DNA from: a virus
Length of the DNA: 64,000 nt
Direction: 5' to 3' (one strand)
IMG/VR virus record: IMGVR_UViG_3300035670_010029
Part shown: piece by piece, positions 1-64,000 of the stretch
Layout of the letters: each line of letters opens with the position of its first letter
Numbering within the stretch: the first letter of the stretch is position 1
The notes under the pieces: model-generated
Seen by the model: only the letters and a program-made list of their open reading frames with translations
Told to the model about the DNA's origin: nothing
The model's database searches: none
Program-made: the position numbers and the translations under genes

Positions 1-1071
1 TTGGGGTCTTTGGATATACAATACAAGAATGGTCCCAAAATGGTGTCCATGAGTTGTCCTATTCATGGAGGAGATAATATAGGAGCATTGAACCTATATA
101 CTCAGGGAGACTCCTATAGAGGCAACTGGAAATGTCGCACACATGGATGTGAAAAAGTTTTCAAAAGCTCTATCATAGGGTTTATTAGGGGTGTCATGTC
201 TCATCGTAAGCACGGATGGGAAAAAGATGGAGATAAAACATGTTCTTTCAAAGAAGCTGTTAATTATGCTACTTCTTTTTTAAAGGCAGACCTCAATGAT
301 ATCAAAATATCTAAATTATCAAGAAATAAGCAATCGTTCACAACTGCTGTTCAATATATTGGAAATAATAAACCAATAATAACACCCACAGGAGGAATAT
401 CTAGGGCAATAGTACGTAAGTCTTTGGATATACCGGCGGAATACTATTTAAATAGAGGGTATTCAGAAGATATACTTAATAAGTATGATATAGGATTTTG
501 TAATAATCCCAAAAAAGAAATGTATAATAGGGTAGTAGCACCCATATATGATGATAATCATGAATATCTGATCGGATGTACAGGAAGAAGCATATTCGAA
601 AAATGTGCCCATTGTAGTTGTTATCACGATCAAAACAATAGTTGTCCAGATAAAGAAAAACGATGGCTTTATCCTAAATGGAAACATAGCTCCAACTTTA
701 AAAGTCAGAATACTCTATATAACTACTGGTATGCAAAAGATTTTATATCTAAGCTTGGGTATGTTATTATCGTTGAAGGTCCAGGGAATGTTTGGAGATT
801 AGAAGAAAATCATATTCATAACAGTGTAGCCATATTCGGTTCTTCAATGAGTGATAGACAAAAAATTATTTTGGACTCTTCAGGAGCAATGACTATAATA
901 GTCTTAACAGATAATGATGATGCTGGCAGGCAAGCAGCAGAACAAATTAAGGCTAAATGCCATAAAACATACAGAGTATTTATTCCAACTATCACAGCAT
1001 CAGATGTTGGAGACATGACGCAAGAACAAATATCTACAGAAATAGTAGGATACATAGAAAGCAAAATATGA
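1..1071 (+). CDS. dnaG: DNA primase (DnaG-type: Zn-binding domain + TOPRIM), probably 5'-truncated by the window edge
   Basis: CPIH...WKCRTHGC Zn-binding motif; YYLNRGY...KYDIGF, RVVAPIYD...TGR and PKWKHS core motifs; TOPRIM IIVEGPGNV and TDNDDAG. Frame is open from base 1. Confidence 0.9.
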   Translation: MGSLDIQYKNGPKMVSMSCPIHGGDNIGALNLYTQGDSYRGNWKCRTHGCEKVFKSSIIGFIRGVMSHRKHGWEKDGDKTCSFKEAVNYATSFLKADLNDIKISKLSRNKQSFTTAVQYIGNNKPIITPTGGISRAIVRKSLDIPAEYYLNRGYSEDILNKYDIGFCNNPKKEMYNRVVAPIYDDNHEYLIGCTGRSIFEKCAHCSCYHDQNNSCPDKEKRWLYPKWKHSSNFKSQNTLYNYWYAKDFISKLGYVIIVEGPGNVWRLEENHIHNSVAIFGSSMSDRQKIILDSSGAMTIIVLTDNDDAGRQAAEQIKAKCHKTYRVFIPTITASDVGDMTQEQISTEIVGYIESKI

Positions 1072-1658
1072 ATACAATCATTGCTTTTGCCGGAAGAAAA
1101 CAGTCTGGTAAAACCACATGTGCTGAAGCTATTATTAGACATATAAATCAAACATCTCTCAAAGACAGTATTAAACTATACAATTTTGCTGATCCTCTCA
1201 AACAAGATGTCTGTATTAATATACTGGGATTAACATATAATCAGTGTTATGGTACTGACGAAGAAAAAAATCAACCAACAGATCTTGTGTGGAATAAACA
1301 AAGATTATCGGCTAGGGAAGTTATGCAATTTGTTGGAACTGACATTTTTCGCAAAATGAAACCCAATGTTTGGGCGGATGCCACTGTTACTAAAATAAAA
1401 ACAGAAAACCATGATTATGCTGTTATAGCAGACTGTCGGTTTCCAAATGAGGTTGAGGCCATAAAAAATGCTGGTGGTACTGTTATAAAACTAACACGAA
1501 ACCCACATAATTCTGATCATATTAGTGAAACAGCTTTGGATCCAACAAATTATAATCCTTCAAATTTTGATTACGTGCTAGACAATGTTAATTTGTCTAT
1601 AGATGATCAAAACTTTCTGGCTATACAATACCTAAAAACCATTAAAGTCTTACCATGA
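1068..1658 (+). CDS. deoxynucleoside monophosphate kinase (T4 gp1-like)
   Basis: P-loop AGRKQSGKTT plus FADPLK, REVMQFVGT, IADCRFPNE and HISE family motifs; ATGA overlap with the primase. Confidence 0.88.
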   Translation: MNTIIAFAGRKQSGKTTCAEAIIRHINQTSLKDSIKLYNFADPLKQDVCINILGLTYNQCYGTDEEKNQPTDLVWNKQRLSAREVMQFVGTDIFRKMKPNVWADATVTKIKTENHDYAVIADCRFPNEVEAIKNAGGTVIKLTRNPHNSDHISETALDPTNYNPSNFDYVLDNVNLSIDDQNFLAIQYLKTIKVLP

Positions 1659-2698
1659 TTATTGCTTATCTGCGTAGTTCTAGCTATAATACCCATTCTA
1701 TGTGTGAAATGCAATATTTTTTAGAGTATGTATTAGGCAACAGGTCTCCTTCCGGGAAAAAGGCTGATAAAGGCACAATATGCCATAAGGCATTAGAAAT
1801 ATTAGCTTTTATCAAACTTAACCAACAAAATAATAACGAAACATTTGAAGATGATATAATAGGATTAGTAAACGTTAATACCTACAATTTGGATACTATT
1901 ATAGACCAAGTATACAAACACTATACATCACAATTTACACATCACATATGGGAGACTAGGGACTACAAGGATTGTCATAGCTGGATTTATAAAGCAATTA
2001 ATTATAATGATGGTATGTTCGACCCAAGAAACCACCATATAGTTCAGCCCGAACAACATTTTGATATAGAAATTAAGAGGCCGTGGTCTGCATATAAATA
2101 TGATACTCCAGACGGTGTTATGTCGGGCCATCTGGCAATTAAAGGAACCATAGATCTAATCACAAAGGTTAATGATAACACACTAGAAATCATAGACTAT
2201 AAAACAGGAAGAAGACTGGATTGGGCAACAGGACAAGAAAAAACTCCAGAAAAACTACAAAATGATCCTCAGTTAAGAATATATCATTATGCAATTCAGC
2301 ATCTGTATCCGGATATAGATCATGTTATTGTATCGATTAATTTTATTAACGATGGAGGTATGTTTTCGATCTGTTTTGACAAGTCAGATCTATATCAAAC
2401 AGAAATGATGCTAAAACAAAAATTTGAAACTATCAAAAACACACAAATACCTAGACTTAATAAGACCTGGAAATGTACTAAATTATGTCATTTCGGCAAA
2501 AGCACGTTTGAAAATACCAATATTCTGCCCATTATAGAATACAGAGATAACCAAGTCACACCCAACGGTCAATTTATGACAAAATGTGAGCAAGTCCATC
2601 ACGATATTTCTCTAAAAGGCGTTAAAACAGTCATTGACGAATACACTCGCCCAGGTTATACTGTGGGTCAGTACAAGGCACCAGGAAGCGTAGAATGA
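1655..2698 (+). CDS. PD-(D/E)XK exonuclease, Cas4/AddB/RecB-like, probable Fe-S cluster
   Basis: GTICHKALE, KGTIDLI, IIDYKTG, QLRIY motifs; one N-terminal Cys (MCEMQY) and C-terminal CxxxC...C. Confidence 0.85.
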   Translation: MIIAYLRSSSYNTHSMCEMQYFLEYVLGNRSPSGKKADKGTICHKALEILAFIKLNQQNNNETFEDDIIGLVNVNTYNLDTIIDQVYKHYTSQFTHHIWETRDYKDCHSWIYKAINYNDGMFDPRNHHIVQPEQHFDIEIKRPWSAYKYDTPDGVMSGHLAIKGTIDLITKVNDNTLEIIDYKTGRRLDWATGQEKTPEKLQNDPQLRIYHYAIQHLYPDIDHVIVSINFINDGGMFSICFDKSDLYQTEMMLKQKFETIKNTQIPRLNKTWKCTKLCHFGKSTFENTNILPIIEYRDNQVTPNGQFMTKCEQVHHDISLKGVKTVIDEYTRPGYTVGQYKAPGSVE

Positions 2699-4566
2699 AC
2701 TATATACCACTTCACTGTCATTCCATGTTTTCTCTTTTGGACGGACTCTCAAAACCTGAACAAATGGCTGATAGGTGCAAAGAGATAGGAGCAACAGCAT
2801 GTGCCATCACGGATCACGGAAACATAGCTGGAGCGGTTAAGTTTTATCTCGCTATGAAAAAGGCCGGAATTAAACCAATTTTGGGTTGCGAATTATATAT
2901 TTGCAAAGAACACCCCTCTATTAAAACCAAAGAGAACAAAAAACTAAGTCATTTTATAGTTTTAGCCCAAAATTATCAAGGATGGAAGGATCTAATCAAA
3001 CTTGTTTCAGAATCAAATAGACCCGAATTTTATTATCATAAACCTAGACTCGATATAAAAACTCTATCGGTCATATCTCATAGTAATTTTATTGGTATAA
3101 CAGGACATCTTGGTTCAACACTTGCTGACCTTATCATAGAACAAGATCAGCTTGTCGATAACTGGGAAAAAATCGGAATAGAGCATATAAATACTTTAAA
3201 GTCTATCTTTGATGATAGATTATTTTTAGAAGCACAATTGATGGACCAAGACAATTTGCCTGTACAAAAAGTATTAACAGACGCCATTAGAAAACTTGGT
3301 AAAAAGACATCAACCAAAGTTATTTGTACCCCAGATGCCCATTACTGCAACAAAGAAGACGCTGTTGATCAAAGGGTTTTATTATGTAACAATCTGAAAA
3401 CGACTTTTTCTGAGGTCAACTCTAAACTTATCAATAATGAAGACATAGCCATGGGTTGTTTTTTTTATTCCGACAATTACCACATTCTTTCTCAAGAAGA
3501 AATGTCGGCACTACACGAACCTATAGAGATAGAAAATACTAACTATGTTGCTAATCTTATCGAAGATTATGATATTATCAGTAAGCCAAGATTGCCTCCT
3601 TTTAAATGTCCTAATAATATGGACGACGCAGAGTATCTTAGGGAACTATGTCGCCAAGGATGGAAAAAGAAAATAGCTAATGTTATTCCAAAAGAAGAAC
3701 ATCAAAAATATGTAGACAGAATTAAATATGAATTAGATGTTTTGCAGGGTGCTGATCTTAGTAGTTATTTTTTGATAGTGCAGGATATCGTTAATTATGT
3801 TAGAGATAACGGGTGGTTGCCTGGACCCGGCAGAGGTAGTGCTGCTGGGTGTCTTGTTTCTTATTTGATTGGTATTACTAACATAGACCCCATACAGTAT
3901 AATCTATTGTTTGACAGATTTTACAATTCTGGTAGAAATTCTGCTGACCATATCTCAATGCCCGATATTGATGTAGACGTTCCGATCAATAAAAGAGAAC
4001 AAATTATACAATATATCAAAGATAAATATGGACAAGATAAAGTTTCTCAAATGGTTACATTCAATACCATCAAAGGTAGAGGGTCATTAAAAGATGTTCT
4101 AAGAGTATATGGCAACATATCATTTGATGAAATGAACCAAATCACTAAAAATATTCCAGACGAAGCCAAGATAGCAGACGAGCTTCAAGAAATGAAGGAA
4201 GAAACAGGAGAATCATCAATCGTTAGATGGGCATTAGAAAACCAGCCAGATAAGCTAAAAGAATGGTGTTATGTAGACGATAACAACGAAATACAAGGAC
4301 CACTTGCAAAAAGATTCGAACAGGCTATAAGATTAGAAGGAGTAAAATCCAATCAATCCAAACACGCTGCCGGTATTGCTATTTCAGCAGAGCCTTTATC
4401 TGATGTGTGTCCTATGGTTTATGATGCTAAAAACGACCAGCTTATTGCCGGAATGGAAATGCAAGACCTCGAAGCTATAGGGGTTATTAAATTTGATATA
4501 TTGGGTATAGCATATTTAGATAAAATCATGTGTATCTCAGACCTATTAAAAAATAAGGAGAGTTAA
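2695..4566 (+). CDS. dnaE: DNA polymerase III alpha, N-terminal fragment (PHP + palm/thumb)
   Basis: LHCHSMFSLLDG, AITDHG, DAHY (PHP); GPGRGSAAG; catalytic MPDIDVD; KHAAG; KFDILG; stops shortly after the third catalytic Asp. Confidence 0.95.
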   Translation: MNYIPLHCHSMFSLLDGLSKPEQMADRCKEIGATACAITDHGNIAGAVKFYLAMKKAGIKPILGCELYICKEHPSIKTKENKKLSHFIVLAQNYQGWKDLIKLVSESNRPEFYYHKPRLDIKTLSVISHSNFIGITGHLGSTLADLIIEQDQLVDNWEKIGIEHINTLKSIFDDRLFLEAQLMDQDNLPVQKVLTDAIRKLGKKTSTKVICTPDAHYCNKEDAVDQRVLLCNNLKTTFSEVNSKLINNEDIAMGCFFYSDNYHILSQEEMSALHEPIEIENTNYVANLIEDYDIISKPRLPPFKCPNNMDDAEYLRELCRQGWKKKIANVIPKEEHQKYVDRIKYELDVLQGADLSSYFLIVQDIVNYVRDNGWLPGPGRGSAAGCLVSYLIGITNIDPIQYNLLFDRFYNSGRNSADHISMPDIDVDVPINKREQIIQYIKDKYGQDKVSQMVTFNTIKGRGSLKDVLRVYGNISFDEMNQITKNIPDEAKIADELQEMKEETGESSIVRWALENQPDKLKEWCYVDDNNEIQGPLAKRFEQAIRLEGVKSNQSKHAAGIAISAEPLSDVCPMVYDAKNDQLIAGMEMQDLEAIGVIKFDILGIAYLDKIMCISDLLKNKES

Positions 4567-4571
4567 AATAT

Positions 4572-4754
4572 ATGTCAATTAAAAAATTTTTTGATATACC
4601 AGTAGGAACCACTTTTACTCTTAATAATGTTGAATACGTAAAAGTTACAGAAGATAGAATTTCGTGCTGCAAGGTTTTGAATGCAGAAACCGTAACAGAA
4701 CCCAAAACTAAGATTCAGGTTATCCCTATTACAGAAGTTGAAGTTAAAGACTAA
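4572..4754 (+). CDS. small hypothetical protein (60 aa, beta-rich) inside the split dnaE locus
   Basis: AAGGAG SD at 4555-4560; stop overlaps the next start (TAATG). Confidence 0.7.
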   Translation: MSIKKFFDIPVGTTFTLNNVEYVKVTEDRISCCKVLNAETVTEPKTKIQVIPITEVEVKD

Positions 4755-5443
4755 TGATTAATTACAACAAAATTTGTGTTTTCGATTTTGAAACCGACGG
4801 GTCTAATCCTTTTGAGTGTAGTCCAGTGCAACTTGCTGCTATTATGATAGATCCGATTAAGCTGGATATTGTTCCTAACTCTGATTTTAATATTTACTTC
4901 AAGCCAGAAGTTTTAGAAAAAGATGACAATTACCAGTATACTACAGACATATTAGATTTTCATGCGAAGGTAAAAGGATCATCAAAAGATGATATTCTGC
5001 AAGAATGGAAAAAATATCCGTCTCAGGAACATTCCTGGTCAATGTTTGTTAATTACTTAGAGAAGTATCATACCAGAGCATCTAAAAAAAGCCAGTTTTC
5101 TGCACCTATAGCTTCTGGTTACAATATATATCGATTTGATTTACATATTATAGATCGTCTCAGCAAAAAATATGGAAACACCAACAAAGAAGACAGAACA
5201 AATCTGTTCTATCCAAGAGATGTTGTTGATATTATGAATTTAATATTCTATTGGTTTGAAAATAATAATGACCTTAAAAATTATACTCTTGATTCTTTAA
5301 GAGAATATTTTGGAATTTCAAAAGAAGGAGCACACGATGCAGCTAAGGATATACAAGACAGCGCAGAAATCTTGATAAGATTCTTGAGACTCCACCGAAA
5401 TTTGTCACAAAAAATTAAGTTTAAAAACGCTTTTGCTTCATAA
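4754..5443 (+). CDS. DEDDh 3'-5' exonuclease (DnaQ/epsilon-like)
   Basis: ExoI VFDFETDG, ExoII GYNIYRFD, ExoIII AHDAAKD. Confidence 0.9.
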   Translation: MINYNKICVFDFETDGSNPFECSPVQLAAIMIDPIKLDIVPNSDFNIYFKPEVLEKDDNYQYTTDILDFHAKVKGSSKDDILQEWKKYPSQEHSWSMFVNYLEKYHTRASKKSQFSAPIASGYNIYRFDLHIIDRLSKKYGNTNKEDRTNLFYPRDVVDIMNLIFYWFENNNDLKNYTLDSLREYFGISKEGAHDAAKDIQDSAEILIRFLRLHRNLSQKIKFKNAFAS

Positions 5444-5445
5444 TA

Positions 5446-7089
5446 ATGATATCTACACAGAATCCCAATAAAAAAAAGAAACTACAATATTCTTGCGGTT
5501 GTTCTTTCAACACCATAGATAATGACTCGGATAAAATAGACTTTGATCCTGTTCATAACCCTATCAATTTTAATTGCTCCAAAACCTGGGCACTTATAGG
5601 AGATGGTAATACTAAGGGTTGTTTTCAGCTTGAGTCTAGATTAGGTAGATCTATGGCTAAAAAACTTAAGCCAACAAACATAGAAGAGCTATCTGCCCTA
5701 ATCAGTATTCTGAGACCAGGATGCTTGGAAGCCGTAAGAGACGGAAAAACTGTGTCCAACCACTACATAGATAAAAAAAATGGCCAGGAATCTATAGACT
5801 ATTATCATCCAGCACTAGAGGAAACACTTGGCAAAACCTATGGAGAGATGATATATCAAGAACAGGCAATGGAGATTGCAAAAAATATAGCTGGTTTTAA
5901 TCTACAAGAAGCAGACATGCTTCGTAAAGCTATTGGTAAAAAGAAACCAGAAGAAATGGCAAAAGTAAAATCTAAGTTTTTGAATGGGTCCAAAGAACTG
6001 GGTGTCGTTTCCTTTGAACAAGCAGAAGAAATTTTCGGATGGATAGAAAAAAGCCAAAGATATTCTTTTAACAAAAGTCATGCTGTTTCCTACGCTGTTA
6101 ATGCTTATCTGTCTGCTTACGCAAAAGCTCATTTTCCTAGGATATTTTTTGCTTCGTACCTAAGATTTGCGAAAGATAAAATTGATCCTAAGGCAGAAAT
6201 TAAAGAACTGATACAAAACGCTAACGCAATGGATATAGGCGTCTATGTGCCAGACATTAGAAATATGAATAAATTTTTTGTTCTCAAAAATAACCATATT
6301 TATTTTGGTCTCACAGATATCAAAGGGTTCGGCGATTCGGTATATAACAAACTATGTGAACTTATAAAAAAAGAACATATAGATTTTGATACTGTGTCTT
6401 GGTTAGAATTTGCATGTAAAATTTTATTGAATATTAATTCTATATCAGCTAAATCATTAATCAAGTCTGGTTCATTGTCTTTTCTAAAGAAAAGCAGAAC
6501 ATCAATGCTTTTCGAATATGAACTATTGGGGAAATTAACCAAAAAAGAAAGCGGTTTTATTTGTGATAGAGCGGATCGATATAAAAATTTAAACGACGCA
6601 TTGCTGGATTTATTCCATAATCATAGACTAACTAATAAAAGAAGCCAGACCATTAATACTATTATACAAACCTTTAATAAGCCCCCGTATTCTCTTCAGG
6701 ACAGCCCGGAATGGATAGCCGACTCAGAAGAAGAAATACTGGGCTGCAGCATCACTTGCTCTAAAGTAGATATGTATGATATTTCTATGACTAATGCAAC
6801 ATGCAAAGACTTTCATAATATGTTAAATACTGATAATATTATTGTGTGTGGAGAAATAGACACTATCAGTATCATTAAAACAAAATCAGGCAAAAATCCT
6901 GGTGCGGAAATGGCCTTTGTTTCGATGAGCGACGGATCAGGAGTGATAGACAGCGTTATTTTCTTTCCAGAGGCTTACAAAGAATTTCGAAACATTCTTT
7001 TTCAGAACAATGTTATTATTGTCAAAGGGAACAAAACAAAGAGCAAGGATGGACTCGTTGTCCAAAAAGCCTATATTCCTAGAACTTGA
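5446..7089 (+). CDS. dnaE: DNA polymerase III alpha, C-terminal fragment (fingers, HhH, OB fold)
   Basis: GNTKGCFQLES, LRPG, TYGEMIYQEQ, ADMLRKAIGKKK, YSFNKSHAVSY, FGLTDIKGFG (HhH), MAFVSMSDGSG (OB). Confidence 0.93.
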   Translation: MISTQNPNKKKKLQYSCGCSFNTIDNDSDKIDFDPVHNPINFNCSKTWALIGDGNTKGCFQLESRLGRSMAKKLKPTNIEELSALISILRPGCLEAVRDGKTVSNHYIDKKNGQESIDYYHPALEETLGKTYGEMIYQEQAMEIAKNIAGFNLQEADMLRKAIGKKKPEEMAKVKSKFLNGSKELGVVSFEQAEEIFGWIEKSQRYSFNKSHAVSYAVNAYLSAYAKAHFPRIFFASYLRFAKDKIDPKAEIKELIQNANAMDIGVYVPDIRNMNKFFVLKNNHIYFGLTDIKGFGDSVYNKLCELIKKEHIDFDTVSWLEFACKILLNINSISAKSLIKSGSLSFLKKSRTSMLFEYELLGKLTKKESGFICDRADRYKNLNDALLDLFHNHRLTNKRSQTINTIIQTFNKPPYSLQDSPEWIADSEEEILGCSITCSKVDMYDISMTNATCKDFHNMLNTDNIIVCGEIDTISIIKTKSGKNPGAEMAFVSMSDGSGVIDSVIFFPEAYKEFRNILFQNNVIIVKGNKTKSKDGLVVQKAYIPRT

Positions 7090-7118
7090 CACAATGGAAC
7101 GACGACATATGATAGAAT
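7086..7118 (+). promoter_or_regulatory. sigma70-like promoter upstream of ssb
   Basis: TTGACA (7086-7091), 16 nt, TATGAT (7108-7113); overlapping extended -10 TGnTAGAAT (7110-7118). Confidence 0.6.
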
Positions 7119-7161
7119 ATGTTTGGTTTTTGGATTTTTCTTTACAAGGAGATTTAAACAA

Positions 7162-7548
7162 ATGAATATTAATATTCTGCGCGGTAATTTAGCTAGAGAT
7201 CCTGAAGTACGTGTTGTGACTATTAATGGTAAGCAAACTTCTGTAGTAAACTTTACTGTAGCAGTCTCTCGTGAATATACTAAGGCAAATGGAGAAAAGG
7301 ATAAGGTTACCACATTCGTGCCATGTGAAGCATGGGATAGTGGTGCTGAGATAATAGGGGACTCCTTTAGAAAGGGAGACCTAGTAATGGTAGAAGGTTC
7401 GCTACGAAACGACTCTTGGGAAAAGGATGGCGTTAAGCATAATTCTTTGAAAGTCCGAGTTAATAACTTTTCAAAGATTACCAAGCTCTCAAGAAATCGT
7501 ACAGACAAAAGTCTAGACAAGAGCGAAGCTGAAACGGTTGCTTTTTAA
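7162..7548 (+). CDS. ssb: single-stranded DNA-binding protein
   Basis: LRGNLARDPE, FTVAVSR, CEAW, KGDLVMVEGSL OB-fold motifs. Start moved to ATG 7162 because of the AAGGAG SD at 7146-7151. Confidence 0.93.
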   Translation: MNINILRGNLARDPEVRVVTINGKQTSVVNFTVAVSREYTKANGEKDKVTTFVPCEAWDSGAEIIGDSFRKGDLVMVEGSLRNDSWEKDGVKHNSLKVRVNNFSKITKLSRNRTDKSLDKSEAETVAF

Positions 7549-7575
7549 TTATCATCAGAGCATAGGACAATAGAT

Positions 7576-7610
7576 GAAATGGGGGGTGTTTAGTCGCCCC
7601 CCAATTTCTA
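7576..7610 (+). terminator. GC-rich stem-loop after ssb (terminator-like, weak U tract)
   Basis: TGGGGGGTG-TTTAGT-CGCCCCCCA hairpin, extendable by GAAAT/ATTTC, in the intergenic gap. Confidence 0.55.
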
Positions 7611-7623
7611 CGCAAATAAAGAC

Positions 7624-9291
7624 ATGACACAAAACAAAAAACTCAAAATATTGATGGTTTCTGAGGCTAGCTTTTTAAGCTCTGGATTCGGAACTTATGC
7701 TAAAGAAATTCTAAGTCGTCTTCATGCCACCAACAAATATGAGATCGCAGAATTTGCTTGCTACGGCAAGGTTAATGATCCTAAAGACCATTCTATTTTG
7801 TGGAGATATTATGCTAATGCTGTAGACGAAAATGATCCAAGACATAAAGAGTATAACAATTCTTTAGAAAATCAATTTGGTAGATGGAGATTTGAGAGAG
7901 TTTTATTGGATTTTCAGCCAGATGTTGTTGTAGATGTTAGAGATTACTGGATGAATTCATATCAGCAATTCTCTCCTTTACGACCATTTTTTCACTGGGT
8001 TCTTATGCCCACAGTAGACTCTTCGCCTCAACAAGAAGACTGGATTGACACATTTTTACATGCAGATGCTATTTTTACTTATTCAGACTTTGGTCGTGAC
8101 ACTCTCTTAGAGCAAAGCAACAACAAAATTAATTACATATCTACAACGTCTCCGGGTGTTGATCTTAATATTTTTCATCCAATCCCTAACAGAGATAATC
8201 TTAGACAATCTCTGGGTATTGCTCCGGGCAGTTTTGTGATTGGATCAGTTATGCGTAACCAAAAACGCAAATTAATTCCCGAGCTATTTTCTGCTGTTAA
8301 GTCTCTTATCAATAATCTTTATCAGCAAAATAATGATTTGGCTAACAATATTTACATATACTTGCATACTAGTTATCCAGATGCGGGTTGGGATATACCA
8401 CAGTTACTAAAAGAATATGAGATAGGAAACAGGGTTTTATTCACATACTCATGTAAAAGTTGTGGATTTTTCAGACCAAAACTCTTTAGTCATCCTGTAA
8501 CATATTGTCCTAAGTGTGGCAATAGGTCTCTTTCTATGCCAAATGTTAGTAATGGACTACAACAAGAAAATCTCAATCAAGTTATTAACTGCTTCGATTT
8601 ATATGTACAATATGCCATATGTGAAGGATTTGGTATGCCACAGGTTGAAGCAGCAGCAGCGGGGGTACCCATAGCATCAGTAGATTATAGTGCAATGTCT
8701 GATGTTGTTAGAAAACTTAATGGATACCCAGTTAGAGTTAATCAATATTTTAAAGAACTTGAAACCAAAGCAATACGCGTTTATCCAGATAATAAGCACC
8801 TTCAGCAAATCATTACCGACTTCATTTCTTTGCCTGATATCCTGAAACAACAAAAAAGACATGAAACCAGAAAATTAACAGAGGAGCACTATAACTGGGA
8901 TAACATAGCTAAACAATGGGAAAATTATTTTGATCATATTACGCTCAGTGGTATGCAAGGCAAGTGGTCATCGAATCTTCCATTAATGAACAATATTAAT
9001 AATTTAGATGGAGACAATGCTTACGACATCATAACCTCGGCTGTTTCAACACATATGCCCCAACACCAGATCATAAGCTCAATGTCTCTGTTAAATATGC
9101 TCAAAGATACAGATTACGGATTTACTCTTAATGGCTTACAAATTCAGCCATACGGACTAGAGCAGGTAAAGAACTCGCTAAACGTAATGATCAACAATCA
9201 TAATACTGCCATACAGGCAAAAAATAATCTTGGATCACTCTCTCCAGAAGACTATATTTCTTACGCACACATGAAAGATAACACTAAATGA
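7624..9291 (+). CDS. GT-B (GT4-like) glycosyltransferase with Zn-ribbon insertion
   Basis: KILMVS...SGFG, PGVDLNIFHP, RNQKRK, EGFGMPQVEAAAAGVP, YNWDNIAKQW; CKSC...CPKC insert. Confidence 0.9.
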   Translation: MTQNKKLKILMVSEASFLSSGFGTYAKEILSRLHATNKYEIAEFACYGKVNDPKDHSILWRYYANAVDENDPRHKEYNNSLENQFGRWRFERVLLDFQPDVVVDVRDYWMNSYQQFSPLRPFFHWVLMPTVDSSPQQEDWIDTFLHADAIFTYSDFGRDTLLEQSNNKINYISTTSPGVDLNIFHPIPNRDNLRQSLGIAPGSFVIGSVMRNQKRKLIPELFSAVKSLINNLYQQNNDLANNIYIYLHTSYPDAGWDIPQLLKEYEIGNRVLFTYSCKSCGFFRPKLFSHPVTYCPKCGNRSLSMPNVSNGLQQENLNQVINCFDLYVQYAICEGFGMPQVEAAAAGVPIASVDYSAMSDVVRKLNGYPVRVNQYFKELETKAIRVYPDNKHLQQIITDFISLPDILKQQKRHETRKLTEEHYNWDNIAKQWENYFDHITLSGMQGKWSSNLPLMNNINNLDGDNAYDIITSAVSTHMPQHQIISSMSLLNMLKDTDYGFTLNGLQIQPYGLEQVKNSLNVMINNHNTAIQAKNNLGSLSPEDYISYAHMKDNTK

Positions 9292-10424
9292 ACGCTTTGT
9301 TTATCGGACCATATAGACAAAATGATGGCTGGGGCGCCGCCACCAGAGATTACATAAGGTCTATAGCAACACAGACAAAAAATCTTTCTATTCGTCCAAT
9401 CTACTTAGCCAATAATTTGATAGAAAAGCTAGACGATGACTTGTTGTCATATGAAAACTCCATATACAAAACATATGATGTTGTTTTCCAAAAAACATTA
9501 CCTCATTGCTTGGTTCCGCAAAATATTACTACTAAGAATGTTGGCATATTCACCCTAGAAACCAACAATATATCCCACTCCAATAGCATACATCTGATCA
9601 ACAGAATGAGCGAAATTTGTGTTCCTTCTAACCAAGAAGCACACAGTCTTAAAATCTCTGGTATTAAAATTCCGATCAGAGTTATCTCCCAATCTCTAAA
9701 TACCGAAGCAATAAAAAACCATATATCCAATAACACCCAAAAGCCATTTCCTTTCGACATTATCACATCTAGATCGTTCAAATTTTATACAATTGGTGAA
9801 TATATAGAAAGAAAAAATTTATTAGATATTGTGTTAGCCTTTAATTTGGCTTTTGACATAAATGATAACGTTAGTTTAGTTATCAAAACCAATAAGCCAG
9901 GACTTAACCACCAGCAGTCATATCAATCTATTATGCAAGACATAGCTGACCTTAAAAGAAAGATGAACATCGGCTCCGTAAACAACAAAGAAGTAGTGAT
10001 TACACATAGGTTGTCAGACAACGATATGATGTCTCTACACGACTCATGTGACTGCTTCGTGTCTGCATCAAAAGGTGAGGCGTTTTGCAGACCTGCTGCG
10101 GAAGCCCTGTGTTTCGGTAATGTTCCTATGGTTACAGATCATACCGGAATGATAGACTTTATAAATAACCAAAACGGATTTATCATTAATAGTCATAAAA
10201 CGCCTGTGGTGACATCAGAAAGAACACTCTCTAATGATTTTGATATATATAATGCTCATGAGTACTGGTATCAGCCAAATATTTACTCTATGATAGAGAC
10301 CATGAAAAAAGCCTACCATATGTATCGTAAAGATCAAGATGCTTGGCAAGCTAAAAGACAAGCAGGAATATTATCCATAGAAAAGTTCTCTTACTCACAA
10401 ATAGGACAGAATATATGCATCTAA
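9288..10424 (+). CDS. GT-B (GT4-like) glycosyltransferase
   Basis: GWGAATR, IGEYIERKN, LVIKT, DCFVSASKGEAFCRPAAEALCFG. Confidence 0.85.
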   Translation: MNALFIGPYRQNDGWGAATRDYIRSIATQTKNLSIRPIYLANNLIEKLDDDLLSYENSIYKTYDVVFQKTLPHCLVPQNITTKNVGIFTLETNNISHSNSIHLINRMSEICVPSNQEAHSLKISGIKIPIRVISQSLNTEAIKNHISNNTQKPFPFDIITSRSFKFYTIGEYIERKNLLDIVLAFNLAFDINDNVSLVIKTNKPGLNHQQSYQSIMQDIADLKRKMNIGSVNNKEVVITHRLSDNDMMSLHDSCDCFVSASKGEAFCRPAAEALCFGNVPMVTDHTGMIDFINNQNGFIINSHKTPVVTSERTLSNDFDIYNAHEYWYQPNIYSMIETMKKAYHMYRKDQDAWQAKRQAGILSIEKFSYSQIGQNICI

Positions 10425-11353
10425 GTCTATCTATGGTCAATGTACTCCATCAAACATTGTCAGATACCATCAATACAATAGTAGAACCCTCTGCTACTAT
10501 TTTTGATCACATAATGTTTTTGGTTAATCCAAACTATAATTTTTATGTCATTCATCCAGACAACATGCGATACAATGCCGATAATGCTAAATCCTTAATT
10601 CCATCGTATGTTGATCTATATGGCTATAACCTTTATATCAGTCAAAATCCAATGAGCTATGTACAAAATAATTTAGCTCAAATTTTTCATATTAATAGTC
10701 TACTAATATTTCATGCTCATAAGCCTAATAATCTTAAAAAAGAAGACAGAGCCATTATTAATAGCAAAATACATAAGCATACAAAGATATTTTTTGACGC
10801 TAATCAACTTAAAGATTGGCAAATACAAAATAAGACTATGGTGATGCCGTATGGGGTGCCATTAAAGCACATTTCTTATAGTATACAATGCTCCGATAGA
10901 ACCAAAGATGTTCTTATTGTAGGAGACACTCAAAATGTCGTTAACAGAGCGTTACATAGGGCTTTTACTGACAATAATTACTCTTGTGATATTAACGGGC
11001 TGCACCTTTCAAATATTACAGAAGTAAATACGATACTTAATCAATATAAAATTGTGATCGATCTAAATAACAATGGGTGGATAAATTGTTTATGCGCGGT
11101 TGCAGCAGGGTGTTACTCTATACACAGCACTCAACGAACATCAAATATGCAATCAGTTATTTTTGCATCATCACTAGAAAATATCATCTCATCCACACAG
11201 CAATTGTTACAAGAATATGACGCAGTAGACCATCTAAACAGAGTACAAAACGACAGACTCTCTCTTAGAGATAACTATAATTTTGAATTATTCCAAAACA
11301 GCATGTCCAACGTAATAGAACATTTATCGCATCAAGAGGTATTTATCATATGA
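10415..11353 (+). CDS. GT-B-like protein, degenerate
   Basis: MPYGVP, LNQYKIVID and CLCAVAAGC in place of ExxAxG; YNFELF tail typical of GT-B C-termini. Confidence 0.5.
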   Translation: MHLSLSMVNVLHQTLSDTINTIVEPSATIFDHIMFLVNPNYNFYVIHPDNMRYNADNAKSLIPSYVDLYGYNLYISQNPMSYVQNNLAQIFHINSLLIFHAHKPNNLKKEDRAIINSKIHKHTKIFFDANQLKDWQIQNKTMVMPYGVPLKHISYSIQCSDRTKDVLIVGDTQNVVNRALHRAFTDNNYSCDINGLHLSNITEVNTILNQYKIVIDLNNNGWINCLCAVAAGCYSIHSTQRTSNMQSVIFASSLENIISSTQQLLQEYDAVDHLNRVQNDRLSLRDNYNFELFQNSMSNVIEHLSHQEVFII

Positions 11354-11763
11354 TACAAGAAATTAATGTTATAACGCATCCCAGCCAGTCTGTGGAAGGG
11401 TATCAAAATGTTCCTCTAGATCAACTAGGAGGTATCACTAACGGATTTGTTAGAAGTATCATCTGTAATTGTTTGGACTATCTGCCTTTTGGACAAAGAC
11501 AAGTTTTATTTTCAGAATTAGTTAATAAAATATGCATAGAGGGGACCTTAACTCTGCGATTTTTAAATGCTAGTTTATTGCCGAATAAGATTATTTCTGG
11601 CGACATTACTGGAGAAAAGTTATCGGAGATTATATCCAATATATCTTCATGTTGGTCGGAAAAAGAATTTCAGCAAGTCATGCAACAAATAAATAATTGT
11701 AGCATCTCTAAGCTATTCCATGAACAAGTCTATACCGTTGTTTCTATTCAAAAGACTAAATGA
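11350..11763 (+). CDS. truncated class I methyltransferase-like protein
   Basis: SIICNCLDYLP...LFSELVNKICIEGTLTL resembles the C-terminal half of SAM methyltransferases; no motif I (GxGxG). Confidence 0.4.
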   Translation: MIQEINVITHPSQSVEGYQNVPLDQLGGITNGFVRSIICNCLDYLPFGQRQVLFSELVNKICIEGTLTLRFLNASLLPNKIISGDITGEKLSEIISNISSCWSEKEFQQVMQQINNCSISKLFHEQVYTVVSIQKTK

Positions 11764-12446
11764 AAACTTTATGTTGTGTCATGTCCTATGAGATTACTAA
11801 AGGAATGAAATCTCGTGGACCCATAGGACTACTTAAAAAAAATAACAAATCTGAAGAGCTTATTATCAAACAAATAGATTCTTTAAACTCACTATTTCTG
11901 AATAATGATATTTATGTGGTTACTGGATTTGGCTCAGAAAAAATACAAAAAAGAATACCTTCCAATATCTCTGTTATTGTTAATGATAAATTTAATCAAG
12001 CCAATCAGATGTATGCATTGAAATTATTTTTAAATACCATACAAACAGAAACAAACTATGAAGGCATATTCATTTTAACCTCTAATATTATCATTAAACA
12101 TCTTAGATTAAATGACCCTAATAAGTCATGGGTCCTAACAAAGAGCAAAAATAATCGCACAAAAGACGAATCTTTATTAGGAGTTGGACTAGACAGCACA
12201 GAAAAAATCAATACTATATTCTATAATCTCGGCACACTACTGTGGTGTAACGCCGTCTATCTGTGTAAAAAAGATGTTGAGATCATCAAGAATAACTTAG
12301 ATAAGTATTATGACAATATGTTTCTATTTGAAATGATAAATAAATCTATCGACGAATATTATTTAAACATTGGTATCAACACCCTGTATAGCAATAACGA
12401 CTGTATTATTATCAGAGGACCCAAAGATAAGCACAAAATCATATGA
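11760..12446 (+). CDS. nucleotidyltransferase-like protein (GT-A fold, LicC/NTP_transferase-like), degenerate
   Basis: KGMKSRGPIGLL, LIIKQI, IYVVTGF and VIVN...N..YAL pattern; the canonical AAGxGxR loop is altered. Confidence 0.55.
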   Translation: MKTLCCVMSYEITKGMKSRGPIGLLKKNNKSEELIIKQIDSLNSLFLNNDIYVVTGFGSEKIQKRIPSNISVIVNDKFNQANQMYALKLFLNTIQTETNYEGIFILTSNIIIKHLRLNDPNKSWVLTKSKNNRTKDESLLGVGLDSTEKINTIFYNLGTLLWCNAVYLCKKDVEIIKNNLDKYYDNMFLFEMINKSIDEYYLNIGINTLYSNNDCIIIRGPKDKHKII

Positions 12447-13231
12447 GCAAAACCATACTCGTACACCATACCAATAATCCATTATATCGATCTATGATAA
12501 AGTATCTATTCTCTCTACAAGGAGAATCATACCAGATAGATATACGACCACTGCACACTAAATTGTTTGAATCTTTTCATAATGTAAAACCCACAACGGT
12601 GTTCTTGCCTGCTGCAGAGTATACTCAGGAATTTCATGATTTTATTACAGAACATCACAAGAATACATCAATTGTATTATTGATAGACCAGCCCATTGAT
12701 CATCAAGAACTATTAAGATTTTGGAGAGACACACACATTAAGATTGTTGTTAACGAACGATTTGCTGCTCAGTATACTCACAACAAATCACTATTATTTA
12801 ATCATTTGTATGATTCTGACATTTTTCAACATTATGGTCTTGAAAGAAATAATAAAGTTGCTGTTATATTATCACACGACAACAATAAAAACAATAATAT
12901 ATTATCTAGCTGGCTATATCCAGAACAACCCAAATCAACGCTAGTTTTATTCAATAATCCAGAGTTTAAGCATCCCCAAAATATAGGTATTTTTAATAAT
13001 TCTGATCTTAGTATGGTTCTGAATACTTTTTCTTATCTAATAGATATTGAAGATAATTTTGCGGTAGAAGCACAAGCATGTCAAATTAGCAATCTAGAAT
13101 TTTCTAGTATCACAGACATTTTAGACACAACAACATATACTCAAAAACCACACCCAATCGGTTCTGAACAACTAGAAACGCATTGTTACAGGACTTTTGT
13201 ATCAACGAAACTCATATCTTTTTTAAGCTAG
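12443..13231 (+). CDS. hypothetical protein, possibly a degenerate GT-B
   Basis: LYDSDIF, PQNIGI, DLSMVLN, FAVEAQAC; coupled within the GT operon. Confidence 0.4.
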   Translation: MSKTILVHHTNNPLYRSMIKYLFSLQGESYQIDIRPLHTKLFESFHNVKPTTVFLPAAEYTQEFHDFITEHHKNTSIVLLIDQPIDHQELLRFWRDTHIKIVVNERFAAQYTHNKSLLFNHLYDSDIFQHYGLERNNKVAVILSHDNNKNNNILSSWLYPEQPKSTLVLFNNPEFKHPQNIGIFNNSDLSMVLNTFSYLIDIEDNFAVEAQACQISNLEFSSITDILDTTTYTQKPHPIGSEQLETHCYRTFVSTKLISFLS

Positions 13232-13240
13232 GACTTTTAC

Positions 13241-13705
13241 ATGAATATCGGTTTTTACTTATTAGATGTAGATATGTCTGAAAAATGTAAAATTATCTTG
13301 CAAGCAATCAATGATTATTGCAAAAATAACAGACAAAATAATGTTGTATTATTTAATAACCAATTTAATGCTGTCGATCTAGATCCCAAATACTATATAC
13401 TACATCTGAATCAGGCAAAGTTTTTTAAAGGTTTACTGTTTGTTTTTGGTACTAAACCAGCTCTATTAACAAACTCCTTTCCTTGTGCTAAAAAACAAAT
13501 AATTTACATGACCGAACCAGAGTGGTCAGATCATCCGGAATTACCATTTACTGTGTGGTCAAATATCTATCTTAATGATAGCACAGAACTACTGACAGAT
13601 AATCTTGATACTTATAATCTAATAAATATATGCTGGAAGAAACCACTGTCCCTAATTAAGTCTTTTGACGCTGAGGCTATTAATAATGTCATACAAAGCT
13701 TATAA
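13241..13705 (+). CDS. hypothetical protein (Rossmann-like start, resembling a GT-B N-domain fragment)
   Basis: MNIGFYL start; AGGA SD; operon context. Confidence 0.4.
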   Translation: MNIGFYLLDVDMSEKCKIILQAINDYCKNNRQNNVVLFNNQFNAVDLDPKYYILHLNQAKFFKGLLFVFGTKPALLTNSFPCAKKQIIYMTEPEWSDHPELPFTVWSNIYLNDSTELLTDNLDTYNLINICWKKPLSLIKSFDAEAINNVIQSL

Positions 13706-14477
13706 TTCTTATAGTGATCAACAAAAACGAGAACTTATTAAAGAGCTTTATCTTAAAGATAAAAAGTCTTTTCAAGATATTGCTGATCTATTATCTACTT
13801 ACCCAAATAAAATTAGAAGAGACGCAATCAAAATGGGAATACCCATTAGGGATAAGAGTGCAGCACAATCTAATGCATTGTCTTCTGGTAAGCATAAACA
13901 TCCAACAAAAGGAACAACACGTTCAGACACCACAAAACACAAGATAGGCTTGGCCGTAATGTCTTCTTGGGATAATTTATCAAATAAAGAAAGAAAACAA
14001 AGACAAGAAAATAGCAAACAGCTTTGGGATAGTTTGGATGAAGAAGAAAAAAAATATAGACTTACTCTAGCTCATCAAGCGGTTAGAGATAGTAGCAAAC
14101 AAGGATCAAAGCTAGAAAAATTTTTATTAGAAAAACTGTTATCAGACGGATATAAGGTTGATTTCCATAAAGAACAGATTTTGTCGAACACGAAGTTGCA
14201 GATAGACCTGTTTCTTCCTACTATGAGTATAGCCATAGAAGTCGATGGGCCTTCTCACTTTTTGCCCGTATGGGGAGAGGACACCCTACAAAAAAATATA
14301 GAATATGATCGTAAAAAAAACGGACTTATTATAGGTAAGGGACTAAAATTAATTAGGATCAAGCAAACACATGATTTTTCTATGGCGAGATCACAAGAAG
14401 TCTATCTCAAACTGATAGACGCAATCAAGGAAATTAAAAACAATAAAACTATTACTAATCTGGATATAGAGGACTAA
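13686..14477 (+). CDS. HTH + Vsr/DUF559-type endonuclease (homing-endonuclease-like)
   Basis: LY...KSFQDIADLL...IRR HTH; basic NUMOD-like linker (KGTTRSDTTKHKIG); QIDLFLP..SIAIEVDGPSH...DRKKN...LIRIK. ATG 13686 preferred to TTG 13665. Confidence 0.75.
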   Translation: MSYKAYNSYSDQQKRELIKELYLKDKKSFQDIADLLSTYPNKIRRDAIKMGIPIRDKSAAQSNALSSGKHKHPTKGTTRSDTTKHKIGLAVMSSWDNLSNKERKQRQENSKQLWDSLDEEEKKYRLTLAHQAVRDSSKQGSKLEKFLLEKLLSDGYKVDFHKEQILSNTKLQIDLFLPTMSIAIEVDGPSHFLPVWGEDTLQKNIEYDRKKNGLIIGKGLKLIRIKQTHDFSMARSQEVYLKLIDAIKEIKNNKTITNLDIED

Positions 14478-14478
14478 A

Positions 14479-15201
14479 ATGGCAAAAAACAGCAAAGCTC
14501 AGGAAACCGAAAACAAAAATACGGAAGAAACCACAAAAGTAACACCTAATGATTTAGGGTGGACAGATTATGTGTTGTCTTTATTGTCGGACGACGAAAA
14601 AATAGTGGGCAATCCCACAACAGACGGCCTTAGAAGAGTATTTGAAATAGCCTTAAACTGTCACATTGTATCGTCAACAAGCAATGTAATACAAAGTCCC
14701 GACCCGTCAAATGAAAAAAGGGCCACTGTAGTTCACTCTATATCGTACTGTTTAAACGATGCTTCTCTTGAAGCTAAAGGCTTAAATATCGTCTCTATAG
14801 ACGGCTCTGCTGACGTATATTGGGGCAATTGTGACAAAATATATCGTAATCACCCCGTCGCTGTTGCAGAAACCAGAGCAGAAGGTAGAGCTTTGCGTAG
14901 AGCATTAAAGTTGCGTAAAGTAGTAGCAGCAGAAGAATTGGCTAATAATATAGAAGATCATCCAGATGCCAATAGCGTATCTAAAATTAGCAGTAATCAG
15001 ATCAATTTTATGGATGTTTTATCCAAGAGACTTAATATAAATACAATATCCTTATTAAAGGGTCTTGACTTGGAGTTTGACACCATATATAATATATCTC
15101 ATGAGGGTGCTGTTGCGGCTATACAACAATTAACCAAATATCAGCAAGATATATCCTCTATTCCAAATGAACTGATAGGATACCAGGATAACTGGAAATA
15201 A
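14479..15201 (+). CDS. conserved phage protein, possible Rad52/Sak-like annealase
   Basis: TDGLRR, DGSADV and AVAETRAEGRALRRAL helix; GAGG SD. The family assignment is tentative. Confidence 0.4.
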   Translation: MAKNSKAQETENKNTEETTKVTPNDLGWTDYVLSLLSDDEKIVGNPTTDGLRRVFEIALNCHIVSSTSNVIQSPDPSNEKRATVVHSISYCLNDASLEAKGLNIVSIDGSADVYWGNCDKIYRNHPVAVAETRAEGRALRRALKLRKVVAAEELANNIEDHPDANSVSKISSNQINFMDVLSKRLNINTISLLKGLDLEFDTIYNISHEGAVAAIQQLTKYQQDISSIPNELIGYQDNWK

Positions 15202-15203
15202 TT

Positions 15204-15539
15204 ATGAAAGTAATATACAAACCAAATGATAAGCTACAATTTGAATTAGAGGGTTCTGGACAAAAAGAAATTTTTAAAGAATTAGCTATTATTCAAGAAG
15301 TTTTTTCGGAAGAAAAGTGCGGTCTGTGTGGCAGCACAAATTTTAGGTTTGTCGTTAGAAATGTCGATGGAAATGATTATTACGAATTACGATGTCAGGA
15401 CTGTGGAGCTATTCTAGCTTTTGGTCAACATAAAAAAGGTGGCACTCTATTTCCTAAGCGTAAAGACGACAATAATAATTGGCTAGATCACGGCGGTTGG
15501 CACAAATGGCAAAAAGAACACGACAACAAAAAATCATAA
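15204..15539 (+). CDS. Zn-ribbon protein
   Basis: CGLC...CQDC; LAFGQHKKGGTLFPKR. Confidence 0.7.
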   Translation: MKVIYKPNDKLQFELEGSGQKEIFKELAIIQEVFSEEKCGLCGSTNFRFVVRNVDGNDYYELRCQDCGAILAFGQHKKGGTLFPKRKDDNNNWLDHGGWHKWQKEHDNKKS

Positions 15540-16531
15540 GTTGTTTAGATAAAATAGTATTATACGGATACGACAACGGCATTTGGCCTAGTCTTATTAT
15601 ACATTCTGTTTTACTAACAGTCTTAGCTTTGGTATGTGGTTCTACGGAACCCCCTAAGCCTATTGCAATAGAGCTTTCTTTCACAGACTCAAGCAATGAA
15701 GAACCAATCGAAGATATAGCGGTAGGCATCCTGCCTTCTCTGCAAGAATTGTCTTCTGCGGTAGATGCTTTATCAGGCACACAAAATAAGAATGCTGATG
15801 ATAGTGATAATATTCCATCTATAGATATCGAAAACATCAAAGTTCCTTCGGTAGACGTAGAACAATCGATAACTTATGTGTCAATTACCGATATCGATAG
15901 CCTATTAACAAAAATAGATATTGAAGATGAATCCCTGTCAATCGAAAATACTCAGCAACAAGAATCGTCTCATGTCGCTGTATCTAATAATGATGCAGTA
16001 TCAGCTATCATGGGCTCCCTGCAACAAGGAATAGACAACAATACTAAAATAGTAGGAGCCGCAGCTGCAAGAAATAATAGTTCAGGGGGCGACATAGAAG
16101 GTAGGCTATCTGCGTACGGAGCCAAAACAGGAGATGTTCAAATATCTCTAGCATGGAATACGATAGATGATGTAGATTTACATGTAAAATTTACTCCGGG
16201 TAATGGAATAATAGACAGCATAGACTGGACTAATAGAATTGGTAGACTATCTAATGGTATGTTAGATATTGACATGAACGCTAATAGTACTGCTATATCA
16301 CAATCTCCTGTAGAAAATATTTTTTGGCCCCCTGGCTCATCTCCCAATGGATTTTTTACTGTTTATATCCATTTTTTTAGATCTTGGACAGGAAACCAAA
16401 AAGTACCTGTTGTTGTTAGAATAAAAAACGGAAACAAAATAGAGCAATTCACTGTTATTGCTCAATTATATAGTAATCCTCAGATTGTAAAACAATTCTC
16501 TTATCCTCTCAATAGGACCAAAGGATTTTAG
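15506..16531 (+). CDS. membrane-anchored protein with acidic linker and C-terminal YfaP/DUF2135-like domain
   Basis: TM segment SLIIHSVLLTVLALV; Asp/Glu/Ser-rich linker; GDVQISLAWNTIDDVDLHV...GMLDIDMN...PVENIFW...PNGFFTVYIH. Start uncertain (TTG 15479 or ATG 15506). Confidence 0.7.
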   Translation: MAKRTRQQKIISCLDKIVLYGYDNGIWPSLIIHSVLLTVLALVCGSTEPPKPIAIELSFTDSSNEEPIEDIAVGILPSLQELSSAVDALSGTQNKNADDSDNIPSIDIENIKVPSVDVEQSITYVSITDIDSLLTKIDIEDESLSIENTQQQESSHVAVSNNDAVSAIMGSLQQGIDNNTKIVGAAAARNNSSGGDIEGRLSAYGAKTGDVQISLAWNTIDDVDLHVKFTPGNGIIDSIDWTNRIGRLSNGMLDIDMNANSTAISQSPVENIFWPPGSSPNGFFTVYIHFFRSWTGNQKVPVVVRIKNGNKIEQFTVIAQLYSNPQIVKQFSYPLNRTKGF

Positions 16532-16995
16532 CTTTTAATTGGACCCCATTTATTAATCGGACAACTAGCGTCACGATGGGCTAATTTATTTTGATAATTA
16601 GCTTCTCTGACTATTTTACATCCACATAACATACAAGCATTTTCTTTAAAGTGCTCACAACTATTACATATTGTTAATCTGCTGTTTATTTCTTCTTGAG
16701 AACATAAATTATTTTCTTGGTTCTCTTTCTCTTTATCTGCTTGAGCTGCCATTGATCTGGCTATTAGTTCGTTTTCGGCGAATTTAGCTAAATCAACTCC
16801 AGCAGGAATATCTTTATTTTCAGCTACTTGTCCTGTTAGCTGGTTATATGTCATATCTGCTAATTTTTGTTGTTGTTTAAAACACAATATTTTTATTTCA
16901 GGACTATCTAATCCCAGAGTAATACCGCATTCTTTGCACGTATATACTTTTTTATTATTGAACTGCTTACCAGTATATTCAAAATTACAATACAT
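16528..16995 (-). CDS. small Cys-rich putative metal-binding protein
   Basis: CKECG; RLTICNSCEHF...CMLCGC...SCPINKW. Confidence 0.7.
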   Translation of the reverse strand: MYCNFEYTGKQFNNKKVYTCKECGITLGLDSPEIKILCFKQQQKLADMTYNQLTGQVAENKDIPAGVDLAKFAENELIARSMAAQADKEKENQENNLCSQEEINSRLTICNSCEHFKENACMLCGCKIVREANYQNKLAHRDASCPINKWGPIKS

Positions 16996-16998
16996 ATT

Positions 16999-19900
16999 TT
17001 ATACCCATACTTTTCCTGTTTTAGCTGATAAAAATTGAGATCTCATATCTTGCGTTGACCAACAATACCAATCCGCAGCAGCACAAGGCATAGGCGGCTC
17101 TTGCCAATTTGGGTCTAATCTGTGTAGGTTATACCTATAATAACTAGATATACCATCAGTACAACCATTGTCTCTAATATAATTTTCAGTTAATACAAAT
17201 GTTGCTGGTATTCTGGGAGGTACTGGATAGAACCATGCATTCCATCCCCACCAATCACCCCATCCTGGTAAAGTAAACCATGATGGGAAACCGAGACTCC
17301 AGCATTGAAATTGCCCAGCTCTATTTATTTGACCGACAAAATCCCAACCGCCACCGTCTGGAGGAGCTTCTGGTAAAGTTAGCGCCGGTATATCCCCTTC
17401 TGGATTTACTGTTGTTTGTCCAGCACAAACTGCTCCCTCTGGCTTTAAAACATCCTGTATTGTTTTTGGCCTAATATATTCATATTCATAGTAAGCTACT
17501 TCTACATTAACATACCATTCTTGTACTTCAACATCTGTTTTCCCAACTGGTCTAGCCTTAAACGATTTGAATGAATAGGTTTTATACTGAGGCATGGAAC
17601 TACAAGAACCAGGGACTATGCCATGCATAATATCTTCTTCTGGTATGTGTACATTTTCCAGGCATCGACCGCCCTGAGAATAACTTTCATCTATAGAAGC
17701 TTTCCATTCATTTAATTGTTCGACAGCTGCTGGTCCTTCGGCCATGGCAGGAACACCAAACTCGCAAATCATTTGACCTAACGGACGATGTGTTCCCTCT
17801 CCTACTGGTTGTCCTCCACAGCCACCCATGAACCATCTGTCCACCGGCACCGCAGCGGGAGTAGACTGCGAGTAACTCATTGATCCTAAACAAGCAAACC
17901 ATTCAAAACCCTCAGAACACTGTTTGCGTAGACTGGATCCAGCACCATAGCACGGAGGACAACAAAAACCACCACCGCCACCAAAACAACAACTATTTCT
18001 ACAAGCTCCTTCTTCGGATTCGTTAGTAGCTCCTATGTTGATCAATGGATTTGGATTAATCTCTCCATATACAAATGTACCAATAATACATTTTCTTTTT
18101 TCTTTTATCGTAGCATAAGTTTGTTTTTGTTCAGGTATATCTATTTTTAATGGAGGTTGATTACAGGGAGAGCATTCCGAGTTAATAGATTCTTGAATAA
18201 CAAAATCAGATGGTAAACTATTGATAGTAATATATGGGCAAGCCCCATTAAAATCTACAATAGCACAGCTAGAGGCCGTACCCTCTTGCGATATAGTTGC
18301 TGGATCGTATGCTGATGATCTTCTCATAACAATCCTAGTATCGGGATAAGTGATGGTTACAGCATAATTATTGTATGTTATAGTACATAAATTTGTTGGA
18401 CATAATGGGTTGTAGGGATCGAATTCTTTGAGTGTCTTTCTATGATAAATATTTTTTACGGTAGCTGGTCTACTTAAGCATTTACGAACAACACATGTTT
18501 CAGTCCAAGGTCCTCCTGGTATATAGTTACCACAATAAGCTCCACATCCTTCACATCCTCCAAAAACATCAATAATTAGATATGAACATCTTGGACAAGC
18601 TCTTGGTCCCCAGCATCCTCTAGCAATACCGGGAGATGCAGGAAATCCACAGTCATAACCAAATGTTTCGTATGTTTCTATTGCTTCTGTTGTAGGGATG
18701 ACTGGATCAAAATGATTTTCTCTATAGGTATGTCCGTATAAAGTAAAGTTATTACGACACACAGAAAAATTATATTGAAAGTCATCTCCTTCTGTTTCTA
18801 CCAATGTTTCTTTACAAGTAGCACATTCTGAGTTTCTATTGCGCCTACAATATGCATATTGAAAATCTTGACATTGATCAAAATTAGCAGTACATCTAGA
18901 GACAGTAGGTCTCGGCTCGTATTGAATACCCGGAGGGAAAATCATGGTTGCTTGATAATTTCCCGGAGTCCATGTTTGTCCAGTGGTCACCGAGACGTCT
19001 TCGCAGGAGTTGTCTGGGGGACCAGACCAACTCTCTCCAGCTTTAACCGCAGAAGCAAAAGAGCCCCAGCTGTAAGTTGCTCTAGTTGTTCGTGATCCAA
19101 CCTTAATAATGGTTTCATTGTCCGAAGATGGTTCGGGGGCGCTGTTATTATTTTCTGTAACTATTAGACTATTTTCTTGATACTTTTCTGTATAAATTTT
19201 TCCATAGATAGGCTGATTATTAAATGTTCCTTGCAAAGCAATGATGGTTTCTGTGTCTGTTTCCTCTCGTACGATGGTAAGGTCTATAATTACTGATCCT
19301 ATAGATATATTAATATTTTTACCAACAGACAATATTCCATCAATAGACAAAGTGCTACTATAAATTAAATTATTAGGAATAATAGAGCGATCATAGTTAT
19401 ATAAAATTTGATCATAAATATCTTTTGCTGTAATTTTAGGTTCACTATAAGACAGCAAATCTCTAATAGTTAATGTTTTATTTTCTTGAAGCAGAATATC
19501 TTTATTGATAGGAATTTTTTCTCCGTGCATTATTCTAAACAATATTTCATTTGCCATATCGTCTGTTTGTTTGATTAATAAAGGATGGTCCTCTACTGTA
19601 GTAAGGTTGGACTGAAATCTACTATCTAGTGTACTAAACCTCAGATTAAGAGGCCTAAGCATATCAGAAGAACAGCTATTTGTTGAATCTAGCCATGAAT
19701 CAGGTTTAATTTCGAATCTTTTTATTGTGGTCACCGATTTTGTGCCAAATGAATTATAGTTTCCAGCATCATAAGATATAATATATGGAATACCATCAGA
19801 CACAGAACGCAACGATAGGGTTCTGTTTTTTGCTATTTTAAATTCCGAGGTCAGATTTACAGATCCTATATTTTTAATTTCGCATGGTTGTTGACCACAT

Positions 19901-22900
19901 ATAGTGGGATCATCGGTGTCGCAATAAATGGGATGACTATAAAAAACTTGTTTTCTAATCTCTGTAGTGGAACCCATATTAGAAGGTAAAAAAGAATTAC
20001 TTGTGGAAGATAGTGTACTTATGCGTGAAGAAGGATTAAAAACTCTATAACAATTAACAGACTCTTCTTCGTCTATTACGGAAGTTTTGTTGGTTTTATT
20101 TAACCAATAAATCGGATCGTCTATACGCAAAGTAGTAGAATAAATTGTTTGAGTAGGAACGAAAGCTGAAACCAGCTCGGTGTCCGAAGGTAAATTGATC
20201 CAAAATTTTCTATCACTACTAGCATTGGGATCAATAAAACTACCCCACTCATAATCATCGGGCAACTCATTATACAACGAAGTTGTTTTGATTGTTCCAG
20301 AAATGGGTTTGGTGGAAGATTTTATTAAGTTATTTAATGAAGATATAATAGGTGAACTACTTGTTGTAGAAAGCAAATTAATATCCATAAAAGGCAGATA
20401 ATTATGATAATTTTCTAAATTAGTACTATAAAATTTATCGCTATAATCAGTATTATATTTTTGATGTATATTGTAATATACTAAATCATTATGATCAATA
20501 GTATATGTAATATTGTTATTAGAAACAAATATCTGATATCTATGTTGATTTTGTAGATGATTATTAACAATCAGTTTATAAAAAGTATTTTTATATGTAG
20601 GAGTAGGATACCAATACGATGCATCAACATTGACGGACGTTAAATCGTCTAATATTTCGCCATCATAATACAAAACATCTCCCCACTTAGTCTTTTGAGG
20701 ACTACTTAGATAAGTATCAGATTCTGATCTTAACCATAATGTAGGAACATATACAGTTAAAGAATACTGTTTTATGATGTTCTCGTCCTGCTCTGCCAAG
20801 AAAAGCAGTAGAGGATCTATCATATTATATCCGCTGCGAACCTTATTTTGTAAAAGAAATTTTGTGTAGACTTGTATCTTGGTCGCTTCGTTACCCGTAA
20901 AGAAACTGGTAACAGATTTATCGAATTTCACTAATAATTCTTTTTTAAGAATAGTATTAGTATCTAATTCTCCTCTATTATTGTATAAAGCTATTTTGCG
21001 ATTAACATTTTTTCTAGAGTTATATACATAGCCCGCTCTATTTGTTGCGCTGTATGGGATATGTAGATCGCTAAAATTATGATACAAATAATTGTAATCT
21101 GTGGCCACATAGGATTCTGGACTAGTTTTATTAGGACCACGATATATCCATCTACGACCATCTCCAAATTGTACGATACTACCAAAAGTTATTTTGTTTT
21201 GGGCTTCTTCGCTCATGGTACCAACGTCATCTAAGGATGCTATTTGAATAGGTATTGAGGGATCAATTTCTGGCACCATAAAATAATATCTTGATCCAGG
21301 AAGAATAATGGTCTTATCACTAGATACTTCAAATTTATCAAATAATATGGGACTAATAGCATTAGTTGAAAAATCAAATTTTGTTGTATGATTGCTAATA
21401 AAATTGAGTGGAACGTGCTGCTTAGGGGATATGGGAATAAATCCGGGAATATTCAAAGAATCTGTTTTATGATGAACATACTCAAACCATGATGGTCTAC
21501 CCACGAACGTATAATTTTGATGTTTGTATCCATACCTATTAGGAATTATCGCATTATACCAATTACCATTAATTTGCAGATAAAGTCTTGGCTTGCGGTG
21601 TCTGTCAAATTGACTAATGTTGTTAAATAAATTTTGAATAGATTCGTCTATGTCACCTACAAGCACGGTCCCCGCATCATAAAAATCATTGTATAAAGGT
21701 TGGTCATAATATATTTTATTATTTTTGATTGGGGACAAACCATGATAAGTAGAGTCTGTGGTTAAACCACTATTGGGATGAAAAAATCCTTTTTGTAGCG
21801 TACCCTGCATTACTGGAGGATCGATACCAAATGCCAATATTTGTTTGCGGGGCCTGTTGATGAAATTTAAACTAACAGTAACTGTTTCGTCTCCTCTAGA
21901 AGTTATTCCAGGATCTCCGTACGATACCGGCTGGCCGAATATATAATCTTGTCCGGAAACCAAATCGCCAGACGGAGGTGCCAATACGTATTTTTCGTCT
22001 TTAGTTAGTTTTTCTAGATATGGATTTTGTAAATAAACAGATAGGGCTGTGGGTATCGTGCTTCCTTTAGGAAAAAAATTTAAAATCTGGTCTTTCCATA
22101 TGGTGTTGTCGCTACTAGCTCCGGCTCCTGATGGAGCAATATTAATTTTAGTAAAAAATCTTTTCCATGCTGGATTATTTCTTGCAGTAAAATAAAAATC
22201 ATTAAAAGTATATAGAGCAAACCTTGCTGCTAGATCTCCGTATTCGCTAACGGAAATCAATACATCCGAATGATCAGTAGAAAATTGTTCTGGTTTTACA
22301 ACCCATTCGCTATTTACATAGTTTTTTAATGATATCGAAATTGATCTTTCACAACCATAGGGCTGGTCTGGAATAATTTTATTCGTTAGTCTTGGTAAAG
22401 AACCCCCTGCCGTTAAAACTCCTTGACCAAATAAGCTATCAAGCTCGGATTGAGAATAACCACCATATTTCCTAAGAGTAGGAGAATTTTTAGTAGAAAG
22501 ACCAGGCAGAAAAACATCAGCATAACCATAAGTATTGCCGTCACAATTGTATGGATGAGCTGAATAATCACTAATATTTAACCCATAACACTTGCACGCG
22601 TTTAGATCCACGGGAAAACGCTTACATGACCAAGAAGAGGTACTAGAAGATTGTAATTTTTCGGCATATAATCCATATATTTTTAGTCCTATGTCCTTGG
22701 TAACAAAAGACAGCTTAGGATTTCCTGGAGTAATAGTGCTATTAAGTCTATCAAATACTGTTAATCCGTCTTTATTACCAAAAGATCTACTGCGAAAAAA
22801 AATACCATTATCTTTATGAAATGCAATAATATCTATGTATGGATTAAAGGCTAGAGCATTATACGATCTTTTTATTCGTAAAGTATCATCAGAAATATAT

Positions 22901-24960
22901 CTTTCTTTTCTATTTCCTGGCGGATTTTGAGAATTATTAAATCTTTTGGCTAGCTCAGTAAAACAAAAATCTCCGTCTCTACATAAAGATAGTTCGGCAT
23001 CGGGCACCAAATAAAACGAAGAATTTTCATCACAGTCGTAACAAAAACTTAACGGATCTTCACTATTTACTATTCTAGGATAACTATCCTCAAACTTAAT
23101 ACAGGTAGCAGACGATGGAACAGACTTGATGCGAGAATTATTGAGATATAGTGTAGAATAATTATTAAAGTCATATTTGGTTACAATAGCGGTATCATTT
23201 GTTACGGCACAGGTTTGCTTGTGTCTAAGCTCATCAAAACACGCCGTAGATAAACTGGTAGTACCTAAAGCAATAGTTTGATCGTAATAAAAATTTTTAT
23301 TGTAATTCCTAGTACCACACGAACGTATTTCTCTGCAATTAATATTTCTAAATTTTGTGTCATTTTTTTTGATAGCTAGATCAAAATCTATGTCCACATA
23401 GAAAGAGTCTGTTTGAGTGGGAATCGTGAAAATTATATCTTGTGAGCTATTTGGAGGAATCCACAGATATGCTCCATATTTATTAACCAGTGTATGAATT
23501 AATTCTTTTTTATTGCTTATGTAATATAGATTACTCACAGAGTCATATTTCGTTGTAACCAACATATCACGATTAAATACATCAATTTGTTGCAGAGCGT
23601 TGTACTGGTAGTTTGTTAAAAAAGAACTTTTGTTAAGATCAACAGTTACCTTATCGTAAGCTGGAGCGGTAGCCAATAAGGCTGCTTGATTAAGTGTTTT
23701 GATAGTATCAACGCCATTTGTAGACAAAAGCGTATTATATATGCTAAAAAACTGAGGATAAATATTGGCTGAAATATACATGAATTCTGAGCCAGACGGG
23801 ATAATGCATGATACCTCGTTATTGTCTACGATTTTTAAACCGGACGGACATCCCTTTATGAAACTACTACTATCTCCTACATCAGGCTCTGGCTCGGGAC
23901 CATCATTGGTTGCAAAAAAAATATCGCCAGGAGAAATATATAAATCTATACCTTTTAAAGGTCTTACATCATTTGGGCGATTAATATCAAAATATCTATA
24001 CCAACCTATAATTCCAGACGTATAATTCCATTTCCAATATGAACCAATTTTGTCATTATTAATATAGATGTTGTTGTATGTTTGTTTGTCGAAACCGTAG
24101 GGAGTTTCCTGAAAACTAGACACAGACGGAATATTTATTCTTTTATTCTGATCATTTGACCCTATTAATCCAGATAGCTTAGGAAATAAAGTTTTATATT
24201 CTGTTTCATAATCAGTATTAAGCTTGGTTAAAATAAAATTACCACATGTTTGACTTTTAAGCTTGGCTTTAGTGAAGGATTTATTGTGTAGGTTTTCGCT
24301 ATCGTGTTGGGTATAAATTTTATTATATGGAATTTCACTAATAGTATCTTTTATTTTCCAGTCTATACATAAATCAGCTCCTGCTATGCTAGATATATTA
24401 TTTTCAGGTATAGTAATAAATTTTTCAAAACCCAGTCCAGCATTAGTACAAGCAGGAAACTCTGACATATATTTAAAATCTAAGAAACCAGAAATATAGC
24501 TATGATTTAATACAGGAATTTTAGGAATGTAATCATCCTTTTTCATACGAATATCACAAGCTCCAGAGCAGCACCCCCCAGCTTTCAAGTCAGCTGATTT
24601 TTCTCCATTAGCATCTACTAAATTCCAAGATTCTATACTAGAACTACCGCAATAATTACAACTAAGATTCGAGTCTTGAAAATCTTCGAACTGAGAATCA
24701 GTAACATTGTTCAAACCAGCGTCACTGCAATTACACGGAGAAAAAGAAGAAGCTGTACCCAAACCAGCCATAATAAGAGGTTCACAATATATAGCATTAG
24801 ACTGACTTGCAGTAATAATAATCGGTTGCCATAGGCCGCTTGTATTGATGTTGTAAGCCCCTATTAGGCTTCTGAGTTTAGAAATATCTATAGATACATT
24901 AGCAGCATCTAAATCAGCATCTAAAACCAAACTTTTATTAAAAATAGCACAATCACTCAT
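16999..24960 (-). CDS. very large (2653 aa) Cys-rich putative virion tail-tip/adhesion protein
   Basis: Uninterrupted 8 kb ORF at the distal end of the tail operon; Cys clusters at both ends; no recognised domain. Confidence 0.65.
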   Translation of the reverse strand: MSDCAIFNKSLVLDADLDAANVSIDISKLRSLIGAYNINTSGLWQPIIITASQSNAIYCEPLIMAGLGTASSFSPCNCSDAGLNNVTDSQFEDFQDSNLSCNYCGSSSIESWNLVDANGEKSADLKAGGCCSGACDIRMKKDDYIPKIPVLNHSYISGFLDFKYMSEFPACTNAGLGFEKFITIPENNISSIAGADLCIDWKIKDTISEIPYNKIYTQHDSENLHNKSFTKAKLKSQTCGNFILTKLNTDYETEYKTLFPKLSGLIGSNDQNKRINIPSVSSFQETPYGFDKQTYNNIYINNDKIGSYWKWNYTSGIIGWYRYFDINRPNDVRPLKGIDLYISPGDIFFATNDGPEPEPDVGDSSSFIKGCPSGLKIVDNNEVSCIIPSGSEFMYISANIYPQFFSIYNTLLSTNGVDTIKTLNQAALLATAPAYDKVTVDLNKSSFLTNYQYNALQQIDVFNRDMLVTTKYDSVSNLYYISNKKELIHTLVNKYGAYLWIPPNSSQDIIFTIPTQTDSFYVDIDFDLAIKKNDTKFRNINCREIRSCGTRNYNKNFYYDQTIALGTTSLSTACFDELRHKQTCAVTNDTAIVTKYDFNNYSTLYLNNSRIKSVPSSATCIKFEDSYPRIVNSEDPLSFCYDCDENSSFYLVPDAELSLCRDGDFCFTELAKRFNNSQNPPGNRKERYISDDTLRIKRSYNALAFNPYIDIIAFHKDNGIFFRSRSFGNKDGLTVFDRLNSTITPGNPKLSFVTKDIGLKIYGLYAEKLQSSSTSSWSCKRFPVDLNACKCYGLNISDYSAHPYNCDGNTYGYADVFLPGLSTKNSPTLRKYGGYSQSELDSLFGQGVLTAGGSLPRLTNKIIPDQPYGCERSISISLKNYVNSEWVVKPEQFSTDHSDVLISVSEYGDLAARFALYTFNDFYFTARNNPAWKRFFTKINIAPSGAGASSDNTIWKDQILNFFPKGSTIPTALSVYLQNPYLEKLTKDEKYVLAPPSGDLVSGQDYIFGQPVSYGDPGITSRGDETVTVSLNFINRPRKQILAFGIDPPVMQGTLQKGFFHPNSGLTTDSTYHGLSPIKNNKIYYDQPLYNDFYDAGTVLVGDIDESIQNLFNNISQFDRHRKPRLYLQINGNWYNAIIPNRYGYKHQNYTFVGRPSWFEYVHHKTDSLNIPGFIPISPKQHVPLNFISNHTTKFDFSTNAISPILFDKFEVSSDKTIILPGSRYYFMVPEIDPSIPIQIASLDDVGTMSEEAQNKITFGSIVQFGDGRRWIYRGPNKTSPESYVATDYNYLYHNFSDLHIPYSATNRAGYVYNSRKNVNRKIALYNNRGELDTNTILKKELLVKFDKSVTSFFTGNEATKIQVYTKFLLQNKVRSGYNMIDPLLLFLAEQDENIIKQYSLTVYVPTLWLRSESDTYLSSPQKTKWGDVLYYDGEILDDLTSVNVDASYWYPTPTYKNTFYKLIVNNHLQNQHRYQIFVSNNNITYTIDHNDLVYYNIHQKYNTDYSDKFYSTNLENYHNYLPFMDINLLSTTSSSPIISSLNNLIKSSTKPISGTIKTTSLYNELPDDYEWGSFIDPNASSDRKFWINLPSDTELVSAFVPTQTIYSTTLRIDDPIYWLNKTNKTSVIDEEESVNCYRVFNPSSRISTLSSTSNSFLPSNMGSTTEIRKQVFYSHPIYCDTDDPTICGQQPCEIKNIGSVNLTSEFKIAKNRTLSLRSVSDGIPYIISYDAGNYNSFGTKSVTTIKRFEIKPDSWLDSTNSCSSDMLRPLNLRFSTLDSRFQSNLTTVEDHPLLIKQTDDMANEILFRIMHGEKIPINKDILLQENKTLTIRDLLSYSEPKITAKDIYDQILYNYDRSIIPNNLIYSSTLSIDGILSVGKNINISIGSVIIDLTIVREETDTETIIALQGTFNNQPIYGKIYTEKYQENSLIVTENNNSAPEPSSDNETIIKVGSRTTRATYSWGSFASAVKAGESWSGPPDNSCEDVSVTTGQTWTPGNYQATMIFPPGIQYEPRPTVSRCTANFDQCQDFQYAYCRRNRNSECATCKETLVETEGDDFQYNFSVCRNNFTLYGHTYRENHFDPVIPTTEAIETYETFGYDCGFPASPGIARGCWGPRACPRCSYLIIDVFGGCEGCGAYCGNYIPGGPWTETCVVRKCLSRPATVKNIYHRKTLKEFDPYNPLCPTNLCTITYNNYAVTITYPDTRIVMRRSSAYDPATISQEGTASSCAIVDFNGACPYITINSLPSDFVIQESINSECSPCNQPPLKIDIPEQKQTYATIKEKRKCIIGTFVYGEINPNPLINIGATNESEEGACRNSCCFGGGGGFCCPPCYGAGSSLRKQCSEGFEWFACLGSMSYSQSTPAAVPVDRWFMGGCGGQPVGEGTHRPLGQMICEFGVPAMAEGPAAVEQLNEWKASIDESYSQGGRCLENVHIPEEDIMHGIVPGSCSSMPQYKTYSFKSFKARPVGKTDVEVQEWYVNVEVAYYEYEYIRPKTIQDVLKPEGAVCAGQTTVNPEGDIPALTLPEAPPDGGGWDFVGQINRAGQFQCWSLGFPSWFTLPGWGDWWGWNAWFYPVPPRIPATFVLTENYIRDNGCTDGISSYYRYNLHRLDPNWQEPPMPCAAADWYCWSTQDMRSQFLSAKTGKVWV

Positions 24961-24962
24961 TG

Positions 24963-27900
24963 TTATGTCCTAGTAGACTGTAGTACCCATGATCCGTTTA
25001 AATATACAAATAATCCTACGCTATTAATATTAGCATTCAAATTTAATGGATTACTAAAATTAGTTTGATAATTATCTGGAGTAGCATCAGCTGGCGTTAT
25101 GGTAGACCTATTATAAGCCTTATATATTGTGGCTAGTGTTGGACCAATAATGGTACCAGAAGTAATAAATGGTTGATTATATATAGGCTCATAAAAACCA
25201 TTGTCACTATTATATTTGCAATATACAGCTCCGCCTCTTGGCGCAGAAAATAGTCTGGACCCATCTTTAACAAACACAAGCTTACGCAAATTATTTGGAA
25301 GAGGATCGTTGCCCAAATATCCTTCTAAAATAGTACCTCTAACTGGGTCGGTGTCTACAAGATCGTTTTCCAAAACAACCCATACAGGCTTATAATTATT
25401 TCCTACAGTCCATACTCCAGCGTCATCGTCCCACCTTAAATCTACCGGTCCTACAGGCCATGTAGACGGTAATTGAGCCCACCCCTTATAAAAAGAATTT
25501 TCTTTATACGGCTTAGAATATGTTCCATCAGCTTGTAAGATTTGATTTTTATATACCGGATTATTACTTGAATCTCTAACAATATTTCCATTTTGAATTT
25601 TAAATTCTCCGGAAGAATTAGGTACGGGATATCCTTCAGTGTCATAGCCCCACCCATGAACCATTAATGGTCCTCTTAAGCCAAAAAATCTTACATTATT
25701 ATCAGCATAATTACTATCTATAGCAGAGGACAAAGCAGCCCTAAGACCTCCTTCTGCTTGATCCATAGTGTGTCCAAAAGCTACCGTATCTATCGAATGA
25801 CCACAAGCATCATTTTGTTGTTTGTTAGTATTGCAATTAAACTCACTGCTACTAGCTGACATTATCATAGGATTTAAAGTATATCTATTAATAATAGCAT
25901 TATTACCAGCAAAAGTATTTTGGCTACTATTAATAATAGTCAAATCATCTCCACTAGCAACAATAAATGGAGGTATCATTTCAGCTGGTCTTATACTATT
26001 CTTGTACGATTGTTCTTTCTGCGCATCTGGTACACAAAACCTACAATCGATAGTATATAAAGTCCTAGCAGTACGCAAACCATCAAAAGATAAAGCAGCA
26101 GAAGTCTTGGTCAATATTGATGTGTCTAGATAATTATATTTTAACTGTCCGGTACCATTACAATGAGGACATTTGGTACGACGATATGGAGAGATAGAAT
26201 ATGTGGAACCATATGGAGTTGGATAAAAAGATATTGGGGATAAAATACCATCCATGCTCATAATACTGGTATTGGAATAAGACATTTCTTTAAATACTGA
26301 CGGCAACTCTCCTGGGTCGTAAATCGATACTTGTGTTTGTTGTCTTACCAGATTCTTAGGACTAGAAGCAATGGTATTGGGTATTGATGGTCTTAGGTGC
26401 CAAGTAGGACTAAAATCTAGCTCATCAGCCGCATCGTTAATAGAACTATTTTGATGAACAAAAGGGTATGCGTTACCTACAAGCACATTGACGGGACTCC
26501 AGTTCATGGCTTTGGGCCTACTATCAGAAAAATCACTAGTGATGGCATCGCGAGAAGTACTCAAAGAAAGTGTTCGAATATTATCAGCAATTTCTTTTCG
26601 TCTTCTAAGACTCTCTCTGCCTATTTTAGCTATATTCTCTGCTGCTTCTTTATTATAAAAACCTAATTTACGACTATAGGTTCTTAAACCAAAAGTGGTT
26701 TTTACCCCGTCTTCTGCTATCGATGATACTATACTATTTATAACAGGACCCATATTTGCATCTAATAAACGATAACCTACACCTGCTGAGCCATATTGTA
26801 TACCAGCAACTGTTAAGCTGCCATTTTCTAGTACTTGTTGATAATTATTGTCCTCGGCTATTTTGCTTAAAACAGCAAAATCCAAATTCTCTATGCCTCC
26901 ATAATTCCATGGCGTAAGTTCAGAATCAATTTGTATCTTCACCCCGCCAACAATATTATTTGTATAGGTGGTAGAATCTGTTGGGTTGTCAGGAAAAATT
27001 ATATTACGAATTAAATTGGGATGAGAAGACCACGGACCATACGTATAATTATTTAATCTAACAGGTATACAAGCAAAACAGGGCATAGCGGCCCGAGGAT
27101 TAATTTCCATATTAGCGGATGAAGTATTGGCCCCATTAAAAGCTGTTCCGTCAACTAAAGCCCTGCTACTTTGAGCCCACATCAACATAGCATGATTATG
27201 GGCAATATTTATATTGGCAAAAGCACCTCTTATGGAAGGAAGAGATAAATTTGAGGCTGAACCTGGGGTATCCACGCCGAACGCATCAAACATAATCAAG
27301 TCTTCCATCATTGTACTAACCAAAGACCGTGGAGATCTTATCCAAACAGGACTACTAGAAGATACAACACAATAAGTCGCATCATTAGTAAACAACAATT
27401 TTTTGTTAAATTTGTTTTCTGAAGCAGCGTCTACTGTGGAGCCCTTTGTATATATTTTATACTTATCTCCATCTGCTGGACTTTGCCCATGAGCTGCTGG
27501 ATAAGCAGAAGGAAATGTGCTCGTAATAGATATTGTGGGTCTACTTACTAATGGTCCTGTTGGTAATGTTGGTATGGATGAAGTTTTATATGGTAATACA
27601 TATATTTCATCAGCACTCATTGTAGGAACCAAAGGAAAATACCAACTGCTACTTCCTGGACGGATAGCTCTAGCCAAACTTAGAATATTGTCTATCAGAC
27701 TATTATTACTAAGTTTATTAGCTATATTGTCCATTGTGGGAGAGTAATACTCTGCTATATTATTGTAGCCAATGATAACTCCAAATTTACCATCTTCTCC
27801 AGCTAAACTATTCGCTACATTTGACCCTATAATTATGGTATCATCAAGAAAATTACCTTCTTCTTCCCATCCGCTATCTATAATTTCATACTGATATTGT

Positions 27901-30164
27901 CTATTGCCAGCTTCATCTAAATAAAAACTAACTGCTGGCAGTCTAACCAAATATTCTTTACCATAGTGTCGTGAGCCTAAGTCCTGAAAAAAAGAATGCA
28001 GTTTTTGTAATACTTGTAATATAGCTTCGCTATACGCTATAGATGAAGTAGGAGAAACAGTGTCTCCGACAGGAGGAACAACAGGCATAGCAGTTGGCTT
28101 TCCTCCATCTTTAACAACTCCTAGTCCGTCGATAAAAACCTTATTCGCAATTGTAGTACCATATGTATTGCGAATATAAGAGTATATAATTTGTCCAGTA
28201 CTAAGTTTAAAACCTAGTTTAGTCATCTGAAAAATATATGTAAGCCAATTATCAAAGCCGCTCATTGCTGCTCTAATTTCATTTTCCCAAACTATAAAAC
28301 TACCAGACAAAGAGTATGTGGGAAAAAAAGAAGAGATATCTGCCATACTTATGGAAATTTGTAGCTGTGATGTTCCCTTGTCGAAAAATACTTTTCTAAC
28401 ATTGCCATATGCGTCTCTACCAAAATACGGACTAATCAAATCAGCATATAAAGGATAACTACCAGAAGAGCCTCCAGAGCCATCATTAGTACCAAAAGAA
28501 CCCAAAGACGGAGTACTAGTTTCGTACGCTCCTGTTGTAACATTCATTGCGCTATGAGCTAAAGAAACAGAACCAAAATATGTAGATGACGGTGTCTCTT
28601 GAGCTACCGCGGCACCATCTATAAACGCATAATCATACCATCTCTGTCGATGAGCTAAGGGTTGTCGAACAGTATTACGACTGTTGCCAGAATTTAAATT
28701 ATTAACACTGAGATCAGTATTATAATCTATAGAACTTCTAGAGTCTGGTTCAAATCTGTGATAACTACGAAATCTACTAAGAGTATTTGAACTAACTTGA
28801 TATAGTCTTTCTTGTGGTCCTCCGACAATAACGGATCGAACATTTTCATCAGAAAACTCTTGCCCAACCGATGCATTAAGTACAGCATCGTTGCCAGATA
28901 ATGTGTTAAAAAAATTGCGTAAAATATTAGGAGGCGGTTGAATTCTTCTAGAAATGACACGAATTTTGATAATGCCAGAAAAATTGGCACTACTAGAAGG
29001 CAACAAGTCTACAATAAAATCACATCCAGCTCCTTGACAACAAAAATCTATAAAGTCTATAATGCTCATTTCTGTTTGTGATAACATTACTCCCGGCGGA
29101 GGAGCAGGCACTTCAGAAATATCTAAAGCAAATAAAGATCTATTGATACCATCTACCGCCGATGGGGCTTTGAGTAGTCCAAGCTGAGAAAGAGGAATTG
29201 TTTTAAATAGTTCACTATCAGGATTGATCATCAGAGCAGGATCGTTGCCTATTTTTTTGACAACACTTTTACCAACAATAGCTCCATACGGAGAAAAAGA
29301 ATTTTGTATTCTAGTAGTAGTGTTTCCTAACAATGTTATAAGAGTGGAATAAACTAAATTTGCTGGTATGCCTCTTTCGCTAACCTGAGACTTTCCGAAA
29401 CCTGTAGATTCTAAATATCCATAAATGTTAAATATATTAGGAATATTACCATCAGCTATACTTCCATTAAAGTTACTTATACTAGTATTTCCATAAGGAA
29501 CAGCTATTGTTCCTCCAGTAGTATTAAGTTTAGTACTAATAGATCCACCATATTTTTGTAGAATAAGTTGACATCCTTTTAATAAGCTACTACAACTAGA
29601 CAGTTCTATATCATATAGCCCATTGTTACTATAAGTCCACTTTTTAATATATCCACCAAACTGTATGTTATGAAACTTAAAATAAGTAGGACAACCTATA
29701 ATCAAATATTGCCATCCAACAAAACCAGGATCTTCAAGAGTAAGCTTTTTACGAGCGCTACTACCTCCATTAGCCAATAACGATGTTGCCCAATGTATTT
29801 TTCCGTCGTCCTTGATATCGGCATCTAAAGCACCTACGTCTTGTAGATCTCTATAATTCTCTTTATCTATTAGATTTTGAGCAATATTTTTTAGTACAGA
29901 CTTAGAGTCTGTATTGCTTAGAGATTGACTATCAAACAATGTCGAAGTTTGTGCTGTGCTTAACATATTGTTAAGTTCTGTGTCTAGTGCTGTATATGAA
30001 CCATCTTGAGGATGCTTAGATCGATCTTCTACTAGTTTAATGGTGCAAGTACTGGCGTCTGCACCCCAGCCTAAATTGATATTAAAATCACTAATACTAC
30101 ATCCTAAAAAAAGTGTTTGATTAAATGGTCCTACTTTTTTAAAGTCAAAATTACAAACTGGCAT
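24963..30164 (-). CDS. putative tail tip/baseplate hub protein (1733 aa)
   Basis: Downstream of the TMP and distal-tail genes; beta-rich; contains a CPHCNGTG...CRFC insert. Confidence 0.6.
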   Translation of the reverse strand: MPVCNFDFKKVGPFNQTLFLGCSISDFNINLGWGADASTCTIKLVEDRSKHPQDGSYTALDTELNNMLSTAQTSTLFDSQSLSNTDSKSVLKNIAQNLIDKENYRDLQDVGALDADIKDDGKIHWATSLLANGGSSARKKLTLEDPGFVGWQYLIIGCPTYFKFHNIQFGGYIKKWTYSNNGLYDIELSSCSSLLKGCQLILQKYGGSISTKLNTTGGTIAVPYGNTSISNFNGSIADGNIPNIFNIYGYLESTGFGKSQVSERGIPANLVYSTLITLLGNTTTRIQNSFSPYGAIVGKSVVKKIGNDPALMINPDSELFKTIPLSQLGLLKAPSAVDGINRSLFALDISEVPAPPPGVMLSQTEMSIIDFIDFCCQGAGCDFIVDLLPSSSANFSGIIKIRVISRRIQPPPNILRNFFNTLSGNDAVLNASVGQEFSDENVRSVIVGGPQERLYQVSSNTLSRFRSYHRFEPDSRSSIDYNTDLSVNNLNSGNSRNTVRQPLAHRQRWYDYAFIDGAAVAQETPSSTYFGSVSLAHSAMNVTTGAYETSTPSLGSFGTNDGSGGSSGSYPLYADLISPYFGRDAYGNVRKVFFDKGTSQLQISISMADISSFFPTYSLSGSFIVWENEIRAAMSGFDNWLTYIFQMTKLGFKLSTGQIIYSYIRNTYGTTIANKVFIDGLGVVKDGGKPTAMPVVPPVGDTVSPTSSIAYSEAILQVLQKLHSFFQDLGSRHYGKEYLVRLPAVSFYLDEAGNRQYQYEIIDSGWEEEGNFLDDTIIIGSNVANSLAGEDGKFGVIIGYNNIAEYYSPTMDNIANKLSNNSLIDNILSLARAIRPGSSSWYFPLVPTMSADEIYVLPYKTSSIPTLPTGPLVSRPTISITSTFPSAYPAAHGQSPADGDKYKIYTKGSTVDAASENKFNKKLLFTNDATYCVVSSSSPVWIRSPRSLVSTMMEDLIMFDAFGVDTPGSASNLSLPSIRGAFANINIAHNHAMLMWAQSSRALVDGTAFNGANTSSANMEINPRAAMPCFACIPVRLNNYTYGPWSSHPNLIRNIIFPDNPTDSTTYTNNIVGGVKIQIDSELTPWNYGGIENLDFAVLSKIAEDNNYQQVLENGSLTVAGIQYGSAGVGYRLLDANMGPVINSIVSSIAEDGVKTTFGLRTYSRKLGFYNKEAAENIAKIGRESLRRRKEIADNIRTLSLSTSRDAITSDFSDSRPKAMNWSPVNVLVGNAYPFVHQNSSINDAADELDFSPTWHLRPSIPNTIASSPKNLVRQQTQVSIYDPGELPSVFKEMSYSNTSIMSMDGILSPISFYPTPYGSTYSISPYRRTKCPHCNGTGQLKYNYLDTSILTKTSAALSFDGLRTARTLYTIDCRFCVPDAQKEQSYKNSIRPAEMIPPFIVASGDDLTIINSSQNTFAGNNAIINRYTLNPMIMSASSSEFNCNTNKQQNDACGHSIDTVAFGHTMDQAEGGLRAALSSAIDSNYADNNVRFFGLRGPLMVHGWGYDTEGYPVPNSSGEFKIQNGNIVRDSSNNPVYKNQILQADGTYSKPYKENSFYKGWAQLPSTWPVGPVDLRWDDDAGVWTVGNNYKPVWVVLENDLVDTDPVRGTILEGYLGNDPLPNNLRKLVFVKDGSRLFSAPRGGAVYCKYNSDNGFYEPIYNQPFITSGTIIGPTLATIYKAYNRSTITPADATPDNYQTNFSNPLNLNANINSVGLFVYLNGSWVLQSTRT

Positions 30165-30179
30165 AATTTCCTCTGTCTG

Positions 30180-31700
30180 TTAGGTATTACCACAACGACT
30201 ATATTCCCAAGTTACTGTTCTAGATAGTCTGTTTTCTGTTAAATTTAATGTTTCTGTGTCTTCCTTTAAAAAACCTGTTTCTGGAGATTTTGGCATAAGC
30301 CCTGATATATAACTATTTACTTTCCTCCTAATGCTCAATGGAAAGTCGTATTTTTTTAATCCTGTTGGTCTTGGAAAAACTCCTTCGTATGTTACTGTTC
30401 TTACACCAATCCCAGCAGCATTGGTAGTGGATAGTATCACAGGACCTAATCGTCGGCCAATAACAAAAATTTCACTAATAGACTCTACTGGATTGCTTTC
30501 TCTAACATTAATAGTTTCTGATAATGCTTCTGGTATCAAAGATAATGGCCTATTATTATAGGTAAAACTATATGATATGCTACCTTCGGTAGGATTAAAA
30601 CCCTCTGTTACGGAAACAGGTGTGGGATTAATAGTATTAGTAAATGTTGCAGGAAATTCTTTATCTCCATGCCATGAATACGTATATTTTTGCAATATTT
30701 TATCTTGTGTTAGAGCTAAACCATAAAGACTACCAGTAATTAAAGAATAGCCCGATACCGCATTGGCATATTTATACGATTTATTTAATCCTGAAACTTC
30801 TGGACGAATATCCATGATTCCGCTTTTACCGAAACCGGGAGAATATACCCCAGTAGCTAATTGTAAGCCTTGAACCTTACCATTAATTTCTATTTGTCTA
30901 ATATAATTAGCATCTATACTTAATCCTATACTATCTGTTATTATATATGGTTCTCCGCTTTTAGAAATAAAAGTATCTGTAATAGTATAAGTACCATCGG
31001 TTTCACTAGCTGATATATTTCTAGTTTGATTATACAAAGGAAAGTCTTCGTATTTAAAAATACCAGTAATAGGAGCATACGACTCCCTATTTCTAATCCA
31101 TTCTTTTGCTTGATATAAAGCCCCCTTGCTGTCAACAGATTTGCCTGTCGCTCCCAAAGTACGACTAATTCTATATGCTGGAATATATTGATCTCCATAC
31201 CAATAAGACTGATCTTCTATTGCTTCTAGTCTATAAGAATCCTGCACATCTGACACATGATACCCATAATTATAACCATTACCAAAAGTACCAGTTAATG
31301 GTATGCTAATTTCAATACTATAATTAATAGTATATGCCCAATGATTCTCATTTTCTGAAAAAGAAATATTTTTTACGGCACCAGTATCATACACAACAGT
31401 TTGGCTTCCACACCCTATAACCAATCTAGTATTATTATTAGCCATAATGCTGCTTTTTAAGCCGGATGCTTTTTGAAATAGCTCTACAATGCTGGTTGTG
31501 CCCCCAGTAGCTGTTTTTGGGGCATTTTGTTCGGTCATTTTTTGTGTATATACAACACCATCAAGTGTGACCAACATCTCCGAAGACAAATAAGACCCAT
31601 CTGATGCTCTATTGTTCGACATAGTTATAGCAAAATTGGGCACTGGGTATCCTTCTTTGGAATCAAAACTAAAATTGCCATAATTAATATATGTCTTCAT
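30180..31700 (-). CDS. putative distal tail protein (paralog of 31704-33266)
   Basis: Shares YR..RTLGATGK, GxYTIxDT, INPxPxS, GSIxYxxxYxxRP with its neighbour. Confidence 0.6.
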   Translation of the reverse strand: MKTYINYGNFSFDSKEGYPVPNFAITMSNNRASDGSYLSSEMLVTLDGVVYTQKMTEQNAPKTATGGTTSIVELFQKASGLKSSIMANNNTRLVIGCGSQTVVYDTGAVKNISFSENENHWAYTINYSIEISIPLTGTFGNGYNYGYHVSDVQDSYRLEAIEDQSYWYGDQYIPAYRISRTLGATGKSVDSKGALYQAKEWIRNRESYAPITGIFKYEDFPLYNQTRNISASETDGTYTITDTFISKSGEPYIITDSIGLSIDANYIRQIEINGKVQGLQLATGVYSPGFGKSGIMDIRPEVSGLNKSYKYANAVSGYSLITGSLYGLALTQDKILQKYTYSWHGDKEFPATFTNTINPTPVSVTEGFNPTEGSISYSFTYNNRPLSLIPEALSETINVRESNPVESISEIFVIGRRLGPVILSTTNAAGIGVRTVTYEGVFPRPTGLKKYDFPLSIRRKVNSYISGLMPKSPETGFLKEDTETLNLTENRLSRTVTWEYSRCGNT

Positions 31701-31703
31701 GTT

Positions 31704-33266
31704 TTAACTCCGCTTCTGATAGGTCCAAGTTTTTGATCTGCTATATCTACCATTAACAATATCTGTATTAATATCATCTTTAACTAATTTACTAATAAAT
31801 GTACTTTTTACTTTAATTGGATCAAATTGATCTAGAACAGTATTAATATATGTTGTTGTTTGAGATGGTAAAAATCCTGTAGTAGAAGGAAAAGACCCTT
31901 CATAAGAAGCAGTACGAGAAGAAGAAGAGTAAGTACCCATATCTTGATACAAAGGACGACGAGCTATTACTGGTAATTGAGCATACGACCTAACACCATA
32001 AGTATCTTCTACAGTCAAATTTTCTGTAATAGATCCTGAAACTAAACTAATAGGCCTGGTATCATAAGTATAATTATAAGTAATTGAACCATTTGATTGA
32101 TCATGTTCCACGCTCATGGACAATGGAATAGGATTAATAATACCACTATAAGAACTAAAGGTGTCTTTATATCCGTAATAATTTAGTTTTTTGTCACCTC
32201 CTGTTGTTGCGGGGAAAACCGTACTGACTATTCTTTGATACATCTGGTTCTGAATAAAATCAAAGGCTCCAGAAGCACTTTTATATTTAGAGGTTGTAGG
32301 CTGTATATATGAGGGTTTTTGTTCTCTGGTGGTGTGCTTAAATGGCTCCATAGATGTTGACCAGTTTTTACCCAAACCCTGTATAGTACCATTGATAGTT
32401 ACTGTTCTTTTAAGAGTGTCATCTACGCTATGATTGATAGTAAATGTTTCTGTCCAGTCATTTGGGGGAGAGCCGCTAATAGCAGTGTATGTATCAACTA
32501 TAGTGTATGACCCAGCAATAGGATCAATATCTACCGAGGAGCTTCTTTCAAATAAAGTTAGATTGCTAATAACATCCCAAAAAGCAGTATCTTTTTCTAT
32601 CAATCCGCTAACACATTTTTTAGCATTCGATAAAGAGCCACCCGGACCATCTTTTCCAGTAGCCCCCAAGGTTCTGGTTAATCTATATGTGGGCAAATAT
32701 TCTCCGGACAGAGTTGGGTACATTGTTTTGGATGTACTGTCTGTATATCCATAATAATTTAACGTATCTAAGCTTTCTATGCTATAAGAATTTTGTATAC
32801 TAGAAACATATACTGCTGGAGTAAATCCGCTAATATATTTCATCATACCAGTAGAATAAGCAGTAAGAGCTATGTTATATTCTATAGAACGAAGGATATT
32901 TGGGTCACTGCTGTTAGGACTAAAATTGATACTATCTACGTGAACCGTTCCTGGTTGTATATCATCAGGTAAAATTTTTGTGTTATTACATGTTAATTCT
33001 AAATTTTGATAATCTTTAGCAAAAGCATCTTTCATACCAGTAATAACAGACAATAATCCAGTAAATGCATAATTACCAAGATTAGTATTTTGTGAGTAGT
33101 TGCTATTATCATTTAATTCACCGCCCGCAAATATAATTCCTTTTATATTAATACTAACAGTAGACCCTATGGGACTACCAGCTGGAGTGGTATCTATACT
33201 GGTGCTTAAAGAAATATCAGGAGTAGCACCGGTAAAAGTATAGCTTCCATATTTAAGCGTTAACAT
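31704..33266 (-). CDS. putative distal tail protein (paralog of 30180-31700)
   Basis: Same shared motifs; AAGGA SD. Confidence 0.6.
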   Translation of the reverse strand: MLTLKYGSYTFTGATPDISLSTSIDTTPAGSPIGSTVSINIKGIIFAGGELNDNSNYSQNTNLGNYAFTGLLSVITGMKDAFAKDYQNLELTCNNTKILPDDIQPGTVHVDSINFSPNSSDPNILRSIEYNIALTAYSTGMMKYISGFTPAVYVSSIQNSYSIESLDTLNYYGYTDSTSKTMYPTLSGEYLPTYRLTRTLGATGKDGPGGSLSNAKKCVSGLIEKDTAFWDVISNLTLFERSSSVDIDPIAGSYTIVDTYTAISGSPPNDWTETFTINHSVDDTLKRTVTINGTIQGLGKNWSTSMEPFKHTTREQKPSYIQPTTSKYKSASGAFDFIQNQMYQRIVSTVFPATTGGDKKLNYYGYKDTFSSYSGIINPIPLSMSVEHDQSNGSITYNYTYDTRPISLVSGSITENLTVEDTYGVRSYAQLPVIARRPLYQDMGTYSSSSRTASYEGSFPSTTGFLPSQTTTYINTVLDQFDPIKVKSTFISKLVKDDINTDIVNGRYSRSKTWTYQKRS

Positions 33267-33284
33267 AATTGTCCTTGTATAATA

Positions 33285-36200
33285 TTATCCGGCTACTATG
33301 GTGGTGCCTCCAAACAAAACACCAGACGGCATCATTACTTGCTGAATGTGTGTTGTAACTGACCACATAGCATTATATCCTACTTTACCATTAGCTACAA
33401 TCGCTAATCTCTGCTTATTAGCATCATTAAATGTATTTTTTATTATGACTTGCATTGGCGGAGCTAGTTCAGAATACGAGACATTGCTGCTAGACGTTCT
33501 AAAAGTAATATTATCAGAACCCATTTTACTAGTATATCTTGCTCCATTAGCATTGATATAAGATATTATAGATCCTTCAATTTTACCAGCACAACCCTCG
33601 TATTGTCTAGCTGATAGATCCGAGTTTTCATTAGAGAAAATACCGGCAAAATCTATTGTATAGTTCCATACAAACGACTGCCTATGATCCATAGACTGAA
33701 TCACACCATTAGGTAAGTATTGTATGCTAATAGAATTATTAGCAGTAGCCTCTGTTGTTACATCTTTATGCCAATTTGATAATAGTTCAGTATTATTATC
33801 AGACAAAGTTCGTCCTCTAAGGTAAAATCTACTATATTGAGATGATCCAGCGAAATTAACATTATTACGAACAAAACTACCAGCACCAAATACATGATTA
33901 TTATAGCAAGAATTAAGGGCTAGATCTCCTCCAACGGTAACTCCGGGAATAGCATCAACATTAGAAGATGATGATTCTGGCTGATAGGTTCTGAAGCCTA
34001 TTCCGTGTTCCCACGAATTACCATTATAGGTTAATAACAATCCATTACTTGAAGAAGTTAGAGGAAACCCATTTTTATCTACAGTAGCCAACCTAAGATC
34101 TACTCTATCATCGCCTTGGTTAAGTGTAACAGATAGTGGGTGTATTCCTGTGAACTGAAAATTAAAGTCATCTAATACGTTGCCTAATCCAACATTACCA
34201 TTAGCATCTAAAATTTTCAGATACTTATTAGCATTAGCAGCACCGGGCAATGTAGTAGGACTATTATCGCTTAACTGTAGACTTCTTGCTCTAATCTTAC
34301 CATTAACAACGAGTTTACCTGCCTCGTACCACGGACGTATACCATCTGTTAAAGATACGTTCCAATTTTCTTGATTACTTACTCCTATACCCAAAGAGCC
34401 TGGAGTATTTTGATTAGCTGGTAGGGGCGTCCCTGCTGTATCGTATATAAGTCCTTTTTTATTAATAGACTCGTTTATGTCTACAACAATAAATTGATTA
34501 GTAAGACCGGCATTATTAAATATAGTAGCTCCAGCAAAATTACTGCGATTACCGGTGTTTGAACTTAAAACAATATTACTAAAAGTATTAGATGGGCCAG
34601 TAATCAAAGAGGTGTCTGCTCCAGCAGGAGGAGTTCCTGTCATACCAATAGTAATAGCCTGTTCATTAGGATAGTATCTAAAACTATTTACTCCTGTAGA
34701 TACATAATTACGATTAGTATACAACACAGAATATGGAGCAAAGCTTTTGCTTAATAGCCTGCCCTGCTGATCACTATACAACAATGTTCCGGTCAAAGAG
34801 GCTGGTAGTCTTATAGAGTTGTTAATATGCATATCAGCCATATAACCAGATACGCCACTAATGTTATATACCTGAATAGCATTTTCTGGTATTCTAGTTC
34901 TTAACAAATATACGCTAAGATCACCATCTACGTCATCTCTGAAACCACTACCCTTAACCACAAAATCATAAGCATAATCATTGCTAACTTCATTTATAAA
35001 CAAACCAGTAGGAGTAAAAATGACTACTCTTTCTTCTATAGATGTAGGATCATCTAAAGATATTGATCCGCCGCTTTCTCTATCTCCTCTTAAATAATAT
35101 AGTTCTTTAGTAGTAGTATTAAATACTAATTCTTTGAGACCACTACCTACTTTATCGGATGTTTTGAATAACAGCCCACTATTTGTTCCAGACAGATTAA
35201 CAGGAAGCTCCCAATTACCAACTCCTTGACTATTAGCTGTTAAAACATGACCAGATGTAGCAGACAACCCTACTCTAACGGACTGAGTGGTGATAGTGCC
35301 ACTAACATCAAGATTGGATCTCGGATTGTCATTATTTACTCCTATTCTGTTGGTAGATAAATCTATCTTCATAGCTCTAACGCTATTACCAACAATATCT
35401 CCATTACTGCTATTAAAATAAACCGAATTCTGGAATTCTCCTGTATTAAACACGATCATTCTGTCGTCAAGAATCATTTTATTAGTATTATTACTACCTA
35501 TTTGTACAGCATCGTTGTAATATCCGCTAATACCATGACCAATTACTATATGCTTAACTCCTGACACCCTATTATTAGATCCTAATATAATTCCACTAGA
35601 ATGAGCATATCTGTTGTAAGATCCTATAACTACACTTTGAAAACCACATAATGGAGACAATACCGTATCATCTTGGTTCTGAGAAGCTCGTTGCAGCAAC
35701 ATAACATAACCAGATATCACAGGAGAGGTCCCATAGTCCTGATCAAATGCTTGTACAGTAGAATAGGGGACGGTATCTGCTATGTCTAGGCCATTGTTAA
35801 TAACCAAGGTTGTAGTAAAATTTAAGCCTTCATTATTCTTTATTATGCCTAACGGAGAACCATTTTCTTCTCCGTCTAAAATATTGCGGATATAGGATGA
35901 AACAGATTTTGAGCCAGGAGCATAAACATTGATTAGTAATTTATCTCCCCCGGTATAAGAATCAACATTGCCTTGTATGATAACATTAGTGTCATTAATA
36001 ATACATGGATGTCTAATGATTCCAAGAGTATTGTTACTACCATAGATAACATTTAATGGTCCATGTATTTCGTTATCTTGTCCTACTGCCAAGCCGCTGG
36101 TGACTACTTCATTAGCGCCCAAAACAATATTGCCGCTACCAAAAACCTGAGTACGACCAAAAGGATCTGTGGCAACAACTATAGAATTCGAACCTATAAG

Positions 36201-37904
36201 ATCAATTTTGTTTCCGATGGTATTGTTATGAGAGCCGACAACAACATTACTGTTACCTATATTCTGGAGATAATTAGCCCCTCTTAAATTATTAAAAGAG
36301 CCTACTGTATTATTGCCCACTCCTGATACTAGTGAACGGTTACCAATAATTACTGCCCCACTAGCATGACTAGCAGCATTATTGATACCAAAAATATTGG
36401 TATTTGTCATTGAACCATCTACTCTTAATGGAGCACCAACAATTGATCCATCAGAATAAACCCTAGCACCTGAAACATTATTTAATGCTCCAATAATTGT
36501 ATTGTTAATGCTTGTAGAAGGGGTGGCATTTTTAGGTCCAACAATCACATTGTTAGCAGCCAATCCACTAAGGTTGTTGTCATTGCCGACAATTAGTGAA
36601 TCTTTGATAATGGCAACTTTGTTCGCTTGACCAATTACTAATAATCCTGTGGGAGATTCATTATTTGTTGTATTGTTGATACCTAGTACAATGCTTTCAT
36701 CAAGACCATTTGAGGTTTGGTTTCCTAGTCCAATAATGACTGATCTTTTACTGTTGGCAAGGTTAATATTGCTACCAATATATATACCACTAGCAATATT
36801 TTGTGGATTATTGTCGGTACCGATAGATACTATATCATATCCACCAACATCAGAATAACTTCCGTATACAATATTGTTCCATCCAGTAACAGATATATCA
36901 GAACCTACAGCAACATCTCTATAACCAGTAATACTAATGTCGTTACCCAAATAAATATTATTATCGCCCACAATATCATTACGAGAACCAAAACCGATAC
37001 CGGACGATCCCATAATGCTGGTTTCATTAAGCAGACCGACAACGGCACTTCCCACAACAGTATTATTGCTTCCTATCAACACATTGCTAGAACCAGAACT
37101 AATAACATTATGACCAATAACAATATTTGATATACCAGAAATATTAGAATCCGTAGTAAACGCTAGATTTAGATTTCCTTCTATATCGCTATTGTTAGAA
37201 ATAATGAGTATTTTTTCGCCGCTACCATATACGTCATTGCCAATCACAATACCTGTAGTAGTTACTAATTGATTTTTAGAACCAACGTTTACATAAGAAA
37301 CACCAGATAAATTATTGTTATATCCTACTACATTATATTTATGTCCATTAGCAATATTGAGCCCACCAAGAACAGTATCAACAACACTAGATCTAAAAAC
37401 TGTTTGGTTAACACCGGTATGATCTACTGTAAAAATCATTTCACCACTAGTTTGACTAGTAGTAGCATTGAGAATACGAGACCTAATTTGTCCATATATT
37501 ATCTGATTATAATTGAGATCTCGTCCAGCCAAATCAATGGTAGCAGGATAACCTCCTACTTCTGGCAATGTTTGAGTATTGTGAATTAAAAGAACTCTAA
37601 CGCCAGTAGGACAATTAGTAACATTCTCTATCTTTAAGCCTTCGTTGGCACACGAGGCCAAGATATGTAAAGCAGAGTCGGGATCGTCTAAGCCTAATCC
37701 TAGGCGACCTGTAGAAGCATCAAAATATAAAACCTTATCTGTTGATTGTCCCTCTACAACAAAATCAATGTTTTGGTTGTTGTTGTTAAATACTGTAGGA
37801 ACACCAGAAGTATCAGATAAGATAATATCATAGTTAGGGTCCGTACCAGAACCAACATAAAGAGTGCCCGATACAACATTAATTTCATCAAAATATGCTG
37901 ACAT
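33285..37904 (-). CDS. tail fibre/adhesin with YadA-like beta-roll repeats
   Basis: Many (I/V)(I/V)GxxN repeats with about 14-aa period; GRLGLG..P...LHI and RIGVN...P...LDVSG fibre motifs. Confidence 0.75.
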   Translation of the reverse strand: MSAYFDEINVVSGTLYVGSGTDPNYDIILSDTSGVPTVFNNNNQNIDFVVEGQSTDKVLYFDASTGRLGLGLDDPDSALHILASCANEGLKIENVTNCPTGVRVLLIHNTQTLPEVGGYPATIDLAGRDLNYNQIIYGQIRSRILNATTSQTSGEMIFTVDHTGVNQTVFRSSVVDTVLGGLNIANGHKYNVVGYNNNLSGVSYVNVGSKNQLVTTTGIVIGNDVYGSGEKILIISNNSDIEGNLNLAFTTDSNISGISNIVIGHNVISSGSSNVLIGSNNTVVGSAVVGLLNETSIMGSSGIGFGSRNDIVGDNNIYLGNDISITGYRDVAVGSDISVTGWNNIVYGSYSDVGGYDIVSIGTDNNPQNIASGIYIGSNINLANSKRSVIIGLGNQTSNGLDESIVLGINNTTNNESPTGLLVIGQANKVAIIKDSLIVGNDNNLSGLAANNVIVGPKNATPSTSINNTIIGALNNVSGARVYSDGSIVGAPLRVDGSMTNTNIFGINNAASHASGAVIIGNRSLVSGVGNNTVGSFNNLRGANYLQNIGNSNVVVGSHNNTIGNKIDLIGSNSIVVATDPFGRTQVFGSGNIVLGANEVVTSGLAVGQDNEIHGPLNVIYGSNNTLGIIRHPCIINDTNVIIQGNVDSYTGGDKLLINVYAPGSKSVSSYIRNILDGEENGSPLGIIKNNEGLNFTTTLVINNGLDIADTVPYSTVQAFDQDYGTSPVISGYVMLLQRASQNQDDTVLSPLCGFQSVVIGSYNRYAHSSGIILGSNNRVSGVKHIVIGHGISGYYNDAVQIGSNNTNKMILDDRMIVFNTGEFQNSVYFNSSNGDIVGNSVRAMKIDLSTNRIGVNNDNPRSNLDVSGTITTQSVRVGLSATSGHVLTANSQGVGNWELPVNLSGTNSGLLFKTSDKVGSGLKELVFNTTTKELYYLRGDRESGGSISLDDPTSIEERVVIFTPTGLFINEVSNDYAYDFVVKGSGFRDDVDGDLSVYLLRTRIPENAIQVYNISGVSGYMADMHINNSIRLPASLTGTLLYSDQQGRLLSKSFAPYSVLYTNRNYVSTGVNSFRYYPNEQAITIGMTGTPPAGADTSLITGPSNTFSNIVLSSNTGNRSNFAGATIFNNAGLTNQFIVVDINESINKKGLIYDTAGTPLPANQNTPGSLGIGVSNQENWNVSLTDGIRPWYEAGKLVVNGKIRARSLQLSDNSPTTLPGAANANKYLKILDANGNVGLGNVLDDFNFQFTGIHPLSVTLNQGDDRVDLRLATVDKNGFPLTSSSNGLLLTYNGNSWEHGIGFRTYQPESSSSNVDAIPGVTVGGDLALNSCYNNHVFGAGSFVRNNVNFAGSSQYSRFYLRGRTLSDNNTELLSNWHKDVTTEATANNSISIQYLPNGVIQSMDHRQSFVWNYTIDFAGIFSNENSDLSARQYEGCAGKIEGSIISYINANGARYTSKMGSDNITFRTSSSNVSYSELAPPMQVIIKNTFNDANKQRLAIVANGKVGYNAMWSVTTHIQQVMMPSGVLFGGTTIVAG

Positions 37905-37915
37905 TTGTTTTACCT

Positions 37916-40900
37916 TTATTGTTTAGTTGGATCTGGAATACTACCTTCTGACTCCGCATTTAATCTACTGAATGCCGATTGTACTTCTCTTCTTATTAAA
38001 CCACTTAAAGGACCGTCCAATAATTCTTGCAGCGCTTGTGCTCCATTAACAACCACTTCTACCTTATGATTACCATTAACATTAATTTCTGGTGGTAAGT
38101 TTAGCTTGCTTAACTGAGTAATAAATTGATCAAATTTAGCTGTAAACTGGCCAAGACCATCTAATCCTCCAACACCATTTGCTTGTACTCCATTATTTAC
38201 ACCGCCACCAGCCACGATCTGTTGCATAATAGCGCCAAACTGAGTCATAACCTGATTAACGCCTGTTAATAGGGTTCCAAAAATTGTTAATTGTTTATTG
38301 ACATTTCCAGCATTGCTAGGATCAAATGCTGCTTGTGCTGCCTGTGATACTCTCTGCTGTGTCTGAGGAGATATTTGTGGCATAGCCGCTTGTGCCGGAG
38401 CTTGTCTTTGAGCTGCCACAGGAGCCGCACCAGCAACCAATTGTCTCATAGCTACTTGAGGAGAAATGCCTTGTTCACGAGATATCTCTAGTGCTTTACC
38501 TCTTTGATTTGCTATTTCGCGTGCTTTGGCCTGAGGAGATTTTGCTAATCGCTCTTTTAATACTTCAGAGCCTCTTTCTTCGGAACGCGAACGTATTGCG
38601 TCTTGTCTGGCTTGTTCAGCTTGTCTTTTTGCTGTCGCTGCTGCTATCCTCTCTGCTTTTATTTTCTCTCTTTCTGCTTTAAGTCTTTCGACTTTTTCTT
38701 CTTTGGTTTCTTTTGTGCCTTCAGACAAATACGAGACAGCACCACCTTTGTTATAGGCCCCACTATTAATCTTGTGTAACAGAGGAAGGTGTGACTGGGT
38801 AGCTTGTCGATTAACAACAAATTCACCAGGAGTAAGCATTGCGGGGATGGTGTCTGTACCTCTTGGTTGATACGGTACCAACATACCTTCGGATGCATAA
38901 ACTGTATCGGGTATGTCTCCTAATACTTGATCTGGTTTAGGTTTGGGCTTAGCTTTATTCTTTTTATCAAAACTGGCCAACCACTTACTACGCATGGAGT
39001 CATTCTTAGTGTTGTAGTAATTATACTCTCCAAGTTTACGTTGATAATAATTATATGCGCTCTTAAATTGCGACTCGATACCTTTTGCAGCAAAAATAGC
39101 TCGTGTACTTCTATCTCCTTCTTCTATGGTTCTGAGAGGACTGCCATCTCGATTAACAATTGATGGCAAACCACTAGCATCATTAAAAGTGTCATTTGTC
39201 GTAGTTTCAGGTATTGTTGCTGGGCTAGACGATTCAGAACCAGGCCAGGGCATACCTCCTTGGTCGGAATCTACTCCTAAATATTGACGAGGTTTTCCTC
39301 CTTCGCTTAAATAATTAACCAATCCACCAAACGACTTATAACTACCTCTACCTAATCCAGCATTATTTCTTGCATTTTGAGCTAGTTTCTTTTGTTCTAG
39401 TGTTTGAGCATTTAATAGCAATTTTTTGTTTTTTTCAACACTGCCAGCAACAATAGAGCCTCCATCTCTTTCATCAAATGCAGTAAATCGTCCGCTTTCA
39501 TTTTTTTCTACGAATTTATTGTCTTGGAAAGATAATGATTTTTCTTTGACATACAAAGCAGGAGTTTTGAACAGGTTTTTGATTGGTGGTTGTGGTGCGG
39601 ATCCGTTCTTTATTAAATTGTTTAACCATTCTTTATATGTAAGCTCATCATAATAGTTTGGTAATTCACCATCAGCAATCGGAAGCTCTTCTGGATTCAT
39701 TACGGGAGGAGCGCCCATTGCTATTTTTTGCATAGCAGCATCATTATTTGCTTGTTCTGGCTTGTTTATTATTGGATTATCTGGACTTGGAGGATTAATA
39801 TTGTCTGGTGTCTTCGATACTGGTTTGGTATTTTGATTAGCTAATTGAGTAGCGGCATATATTCCTCCCAAGGCTAAAGCTCCAACAATATATTTTTTTC
39901 TACCTCCTAATATATTTTTTGTTTTATTTCTAGTCCAATCGAACCAAGACCTATCCTCAAACTTTATACTAGGATCATCTATACCTTTGCTTAAGGCTCG
40001 TCTACCCTCTTTGGATAGCCCTTGTTCCGCATCTGCTAACGCTTTTGTTCTAGTTTGCTGCCAAACGGTGTCAGATTCCATATCTTTGGATATAATACCT
40101 TCAATAACGTCGTCATTGCGAGACACTTTCAAAGGAGGGCCTAAATCTACAGACCATCCTTGTTTCATAGCCTTGTCTGTAAACTCTTCTATGCCTGAGT
40201 CCTTATAAAGAATAGCTTTAAGAGCATCGCTATCAGACACACCACTACTAATAGCATCTTGATAAGCTTTTTGTGTAGCCGTATTGTTGCGAATAAAATT
40301 ATCAATAGAGTCAATTCCAAATTCTAGTTCTTTTTCAACATTATCTATATAAGCATTGATCCTATTTGACTGAGCATCTTGTACCATAGCCTTAAACTGA
40401 TTTAACCTGTCTTCTACTAATAATCTCTGTGCTTTAGGTAGTTTAATAATATCACTATTATCAGATGCTTTAGTGGCCAGAGAAGCAGAATCGGTTACAT
40501 CATCAGCTTTATTGGGAACGGAGACGGTTTGTGTGGCAGTTTTTGTCCCAGCATTTCTGTTTGGTCTTAATTGTTTAATAGCGTCACCAAAAGATGGAGC
40601 ATCTTCTAGAATTTTAGCTGTTTGAGGATTAACAGCAGCTTCAGCAAAAATATCCAAATTATCTATAACAAAACCGAGTTTATTCGCGCCCTCTCCCAAA
40701 TTATTTAACCAACTTTTGAATGTTGGCATAGCTTCGCCAGCAGCAATAATAGTCTTAGCTATACTCGGGGTAATATTTGTCCCCAAAGAAGATATTCCTT
40801 TAACAACATTACCGATCAATGGCAGTTTTTGTGCGCCGCTAACCATTGATCCAACATCAGATAATCTATCTACAACGCTTAATGCTTGTGCTCCTTTACC

Positions 40901-43900
40901 AGCTAGACTTGTTCCTGTGCTAAAACCCATACTAGACAAGGCTTGCGCTGCTTGAGAAGCAACAAAACCTACTGTTTGAGCACCTTCGGTAATAGCAGCA
41001 GCGCTTTCTCCCATGCCCTGTCTTACAGACTCTACTCTAGCCGCATCCCCTACCTGAAGAGCGGTTTGTTCACCTGTCTGAATTGGTCCACTTCCAGCTA
41101 AGGCTTGACCTAACTCTACTGTACTATAAGCTCCTTGTACTAATGCTTGTTCGCCAACCTGAGCAAATGCTTGTCCTGCAGCTTGTCCTGATTCGCTACC
41201 AAGCAAATACGACCCTCCCTGTACAGCGCGACCAGCCACAGAGATACCAGCACCAGCTACCACATTAGCAGCCCCGTAAGCTGCTCTACCAGTAGCCTCT
41301 CCCACTCCTCCTAGCCATCCTAGTCCTGCTATTAGCGGATTTTTACTTTGTATCCATAATTTATTTTGTGCCGTTCCGCCATCTGCTAAGTAATTAACAA
41401 TACCGCCAGAAGACAAAGTGTTACTATTAATAGCTTTTAATAAAGGTAGATTTTTTTGAGTTGCTGATCTATTGACTACAAATTCTCCTGGCGTTAACAT
41501 AGCAGGAACAGTATCTGTCCCTCGTGGTTGAAAATTAACTAAGTTTGCTCCATTCTGAGCATATATTATTCCACCCATAGCCCTATTAACTGGTTCGGCC
41601 ACTGCTCCTCTACTGGCAAACCATGATAAGCTAGGTAGCGCACCGAATGCATTAGCAAAACCAAAAAACATATGTGCTTGCATAGCATCGTCATAATATT
41701 TTTGTCCATCATTAGCAAAAGACGCCGCAAAATTACTCATTCTGGCAGCGTTATCCGGTTGCGCCATAGCATCAAAGAAATAATCTTGACCCACCCAATT
41801 ACCTTTGCCTCCATACCAATTCATGAGTCTATATAATCCTTCTCTGATGAAACCTAATGTTATTTGATCAAAATATGGCATACCATTAGGACCACGTAAA
41901 TTAAACAAATCATCTCCAAATTTTTGTATTAATCCTGATCTAACTTTTGTTCCATTAAATTCATTATATGGATTAAATAATACCTTTACTAAATCATTAA
42001 CCGTAGCATTTTCTGGAATGGCACCCGCTAGGTTTGTTGGTGTTAGTGTGCCATCTCTACCAACTACTTTAATTTGGGTTCCTTGCAATTGGTTGCCTAA
42101 TATATTTTTCCAATCAGGACTTAATTGTAAACCAGCTACTTTGCCGGCTCTTGCTGACATGCCAAAACTACGAAAGACTCCAGCAATCGGCGCTTTAGCA
42201 TCATAGAATTGTTTTAATAAAGCGGTGTCTCCTCCAGCAATAGCACCAAAAGCGTTAGCAGCACCGCTGATCATAGTCATAATATTATCTAGAGCATTAT
42301 ATGATTGGATACTATTTGCTCTGTTTTGCAATTGAGAAACATACGTTCCGGCTTGATTCAAAATAGAGGACATATATTGAGAGGCTCCTTTAGGATTACC
42401 TCCTAAAGCTAACCTAATAGCCTGCGGAGCGCCAGCATTAGACAACCATCCAGCAGAGACACCGGGAAGTCTTAATCCTCCAAATAAAGCCATAGAACCC
42501 CTAATTAGAGCTGCTGTAGCCTGTGGCAGATCCGCATCGGTTAATACAGAACCTTTGGTTATTTTAGACTGATCCACCTTACCAGCAGATAGTGACATTT
42601 CTTGTTGAAACTGTGCTAGCTTATCTAGTACAAACTCGCCTATATTCACAGATAATGGCTGCTGGCTTATATCGGTAAATACATCTGCACCTGATGAGAT
42701 ACTACCTAAATATTTAGTTAAAGACGTACCCTGACCAAACGTTAGATTAAGTTGTGATGCTACTTTAGCTGCTTGTTGTTCAGCGTTGGGGTCTTTATTA
42801 ACTCTCATCTTTATTAGGTCTTGGAAATCCTGAAGTAGTTTTGGATCATTAATACTAGAAGCATTAATAATATCATTAGGTCCATATTGTTTGGCAGTAA
42901 ACAGTCTTCTTTGGGACTTGTCTAGTGTGTTAAACAGCGTGCCCACTATGTTATTTGGTAATAGGGTGTCTATTGTTCTATTTGGATCAAATTTACCAGT
43001 AGTCGCATCATAAAATTGACCCGTATATTTCTCATATGCTATAGGAACATCTATGGAAGGATTTTTGCCATTAATGGGTATTGGTAATGTTAATTTAATG
43101 TTGTCAGATATTAGGCTGCTAGATACCACGCCCTTGGCATTCAGAGTATTTTTTTTCGCCTCGTCCATAAACGTTTGACCAAGATAATCTTCTATGTTGC
43201 CATTGATCATAACTGGAAATGACTTAGAAATACGATTTATTTCATCTGTTAATACGAATGGCTTACCTAAATTAAATTCTGGATCAAATTTTGCCGGTGG
43301 GGCTCCTACCAATCCAAACTTAACTCTATCTCTTCTTGCTCTTTCTATATTAGCTTGTACCGACTCTATAGCTGTTCTAAACGACGGTTCTAATGATGGT
43401 TGAGCCACAACAGCACTACTCGCGCCTTGAGTAATAAGCTCGTCTAGTGGAGACAATTCAGAGCCAGTTAAAGAAATATATTGTTGTGTATTATTAAATA
43501 ATGCAGATAGCTTGTCTCCTAGTGCTTGACCAGATCCGTCATCCACGTAACCCAACCTGCCTTGTAAAAATTCTAGTGTGTTTTTATATAGCTCATAGTT
43601 TGGTTTATGATTTTTTGTATTAGCTTCGTCTATTTTAAATCCTGGTAAAATATGCTGCTGTTTCGTCATTGGCTCACTTACAAAAGACGGGGTTTGTCCA
43701 TTGTGTGGTTCCCAGCTTTCCGAACTCCATTCTGTGTCAGCATATGGACTACCAGTAACAAAAGACGGTTTGTTAACGGACACCGCCATTGCCATTCCAG
43801 GAGCCCAGCCGGCCGGATTGTAAAATGCTCTTTTATAATACCAAACTTTAAAAGCTTGACTTTTTTGTATTTGATCGGAGCTGGCCCCTATATAGGGTTT

Positions 43901-46900
43901 ATCAAAAGACACCCCATAACTTTTATCTACTAATGTAGATTCCCACTTATTGGGAGTAGGATCTGGAAAATCTGCTGTGGTTGGTGGTTTATCTCTATAT
44001 AAAGATTTATCTAGTATGCTTTCTGGTTTTGGTCCGCCATCTATACCAAGTAGCATAGTTTTAACTTTGTCTTGATATTCTTTTTCTTGGGCTTGAAAAA
44101 TTTGTTTACCGGTAAACGCACCAAGCCCTAAATACAAACTATTGTTATCTTTAACTTTTGCTAAACCACCACGAATCCTAGACGAAGCTTGTGCTGCAGC
44201 GTCGTTCTTTGCGTAATCATACTGATCCCTGCCTTGCTTCACTATTGTTGGCGTTGCGCCAACTCTCACCGAACCCATTGACTTGTCTATAATATTATCA
44301 GCATTTAGATCAAAAGAGGATGTAGGCAGTGCATTAGAAGCACCAAAAGATAATGTGTAACTATTTGGCAGATCATATATATTACTAGAACCTTTTTGCC
44401 ATATTTCTGCTGCAGAGTCTGTTGGTTCAATAATTGGTTTTTCAGTCAACATGCCTTGTTGTTTGATATTGTCTGGCTTTCCCCAGTTTGTGATTAATCC
44501 TCCAGCGTTATAATATCCGACACGGCCACCCGATTGTAAGCTGTTATTATTAATTTGTTGTAGTAATGGCAGGTGTTTTTGTGTCGCTGATCGATTAATA
44601 ACAAACTCGCCAGGAGTTAACATCGCCGGTACGGTATCTGTTCCTCTGGGCTGAAAGTTAACCAACTGACCCTCCGCAGCATAAACTAAACCTCCAGTAG
44701 CTATGCCGGCAACTGGTGGTACCGCTCCAGCTCCTCCTACTGGTGGTTTTGGTTGTTGAGCAATAGATACGAGGGTATTGATGTTTCGTCCAATATCGGA
44801 TAGCTCTCTATTTTGAAATGTTAAAATAGTATTGGTCAAACCATCTATAATAGCTTTGCTGTTTTTGGACGCAATATCGTTTGCCAAATTCTGATCAAGC
44901 TGTCCTAGTAATCTAGTAGCCGCTGATTGTTCCGCTATGGCCTGATTATAATATTGTATAGCTGCGGCAGTCGCTGGATCTTGTTCGGGATTTCTTAACG
45001 AGTTTAAAATTTGTTGAAACATCGGAGAGACCCCCATCCCCGACTCTTGTAGCATAGTTTCTAATACGTTAGCTCTTGTATTGTTGGCTTGTTGATTATC
45101 TCCTAAAAATGGCAAAATATCCTGTAGTGCTCCTAATGTGTCTTTTCGCTCATTAGCAAAAGCTGTTTGTGCTGCTCTCATTGCTTCCATTGCAGAAGCA
45201 CCATTATTAATTGCATCTTGATAAGCTTTTTGGGCTCCAATACTATTTTGTATAGTATTTTGTTGTCCATTCATATTTCTTTGTAGTCTATACAAAGATT
45301 GGTTTAAAGACTCTAGTTCATCGGGAGTGCTAGTAACTACTTTCTCTAAGAAACTTATTCTGCCAGTTGCTTTTTGTTGAGCTTCTTGCATAGCATTCAT
45401 AGCAGCACTAGCTTTTTCAGTATTATTAGCCATCTCTTCTAAAGCTGCTCTGTTTTCTCTTAGAGAAATATTAGTGGCTTTAAGATCATTGTTAAATCTA
45501 ACAAAATCTTGAACACCAGCTGGGCCTTTCTCTGCCGACTGCTGAACAGACGACTGTTGAATTTCTCTGGTTCTATTGAGTTTAAGGACGGCATTGAAAA
45601 TATCCGCTGGATCCGTGATTCCTCCTGTTTGTCTACCAACAGAAGCATTTCTTTTAGCAAAAACATCTGCTACAGATATTGTTCGATTTAATGTTTTTGA
45701 TAACTCTAACTGAGAGTCGGCCGTAATGTCTATAGACTTTCTGGATCGTTCTCTAGCACTAATTTCTAAATCAATAATTTTATTCAAGTTATTAGCATAC
45801 TGATTAAGAATATTTTGATAATTTTGTAAGGCTTTGATAGCCACAGACTGAGCATCTTTAGCTGTCTCTATAACAGAATTTAATCCAGCCAATTTTTCTG
45901 ATAATTGAGCAAAATCCACTTTATCATCGCCGGATTTTCTCAGATCTACCAATGTACTACCGACTTCTTTAGCTAGTTTATCTGCTAATTCTGGAGGCAA
46001 GCCTAAACCCTTAAGCTCAGCTCTTATGTTTTTATCAACGGCCCTAGCAATAACTTCGTTGGAAGAATCTGGTCCTTGGTTTTTTAGTGTATCATTAATT
46101 GTAGACATAACTGTATTTTCTACAGTCTCGCCTAAATTCATTAGTTGTTGCATCTCTGGCTGTCTATTACCAAACAATGATCCGGCTGAGGATTGAGCTG
46201 CTGATACTCGTCCTGCTCCGTATGATCTTGGATTTTCAATAATATTCGCAGATGCTAGATCTATATTTCCTACTTTTGCCTGGCCCTGCAAAGCCGCTGT
46301 TGTTAGATCTATATTTTCTGACATAGACTTAAGAGAGAATGCTGTTGCATTAATGGCCTGTTCCATATTAGTAAACATTCTTTTTAAAGAACGCGTATAT
46401 ACAGAAACCATAGCTCCTAAGTTTTTCTGATCTTTTTCTCTCTGAGCAACAGCTGCTGCTTGCCTGGTCTTATTAGCTCCCTCTATAGTAATTATTTCTT
46501 CTATTAGCTCTTTTTTTCTCTTCTCAGTTAAACCAGTACTGAGTTCTATCTGTCTTATTTGCTTATTAAGAGCCGTGTCTGCATAAACCAAAGATCTGGC
46601 AAAATCATCAAATTCTGCACTGCCTAAAATATCTCCTACGTTTTCTCCAGATTTAATACGAGCTTGGATTAGCTGATTAATACCTTCTGCTATTGGTTGA
46701 AAAGATTGACTAGATTCTTGTGCTTGAGCACCGACCATTTTACCAGCTTTAGCCTCGTATGTGTCCGCTCCGCCAAACAATGTACGAAAATATTCTATTG
46801 TTCCTTCTTTTTCTAAAACCTGAGATCTTACTGCTGCTTGACGAGAAGCCCCATTGCCTTGTATCGAAGAAAATAGAACATCCAATCCATTAATCCAACC

Positions 46901-49900
46901 AGCACTAGCGGTATCTAGAGTTCGTGTTCTAAGATTATCTGCTGATCTAGAGGCATCAATTAAATTTGACTGTATTGACTGTCTTAGATTGACTTGTGTC
47001 AAGTCTTGATTCAGCTTATCGAATTTTTCTGATATACCATTTAAAGCTTGTTCTATTTTATTTTTGGATAATTCTATATAAAATTGTCTCACTCCGTTAT
47101 AAGCATCAAGAGCAACTTGCCCCAAAATAGCAACCACCTGCACTGCCTTAGCGCCTCTCAATAATCTGGATGCAAAGCCTGCAAATCTACTATTTGTGTT
47201 GCGTAGGTTTTGTGTGAAATTATCTAGTTCACCGATAGCTGCTTGGGTATATGAAAAAGCTTGCGAACCTCCTCTAATACCACCAGAGATACCTGCTTCA
47301 ATAGCACTAGATTTAGCATTAATAGAATCGGCGATAATATTTCCAACGGTGATGACACCAAAAGATAGGGCTAAACTAGCCTGTCTATCAAAATTTCTCT
47401 GCTCATCTGGACCTCTTTCTCCTCTAGAAGCAGCCGCTTGTTCTATAGCTGTTCTGCGAGCCCTAATTTCTTCGTTTATGGCTCTAACTTGCTCTTGTGC
47501 TTGGTCTTGTGTAATTCTTCCGGCTCTTAATTCGGCATCAATAGTAGCTCTGCGTGTCTGGATATATCTTTGGTCCATTTGCTCTAGTGTTCGCGCATCT
47601 CTAGTAAGATTTTGTAATACTCGTGCTAGGTCATCTCCGGTAGCATTTAACGTACTAAGATCTATAGAGGTTCCTAATCCACCTCCCGTGGCTATGTCTT
47701 CATATGCAGTACGACTTCGTACTGCGGCTCCTGCTCTTAATTCTGCTTGTACTTCTTCTTCTGTTCTGGGCGATCCGCTAGTTCCTGGAGTAGTACGTAA
47801 AACATTTTCTTCTGCTTGTCTAAGAGCTTCTATTCTACCTTCTACAGCATCTAATGCGTCTTGAATAGCTTGTCCAGTAATATTTCCTAATCTTTGTTGT
47901 ATATCTAATTCTGCTTGTGCTGCTCTATTAGCGTTATTTATGGCTTGTTGTAGGTCATACAATGTTTCCGCACTTGCTCCAGCCGCACGAGCCATGTTAA
48001 AATCAGCTTCTGCAGCTCTTCTAGCTTCGGCAGCAGTGGCCTGATAGCTTCGATTTAATAATCTGGCAGATTCTGATCCACTGACACCTAGTTGTGTTAA
48101 TACGTCTGCTAGTTGAGTTAATGCTGTGGTAGCTAAAGTAGTAGCTCCTATAGTGTCTGCATTAATAACTTCTGGTCTAGCTGATGGCCCTCTGGATCTA
48201 CCGCCCAAAAAGAATCTTTCTACTCCAACAGCTCCGCCCCTATTTAAACCCAAAGCTTTTGTCGCTTTTTCTCTTATTACAAAACTACCAACTGGCAAAT
48301 TAGCTGGTATACTATCACTGGTACCTGTACCCGGACCCTTAAATACGCTAATACCGCCATCAGCAAATCGCCCCATACCATTACGATCAGCCTGATTCAT
48401 TTTATTTAATTTGCCATAACCAATTCTTTTAGCAAGCTTGGGTGGTACATAAGCTTCACCATTGCTTACTAGAGCCGGAACCGTGCCTCCGTCTGCTAAT
48501 CCTATAGCTTGTTCTTTGTAGTATCTATCAAATTCTCCACGGGCTTTTTCAAACGCACTCCCATTAAGTGTTCTTTTAATTTCTGTAGGAATATTATCTG
48601 GTAAGCCAAAGAATTGGGCAGCTCGTCCCAATCCTCCTGGAAAATCTATAGCCCTATTAGACTCTAAAGTTTCTATAGGAGGAAGATTAGCTCCTAAAAT
48701 AGCTAAAGCTTTTTCAATAACGGCACCCTCAATATTTCCTTGTCCCATCAGCTCATCTAATTCTGGTTTGGCTTGCGGCTCAGTATATAAGAAGCCAGAC
48801 TTTTTGCTTTTTTGAACAGCTCGTATATTATCTAAGCTATCATCAATTAATTTTTCTGTTTGTGCTAAATTTTGTGCTTTAGCTCTTGGTACTTTAACGC
48901 CTTCTCCTCCAACACCAGTAATGTCCGAGGCTTGGTAAGGTAATCCAAAGCTTTGTAAAGATTGAGCTAATAAGTCTACAGTACTAGCGGGTCTAGCGGT
49001 AAGTATTCGTGTGTTTTTAATAAACTCTGGATCAGCATCTATTAATGTTTTAAGTTTAGCACCCAAACGTGTAAGTCTACCCCCTTTTAGATATTCTTCA
49101 ACAACGGTTCTGTCTGAATATCTGGGAATGTCTGGCTTTCCTTCTTCGTTAAGAATATCGGTACCAGAAACTAAAGTTTCATCAAAATCAAAAACTAATT
49201 TTTCTTTACCTCCAAAAATTTTGGTATATTGTACATTTTCTGCAAAGTTTCTAGCAGCTAGTGCTGTTTCTCTGCTCATTTGTTGTGCGGCTGGTAGGTA
49301 TTCTTTGTCAAAACCTTTTATAGTGGCATAGATAGTTTTACTACTTTCTGGCAGGACCCATTCGTTGGTGTCACTGTAACCCATTGGCAATAAGCCGGCT
49401 ATTGCTACTTGTGTTAGACTAGCTATTCTTTTAGCTTCAGCCGCATCACTCTTGCCCGATACGAATAATGCTCTATTGACATAGTCTTTAGCTATTTCTA
49501 TCCCTTTATTTGCTTTAATATTATTAGCATTTAAAACAGATCGTGTTCGACTATCTCCGGCACCAATACCTAATATGGTTCGAACTCCGGCAGGTCCACC
49601 CAAACCCCTTAGTTGTTCTAGCAATGTTTCTTGAATACTTTGACCTTTGGTTTGAGCCAAAGCAGACACCCTGTCTCTGATTCTTGGTGCCTCTTTAACA
49701 GCTCCTGCTTCCGCAAATTTTTGAATCATACCGCCTAAAGAAAATCTTGGTTTGCCCTTTCGTTTTTTAATATCTTTTGCCCATTCGTACATCGAACCAA
49801 AACTATCGCCTTCTATGTCCTCAACAGCATCTTCGCTTAGATACTTGTCCATGTATGCTTTAGTCAATACCATACCATCAATAACCGTAGGCTTACCATC

Positions 49901-52900
49901 TTTGGTATAGCCCATGTTCGAACCACCAGCGTCGATCCAATGTAATCCTCGTTCAGCTAATTTACCCTGCAATAGCTCTGCATCTTTCATGCCTTTTTCT
50001 GTATCAGAGATTCTTACTTTGTCTTGTATTGCGGCTGTTAATTTACCAAAAGTCTTAACTTTTCTATATCCAGAAACATGCTCCATCCCTTCGGGAAGCT
50101 GATAATTACCAATCTCTTTAATTTGTTTTTTACGGAAGCCTACATCCTCAGCTATTTGCTGTATTCCAAATCCCGTGCGAGAAATTTTTAACACTTCGTT
50201 ACCTATATCAAAAGACACATTTTCTCCACCGGCTCCCAGTACTTTTGCTGACGAAACACCATATTCATTTTCTATTTGGGAAAGATACTTAGGTAATCCT
50301 TTAACGGCTAAAATTTCTGGCGTCACTTCTCCAAAAAAAGTTTTATTCGTAGTAGAATATGTCTGTAATGCTGCTAATAATTTAGAGACTGAAGAAACCT
50401 TGTCTGTGGATTTTTTAGCTTTTCCACCCACTTTATATTCCTGTCTTTTTATACCAGTACTACCCAATAATTCACTAAGCGTACTGTCTAAAACACTTTG
50501 TAGTTTACTATCAAGAACAGGAGCTTTTTGCACTAAAGTTGTTAAAAACTCTTCTTTTCCATTATCTTCTGTTCTGGTTATATGAGCTTGTTCGAAACCA
50601 GCCGATAATAATGTTTGATTCACACCGGGATTGATCGGTCTGTATTCTCTGGCTTTTTTAGCATCATCAGAAGCCTTGATATATGAAGCTAGTTCTTTTT
50701 CCATTTCTGGATTGCGCTTTTCTGGATTATCTCTTAGTCTAATGTTTTGTAGCTGAGCACTTTCCAAAAGACTTTGTTTATATTTGCGTCCATACACCAC
50801 GTCTGCACTAGTATATCCTCCGCCATTACCAGAAGATAAAGCATCAAAAGCATCTGCCAAACCATCATTGTCCGTATTGAATAGAAAATCAACTCTTTCC
50901 CTATATTTGGAAAAACTTTCTGCTGAACGAGCCCTTAAACCACTAAACAATTGGTGTGTTAATTCGTGATACAATACGTCTTGTCCTGGTTTATCAAAAG
51001 CTGTACCTAACGATATACTGCCTCGTCCGGTAGCTGACATTGTTTGCTTCTTAGACTCAACTGCGGCTTCTATTGCTCTGCGTTCTTTTCCTTTGATATC
51101 CGAAATTTTCTTTTGTAAAGTTTTTATTTCATCAAAAACGCTGACAAAAGCTTCTCTGTCGTATGAAAAAGACCCATCATCAAAAGTTTCAATAGGGGTT
51201 TTTAGAATTTTATTTTGTAATTTCTTTTTTTCTTCTACCAACTTCTCATAACCAAATAAGTCTTGTTTATCTTTGTCTGTGTATCCAAAAACGCTTAGGT
51301 CCCAACCTTCAGAGCCACGACTACCTAACGGAGAATCATTAAATAGTCCTCCTCCTATCACTTTTCTACCTATACTACCAGCGTTACCAAAATCTATCTG
51401 TGCCGGCAATGCAACGCTCAAATCTTCTTGTGGCAAACCTATAAATTTGGCAAAATCGCCTATACTTTTTAATAAAGAATCTCGTTTAACCTTACCTTTA
51501 AAAGAAGCCAAAAACGCCGCACGATCAAAAGGCTCAGTCATTCTGGACCCAACAGCTTGGTCGTCTATAGATATGCGTTCATCTGTAGGGACATTACTTG
51601 CTAGTTGTTTCCATTCGGCTGCTTGTTGTTCTTTTATTATTTGTTTAGCATACGCATTGGTTATGCGGCGTGGAAATTTTGTTTCTCCTGTGCCGAAAGA
51701 TTCCTGTGTTTGTTTAACTCCACCAGGTGATCCTGTCATAAATTTTTGAATGAATCCACCAACAAATTTTTCGTTAACTACCTGTTGTTCTGGATTCTGT
51801 GTTCTTTTCTTTTGCAAGAAGTTGAGGACTTCGTCAAAAGACCCACTATAAATGACCTCAGATGCCCCTTTGTCTCCGTGCTCAAACACATCATACCATG
51901 TTCGTTTAGCATTAGCGCTGTCATAAAATGATTTGTTTTCAGCCCATGTATATTGTGATTTGCCGCCTTCAGCAAAAGCTTTAATTTGACCACCTTTGAT
52001 AAAACCTGGTGTTTTCTGTTGTTGTTGCTTATTAATAAAATCATAAAACTGTTTTTTGGTATCGCCAGCCCAGTAATAGTCCAGGGTTCCTATATTAACG
52101 TCGTCGATTTTAGGCGCAGGAAGGTTTTCTTTAAAATATCTATTAACGCTTTTTTTCTCTATACGATATCTTAATAATTTGCTAATCAAATCAGCATCAT
52201 CTGTTTTTGTAGTTCTAAATTTGACTTCACCTATTCTGCTTATAGCATTGTTCTTAAGTCGTTTAAGTATATCAACAGGATAGTTGGTTTTATCGCTGGC
52301 TTTCTCCCATTGGCCAGACAGTTTTTCTATGAGCAATTGTTCATATGCTAAACCCCAACGACCTTCTGCACTTTGTAAACGACTAATAGAATCTGATGTT
52401 TGTTGTCCATAAGATTGTTTAATTTGTTTTTGTTCTGATCGATTTTTACCAGATAGCTCTCTCAATATATCTCGGTTCTTTTGACTAATATCTATACCGG
52501 CATAGCTCTTATAGTGTCCTGAACCTTGTGCTGCTTGATTTTCTGCTGTATTCCATATTTTTAGAAAATCTTGATCCTCTAATTTAACTGTTTTCGGTTT
52601 TATTTTGATAGAGACTTTATCGTCTGCTTCTAAATTGGTTGAACCTATGGCTTTAGCAATAGCTGCTGCGCCTGATCTGTTTAATAGATCGGAGACTAAT
52701 ACAGGTCCTCCGTCAGCATATCTGTTCATCCTAACCAAATTTCCCCTACCATACTTATTAACAGCTCGTTTATTGACGACAAATTCTCCAGGAGTCAACA
52801 TAGCTGGTACACTGTCTGCGTTACCAGATCCTGGTACTATTCCTCCTCTGGCAAATCCGTATATACGACCTCCGTCTTGTGCTCTTCTAGTTCCTCTAAA

Positions 52901-54427
52901 ACCCCCACCAAAACCACCAGCAAATTGTGTTAAAGCACTAACCCCCCTAAAAGCTGCCATAATACCGATTAAAGGTAAAACACCTTTGGTAGCATCAGCA
53001 ATTTTGATTAGAGCGCTTGCAAGATCAAGACCCAATCTAACCATTGTTTTAAAGCCATCACTATCACCTACGCTTCTCACTAAAGCTGTAAATTCTTCTC
53101 TAACTTTTTGTATTTGAACAGCTAACGCTAGTTGACCTTTGGCCGCGTCTGTAGCTAATGATCCTTGTCCTTGTTGAGCTACCTTAAGAGCATCTTGAGC
53201 AGTGGCGAATTGTTGGATAAGAGGAAGTACTTTACCAATCTGACGGAAACCACCAAGCTCTTCAACTATTTGAGAGAACTTTAAGTCTCTAGGATCCAAT
53301 CTGCCTAATCCTTCGGCCAATCTTTGAACAGCAACATAAGGCCCAACGAATTTACCCTCTAGATCAGTTAATTGAACACCATACTCTTTAAGAGCTTCTA
53401 TAGTGTCGCCTCTTTGTATTCTGGTAAATATTGTTCTCAAACCAGTAGCAATAGTTTCTGCACTTTCGCGAGTAGTAGCTCTAATACTAGTAAACACAGC
53501 CAAAAATTCGTTTAAGGCATCGGTGCCTGAACTAACTCCTCTACTAGCAGAAGCAAACACGCCACCAGTACGCTGTATAGCAGCAATAAGGTCGCTAGCT
53601 TCTACTGCAAACCCAGCCGCTACAGCATTGATACTACCTAAAGCCCCTTCTAGTTGATTGGCACTAATACCAAACTGTCTCATCAAAGCAATAGAACCTT
53701 CTACTGTTTGATTAAGATTATCAAAAGATGGAGCTAATGCACTTTTAGCTAAGGCTTCTAGTGCTTTTCTGGTATCTCCCGCAGTAAAACCTGCCTGAGC
53801 TAGCGTTACCGATACTTGAGCCAAATCTTCTGACGCAACACCCATAGATGTAGATAATCTGGTAATCTCAGATGTCATACTACTCAAACTGGCTTTGCTT
53901 TCATTTGTTACCTGACTCAAACGAGTAATCTGACGATCAAATTCTATATATTGTTTTATACCGGCACTTAACGCATTACTAAATCCGTATATAACAGATG
54001 TCACAGCACTAAAGGCCGCAAATCTTCTTACGGCTAACCCAGCTTGTCTTCCGAAGTCTTCAAACTCGGTACGCGTTCTTGATACGGCCGCACTAGCGTT
54101 ATTAGCACTAGAAGCCAACCTTACCATGGGAGCTTGTACTGTTTGCGGTAAATTAACATTACCAACCGATCTCATCGCAGCTGCCAAATTAGTAAAAGCT
54201 TGCGCTGCGGAGGTTGTTGACGATGTGGTTGCAGCTAGCGTGGTATTAAGAGTCCCAAGACTAGTATTAACTTGTCTGATTGATCCTAAAGTTGTTCTAT
54301 TTATATTCAGATTAACATTAGCATTAATAGAACCAAGTTGTCTACGAATATTATTTACTATGGGACGAATATTGGTCGGCCCCCTAAGATTAATTTCTGC
54401 GGTTAAGCTGAATCCTCTTGCTGCCAT
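37916..54427 (-). CDS. giant tape measure protein (5503 aa) with embedded enzymatic domains
   Basis: N-terminal TP901-type TMP core (FDRQITRLSQVT...LAQAG...GTGLRTI-like ATGLRTIFTRI); long Ala/Gln helical regions; six PAMLTPGEFV-type modules; located after tube and chaperone genes; AGGAG SD. Confidence 0.92.
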   Translation of the reverse strand: MAARGFSLTAEINLRGPTNIRPIVNNIRRQLGSINANVNLNINRTTLGSIRQVNTSLGTLNTTLAATTSSTTSAAQAFTNLAAAMRSVGNVNLPQTVQAPMVRLASSANNASAAVSRTRTEFEDFGRQAGLAVRRFAAFSAVTSVIYGFSNALSAGIKQYIEFDRQITRLSQVTNESKASLSSMTSEITRLSTSMGVASEDLAQVSVTLAQAGFTAGDTRKALEALAKSALAPSFDNLNQTVEGSIALMRQFGISANQLEGALGSINAVAAGFAVEASDLIAAIQRTGGVFASASRGVSSGTDALNEFLAVFTSIRATTRESAETIATGLRTIFTRIQRGDTIEALKEYGVQLTDLEGKFVGPYVAVQRLAEGLGRLDPRDLKFSQIVEELGGFRQIGKVLPLIQQFATAQDALKVAQQGQGSLATDAAKGQLALAVQIQKVREEFTALVRSVGDSDGFKTMVRLGLDLASALIKIADATKGVLPLIGIMAAFRGVSALTQFAGGFGGGFRGTRRAQDGGRIYGFARGGIVPGSGNADSVPAMLTPGEFVVNKRAVNKYGRGNLVRMNRYADGGPVLVSDLLNRSGAAAIAKAIGSTNLEADDKVSIKIKPKTVKLEDQDFLKIWNTAENQAAQGSGHYKSYAGIDISQKNRDILRELSGKNRSEQKQIKQSYGQQTSDSISRLQSAEGRWGLAYEQLLIEKLSGQWEKASDKTNYPVDILKRLKNNAISRIGEVKFRTTKTDDADLISKLLRYRIEKKSVNRYFKENLPAPKIDDVNIGTLDYYWAGDTKKQFYDFINKQQQQKTPGFIKGGQIKAFAEGGKSQYTWAENKSFYDSANAKRTWYDVFEHGDKGASEVIYSGSFDEVLNFLQKKRTQNPEQQVVNEKFVGGFIQKFMTGSPGGVKQTQESFGTGETKFPRRITNAYAKQIIKEQQAAEWKQLASNVPTDERISIDDQAVGSRMTEPFDRAAFLASFKGKVKRDSLLKSIGDFAKFIGLPQEDLSVALPAQIDFGNAGSIGRKVIGGGLFNDSPLGSRGSEGWDLSVFGYTDKDKQDLFGYEKLVEEKKKLQNKILKTPIETFDDGSFSYDREAFVSVFDEIKTLQKKISDIKGKERRAIEAAVESKKQTMSATGRGSISLGTAFDKPGQDVLYHELTHQLFSGLRARSAESFSKYRERVDFLFNTDNDGLADAFDALSSGNGGGYTSADVVYGRKYKQSLLESAQLQNIRLRDNPEKRNPEMEKELASYIKASDDAKKAREYRPINPGVNQTLLSAGFEQAHITRTEDNGKEEFLTTLVQKAPVLDSKLQSVLDSTLSELLGSTGIKRQEYKVGGKAKKSTDKVSSVSKLLAALQTYSTTNKTFFGEVTPEILAVKGLPKYLSQIENEYGVSSAKVLGAGGENVSFDIGNEVLKISRTGFGIQQIAEDVGFRKKQIKEIGNYQLPEGMEHVSGYRKVKTFGKLTAAIQDKVRISDTEKGMKDAELLQGKLAERGLHWIDAGGSNMGYTKDGKPTVIDGMVLTKAYMDKYLSEDAVEDIEGDSFGSMYEWAKDIKKRKGKPRFSLGGMIQKFAEAGAVKEAPRIRDRVSALAQTKGQSIQETLLEQLRGLGGPAGVRTILGIGAGDSRTRSVLNANNIKANKGIEIAKDYVNRALFVSGKSDAAEAKRIASLTQVAIAGLLPMGYSDTNEWVLPESSKTIYATIKGFDKEYLPAAQQMSRETALAARNFAENVQYTKIFGGKEKLVFDFDETLVSGTDILNEEGKPDIPRYSDRTVVEEYLKGGRLTRLGAKLKTLIDADPEFIKNTRILTARPASTVDLLAQSLQSFGLPYQASDITGVGGEGVKVPRAKAQNLAQTEKLIDDSLDNIRAVQKSKKSGFLYTEPQAKPELDELMGQGNIEGAVIEKALAILGANLPPIETLESNRAIDFPGGLGRAAQFFGLPDNIPTEIKRTLNGSAFEKARGEFDRYYKEQAIGLADGGTVPALVSNGEAYVPPKLAKRIGYGKLNKMNQADRNGMGRFADGGISVFKGPGTGTSDSIPANLPVGSFVIREKATKALGLNRGGAVGVERFFLGGRSRGPSARPEVINADTIGATTLATTALTQLADVLTQLGVSGSESARLLNRSYQATAAEARRAAEADFNMARAAGASAETLYDLQQAINNANRAAQAELDIQQRLGNITGQAIQDALDAVEGRIEALRQAEENVLRTTPGTSGSPRTEEEVQAELRAGAAVRSRTAYEDIATGGGLGTSIDLSTLNATGDDLARVLQNLTRDARTLEQMDQRYIQTRRATIDAELRAGRITQDQAQEQVRAINEEIRARRTAIEQAAASRGERGPDEQRNFDRQASLALSFGVITVGNIIADSINAKSSAIEAGISGGIRGGSQAFSYTQAAIGELDNFTQNLRNTNSRFAGFASRLLRGAKAVQVVAILGQVALDAYNGVRQFYIELSKNKIEQALNGISEKFDKLNQDLTQVNLRQSIQSNLIDASRSADNLRTRTLDTASAGWINGLDVLFSSIQGNGASRQAAVRSQVLEKEGTIEYFRTLFGGADTYEAKAGKMVGAQAQESSQSFQPIAEGINQLIQARIKSGENVGDILGSAEFDDFARSLVYADTALNKQIRQIELSTGLTEKRKKELIEEIITIEGANKTRQAAAVAQREKDQKNLGAMVSVYTRSLKRMFTNMEQAINATAFSLKSMSENIDLTTAALQGQAKVGNIDLASANIIENPRSYGAGRVSAAQSSAGSLFGNRQPEMQQLMNLGETVENTVMSTINDTLKNQGPDSSNEVIARAVDKNIRAELKGLGLPPELADKLAKEVGSTLVDLRKSGDDKVDFAQLSEKLAGLNSVIETAKDAQSVAIKALQNYQNILNQYANNLNKIIDLEISARERSRKSIDITADSQLELSKTLNRTISVADVFAKRNASVGRQTGGITDPADIFNAVLKLNRTREIQQSSVQQSAEKGPAGVQDFVRFNNDLKATNISLRENRAALEEMANNTEKASAAMNAMQEAQQKATGRISFLEKVVTSTPDELESLNQSLYRLQRNMNGQQNTIQNSIGAQKAYQDAINNGASAMEAMRAAQTAFANERKDTLGALQDILPFLGDNQQANNTRANVLETMLQESGMGVSPMFQQILNSLRNPEQDPATAAAIQYYNQAIAEQSAATRLLGQLDQNLANDIASKNSKAIIDGLTNTILTFQNRELSDIGRNINTLVSIAQQPKPPVGGAGAVPPVAGIATGGLVYAAEGQLVNFQPRGTDTVPAMLTPGEFVINRSATQKHLPLLQQINNNSLQSGGRVGYYNAGGLITNWGKPDNIKQQGMLTEKPIIEPTDSAAEIWQKGSSNIYDLPNSYTLSFGASNALPTSSFDLNADNIIDKSMGSVRVGATPTIVKQGRDQYDYAKNDAAAQASSRIRGGLAKVKDNNSLYLGLGAFTGKQIFQAQEKEYQDKVKTMLLGIDGGPKPESILDKSLYRDKPPTTADFPDPTPNKWESTLVDKSYGVSFDKPYIGASSDQIQKSQAFKVWYYKRAFYNPAGWAPGMAMAVSVNKPSFVTGSPYADTEWSSESWEPHNGQTPSFVSEPMTKQQHILPGFKIDEANTKNHKPNYELYKNTLEFLQGRLGYVDDGSGQALGDKLSALFNNTQQYISLTGSELSPLDELITQGASSAVVAQPSLEPSFRTAIESVQANIERARRDRVKFGLVGAPPAKFDPEFNLGKPFVLTDEINRISKSFPVMINGNIEDYLGQTFMDEAKKNTLNAKGVVSSSLISDNIKLTLPIPINGKNPSIDVPIAYEKYTGQFYDATTGKFDPNRTIDTLLPNNIVGTLFNTLDKSQRRLFTAKQYGPNDIINASSINDPKLLQDFQDLIKMRVNKDPNAEQQAAKVASQLNLTFGQGTSLTKYLGSISSGADVFTDISQQPLSVNIGEFVLDKLAQFQQEMSLSAGKVDQSKITKGSVLTDADLPQATAALIRGSMALFGGLRLPGVSAGWLSNAGAPQAIRLALGGNPKGASQYMSSILNQAGTYVSQLQNRANSIQSYNALDNIMTMISGAANAFGAIAGGDTALLKQFYDAKAPIAGVFRSFGMSARAGKVAGLQLSPDWKNILGNQLQGTQIKVVGRDGTLTPTNLAGAIPENATVNDLVKVLFNPYNEFNGTKVRSGLIQKFGDDLFNLRGPNGMPYFDQITLGFIREGLYRLMNWYGGKGNWVGQDYFFDAMAQPDNAARMSNFAASFANDGQKYYDDAMQAHMFFGFANAFGALPSLSWFASRGAVAEPVNRAMGGIIYAQNGANLVNFQPRGTDTVPAMLTPGEFVVNRSATQKNLPLLKAINSNTLSSGGIVNYLADGGTAQNKLWIQSKNPLIAGLGWLGGVGEATGRAAYGAANVVAGAGISVAGRAVQGGSYLLGSESGQAAGQAFAQVGEQALVQGAYSTVELGQALAGSGPIQTGEQTALQVGDAARVESVRQGMGESAAAITEGAQTVGFVASQAAQALSSMGFSTGTSLAGKGAQALSVVDRLSDVGSMVSGAQKLPLIGNVVKGISSLGTNITPSIAKTIIAAGEAMPTFKSWLNNLGEGANKLGFVIDNLDIFAEAAVNPQTAKILEDAPSFGDAIKQLRPNRNAGTKTATQTVSVPNKADDVTDSASLATKASDNSDIIKLPKAQRLLVEDRLNQFKAMVQDAQSNRINAYIDNVEKELEFGIDSIDNFIRNNTATQKAYQDAISSGVSDSDALKAILYKDSGIEEFTDKAMKQGWSVDLGPPLKVSRNDDVIEGIISKDMESDTVWQQTRTKALADAEQGLSKEGRRALSKGIDDPSIKFEDRSWFDWTRNKTKNILGGRKKYIVGALALGGIYAATQLANQNTKPVSKTPDNINPPSPDNPIINKPEQANNDAAMQKIAMGAPPVMNPEELPIADGELPNYYDELTYKEWLNNLIKNGSAPQPPIKNLFKTPALYVKEKSLSFQDNKFVEKNESGRFTAFDERDGGSIVAGSVEKNKKLLLNAQTLEQKKLAQNARNNAGLGRGSYKSFGGLVNYLSEGGKPRQYLGVDSDQGGMPWPGSESSSPATIPETTTNDTFNDASGLPSIVNRDGSPLRTIEEGDRSTRAIFAAKGIESQFKSAYNYYQRKLGEYNYYNTKNDSMRSKWLASFDKKNKAKPKPKPDQVLGDIPDTVYASEGMLVPYQPRGTDTIPAMLTPGEFVVNRQATQSHLPLLHKINSGAYNKGGAVSYLSEGTKETKEEKVERLKAEREKIKAERIAAATAKRQAEQARQDAIRSRSEERGSEVLKERLAKSPQAKAREIANQRGKALEISREQGISPQVAMRQLVAGAAPVAAQRQAPAQAAMPQISPQTQQRVSQAAQAAFDPSNAGNVNKQLTIFGTLLTGVNQVMTQFGAIMQQIVAGGGVNNGVQANGVGGLDGLGQFTAKFDQFITQLSKLNLPPEINVNGNHKVEVVVNGAQALQELLDGPLSGLIRREVQSAFSRLNAESEGSIPDPTKQ
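38718..52885 (-). repeat. six dispersed GG..(GTD)xxPAMLTPGEFV modules in the TMP
   Basis: Copies at about 52750-52885, 48441-48502 (PALVSNGEAY), 48263-48370 (GTSDSIPANLPVGSFV), 44549-44707, 41375-41585 and 38718-38902. The last three share QPRGTDTxPAMLTPGEFVxNRxATQxxLPLLxxIN. Confidence 0.9.
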
Positions 54428-54442
54428 AGTTAATTATCTCCT

Positions 54443-54480
54443 AAAAAACAACGCCACGCACAGTAAATATGCATGGCGCT
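54443..54480 (-). terminator. intrinsic terminator-like hairpin directly upstream of the TMP RBS
   Basis: Minus strand reads AGCGCCATGCA-TATTTACTG-TGCGTGGCGTT-GTTTTTT-AGGAG; 11-bp stem with two G-U pairs that only form on the - strand. Confidence 0.7.
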
Positions 54481-54513
54481 ATTATTGTAATCAAAAAGAT
54501 AAAGAAGACACAG

Positions 54514-55398
54514 TTATGTAGTGCTGGTTGTTGCTTCGGTAGCAGCTGTAGCTTCATTGGTAACTGGTGCTTCATTAGTGGTCTCAACTGTTTTTGCTTC
54601 CTCTTCTAAAACTACTGGCCGACCATGATCATCTAAGAACGGCTGTGTCTCAACGAGATATTCTCCATCCTCGTCAACCCTATTACCGTCTTTATCAACA
54701 TACTCACCTGCCTCATTAATATACCTACCGTCTTTATCTACTAATCTGCCTTCACTATCAATTGTTCTGCCCTGTTTGTCAATAAATCTTAAATCATCAT
54801 TAACAAACTTATATTTTTTCAAGAACTTATTTTCTGGTAAATTTTTCTCAAAATTATTATCCAAGCCATAAATCATATTTGCTAACTTTTGCGCACCAGC
54901 CAAGGCTACAGGATCATCAATGCGATTCATATAGTCTTCAAGGTTAGCAAAATACGCTTTATCGCTATCTTTATACACCACACATACCGATACCAAATAA
55001 TTAAACCTAGCATTATCAGCTTGGCCTTCAGCGCTATGATTGTCTAAAGATGTCCTAACACTAATTAGCTCTCGTATTTTATTTCGTACATCTCGCATCT
55101 TTATGGCCAGTTTTTTAGCTTCTGATAAAGCAAAACCACCCTTAGCTAAACGTCGCTCTCCGTCTAAAAGTTCTTGTTGCAGAGTGGTGTATTCGGCCTG
55201 TTTTCCTGCGTTCCATAATCCTTGATCTTCTAATAGATCGTCCATTTTGGCTCGTACCACACTTTTGCTTTTTATAGCATCAGTGAAAGCCTGATTATAA
55301 ACTTTCTGAGCTTCTCTTTGATCGTGTAATGTTGGGGTTCTAACCATAAAAGTTTTTTCTTCCCCGTTGATTGTAACCTTAAAGTCCTGAGTTTTCAT
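54514..55398 (-). CDS. putative tail assembly chaperone with C-terminal 7-aa D-x-x-G repeats
   Basis: Immediately upstream of the TMP; helical; IDKQGRT-IDSEGRL-VDKDGRY-INEAGEY-VDKDGNR-VDEDGEY. Confidence 0.6.
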   Translation of the reverse strand: MKTQDFKVTINGEEKTFMVRTPTLHDQREAQKVYNQAFTDAIKSKSVVRAKMDDLLEDQGLWNAGKQAEYTTLQQELLDGERRLAKGGFALSEAKKLAIKMRDVRNKIRELISVRTSLDNHSAEGQADNARFNYLVSVCVVYKDSDKAYFANLEDYMNRIDDPVALAGAQKLANMIYGLDNNFEKNLPENKFLKKYKFVNDDLRFIDKQGRTIDSEGRLVDKDGRYINEAGEYVDKDGNRVDEDGEYLVETQPFLDDHGRPVVLEEEAKTVETTNEAPVTNEATAATEATTSTT

Positions 55399-55451
55399 AG
55401 TATAAAACCTTTCTGATTTTCTTGGTAATGTAAATAGTGAAAATAATAATA

Positions 55452-55760
55452 TTATTTATTGTTTGATCCACGAGGTTTGCCAAAATTATAACTGTAAGAT
55501 TTGTGACAACCAGGACCCCACTTATCAAAATCTTCCTTGAGCTGTCTAATCTGAGTATTACCCTGATTAAGAATTTGATTACGTGTAAAATCCCATATAT
55601 TAGCAAATTTTTCTTCTTCTGCAGTCAAGGGTATACTTTCGTCTTTGTCTAGACCCCAAAGAAAACCAAGATTGTCCTCTACTCTAGCTAATGCCCCTAT
55701 CATAGTTGTTTGTATTCTTTTTTCTACAAAATATCGTAGTCTGTCCAGATTTTCTTGCAT
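55452..55760 (-). CDS. hypothetical helical protein (tail assembly region)
   Basis: 102-aa ORF with AGGAAGG upstream, between the tube and TMP genes. Confidence 0.6.
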   Translation of the reverse strand: MQENLDRLRYFVEKRIQTTMIGALARVEDNLGFLWGLDKDESIPLTAEEEKFANIWDFTRNQILNQGNTQIRQLKEDFDKWGPGCHKSYSYNFGKPRGSNNK

Positions 55761-55782
55761 AATAAATGATCCTTCCTATTAA

Positions 55783-56823
55783 TTATTTTTTATTTAGTTC
55801 CATTAATCTTTGTTTGATTTCTCTCTGTACGTCCGGTAACTCGTGCTCTTTTAATGCTCTATCGCTATTAAAAACAGCCTGAGTCTTTTCTTGAATGCGC
55901 TGAGTACTTTCCGCAGAATTAAGAGACAAAATGTGTTCTTTTTGCTCTTGGTCCTTCGCCAACAAAAATATTTCGCGTGAATTTTTTACTTTATCACTCA
56001 ATATATTATCTACACCCTTTTGTTGTTTTTGCTTTTTATTTTCTTCCTGCTGTTGAAGCATCCAACCATCTAGCGCATCATCATCTTCTATAATATCGGA
56101 ATCGGGACAATCCGGATGTTCATATATTCGATCATACATAATACTGGTATTAAGTAGTGCTCTTTGTTCTTCTGAAAGTTCTATAGCAGAACACCCGAAT
56201 ACATCTTGTTTATTTGTGTGATAATAATTTCTCCAATAATCACTACGAGCTATTTTTTTATATTGACTAATATCTATTACATTATCAGCTATAGTTTGCA
56301 TAAGACCATTAAAAAAATCATAATCAATATTTTTATGATCAGAAAAAACGATATTTTCTGTATCTCTATAAAATAAAGAATTCAATATAATGTATTGGTT
56401 TTTAATGTTTTCACAATAATTTTCTAAAGTCAAAAAATCTAAACTGTGCTGAGTCTGATAAGCGGAGGACAGCTGTGTTTTAACAGAAGCAACGGTTTGT
56501 TTAATTTTTTTTCGTTTAGTTAAATCCGTCCAATTTTTAAATAGATCTATTTTTGCGGTATTAAGTTTTTTTTCAGTGTTTTCAAGATCTTTTTTGAATA
56601 GGGGAGTTGTTATTCCGTATTCTATCAAAAGATTGGGTATATCTTCTTCAAAAAGAAAATTATTAAATAAATTATCTTCGTACGTTGTCCGATATATATC
56701 GTCAGCCATTCTTTTTAGCTTTAAAGATGGCTTGTGTAGATGATAATACGTATCTTTGTAAAAGAAAAACTGGTCCCCAGACATGATTCTGTGGACCAGA
56801 AATTCTATATCCTTATTATTCAC
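55783..56823 (-). CDS. putative tail assembly chaperone (paralog of 54514-55398)
   Basis: N-terminal half aligns by eye with 54514-55398; C-terminal YDRIYEHPDCP...IIEDDDALDGW. Confidence 0.55.
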   Translation of the reverse strand: MNNKDIEFLVHRIMSGDQFFFYKDTYYHLHKPSLKLKRMADDIYRTTYEDNLFNNFLFEEDIPNLLIEYGITTPLFKKDLENTEKKLNTAKIDLFKNWTDLTKRKKIKQTVASVKTQLSSAYQTQHSLDFLTLENYCENIKNQYIILNSLFYRDTENIVFSDHKNIDYDFFNGLMQTIADNVIDISQYKKIARSDYWRNYYHTNKQDVFGCSAIELSEEQRALLNTSIMYDRIYEHPDCPDSDIIEDDDALDGWMLQQQEENKKQKQQKGVDNILSDKVKNSREIFLLAKDQEQKEHILSLNSAESTQRIQEKTQAVFNSDRALKEHELPDVQREIKQRLMELNKK

Positions 56824-56824
56824 A

Positions 56825-56974
56825 TTATTCTGAAGATTGTGAAATTATTGATTGTTGTAAGCTAGCTATTTCTTTGTCTTTATTTTCTATTTGCTTTTGT
56901 AATTCAGCAATAGCCTTTTGAGACTGAACGATATCTAGATACATTTTACCTATAATACTAAACACTTCATCCAT
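56825..56974 (-). CDS. 49-aa coiled-coil protein missing from the ORF track
   Basis: AGGAGG-6 nt-ATG; MDEVFSIIGKMYLDIVQSQKAIAELQKQIENKDKEIASLQQSIISQSSE*; stop lies 1 nt before the next start. Confidence 0.8.
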   Translation of the reverse strand: MDEVFSIIGKMYLDIVQSQKAIAELQKQIENKDKEIASLQQSIISQSSE

Positions 56975-57019
56975 TTTTGTCCTCCTGGAAAAATTCTTTA
57001 ATTACTAAAACGAATTAGC

Positions 57020-58027
57020 TTATGATGGATTTGTTTCAACCACATCAGTGTAAGCTAAAGCTCCATCATTAGCCAATAAGGTTGAGTCTGGAGCAGTATA
57101 GCAGAAGTCGTTGAATGTCTGATAACTATATGTTACTTCAGCATTACCACCACCAGTGTCTCCACCGGTATAATTAACACTTGTAAGCTTATTCTTAGTG
57201 CCAAGATCTATTACGGTGCCATCGCACAATTTGATAACGATGGTCTGATCAGTAAGAGCTTTTGGGTTATTGCAAGCAGCGTCTGTACTGCCGGCAACTC
57301 CAACCTGATCTCCGTTAGTTGCTGTTTTGGTAATTTCTGTGGTGATTTCTACAGGGAAATTAACATAACGCAAATAGGGCGTTCTACGACCTAACTGACG
57401 AAGTTCTTCTCGTCCAAGATTCATACTGACGGTAATATTGGTGACACCACCCAAGCCTCCTGGAATAGTACTTGTTGCGTCGAATAGGGCTCGACGCAAG
57501 ATACCAACACCTTCTGGACTTGCAAGAGCAGGAGCGTTAGTTGCACCAGCTGCAGCCGATACCCATGTTTTGTCATTACTAACCAAGGTCACTTCTTCTG
57601 TAAAATTACCTTCTGTTGGGAAAGTGTATGTTACAGAACTAAGGTATGCTGGGACACATTCGACCTGAGCCACAGGTACTGTTGTAGCATTTGCCGATAC
57701 GTTATCCGGGAAGATAGAAAGCTTCACACCGCATCTGTTATTGGCTAAAGCACTCAGGCATCCTGTGCCCATAGCCATAGCGTAAATAGTTGGCTGACCA
57801 TCTAAAACCTTATTGAGAGTTACTTCAACTTCTGGAATTTCTTCATAATTATCATACAAAGACAATTGTCCCATTTGATAAATAGGCTCAAGATTGAAGT
57901 TGGTGTTCATACCAACGCTCTGTAGGCCCTGAACGGTGTCCCAAGCTGTACTACCAGTTCCGGTTGTACCCGATGGTCCGTTAAGTTGAACGCTTTGGCA
58001 GGCATAATAAATACGATTATTGGACAT
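57020..58027 (-). CDS. major tail tube protein
   Basis: GGAG SD; Thr/Gly/Val-rich beta protein; E.I.Q.G tube-like motif present twice; sits between completion genes and chaperone/TMP. Confidence 0.75.
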   Translation of the reverse strand: MSNNRIYYACQSVQLNGPSGTTGTGSTAWDTVQGLQSVGMNTNFNLEPIYQMGQLSLYDNYEEIPEVEVTLNKVLDGQPTIYAMAMGTGCLSALANNRCGVKLSIFPDNVSANATTVPVAQVECVPAYLSSVTYTFPTEGNFTEEVTLVSNDKTWVSAAAGATNAPALASPEGVGILRRALFDATSTIPGGLGGVTNITVSMNLGREELRQLGRRTPYLRYVNFPVEITTEITKTATNGDQVGVAGSTDAACNNPKALTDQTIVIKLCDGTVIDLGTKNKLTSVNYTGGDTGGGNAEVTYSYQTFNDFCYTAPDSTLLANDGALAYTDVVETNPS

Positions 58028-58050
58028 GTGTTAGGTCTCCAGATTAATGG

Positions 58051-59013
58051 TCAGATAATAACTTGTGCGGTCAATCTTATTGTACACCAATATATATTTT
58101 TATTTGCACTTTCCATATCAAGGGTGATAACATCACTAAAAAAGCATTTGTGCCACTTTGTAGAACTGTCTGAGATGAGATCAAAATAGTTTTTTGCTAG
58201 AGTATTTAACGATCCGTTATGATAAAAAGCCTGATATCCACTATTGACCACTTTATTAATATCGTACATTTGAATAGTTTTTTCTTTTTGTAGTCTAATA
58301 ATATCTACAATTCTATTATTGTCTGTTTTATTTTCTGTAAATACATGTAATAATATGTCCTGGCTGACTTCAAAATTAGATGAACCTAATTGCCACGGCT
58401 TAGAATCGCTTCTGGCAATAGGTTCTATGATAATACATGGCATTTGTATCCGGTGGTTGGCCGATATACTGTAATCTCCCTTATTGGTTGGAGATGTTCT
58501 TGTAAAAGGTTTGGTTGTTAATTCTTGAAGTTCTATCCAATATGGATAAGTACTACTCTTGTGAACCTGACACCACCTATAAGAATACGACATATTAACA
58601 TTTGATCTGGCCCCAAGAGACCTATCAAAGACTACTTGTCCCATAGGATAATTCAAAGTGTAGCCCATATTACCACTTCCTGTTGGAGCAGGATAAAATG
58701 TTGAGTCTACATGAATACCAGATATATTAATAGGACTATAATTATTGTATGTTACTCCTGTTTCCCAAACCCAATCTTTTTTGAATGTTTGCCATACTTG
58801 ACCTTTAGAAAAACCTGGTTCTTCGATATTGTTAAGCTGGCTATAAGAACCGGTATAAAGTCCGCTGGTTGGGTAATTAATATTGATAAAGCCTCCAATG
58901 TGTAAAAATCCCCAGTCTAAAAATCCTTTAATATTATCTTCTAGTTGATTAATCAGATTATTGTCGTTAAGACTAGATATATTGTTAAATTTAGCATATT
59001 CTGGGCAGCTCAT
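58051..59013 (-). CDS. putative tail completion/terminator protein
   Basis: MPCIIIE...QLG...QDILLHVF pattern; directly upstream of the tube gene. Confidence 0.55.
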   Translation of the reverse strand: MSCPEYAKFNNISSLNDNNLINQLEDNIKGFLDWGFLHIGGFININYPTSGLYTGSYSQLNNIEEPGFSKGQVWQTFKKDWVWETGVTYNNYSPINISGIHVDSTFYPAPTGSGNMGYTLNYPMGQVVFDRSLGARSNVNMSYSYRWCQVHKSSTYPYWIELQELTTKPFTRTSPTNKGDYSISANHRIQMPCIIIEPIARSDSKPWQLGSSNFEVSQDILLHVFTENKTDNNRIVDIIRLQKEKTIQMYDINKVVNSGYQAFYHNGSLNTLAKNYFDLISDSSTKWHKCFFSDVITLDMESANKNIYWCTIRLTAQVII

Positions 59014-59654
59014 AAAACCCTCTCTAATTCTTGTATCATTAGATTAATAATTTCATCGTTAACATTTTCTAATGATCTGGTGATCCAATTATTTTTCTGA
59101 GTACCGGCAAATTCTGGAGGAACTCTCCAGTTTTGATCAGACTCTACCATGATGGCATATTGTGTTCTAGATCTATTGTTGGGTCCAAATTTAACGCTAT
59201 AGTTTTTTACTAAAATTTTTCCTCCATCTAACAGCAACCACTGCAACCAAGGAATAACAATACCGCTCAATTGATCGGTTACTATAGCCGCTTCAGAAGA
59301 CAGTATATCACTATAATCTTCTTTTATCATATCTACACTAAAAGTAGCGCTTAATCCTATTCCTGTTTGTTTAATATTTCCATAATTAACCCGGATGTTG
59401 CTGCTCCAAATATCTATAATAGAAGATACTCTATTGGCCGCATCAGGTACTCCAAGCTCAAACTTTAAGGCTCCGTTTAGCAAAGACTGATACTCCGGCT
59501 GAGACCTAATTGCATTAGCAACTATTCCCGGCAAGACGTTAGATAAATTTTGTGTAGCTATTATAAATTTAGGCTTTATATAGTCAGTAATACTTTGAAG
59601 TATTTTCGTACGAATCTGAGCATCTGACTCCATTAGCTTTAGAGATATATTCAT
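59010..59654 (-). CDS. putative neck/tail completion protein
   Basis: PWLQWLL..G and VPPEFAGT..NNWITR; synteny. Confidence 0.5.
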   Translation of the reverse strand: MNISLKLMESDAQIRTKILQSITDYIKPKFIIATQNLSNVLPGIVANAIRSQPEYQSLLNGALKFELGVPDAANRVSSIIDIWSSNIRVNYGNIKQTGIGLSATFSVDMIKEDYSDILSSEAAIVTDQLSGIVIPWLQWLLLDGGKILVKNYSVKFGPNNRSRTQYAIMVESDQNWRVPPEFAGTQKNNWITRSLENVNDEIINLMIQELERVL

Positions 59655-60176
59655 TTATAATCTTTTCCAAAGAGTTACGATATAATCATGGTTGCCCAAG
59701 CCCACAGGCTCAGGATCCCCTGCTCTAGTATAATTATAATTACCGTAGTTATTCATATTCTGATTAACTATCATTTCTTTGCAGTTTACAATTTTAGGCA
59801 TATACTGAATAGAACATATGGTTTGAATCATGCCGTCATTAATATTGACGGTTTTTGAACCCCAATTAAGCCAGTATTTATGATCAAAAAGTACGGCCAT
59901 GTAAATAGTTTCGTCCTTTGATTTGTCTATCATGCCAGCACCCTGACACACAGGACAGATACTATATTCTGGAAATGGTGACGGACCAGTATTATTATAT
60001 CTATTAGTTGATCGATGCTGTATAGTATCAAATATACAATTACCGCAAAATTCTTTGTTCATAGAATCAAATTTCAATAAACAAGGAACAGCTAAAGAAT
60101 TAGTGGGATTTAGCAGAGCATTTATAGCGTCTGAATAGATTTGTTTAAATTGTGGCACTAAAATTTGATCAAACAT
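59655..60176 (-). CDS. putative head-closure (stopper) protein with Zn-finger insert
   Basis: CGNC...CPVCQGAG; beta-rich C-terminus; synteny. Confidence 0.5.
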   Translation of the reverse strand: MFDQILVPQFKQIYSDAINALLNPTNSLAVPCLLKFDSMNKEFCGNCIFDTIQHRSTNRYNNTGPSPFPEYSICPVCQGAGMIDKSKDETIYMAVLFDHKYWLNWGSKTVNINDGMIQTICSIQYMPKIVNCKEMIVNQNMNNYGNYNYTRAGDPEPVGLGNHDYIVTLWKRL

Positions 60177-60207
60177 TATTAGCCTCTTTTGTATAATATA
60201 TGATACA

Positions 60208-62589
60208 CTATTGATGTCTTTGCTGTCTTGAATAAGGACCTACTATATAGGGGTATTTAGGTATAGATAGGCTGTTATCACTAAAAGCTAAATAATAGGC
60301 GTATACGCCCTCTGGGTACTCTGGTGTGATCGAAAATCTACCGTTGTATTGATCTAACAAACCAGAACCCTCAAAAAAATCAAAATCATCAACAAATGCA
60401 CCAGCAGTTAACATATAATTAATACTGTTTATTACAACAGCATTATTAAATTTCCAGTCTGGTGGCCTGTGATCGTCTGTTTGTTTTGCGACATACGAAC
60501 TGGTAGCAAGAGTTACTCCGCTAGCTGATTGTTCTGGATGGATATAAGTATAAGGACCATATATAGGATATCCATCAAAACAAAAACCAATAATCTTAGA
60601 GTGTCCATCAGGATGTCTAAAATAATCATCTTCAAAAGAAGAGTCTTTATAATAACTACTACTATTTATAAATAATTCATTGTTCCAACAATTTTTTAAA
60701 AAACCACCATGTAAATACCTATAAGATCTGTCAAAAATAACTTCTCCGCCGCAAGCATCTAATTGAAAATATGTGCTAAAAAATAACTTGTTAAACTTAA
60801 GGCCACTAGGAACATTAAAAATATTCAACGTATTAGATTCTATGCGAGCACCACAACACACAACACCGTTATTCATAATTCCAATAGGTTCAGTAACTAC
60901 CTCGTGTGGATTAGAGGAAAATGATGGTCCTCTGTATCGAAAAACCTTGTAATAAGACTGATCTTGAATATCATAACTACCAAAAAAGCCTAAACGAGGA
61001 GTTAATCCGTCATTAGTTAAATTTTGACCAGCTTTAGCTGGATACGGATCTCCGTTTGACGAAACAATTATATTAGACCCAGAAAAAGCTATAGTAGTAA
61101 CACTGGGATATGTTCCGCTATTCTTGGACACAGATACAGTTGTTGGATCAAACCAATATTGTTGAAGTGGCAGTTTTTTCCAAAAATTATTTTGTACGCA
61201 AACATATAACCATTGTTCGTCATGGGCCACATTTCCTGGTTGACCAGAAGTGGTTGGGCTATACAGGGTACCACTATAAATAGGGTTATAGGTTTGAGTT
61301 AAGGATAAAACTACAGATTTATGAATATCACTATATGAACTAGTAATACCGTTTTTGCCTACTATATTCAGTCTTTCTCCATCCGATAAATTACATATAA
61401 TTCTATTGTCTCCAGCGCCAAATTCGGCATTTCCAATAATTAAATTGGTATCTGGAAAATCAGGAAAAGTGATAGAATTATTGGGCACTTTAACATACTG
61501 TAAATTATTCCATTCTGTAATATTATCTCCAACTTTTAAAAATCTCGTGTCTGTTTCATAACCAGCTTCGCCTAAACCCAAAATAGGATTTACGCCACTC
61601 CATGATGTAGAGGTATCTCTTCTTAATCTTATTCGAGTATAATTGGCTTCGTTATAGGTTGAAGATACTCTAGGGGCGGCTGTATATTCTGGAGAAATAA
61701 TAGGAGACACAGCACTATATGATCCTATACCAACGGCATTTCTGGCTCTGACTCTAAAAATATATTGTTGACTATTGGATAAATTGTTAACAGCTACTGA
61801 GTTAGTATTAGTAGTTGGCCCAACAATCCAATCTCCTGTAGCCACATTATTACTATCAATCAATCGATATTCTACAGTATAATCTATAATTGGCGACCCG
61901 CCATCATCACTGGGTGGTAACCAAGCAACAAATATTTGGTTAAATCCCGGTGAAACTTCTATACCAAGAGGACTAAATGGCTGAACAGCATTATATTGAA
62001 CAAAAACATATGATTGATACAAATTTATATACAATAAATTATTGGCTGAGGTAAGTGCTTCTATAAAAAATGTAAATCTATTATTAGTAGACCAAAAAGA
62101 TGAAGATGTAGCATAGTCTATTAGAGATGTTATATCGATATTATTTGACCCAACCGTAAGGTTATGATTAATAGACGTATTATATCTAGATAGACCAAGC
62201 GTTGTATTATAGTCATCACTAGGAACAATGTTTGTGTTTTCTGTTGTAGAAACTTTAATGGAGAAAGAGCTTCCGTAAAGAGGAACACTAGTACATGACA
62301 AAACCAGGGTGGCTGATACAAGCTGATCTTTATAGACAGGTAAATTTTGGTAAGATACCAAATCCATTTTAGAAAATGCTCCGCTGTCAGTAGAAGCTGT
62401 TTCATCATTAGGCAGGGGTATATCGGATGAATCACCCTCTACTCTATTACCCAATAACATTGGACGTAGAATGCGATTACCATTAATGTCTGTAAAAAAT
62501 GCTGGAGTGTCCAGCGACAAAGAGAATAAATTAATATTATAGTTTGTACCAGAAGCTAGTGGTATGGCTTTACTTACAACAATACTCAT
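60208..62589 (-). CDS. virion-associated multidomain protein: FN3 + Mtd_N/hyaluronidase-type fibre domain + YHYH-family domain
   Basis: FN3: W.PP.DDGGSPIIDY...YIFRVRARNAVG. Mtd_N-like: IRLRRDT...W...NPIL..GE.GYETDT...KVGD. YHYH-family: GHSKIIGFCFDGYPIYGPY, LDQYNGRF..TPEYP.G. Confidence 0.8.
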   Translation of the reverse strand: MSIVVSKAIPLASGTNYNINLFSLSLDTPAFFTDINGNRILRPMLLGNRVEGDSSDIPLPNDETASTDSGAFSKMDLVSYQNLPVYKDQLVSATLVLSCTSVPLYGSSFSIKVSTTENTNIVPSDDYNTTLGLSRYNTSINHNLTVGSNNIDITSLIDYATSSSFWSTNNRFTFFIEALTSANNLLYINLYQSYVFVQYNAVQPFSPLGIEVSPGFNQIFVAWLPPSDDGGSPIIDYTVEYRLIDSNNVATGDWIVGPTTNTNSVAVNNLSNSQQYIFRVRARNAVGIGSYSAVSPIISPEYTAAPRVSSTYNEANYTRIRLRRDTSTSWSGVNPILGLGEAGYETDTRFLKVGDNITEWNNLQYVKVPNNSITFPDFPDTNLIIGNAEFGAGDNRIICNLSDGERLNIVGKNGITSSYSDIHKSVVLSLTQTYNPIYSGTLYSPTTSGQPGNVAHDEQWLYVCVQNNFWKKLPLQQYWFDPTTVSVSKNSGTYPSVTTIAFSGSNIIVSSNGDPYPAKAGQNLTNDGLTPRLGFFGSYDIQDQSYYKVFRYRGPSFSSNPHEVVTEPIGIMNNGVVCCGARIESNTLNIFNVPSGLKFNKLFFSTYFQLDACGGEVIFDRSYRYLHGGFLKNCWNNELFINSSSYYKDSSFEDDYFRHPDGHSKIIGFCFDGYPIYGPYTYIHPEQSASGVTLATSSYVAKQTDDHRPPDWKFNNAVVINSINYMLTAGAFVDDFDFFEGSGLLDQYNGRFSITPEYPEGVYAYYLAFSDNSLSIPKYPYIVGPYSRQQRHQ

Positions 62590-64000
62590 AATTTTTTAAC
62601 TCCAAACAAAAAGCCCGATGTTTCTATTAGTCCTGTGGTCCATGGTTGTTGTGTTGCAGGATTAGACATGGAGTAATATTGGATAGTATTATATCTTGTT
62701 CTAGTTAAGGTATGAATATCCCCTACCTGATAGTAATCATCGTAAACACTAGGAAACGGTGCGTCTACTACATCAAAATTTTGCCAATACCTAGTTCTAG
62801 ACTGCAAGCCTTGTATATATGATGTACCATGTGTAAATCGATAGTTGTCGATATGTCCACCGCCCCCAATAAATAATGGGAATCTCTGCGCGTTATTAGA
62901 AGTATCTGTATATTCATCTGTAAATTTACCAACTATAGAGACTGGCCTAGTAAAATATGGCATATTACTTTGCCAATAATATTGTTGAGTATTAACATAT
63001 TCTGTTGGTAAAGTATAAATACCTTGTTGTATCGGAGAAGATAAAGATAGCTGTAAAGAAACAGACGGAGGATTTGTGGTGGTTAATGAAGGATAGGTTG
63101 CATAATCAGCCCTTAAGGTAATAATATCGCCTGACACAACTGGTAATATTCCAGATAAAACACCATCTGAGTTTCGACTGAGATTGCGTTGAGCAATATT
63201 ATTTTTTAACAATGTAAACGTTGTATTAGAATTATTCGCGGTATTAATTACAATTTTTGCGCTAGCTTCGTATAGACTTTCTGCTGCCAACAAATTTTCC
63301 GTAGTAGGAGCCGTCTGTTCGGCAACATACTTAGCATAAAAATTATTGTTAAATTCATTATTGTTGTATAGTCCACTACCTATAACCCATCGCCTAGAAC
63401 CTAAATAAGACGGATTGTAGAGATAATAATCAGGGTTATCAGTATTTACATAATAAAAAGCATTATTAAATATACCATCTAAACAGTACAATCCAGTTAG
63501 TTCTGGTAATCCGGCAGAAGTAATCATATAGGCAAGCCTATTATTACAACGAGTTGGTAATATATTTAATGCAGACATGTTGGGTATGGGTAAAGTATAA
63601 GCCAGCTGTCCGTTTATTGGAACATTGGGATTCGGAACAGATCCTGTGGTAAACCAATTTGTCTTTGGGGGAACTGGGGTGTCCGAATAGGCAACAAAAA
63701 AATCTTGTTGATATCCGGAGCTATAAATTACCCAGGCGCTGCCGTTCCAGCGAATAATAAAACTATTAGCACCCCATGGGCCAAAAGTAGAATTCCATAC
63801 TGGTCTACCATTATAGAGACCGGCTAAAACAAAAGATCCGTTAGCATCTCCTGGCCAGCCACCGGGTAAACCGAAATTGGAGCCTATAATATTAGTAGGA
63901 AAATTAATTAGTTCTCTCCATGTGGTATTTTCTGGTATTTTGATAGTAGGAAAATATTCTTGAAATAATCCTGTTAGAGGGGAAAGGTTATTTCCTAAAC
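62586..64000 (-). CDS. putative structural protein, 5'-truncated (start lies beyond the window)
   Basis: The frame of the 62586-63578 ORF stays open to the window end (…LGNNLSPLTGLFQEYF…GQLAYTLPIPN-MSALN), so ATG 63578 is probably internal. Confidence 0.75.
   Translation of the reverse strand, partial: LGNNLSPLTGLFQEYFPTIKIPENTTWRELINFPTNIIGSNFGLPGGWPGDANGSFVLAGLYNGRPVWNSTFGPWGANSFIIRWNGSAWVIYSSGYQQDFFVAYSDTPVPPKTNWFTTGSVPNPNVPINGQLAYTLPIPNMSALNILPTRCNNRLAYMITSAGLPELTGLYCLDGIFNNAFYYVNTDNPDYYLYNPSYLGSRRWVIGSGLYNNNEFNNNFYAKYVAEQTAPTTENLLAAESLYEASAKIVINTANNSNTTFTLLKNNIAQRNLSRNSDGVLSGILPVVSGDIITLRADYATYPSLTTTNPPSVSLQLSLSSPIQQGIYTLPTEYVNTQQYYWQSNMPYFTRPVSIVGKFTDEYTDTSNNAQRFPLFIGGGGHIDNYRFTHGTSYIQGLQSRTRYWQNFDVVDAPFPSVYDDYYQVGDIHTLTRTRYNTIQYYSMSNPATQQPWTTGLIETSGFLFGVKKL

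Follow-up and report, generated by a model that had tools for sequence, protein, structure and literature searches.

Exchangeable enzyme-like cassettes bordered by di-glycine joints in a giant siphophage tape measure protein

The DNA analyzed here (the window) is a stretch of 64,000 nucleotides from an uncultured large siphophage, represented by an ~160-kb contig from subsurface and freshwater metagenomes. Between positions 37916 and 54427 of the minus strand, a single open frame encodes a protein of 5,503 amino acids (P0001). The initial annotation had proposed that this protein is a tape measure protein (TMP), which was borne out by a PF10145 (PhageMin_Tail) match at aa 187-391 (E 1.3e-23; score, 84 bits; cut-off, 33) and by 14 PHROG TMP families that matched aa 1-510. 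ORFs of ~100 aa and ~290 aa lie upstream and an ORF of 1,539 aa lies downstream, in the same order as in relatives, and none of the neighboring genes matched a named family in Pfam or PHROG. The synteny was kept in a relative, and the surroundings are those of a phage. An assembly chimera was considered and rejected, as 85-88% of the words sampled from the stretch were present in three runs of one study and a common architecture was seen in more than 150 homologues.

For the family comparison, 98 full-length homologues were used for conservation, 185 relatives for cassette presence, and 161 members for modules. The TMP core at the N terminus was kept in 87 to 92 of the 98 homologues, and the region from about aa 2450, part of the long segment that follows the cassettes, was kept in most relatives. 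The first of the two variable segments (aa 3316-4275) gave no match in Pfam or PHROG. The C-terminal region presumably docks in the tail tip, as judged by analogy with TMPs of published structure. The coordinates of all features are collected in Table 1.

Table 1. Features of the P0001 gene, listed from the N terminus to the C terminus of the protein
Feature	Residues (aa)	Position in window	Strand	Basis
Whole TMP gene (P0001)		37916..54427	-	One open frame; PF10145 and PHROG TMP families; 98 full-length homologues
TMP core: PhageMin_Tail (187-391), then hydrophobic Gly-rich stretch (482-512)	1-512	52892..54427	-	Pfam, PHROG
Module 1: GG pair, DSVPAMLTPGEFVVN, YADGG	516-575	52703..52882	-	Same module as lambda gpH 710-784
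Cassette A: possible restriction-endonuclease-fold (toxin-like) unit	575-811	51995..52705	-	ESM feature search
Joint FIKGG-QIKA-FAEGG	809-822	51962..52003	-	Motif listing, joint flank comparison
Cassette B: mobile mini-domain, ~65 aa	822-889	51761..51964	-	Recurs in 5 other TMPs
Joint KFVGG-FIQK-FMTGSPGG	887-903	51719..51769	-	Motif listing, relatives
Cassette C: helical domain with invariant YHExxHQ (zincin-like motif)	900-1333	50429..51730	-	Homologues, AlphaFold
Single joint YKVGG	1331-1335	50423..50437	-	GG just past C terminus in 53/55 C cassettes
Cassette D: minimal protein-kinase-like domain	1335-1564	49736..50425	-	Invariant motifs, profile match
Joint FSLGG-MIQK-FAEAG	1562-1575	49703..49744	-	Site of ADP-ribosyltransferase cassette in P0002
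Cassette E: helical/beta N-part, predicted cap-less HAD core (segment residues 166-309), helical C-part	1575-1979	48491..49705	-	Motifs, AlphaFold
Module 2: two degenerate GG-GEFV-type copies, FFLGG at end	1977-2077	48197..48499	-	84-92/98 homologues
Long segment	2078-3235	44723..48196	-	Weak PHROG TMP match
Module 3	3236-3315	44483..44722	-	Module comparison
Variable segment	3316-4275	41603..44482	-	In only 10-38/98 homologues
Module 4	4276-4356	41360..41602	-	Module comparison
Variable segment	4357-5029	39341..41359	-	In 2-29/98 homologues
Joint KSFGG-LVNY-LSEGG	5030-5046	39290..39340	-	Motif listing
Module 5	5161-5243	38699..38947	-	Module comparison
C-terminal region	5244-5503	37919..38698	-	Homologous to C-termini of P0005, P0021

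P0001 is punctuated by short di-glycine motifs, and all those listed in the initial annotation were present where it had placed them. Pairs occur at aa 519/528, 812/821, 890/899, 1565/1574, 3300/3309, 4341/4350, 5034/5043, and 5228/5237, and single motifs are YADGG (570-574), YKVGG (1331-1335), LADGG (1977-1981), and FADGG (2021-2025). When compared with 5,000 composition-preserving shuffles, P0001 contained 20 [FYL]xxGG motifs against 6.6 ± 2.6 expected, and five GGs with a second GG at +9 against 0.35 expected; neither count was reached in any shuffle. The full pair GG-x-phi-x-x-phi-x-x-[GA]G was found six times (0.04 expected). Plain GG was only mildly raised, with 60 occurrences against 45 expected, so the signal lies in the patterned motif and not in glycine richness. 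The consensus of the joint is phi-x-x-G-G-phi-phi-x-x-phi-x-x-G-G, with a period of 9 residues. Joints were located by regular expressions and BLAST block ends. An iterated joint HMM collapsed onto a few sequences, missed three of the eight P0001 pairs, and was set aside.

The joints are partial copies of the edges of an ~75-aa GG-GEFV-GG module. A kinship with the FxxGG...GEFV...YAxGG region of lambda gpH, which the initial annotation had pointed out, was recovered by alignment of PDB 8iyk_H residues 710-784 with aa 504-576. The module is also present in Douge gp16 (two copies) and JBD30 gp46; structure-sequence matches were 8zdo_S (E 1.4e-8, two copies), 8rk3_A, and 8iyk_H. With tblastn, matches were obtained in 140 cultured-phage records, and the annotated matches among those listed were tape measure genes, except for one "endolysin" and one hypothetical protein. 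In the giant TMP family, 562 module copies were counted in 161 members, at 1 to 9 per protein. The modules of the P0001 gene are just 71-80% identical to each other in DNA, which shows that joints and modules are kept by protein-level selection and are not recent DNA repeats.

Between about positions 52700 and 48500, the motifs had been proposed to mark the borders of successive globular units. This was confirmed in three ways. Conservation among the 98 homologues changed in steps at aa ~575, ~810-900, ~1335, ~1565, and ~1980; cassettes C, D, and E each had a profile envelope that filled its inter-joint segment completely; and AlphaFold models of aa 900-1333 and 1575-1979 were compact, with a pLDDT of 91-92. 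In these two models, only the seven residues at the N terminus, beside the joint, were disordered, and pLDDT fell in the final ten-residue block, to 71 in one model and 60 in the other.

The segment behind module 1, cassette A, had been described as nuclease-like. An ESM Atlas feature search returned Tox-REase-3, -5, -7, and -9 at 0.85-0.88 as leads only, and cassette A is thus kept as a candidate restriction endonuclease (REase) fold on these language-model leads to REase-fold toxins. Full-length copies were found only in P0040 and P0156, with a joint on each side. Mini-domain B occurred at differing positions in the other TMPs that carry it (aa 1332-1805), and in all six contexts both of its sides were bordered by a GG-bearing joint or a module start.

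Cassette C was present end to end in 70 of the 185 relatives. Its residues Y254, H255, E256, H259, and Q260 (numbered here and below within each cassette) were invariant in 54 sequences, and the HExxH motif lies inside a predicted helix at residues 250-268 (pLDDT 91). Searches of the PDB (Foldseek, VIA wide), BFVD, and the ESM Atlas gave no fold match above helical-hairpin noise, and the comparison with anthrax lethal factor reached a Z of 7.2 only with an rmsd of 14 Å. Thus, of the zincin assigned in the initial annotation, the invariant HExxH on a helix stood, and a match to the zincin fold was not obtained.

Cassette D occurred in only 10 of the 185 relatives. The glycine of the G-loop, the lysine of VLKI, D-x4-N, and (I/L)DG were invariant; in 12 sequences with identities down to 28%, G66, K80, D165, N170, and D183 were retained in the order of protein kinases. 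Profile matches were weak, namely, the N-lobe of APH(2'') at E 0.017 and YopO at E 0.8, and an Atlas feature match at rank 23 fell in a cluster with PF18762 (Kinase-PolyVal). Pfam kinase families gave no significant match, and no stand-alone relatives were recovered when proteins of 103-406 aa were searched with a profile built from the kinase alignment. The kinase call is therefore supported as "kinase-like," on the invariant catalytic motifs only.

Cassette E had copies in 140 of the 185 relatives. The HAD motifs I to IV (DxDxT, T-A-R, K, and DD) were present, and D173, D175, T177, T236-A237-R238, K276, and D288-D289 varied little or not at all among 61 sequences. The AlphaFold model (pLDDT 92) matched HAD proteins in Foldseek at a probability of 1.00, e.g., AphA and phosphoserine phosphatase, and VIA gave Z scores of 8-11.3 to 42 chains, almost all of them HADs. 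The predicted fold and the four invariant motifs thus confirmed the proposal of a HAD unit, here cassette E. Its best VIA match was the T4 Pnkp 3'-phosphatase (Z 11.3; rmsd 3.2 Å; 123 of 142 residues aligned), which is likewise a cap-less HAD with DxDxT, although sequence identity was just 12% and the lead over other HADs was about 1.3 Z. A polynucleotide 3'-phosphate substrate is suggested by these nearest structural neighbors only. The kinase of T4 Pnkp is a P-loop enzyme, whereas cassette D beside the HAD has protein-kinase-like motifs. A second nuclease-like part had been placed behind the HAD; that region was modeled as mostly helical with one short strand, unlike the usual multi-stranded nuclease core, and cassettes A and E had no mutual similarity.

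Database searches of the cassettes were otherwise negative. Pfam, PHROG, and PDB-sequence searches gave nothing significant, and no PolyVal-family Pfam match was found at E <= 0.1. With tblastn, aa 570-2080 had no match in 50,697 phage records. With phmmer, aa 800-1985 retrieved just giant TMPs and their fragments from 1.84 billion representatives, with no cellular or stand-alone relatives.

The cassettes might be inert filler whose gain and loss tune the length of the tail, with the enzyme-like motifs as relics. Tail length is set by TMP length, and the family ranges widely in size. However, the DxDxT/K/DD residues, the kinase K/D/N/D residues, and HExxH were invariant in 12 to 61 diverged copies with 26-60% identity, which indicates selection for activity, and compact globular models would make poorer rulers than coiled coils. 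We regard this explanation as highly improbable. Since their catalytic residues are invariant, the cassettes are more readily understood as active enzymes.

More than 150 metagenomic giant TMPs, of 3,000-7,900 aa, have the same grammar of joints and cassettes. The initial annotation had proposed that the motifs delimit cassettes that are swapped among relatives with conserved flanks, and modular exchange had been set beforehand as a refutation test; exchange at the joints was seen. When homologous blocks were compared, 47% of 987 HSP ends fell within 10 aa of a joint, compared with 7% of random positions. Di-glycine flanks were found on the N-terminal side in 45 of 55 copies of cassette C, 4 of 5 of D, and 14 of 44 of E, and on the C-terminal side in 53 of 55, 5 of 5, and 44 of 44 copies, respectively. 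Individual pairs of proteins made the exchange visible. P0003 was 90% identical to P0001 over aa 888-1339, with flanks at 46-59%; P0011 was 91% identical over aa 3-574, with later cassettes at 38-53%; and P0002 was 89-93% identical over aa 1325-2077, with an N terminus at 62%. In P0004 and P0005, the order of cassettes was permuted. The close relative P0002 carries, between its kinase-like and HAD cassettes, a 379-aa PF03496 ADP-ribosyltransferase (E 4e-6, passing the Pfam cut-off) with a joint on each side, where P0001 has one hybrid joint. DNA colinearity with relative L004 (78% nucleotide identity) stopped at aa ~571-574, in module 1.

Thus, homology between related TMPs begins and ends at the joints, which are also the sites of cassette exchange, insertion, deletion, and permutation. 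The full pair is not used at every border. Among novel stretches in relatives, a strict GG pair lay within 30 aa of 24% of left and 16% of right borders, compared with 5% of random positions, so that only about a quarter of these borders have one. The data support recombination at the joints. Block ends at joints are partly expected for any conserved inter-domain linker, and they mark viable breakpoints; whether the joint itself promotes recombination is a separate matter.

Here, we propose that the TMP consists of a core followed by an array of joint-bordered, exchangeable cassettes and that the enzymes are carried through the tail lumen into the cell ahead of the DNA, which we consider likely. 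An ordinary TMP core is followed by the first GG-GEFV-GG module and then by self-contained cassettes, namely, a possible REase-fold unit, the 65-aa mini-domain, the HExxH helical domain, the kinase-like domain, and the Pnkp-like HAD phosphatase. If the joint serves as an in-frame neutral seam in every member, recombinants within it would be viable, and the family would act as a cargo-shuffling platform. The cassettes would ride in the lumen as parts of the TMP and, since they lie in its head-proximal third, would reach the cell immediately before the DNA. In the cytoplasm, they may act on the 3'-phosphate ends of nucleic acids, phosphorylate proteins or small molecules, and, in relatives, ADP-ribosylate targets. 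A difficulty for this proposal is that folded domains of 25-48 kDa, in three or six copies, are too big to lie side by side in a lumen of ~3-4 nm, and the cargo must therefore be staggered or unfolded.

The joints might instead be structural only. The GG motifs and modules would then pack or dock the long TMP in the lumen, against the tube wall, a chaperone, or sister chains, and tethered cassettes would act at the envelope. The module is universal in ordinary, cargo-free TMPs, so its primary role is older than the cargo, and it brackets long non-enzymatic segments too. Several TMPs have peptidoglycan hydrolases that are used in the periplasm; by the same reasoning, the cassettes would aid penetration as muralytic TMP domains do and would not be cytoplasmic effectors. 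Yet ATP and NAD+, on which the kinase-like and ADP-ribosyltransferase cassettes would depend, are found in the cytoplasm; the predicted HAD core is structurally closest to polynucleotide 3'-phosphatases; and Pfam and PHROG detected no muralytic family in P0001. We find a purely structural role of the joints unlikely, and a role of the cassettes in penetration equally so. In our view, the tail lumen probably serves to bring host-directed enzymes into the cell before the DNA.

A further reading, compatible with delivery through the lumen and adding to it, is that of a true polyprotein. The joints or module starts would be sites for a protease (of the phage, of the host, or the HExxH cassette itself), and the TMP would be cleaved either while the tail matures or once the protein has been ejected, so that the enzymes separate. 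The processing of lambda gpH to gpH* and gpHC and of T5 pb2 to pb2* and pb2C, by cleavage in or beside the glycine-rich module region, speaks for this. Lambda gpH is cut in a glycine-rich region near residue ~690-710, close to its module start FATGG (residues 733-737). In T5 pb2, cleavage after R1127 splits off an enzymatic piece from the C terminus; the site, VPR/AEGGMMY, lies three residues ahead of xEGG, and hhalign placed AEGGMMY on ATGGLVY of the module, although this alignment was weak (E 0.022 in a single comparison; probability, 2%). The T5 site may thus be taken as a lead and not as proof. The joint is kept at the protein level, and zincin-like peptidases have been proposed as processing enzymes of phage polyvalent proteins (PMC5512222). 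However, the HExxH cassette was found in just 70 of 185 members, whereas joints are nearly universal, and it therefore cannot be the universal protease. Pfam and PHROG found no gpK-like JAB or other protease in the downstream and neighboring tail genes, whose proteins match almost nothing, and a 14-residue motif with two-fold periodicity is more elaborate than typical cleavage sites. On balance, cleavage at the joints is possible but somewhat doubtful.

A broader version, which we offer only tentatively and think rather doubtful, is that the phi-x-x-GG joint is a general TMP-processing element of siphophages, multiplied here into a polyprotein that, before the DNA arrives, frees a customizable set of takeover or anti-defense enzymes in the cytoplasm. 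If so, one element would explain both the cleavage of lambda gpH near FATGG and that of T5 pb2 at VPR/AEGG, and the released cargo would comprise a Pnkp-like 3'-phosphatase, a kinase, and, in relatives, ADP-ribosyltransferases. The joint is a testable candidate for the processing sites of these two proteins.

Effectors delivered with the virion from phage heads include T4 Alt, P1 Dar, and MuF-fused polyvalent proteins. No published description of a joint-and-cassette arrangement in TMPs was found. A close parallel is the polyvalent proteins found in phages and in conjugative elements (Iyer, Burroughs, Anand, de Souza, and Aravind, 2017; PMC5512222). There, as proposed here for P0001, one virion-associated polypeptide carries many unrelated conflict enzymes, which in polyvalent proteins include ADP-ribosyltransferases, kinases, peptidases, nucleases, and phosphoesterases, in combinations that differ strongly between relatives. 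Polyvalent proteins are recognized by two to fifteen unrelated effector-type domains; P0001 has five cassettes, one a predicted HAD and two with invariant catalytic motifs. In contrast, the known polyvalent carriers are packaged in heads or transferred by conjugation (MuF, portal, ArdC, and relaxase fusions), whereas the carrier here is a TMP, with a fixed joint motif between units and cassettes that have no significant Pfam PolyVal match. The term "tape measure" does not occur in PMC5512222 and is absent from two follow-up surveys too.

Single enzymes inside TMPs have been reported. The metallopeptidase motif of T5 pb2, with counterparts in several phages (PMC12617516), is ejected at infection as part of the TMP, as proposed here for the cassettes of P0001; TMPs of mycobacteriophages with Rpf-like motifs belong to this group too. 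Lambda gpH has the same GG-GEFV-GG module as P0001. However, lambda gpH and T5 pb2 each contain a single module, are cut once, and carry no more than one small enzymatic motif, compared with five to six modules, about six short joints, and five cassettes in P0001. Hydrolase TMPs carry single muralytic motifs directed at peptidoglycan, whereas the cassettes of P0001 form an array, are exchanged as units, and look cytoplasm-directed. Sle1 of Streptomyces (PMC13277306) and the lumen cargo of eCIS share a TMP-like carrier with an exchangeable C-terminal functional domain in the tube lumen, but these are bacterial contractile injection systems and not phages, with one functional domain per protein, and a GG-joint grammar has not been reported for them.

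Our finding suggests that long-tailed phages have in the tail lumen a second delivery compartment, and a modular one, and a joint-and-cassette TMP may offer a natural scaffold with which foreign proteins could be loaded into phage tails. In addition, the GG-joint grammar lets hundreds of unknown cargo domains be excised from metagenomic TMPs. The stretches of relatives that are absent from P0001 formed 234 clusters, nearly all of them without a Pfam match, which are candidate anti-defense or takeover enzymes. Among 91 representative novel stretches, Pfam recognized only ADPrib_exo_Tox (three members) and one weak HIGH_NTase1_ass.

The tape measure protein (TMP) gene is exactly one open reading frame. 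Its product was shown to be a TMP, with a match to PhageMin_Tail and to 14 PHROG tape-measure families within the N-terminal 510 aa. All the GG motifs named in the initial annotation, which had read the protein as a punctuated polyprotein with GG motifs bracketing enzyme cargoes, are present. When 5,000 shuffles of the TMP sequence were used as the null model, [FYL]xxGG was observed 20 times (6.6 ± 2.6 expected), pairs of GG spaced nine residues apart 5 times (0.35 expected), and the full patterned pair 6 times (0.04 expected). None of the 5,000 shuffles equaled the observed value for any of the three. Plain GG was in slight excess only (60 versus 45 expected); the enrichment thus lies in a specific motif whose period is 9 residues. 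This motif, phi-x-x-G-G-phi-phi-x-x-phi-x-x-G-G, forms the short joints that border the cassettes.

These joints are partial copies of both edges of a module of ~75 aa with the consensus GG-IYA..G.LI.FQP.GTDTVPAMLTPGEFVVNR.ATQ.NLPLL..IN......GG.V.YL..GG. In the TMP family, 562 module copies were found in 161 proteins (1 to 9 each). The module aligns to residues 710-784 of lambda gpH, which confirms the FATGG...GEFV...YATGG region pointed out in the initial annotation, and to two other TMPs of solved structure, mycobacteriophage Douge gp16 (two places) and JBD30 gp46 (residues 1001-1068). In the published structures of gpH, gp16, and gp46, the module is unresolved and only the last 30-40 residues are visible. 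By tblastn, the module was found in 140 cultured-phage records, and the annotated matches listed were all tape-measure genes except one "endolysin" and one hypothetical protein. The joints were shown to be conserved peptides that stem from a module universal in TMPs. The copies inside this gene share a DNA identity of only 71-80%; they are therefore kept by peptide-level selection and are not recent duplications.

Word-indexed and exhaustive HMMER searches together yielded 184 relatives of the window's TMP (P0001); 158 of them were at least 2,500 aa long (maximum, 7,872 aa), and their contigs reached 248 kb. For the cassette region, the exhaustive HMMER search found no relatives outside giant TMPs among 1.84 billion representatives. 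Coverage of P0001 by 98 homologues changed in steps at aa ~575, ~810-900, ~1335, ~1565, ~1980-2075, ~3310, and ~4350. Among the ends of long BLAST blocks (n = 987 ends), 47% fell no more than 10 aa from a joint GG, versus 7% of random positions. In the relative P0003, aa 888-1339 (the HExxH cassette) were 90% identical, versus 59% for the N-terminus and 46% for the HAD cassette. P0002 was 89-93% identical over aa 1325-2077 and 62% at the N-terminus, while P0011 was 91% identical over aa 3-574 and 38-53% in the later cassettes. The DNA of P0011's contig is colinear with the window at 78% identity from ~1.5 kb upstream of the TMP gene, and this colinearity ends at codon ~571-574, the YADGG closing the first module. 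P0004 and P0005 carry the same cassettes in changed order. The block ends, identity contrasts, and reordering bear out the predicted modular exchange at GG joints.

The kinase-like/HAD border offers the clearest example. Here the window reads ...PRFSLGG-MIQKFAEAG-AVKEAPRIRDR..., and the corresponding site of P0002 reads ...PRFSLGG-VISQFAEGG-, 379 aa, and -LNQGG-MIQRFREAG-AVEKTPRIRDR.... The 379-aa insert is an ADP-ribosyltransferase (PF03496, E 4e-6, 26.7 bits versus a cutoff of 23.4). The two sequences thus differ by one complete cassette lying between two joints; the window's border is one hybrid joint, versus two joints around the insert in P0002. Across the family, a GG adjoined the HExxH cassette at the C-terminus in 53/55 copies and at the N-terminus in 45/55, and it adjoined the C-terminus of the HAD cassette in all 44 copies; a GG pair adjoined the C-terminus of the kinase-like cassette in 5/5. 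Each of the six TMPs that carry the mobile mini-domain (cassette B, 65 aa) has a GG-bearing joint or a module start on either side of it, and the position of the mini-domain varies among them. Cassette gain, loss, exchange, and permutation were all shown to break at joints, and the TMP cassettes were shown to be discrete units. Stretches of at least 120 aa present in relatives and missing from P0001 numbered 702 (234 clusters, with 163 singletons), almost none with a Pfam match.

Among the predicted enzymes, cassette E, found in 140 of the 185 members, is supported by both fold and motifs. Its DxDxT, T-A-R, K, and DD motifs are invariant or nearly so, and its AlphaFold model (pLDDT 92) matched HAD phosphatases in Foldseek with a probability of 1.0. 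In an exhaustive structural comparison, the top neighbor was the T4 Pnkp 3'-phosphatase (Z 11.3; root mean square deviation, 3.2 Å; 123 residues), followed by T4 PNK and the RNA-repair enzyme Pnkp1 (Z 10.4-10.5) and ~40 further HADs (Z 8-10). Cassette E is a cap-less HAD that may act as a polynucleotide 3'-phosphatase. The "second nuclease" proposed behind the HAD was unsupported, as the helical C-terminal part, in which D354 and K377 are invariant, was modeled with a single short strand. Cassette D (10 members) is kinase-like as judged by its motifs: the glycine loop, VLKI lysine, D-x4-N, and (I/L)DG remain invariant even in copies that share as little as 28% identity. The weak profile hits were to the N-lobe of APH(2'') (E 0.017) and to the catalytic loop of YopO (E 0.8), and a language-model search placed a Kinase-PolyVal-bearing cluster at rank 23. 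In cassette C (70 members), YHExxHQ is invariant and lies on a helix in the AlphaFold model (pLDDT 91). No zincin or other fold match was found across four libraries; cassette C looks like a new helical domain that bears a motif of the metalloprotease type. For cassette A, with full-length copies in two relatives, the only leads came from feature space and pointed to restriction-endonuclease-fold toxin families (0.85-0.88).

Features of the TMP and of the surrounding window
Feature	Position	Strand	Remark
TMP gene	37916-54427	-	5,503 aa
PhageMin_Tail (PF10145)	aa 187-391 of TMP		E 1.3e-23
Shorter module copy	aa 516-575 of TMP
Cassette A (lead)	aa 575-811 of TMP
Cassette B (mini-domain)	aa 822-889 of TMP
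Cassette C (HExxH)	aa 900-1333 of TMP
Cassette D (kinase-like)	aa 1335-1564 of TMP
Cassette E (HAD)	aa 1575-1979 of TMP
Degenerate double module copy	aa 1977-2077 of TMP
Full module copies (n = 3)	aa 3236-3315, 4276-4356, 5161-5243 of TMP
DNA polymerase (phrog_405), two ORFs	2695-4566, 5446-7089	+	profile positions 42-616 and 622-1077
RNase_T/DnaQ-like exonuclease ORF	4754-5443	+	229 aa; between both polymerase ORFs
Two adjacent glycosyltransferase genes (phrog_2170)	7624-10424	+	neighbors of replication genes
Five very large ORFs	16999-37904	-	1,539, 520, 506, 1,733, and 2,653 aa; downstream of TMP
Structural protein, fn3 + Mtd_N (major tropism determinant N-terminal) + YHYH	60208-62589	-	793 aa

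A recurrent cassette that follows many joints in relatives begins with ...GG-K-V-x-R-N-L-G-Y-I-D-(F/Y)-D-V-I-x-(D/N)-P-A-N, which is also the start of P0002's ADP-ribosyltransferase-containing cassette. By jackhmmer, related stretches were found in 71 of 185 proteins (10 near full length), whereas the TMP of the window gave no such match. The relatives P0005, P0007, P0048, P0079, and P0083 add to the cassette diversity: some of these giant TMPs contain EF-hand calcium-binding domains (PF13202, PF00036, PF13405), and others contain PF03983, PF28597, or PF16581-like stretches.

TMPs exit the tail ahead of the DNA, with the C-terminus leading. The cassette array occupies the head-proximal third of the TMP and would thus pass last, directly before the genome. 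The lumen has no room for folded copies of 25-48 kDa domains next to one another, and the cargo would therefore have to be staggered or unfolded. The invariant catalytic residues suggest that the cargo is active. The ATP and NAD+ needed for kinase-like and ADP-ribosyltransferase chemistry are cytoplasmic, which points to cytoplasmic action rather than envelope penetration. The joint would act as an in-frame seam common to all members, where crossover between co-infecting relatives would yield a functional chimera, and the TMP could thereby become a shuffling platform.

As reported previously, lambda gpH is cut in a glycine-rich region at about residue 690-710; its FATGG spans residues 733-737. 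T5 pb2 is cut after R1127, freeing an enzymatic C-terminal piece. The T5 gene reads VPR/AEGGMMYPG...HGTEVVTPM at this cut (slash), and hhalign placed the region weakly (E 0.022) on the module's ATGGLVY...RGTDTVPAM. By analogy, cleavage at some joints is conceivable, though doubtful. The embedded HExxH domain was rejected as a universal joint protease because it was found in under half of the members.

Polyvalent proteins of phages and conjugative elements (Iyer et al. 2017, PMC5512222) are the closest concept in function, but they are head-packaged or transferred by conjugation, whereas the carrier here is the TMP. In the surveys of these proteins that the analysis covered, no tape-measure carrier is described; the phrase itself occurs just once, where one survey comments broadly on how siphophages deliver their DNA. 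The enzymes known from TMPs each consist of one muralytic motif, in contrast to an array. An actinobacterial contractile injection system is reported to carry TMP-related cargo whose domains can be exchanged. Targeted literature searches, of incomplete coverage, turned up neither TMP-borne effector arrays nor the GG joint, which is absence of evidence only. In general, the observation in the initial annotation was confirmed and its interpretation was partly supported: modular exchange at the joints was borne out, enzyme cargo was borne out in part, and cleavage and delivery are putative.

Outside the TMP gene, the window has clearly phage gene content, which also includes a dNMP kinase and a PD-(D/E)XK nuclease. 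The glycosyltransferases may serve DNA or cell-surface modification. The fn3/Mtd_N/YHYH protein is a candidate receptor-binding protein; the same combination also lies upstream of the TMP in a relative's contig (L001). The five large downstream ORFs, with essentially no Pfam or PHROG matches except a weak beta-roll match in the first, presumably encode tail tip or fiber proteins of an uncharacterized type. The P0001 record names two contigs, of which the larger spans 161 kb, and the stretch is present in three runs, all from one subsurface-metagenome study. AT skew is strongly negative over 38001-54000, where the G+C content is 0.37-0.40 versus 0.31-0.36 in most other parts of the window. The TMP contains 11% alanine and 9% glycine, and its raised G+C probably reflects this composition rather than foreign origin.

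Follow-up and report, generated by a model that had tools for sequence, protein, structure and literature searches.

Bacteriophage T7 gp0.7 (PF27024, Phage_T7_kinase) is a phage-encoded protein-kinase-like (PKL) kinase that serves host takeover. This protein of ~360 aa is expressed early and exists free, not as part of a virion protein, and its C-terminal part acts in host shut-off. Comparably small kinases of 169-258 aa that have no activation loop include RIO1 (1zp9), TkArkI (7vnx) and Shigella OspG (4q5h), in each of which the alphaC helix and its Glu are retained. The broader concept of a minimal kinase within an injected phage polyprotein dates from a 2017 publication (Iyer et al., PMC5512222). 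The domain described there, Kinase-PolyVal (PF18762), is a kinase of Ser/Thr/Tyr type that occurs in the polyvalent proteins of phages and plasmids and was placed chiefly in (pro)phages of Verrucomicrobia-Chlamydia and Bacteroidetes; it has been proposed that polyvalent proteins are injected together with the DNA and subsequently cleaved by metallopeptidases (PMC5512222).

Tape measure proteins are ejected from the tail lumen, and one suggestion is that their globular regions conform to the lumen and regain their fold after ejection (PMC13277306). An enzyme-like module within such a protein is exemplified by mycobacteriophage TM4, whose tape measure carries an embedded peptidoglycan hydrolase motif (Piuri and Hatfull 2006, as cited in PMC13277306). 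In the current study, we describe a candidate kinase cassette within a giant tape measure protein. No report of a kinase inside a tape measure protein was found in literature searches, in keeping with the remark in the first-pass annotation that such an arrangement is unusual.

The cassette is encoded in the window, by which we mean the whole 64,000-nucleotide stretch of viral DNA that was analysed, and its features are collected in Table 1. On translation, all of the kinase motifs quoted in the first-pass annotation, which named no strand, were located, in the order it gave, in one minus-strand frame of a single 5,503-aa ORF, and the stretch from the Gly-rich loop through VIDG is 123 residues long. 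Its span of 49750-50415 proved slightly short, in that both flanking double-Gly motifs lie just outside it. Its placement of the domain within a tape measure holds: the cassette's carrier is a phage tail tape measure protein. In addition to its PF10145 core, the carrier matches the tape measure families phrog_28 (E 1.1e-26), 4211, 167 and 1533, and its N-terminal 600 residues match SPbeta-group YomI at ~25% identity. PF10145 is likewise present in all of the giant relatives, which range from 3,613 to 6,682 aa. A PHROG search with the genes beside the tape measure gene returned no matches; an order of 346-, 102- and 294-aa proteins, the tape measure and then a ~1,500-aa protein recurs in two relatives (L004 and L005), and a protein of 793 aa encoded upstream of the tape measure gene has matches to tail fibres and baseplates. 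The next cassette in the window bears a HAD-type DxDxT motif, for which the Pfam match is weak (E 0.064).

Table 1. Positions in the window of the candidate kinase cassette, its predicted parts and the gene that carries it.
Feature	Position	Strand	Evidence
Kinase cassette (predicted), residues 1331-1566, linker to linker	49730..50437	-	Homologues over full segment; AF2 and fold searches
Upstream linker YKVGG, residues 1331-1335	50423..50437	-	Motif located in frame
N-terminal helical extension, ~residues 1348-1390, three helices ahead of beta1	50258..50386	-	DSSP, model
Gly-rich loop VLGAGGENVSF, residues 1396-1406, beta1-loop-beta2	50210..50242	-	Model and alignment
Motif VLK, residues 1412-1414	50186-50194	-	
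Lys1414, predicted ATP-phosphate-binding Lys, beta3	50186..50188	-	Invariant 19/19; model strand 81-87
Gln1468, last N-lobe strand, family signature	50024..50026	-	Invariant 19/19; strand 133-139
Motif HWIDAGGSN, residues 1496-1504	49916-49942	-	
Predicted catalytic loop D1499-x4-N1504 (DAGGSN)	49916..49933	-	D and N invariant 19/19
Motif VIDG, residues 1515-1518	49874-49885	-	
I-D1517-G, predicted DFG-equivalent Mg-binding Asp	49874..49882	-	D 19/19; I, G 18/19
Motif FSLGG, residues 1562-1566	49730-49744	-	
Downstream double-Gly linker FSLGGMIQKFAEAG	49703..49744	-	Same linker after cassette in most giant relatives
Tape measure gene, 5,503 aa, single uninterrupted ORF	37916..54427	-	ORF; PF10145; tape measure PHROGs
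PhageMin_Tail (PF10145) core, residues 187-391	53255..53869	-	Pfam, E 2.3e-23

A homologue search among representatives recovered matches that cover the full segment, with E-values down to 1e-92. Among tape measures, the position of the cassette ranges from residue 743 to residue 2207, and its order relative to HExxH and HAD modules differs among relatives. One relative (P0005) carries two tandem copies and another (P0016) two separate copies, and a third (P0014) shares 94% identity with the window's protein across the kinase and HAD modules but only 61% at the N-terminus. Conserved double-Gly linkers flank the cassette on both sides, and the upstream border in relatives reads xxGGx(V/I)Q(K/R)FxxGG. 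Judged by these comparisons, the cassette, bounded by double-Gly linkers, shifts from place to place among tape measures and undergoes both duplication and recombination. Kinase-domain proteins of 213-265 aa are also found on phage-like contigs and, because such stand-alone versions exist, we read the domain as one that probably folds and functions alone.

Nineteen copies of the domain, drawn from 11 giant tape measures (including the 5,503-aa protein), one fragment and four small stand-alone phage proteins, were aligned; adding 1330 to the domain numbering gives the protein numbering. Pairwise identity among these copies is 22-94% (mean 40%), and invariance is confined to ten columns: G70, K84, V121, Y124, G131, Q138, G164, D169, N174 and D187. 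Four of the ten (K84, D169, N174 and D187) are the proposed Lys, the catalytic Asp and Asn, and the Mg-binding Asp. The cassette has the spacing D-x4-N-x12-D, in which the Mg-binding Asp is 13 residues past the Asn, and this equals the spacing of D166, N171 and D184 in PKA. The DFG-equivalent reads (I/L)-D-(G/A) across the copies. Within the Gly-rich loop, which follows the pattern (G/D/A)-x-G-x-(E/S/A)-(S/N), the second Gly (G1400) alone is invariant, and the position equivalent to the HRD His varies (H/Y/T/I/E/G).

Some hallmarks of canonical kinases are absent from the family. The alphaC Glu normally positions the beta3 Lys, and its loss is rare in active kinases; no conserved acidic column is present between beta3 and beta4 in the 19 aligned copies. 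P0006, P0008 and P0011-13 lack the segment from beta3 to beta4, and the alphaC helix is wholly absent from P0006 and from the stand-alone members. A Lys at D+2 is typical of Ser/Thr protein kinases and is missing from RIO, APH and Kdo kinases. Given that the catalytic loop of the cassette also has no Lys at D+2, the substrate may be something other than a protein. When the family profile (A2) was compared with PDB sequences, the best match was the YopO kinase, a weak one (E 0.07) in which the D..N of the cassette is aligned with HND..N and its IDG with IDLG.

The AF2 model of the cassette has a pLDDT of 76.5 and a pTM of 0.74, with a core pLDDT of 85-95. DSSP assigns the helices of the N-terminal extension to positions 19-30, 38-43 and 48-59 in domain numbering; L20, L43 and G60 are near-invariant in the 19 aligned copies, and the same helices are present in the model of a stand-alone protein (P0011). 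In the proposed layout, these three helices would lead into a five-stranded N-lobe with the Gly-rich loop and the beta3 Lys, after which one long helix, the D-x4-N catalytic loop and the IDG Mg-binding motif would follow, with the C-lobe nearly absent. About 45 poorly modelled residues remain after the DFG equivalent, and the model has neither an activation loop nor a substrate-binding C-lobe.

With this model as query, Foldseek found 148 PDB entries at E<1e-3, and those listed are all protein-kinase-like. With VIA-align, the best 50 of 48,161 representative chains were all kinases (Z 6.6-8.2, the best at about 8), PKR, Wee1, Rio1, TkArkI and OspG among them; a second look with VIA gave Z of at least 5 for 954 of 998 chains, with only kinases among the matches listed. 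BFVD yielded 94 matches at E<1e-3, T7-type phage kinases on top, and again only kinases among the matches listed. Every family-named row in the ESM Atlas was a kinase family (T7 kinase, Pkinase, Kdo/APH/RIO), and the model of P0011, a relative with 29% identity, has only kinases among the structural matches listed for it. We consider the fold evidence weighty because the matches are uniformly kinases and not because of the size of the VIA-align Z-scores, which at ~8 are middling in absolute terms. Thus, a PKL fold with a five-stranded N-lobe and a strongly reduced C-lobe is predicted and supported by these models. The first-pass annotation had staked its kinase proposal on a predicted kinase fold and on conservation of the Lys, Asp, Asn and Asp, and both were found, the four residues being invariant in 19 of 19 copies.

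Sequence profiles gave a different result. The cassette is not recognised as a kinase in Pfam, NCBIfam, PHROG or PDB sequence searches. In hmmscan searches with six members at E<=10, no match was obtained to PF00069 (Pkinase), PF01163 (RIO1), PF01636 (APH), PF06293 (Kdo), PF27024 (Phage_T7_kinase) or PF18762 (Kinase-PolyVal, cut-off 27 bits), and PF18762 found nothing in a six-frame search of a complete 197-kb relative (G001). The profile comparison with the PKinase, APH and RIO families that had been proposed at first pass therefore does not detect the domain. By these searches, the cassette belongs to a sequence family that is invisible to current database profiles, and a new profile would therefore be needed for its detection.

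Among the described systems, Kinase-PolyVal shares several characteristics with the cassette. Like the cassette, it has lost the C-terminal subdomain and kept the ATP-binding and phosphotransfer residues; its Glu ahead of strand 2 and its conserved Gln in the final strand of the N-lobe have counterparts in the cassette family, E1402 (Glu in 15 of 19 copies) and Q1468 (19 of 19). Each of the two domains occurs in stand-alone phage genes as well as in giant phage proteins that combine several enzymes and for which injection is presumed, and both have HExxH metallopeptidase-like modules alongside. By ESM features, the Kinase-PolyVal (0.91) and T7-kinase clusters are the nearest named ones, which we treat as a lead only. 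The cassette agrees with the published description of Kinase-PolyVal (PMC5512222), yet it is missed by the PF18762 HMM. For Kinase-PolyVal, an insert has been described that separates the catalytic His from the Asp. The His position that would mark such an insert is not conserved in the cassette family. The carrier of the cassette is a tape measure (PF10145), a term that occurs 0 times in PMC5512222.

In BFVD, T7-like kinases rank first among the structural matches (E 1.4e-6 to 1e-5), and a T7-kinase cluster is row 2 in the ESM Atlas, but gp0.7 has no detectable sequence similarity to the cassette and TM-scores are only ~0.36-0.48. Rio1 aligns over 165 residues that include the N-terminal helices (18% identity, Z 7.9), OspG over 136 residues (rmsd 3.9, Z 7.0) and TkArkI with a Z of 7.1, in each case without a sequence-profile match; these scores tie with those of many ordinary eukaryotic kinases (PKR 8.2, Wee1 8.0) and do not single out a closest family. 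The TM4 tape measure and SPbeta YomI also carry an enzyme module that acts at infection, as the candidate cassette would.

We consider it probable that residues 1331-1566 constitute a self-contained, very small PKL domain that is carried as a phosphotransferase passenger of the tape measure. Most likely, this domain would bind ATP-Mg and move the gamma-phosphate onto a host target, with a protein as the likeliest recipient. Its substrate could instead be a small molecule, lipid, sugar or RNA, as for the aminoglycoside, Kdo/WaaP and WbdD kinases and the tRNA kinase TkArkI, in which case an envelope precursor, a nucleotide signal or a host RNA might be the target. The D-x-x-x-x-N loop without the Ser/Thr-kinase Lys, the missing activation loop and C-lobe of the AF2 model, and the tie of TkArkI, WbdD, APH and Rio with protein kinases in structural scores are all consistent with this proposal, as is the adjoining cassette with its HAD-type motif, despite the weak Pfam match. 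We nevertheless judge a non-protein substrate to be unlikely, given that protein kinases, including the T7-type phage enzymes, are the top structural matches in every library, that OspG-like minimal effector kinases without a C-lobe are protein kinases, and that adjacency to the HAD module is not kept among relatives.

It is less probable still that the cassette is a non-catalytic kinase-fold module, either a pseudokinase or a plain nucleotide binder, that serves the tail as a spacer, plug, assembly checkpoint or binding site for a host protein. The location of the domain within a structural protein, the tolerance of tape measures for large insertions (PMC13277306), the absent alphaC Glu and the loss of the alphaC helix in some members would suit such a role. 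However, the 19 copies, which share as little as 22% identity and vary at nearly all other positions, have every one of the Lys, Asp, Asn and Asp in common, and stand-alone versions occur outside any tail protein. Pseudokinases typically have lost one or more of these four residues. Finally, the absence of any match in Pfam, NCBIfam, PHROG and PDB sequence searches is what would be expected of chance motif matches in a non-globular tape measure linker that contains no domain. We regard this reading as extremely improbable and reject it on the basis of the full-segment homologues (E to 1e-92), the confident AF2 core, the uniformly kinase structural matches and the invariant motif residues; the motif pattern, as judged from the alignment, is not a chance occurrence.

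For the preferred phosphotransferase passenger, we infer catalysis, substrate type, proteolytic release and delivery into the cell. The tape measure, held in the tail lumen, would be expelled into the host envelope and cytoplasm as infection begins, and the kinase would reach the host ready-made, before the DNA; it may have to refold and be cut loose at the linkers. Since a kinase needs ATP, its delivery would have to be cytoplasmic. That it enters ahead of the phage DNA, with refolding, is speculation on our part, and a folded domain of ~25 kDa would be a tight fit in the lumen of the tail tube, which counts against delivery. In a phage of ~160-200 kb, the kinase may share its tape measure with further passenger enzymes, each a cassette set off by the repeated double-Gly linkers. 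More tentatively, and with greater doubt than hope of being correct in every part, we suggest that the tape measure of 3,600-6,700 residues in this lineage is a reconfigurable effector-delivery polyprotein whose cassettes are freed in the host, with the kinase representing a new, alphaC-less minimal PKL branch that remains catalytic. Kinase, HAD-like, HExxH and other cassettes would be swapped, duplicated and reordered by recombination at the conserved double-Gly linkers.

To our knowledge, the enzyme activities known to be embedded in tape measures are extracytoplasmic and directed at the cell wall. If the cassette is active, siphophage-type tape measures would also carry enzymes that act in the cytoplasm, beyond cell-wall hydrolases, and the tail lumen would be a route by which pre-made effectors for host takeover or anti-defence enter before phage gene expression. 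A working kinase core of ~190 residues without the alphaC Glu, and in some members without the alphaC helix, would likewise set a new lower limit for such domains. The shuffled, linker-bounded cassettes may offer a natural system in which to learn how folded enzymes pack into and leave the tail tube.

All of the kinase-like motifs lie within a single unbroken ORF of 5,503 amino acids on the minus strand (37916-54427). Each of the six motifs described in the first-pass annotation was located in one minus-strand frame and in the order claimed. The interval quoted for them, 49750-50415, falls in the right region and is slightly too narrow, as the in-frame segment spans 49730-50437. The carrier protein has a match to PF10145 (PhageMin_Tail; residues 187-391, E = 2.3e-23), its first ~600 residues match several tape measure PHROGs, and these N-terminal 600 residues share ~25% identity with YomI of the SPbeta group. 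On the basis of these sequence matches, the carrier of the kinase domain is a tape measure protein. We also observed five copies of the motif GG...(T/S)D(T/S)(V/I)PAMLTPGEFV(V/I)N(K/R) in this protein, which looks like several tape-measure-end units arranged in series.

Features of the window, of the predicted kinase domain and of related tape measures. Residue numbers refer to the tape measure protein unless domain numbering (add 1330 for protein numbering) is indicated.
Feature	Location	Strand	Remarks
YKVGG	residues 1331-1335	-	upstream linker
VLGAGGENVSF	residues 1396-1406	-	Gly loop
VLK	residues 1412-1414	-	
HWIDAGGSN	residues 1496-1504	-	catalytic loop
VIDG	residues 1515-1518	-	Mg-binding Asp
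FSLGG	residues 1562-1566	-	
FSLGGMIQKFAEAG	49703-49744	-	downstream linker
Downstream neighbour cassette	48503-49729	-	HAD subfamily IIIB acid phosphatase, E 0.064, sub-threshold (Pfam)
Upstream neighbour cassette	50438-51790	-	putative Zn peptidase DUF5700, E 0.16, sub-threshold (Pfam)
PAMLTPGEFV-type motif copies	residues ~509-549, 2035-2060, 3245-3275, 4285-4315, 5176-5237	-	phrog_35029, phrog_25241 matches
Model, N-terminus	before beta1		three helices
Model, first strands	domain 65-69 (beta1), 74-77 (beta2), 81-87 (beta3)		Gly loop between beta1 and beta2; beta3 holds Lys
Model, two short helices	domain 92-98, 103-109		
Model, beta4 and beta5	domain 125-139		hold Q138
Model, long helix	domain 147-162		
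Model, short strands	after long helix		carry D169, N174, D187
Model, C-terminus			~45 poorly modelled residues
Tandem kinase copies of P0005	L004:5545-6915		P0005 residues 849-1314
Separated kinase copies of P0016	P0016 residues 1436-1669 and 2207-2442		
Module order, window			HExxH, kinase, HAD
Module order, P0019			kinase, then HAD and HExxH ~500 residues further on
Module order, P0020			kinase directly followed by HExxH
Module order, P0004 and P0018			kinase ~800 residues ahead of HExxH
Pol III alpha ORFs	2695-4566, 5446-7089	+	one with PHP and NTPase domains; the other with finger, HHH and OB
229-aa ORF between Pol III alpha parts	4754-5443		
PD-(D/E)XK nuclease and two group-1 glycosyltransferases	1655-2698, 7624-10424	+	nuclease PF12705, E 3e-18

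Relatives of the domain were sought with HMMER in an exhaustive search of 1.84 billion representative proteins, which gave a small family that later searches enlarged. Eleven clusters, including that of the window, are giant tape measures of 3,613-6,682 aa that all contain PF10145 and are encoded on contigs of 85-197 kb. Two further members are fragments of giant tape measure genes, and another four are stand-alone proteins (213-265 aa) from short contigs, one of these contigs bearing a phage PHROG gene. A scan of IMG/VR with the single kinase sequence gave no match and one with the family alignment recovered a single locus (L007), while tblastn against 50,697 phage records (GenBank/INPHARED) returned no relative of the kinase domain. 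Three repetitive proteins with short matches over 4-10 stretches (P0007, P0009 and P0010) were judged spurious because the family HMM failed to recover them.

The family HMM search yields 20 domain copies. P0005 and P0016 have two copies each, and all four of these keep the Lys, Asp, Asn and Asp residues. Among the 19 copies that were aligned (the near-duplicate fragment P0002 was left out), pairwise identity ranges upward from 22%, with a mean of 40%, and only ten columns are invariant: G1400, K1414, V1451, Y1454, G1461, Q1468, G1494, D1499, N1504 and D1517. Four of these are the Lys, catalytic Asp, Asn and Mg-binding Asp singled out from the sequence at the outset. The catalytic residues are spaced D-x4-N-x12-D, which equals the spacing of D166/N171/D184 in PKA.

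A kinase fold is also predicted. The AlphaFold2 model, built from a six-sequence alignment, has a pLDDT of 76.5 and a pTM of 0.74, with values of 85-95 in the core (domain residues 41-200). Its topology and the residue spacing suggest that the four catalytic residues would cluster in space. All of the structure searches recovered kinases. Foldseek returned 148 PDB matches at E<1e-3, including ULK2, ROCK2, TkArkI, WbdD, Rio2 and MEK1, and the best 50 matches of VIA-align, from a library of 48,161 representative chains, are exclusively kinases (PKR, Z 8.2; Wee1, 8.0; Rio1, 7.9 over 165 aligned residues at 18% identity; TkArkI, 7.1; OspG, 7.0), scores of about 8 being middling in absolute terms. 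A second look with VIA gave Z of at least 5 for 954 of 998 chains. The best 50 chains of either VIA list do not include SteC (8JBI), which may still be similar. The BFVD match list is headed by T7-type phage protein kinases, and the families named in Atlas rows are T7 kinase, Pkinase and Kdo/APH/RIO. P0011, a stand-alone relative, was modelled with lower confidence (pLDDT 67.6); this second model shares the topology of the first and likewise matches only kinases. The weight of the fold evidence lies in the uniformity of the kinase matches and their agreement with the conserved residues; the explanation that the motifs match by chance is refuted, and the kinase interpretation of the first-pass annotation is supported.

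Sequence searches, including the profile search originally suggested as a check, returned no kinase family. The kinase segment has no kinase match in Pfam, PHROG, NCBIfam or PDB sequences even at E = 10, and both this segment and a wider piece of 436 aa, when scanned against the first three collections, gave only noise below threshold (HTH_19, E = 0.013; portal_PBSX, E = 0.056). No kinase family was matched by six family members scanned singly against Pfam, and phmmer with the segment found nothing meaningful in the PDB. The only PDB match of the six-sequence profile A1, an aldolase (E = 0.013, over the Gly-loop region), is regarded as chance. A ten-sequence profile has its best PDB match, which falls short of significance (E = 0.07), in the kinase YopO of Yersinia, and places the family pattern ...D....N...IDG on HNDIKPGN...IDLG of YopO.

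The domain differs from ordinary kinases in several respects. It is very small: the stretch that runs from Gly loop to Mg-binding Asp measures 119 residues, and is shorter still in the relative P0006. It has neither an activation loop nor a substrate-binding C-lobe. There is no conserved equivalent of the alphaC Glu in the family, and the beta3-beta4 region is an insert found only in some tape measure copies and absent from P0006 and the stand-alone proteins. Under one rival explanation, which we consider unlikely, the kinase-fold domain would serve the tail without catalysis; the missing alphaC Glu counts for it and the invariant catalytic residues against it. The catalytic loop also lacks the D+2 Lys of Ser/Thr kinases, a feature in which the family resembles RIO, APH and Kdo kinases, and therefore, as a second rival explanation, the domain may act on a non-protein substrate.

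A published parallel to the domain is a monophyletic group of kinases found in the ‘polyvalent proteins’ of phages and plasmids (Iyer et al. 2017, PMC5512222). These kinases have lost the entire C-terminal subdomain while keeping the active-site residues, carry a Glu N-terminal to strand 2, a Gln in the last N-lobe strand and an insertion that separates the catalytic His from the catalytic Asp, occur both embedded and stand-alone, and are proposed to be injected with DNA and to act on host proteins in the manner of T7 kinase (PMC5512222). The tape measure family shares the truncated C-lobe, the Glu (E1402, 15 of 19 copies), the Gln (Q1468, 19 of 19) and the existence of stand-alone versions, and its nearest named cluster by ESM features is Kinase-PolyVal (0.91, a lead only). 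However, it fails the PF18762 (Kinase-PolyVal) HMM outright, and this model has no match in a complete 197-kb relative. The position that corresponds to the catalytic His varies in the family (H/Y/T/I/E/G), so that the His-Asp insert cannot be recognised. We therefore regard the domain as one that would work like a polyvalent-protein kinase, and not as a demonstrated member of that family.

The kinase begins at residues 743-886 in most relatives and at 1330 in the tape measure of the window; its starting residue is 1688 in P0020, and the two copies of P0016 start at 1436 and 2207. Tape measures also differ in how the kinase is ordered with respect to the HExxH-like and HAD-like modules. P0014 (6,061 aa) shares 94% identity with the window in its kinase and HAD modules versus only 61% in the N-terminal tape measure core, a mosaic that suggests recent cassette exchange between tape measures. 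A conserved linker of the form xxGGx(V/I)Q(K/R)FxxGG lies at either border of the cassette in nearly all giants. It may be a joint for recombination, a site of cleavage or part of the structure. Given this variation in position and order, the apparent exchange and the linkers, the kinase is an autonomous passenger module and no obligate partner of the adjoining HAD-like domain. Obligate pairing is not supported, as the two modules adjoin only in the window; other sequence separates them in P0014, P0019, P0021 and P0005, and BLAST detects no HAD module in six further kinase-bearing giants. The neighbouring cassettes, like the kinase, are too divergent for profiles.

Most large genes flanking the tape measure (16999-37904 and 54514-59013, both minus strand) have no family match: there is no PHROG match for the 1539-, 520-, 506-, 346-, 335-, 320-, 294- and 102-aa products, and no Pfam match for the 2653-, 1733- and 335-aa products. 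The sole neighbour with tail-fibre and baseplate PHROG matches is a 793-aa protein (60208-62589). Elsewhere, two ORFs each encode part of a split DNA polymerase III alpha subunit, with a 229-aa ORF between them, and the 64-kb window has no tRNA genes.

Tape measures occupy the lumen of the tail, from which they are ejected upon infection. Their globular parts are proposed to adapt to the lumen and to refold after ejection (PMC13277306), and the metallopeptidases of polyvalent proteins are proposed to split these proteins into their component parts (PMC5512222). On this basis, we propose that the kinase cassette would enter the host before the DNA, refold there, and possibly be freed at the double-Gly linkers, whereupon the predicted kinase would phosphorylate a host target using host ATP. 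The term ‘tape measure’ does not occur in PMC5512222, and our literature search found no report of a kinase within a tape measure, an absence that is no proof. The domain is a predicted minimal kinase of the phage effector type, belonging to a new sequence family invisible to profiles and residing inside a tape measure.
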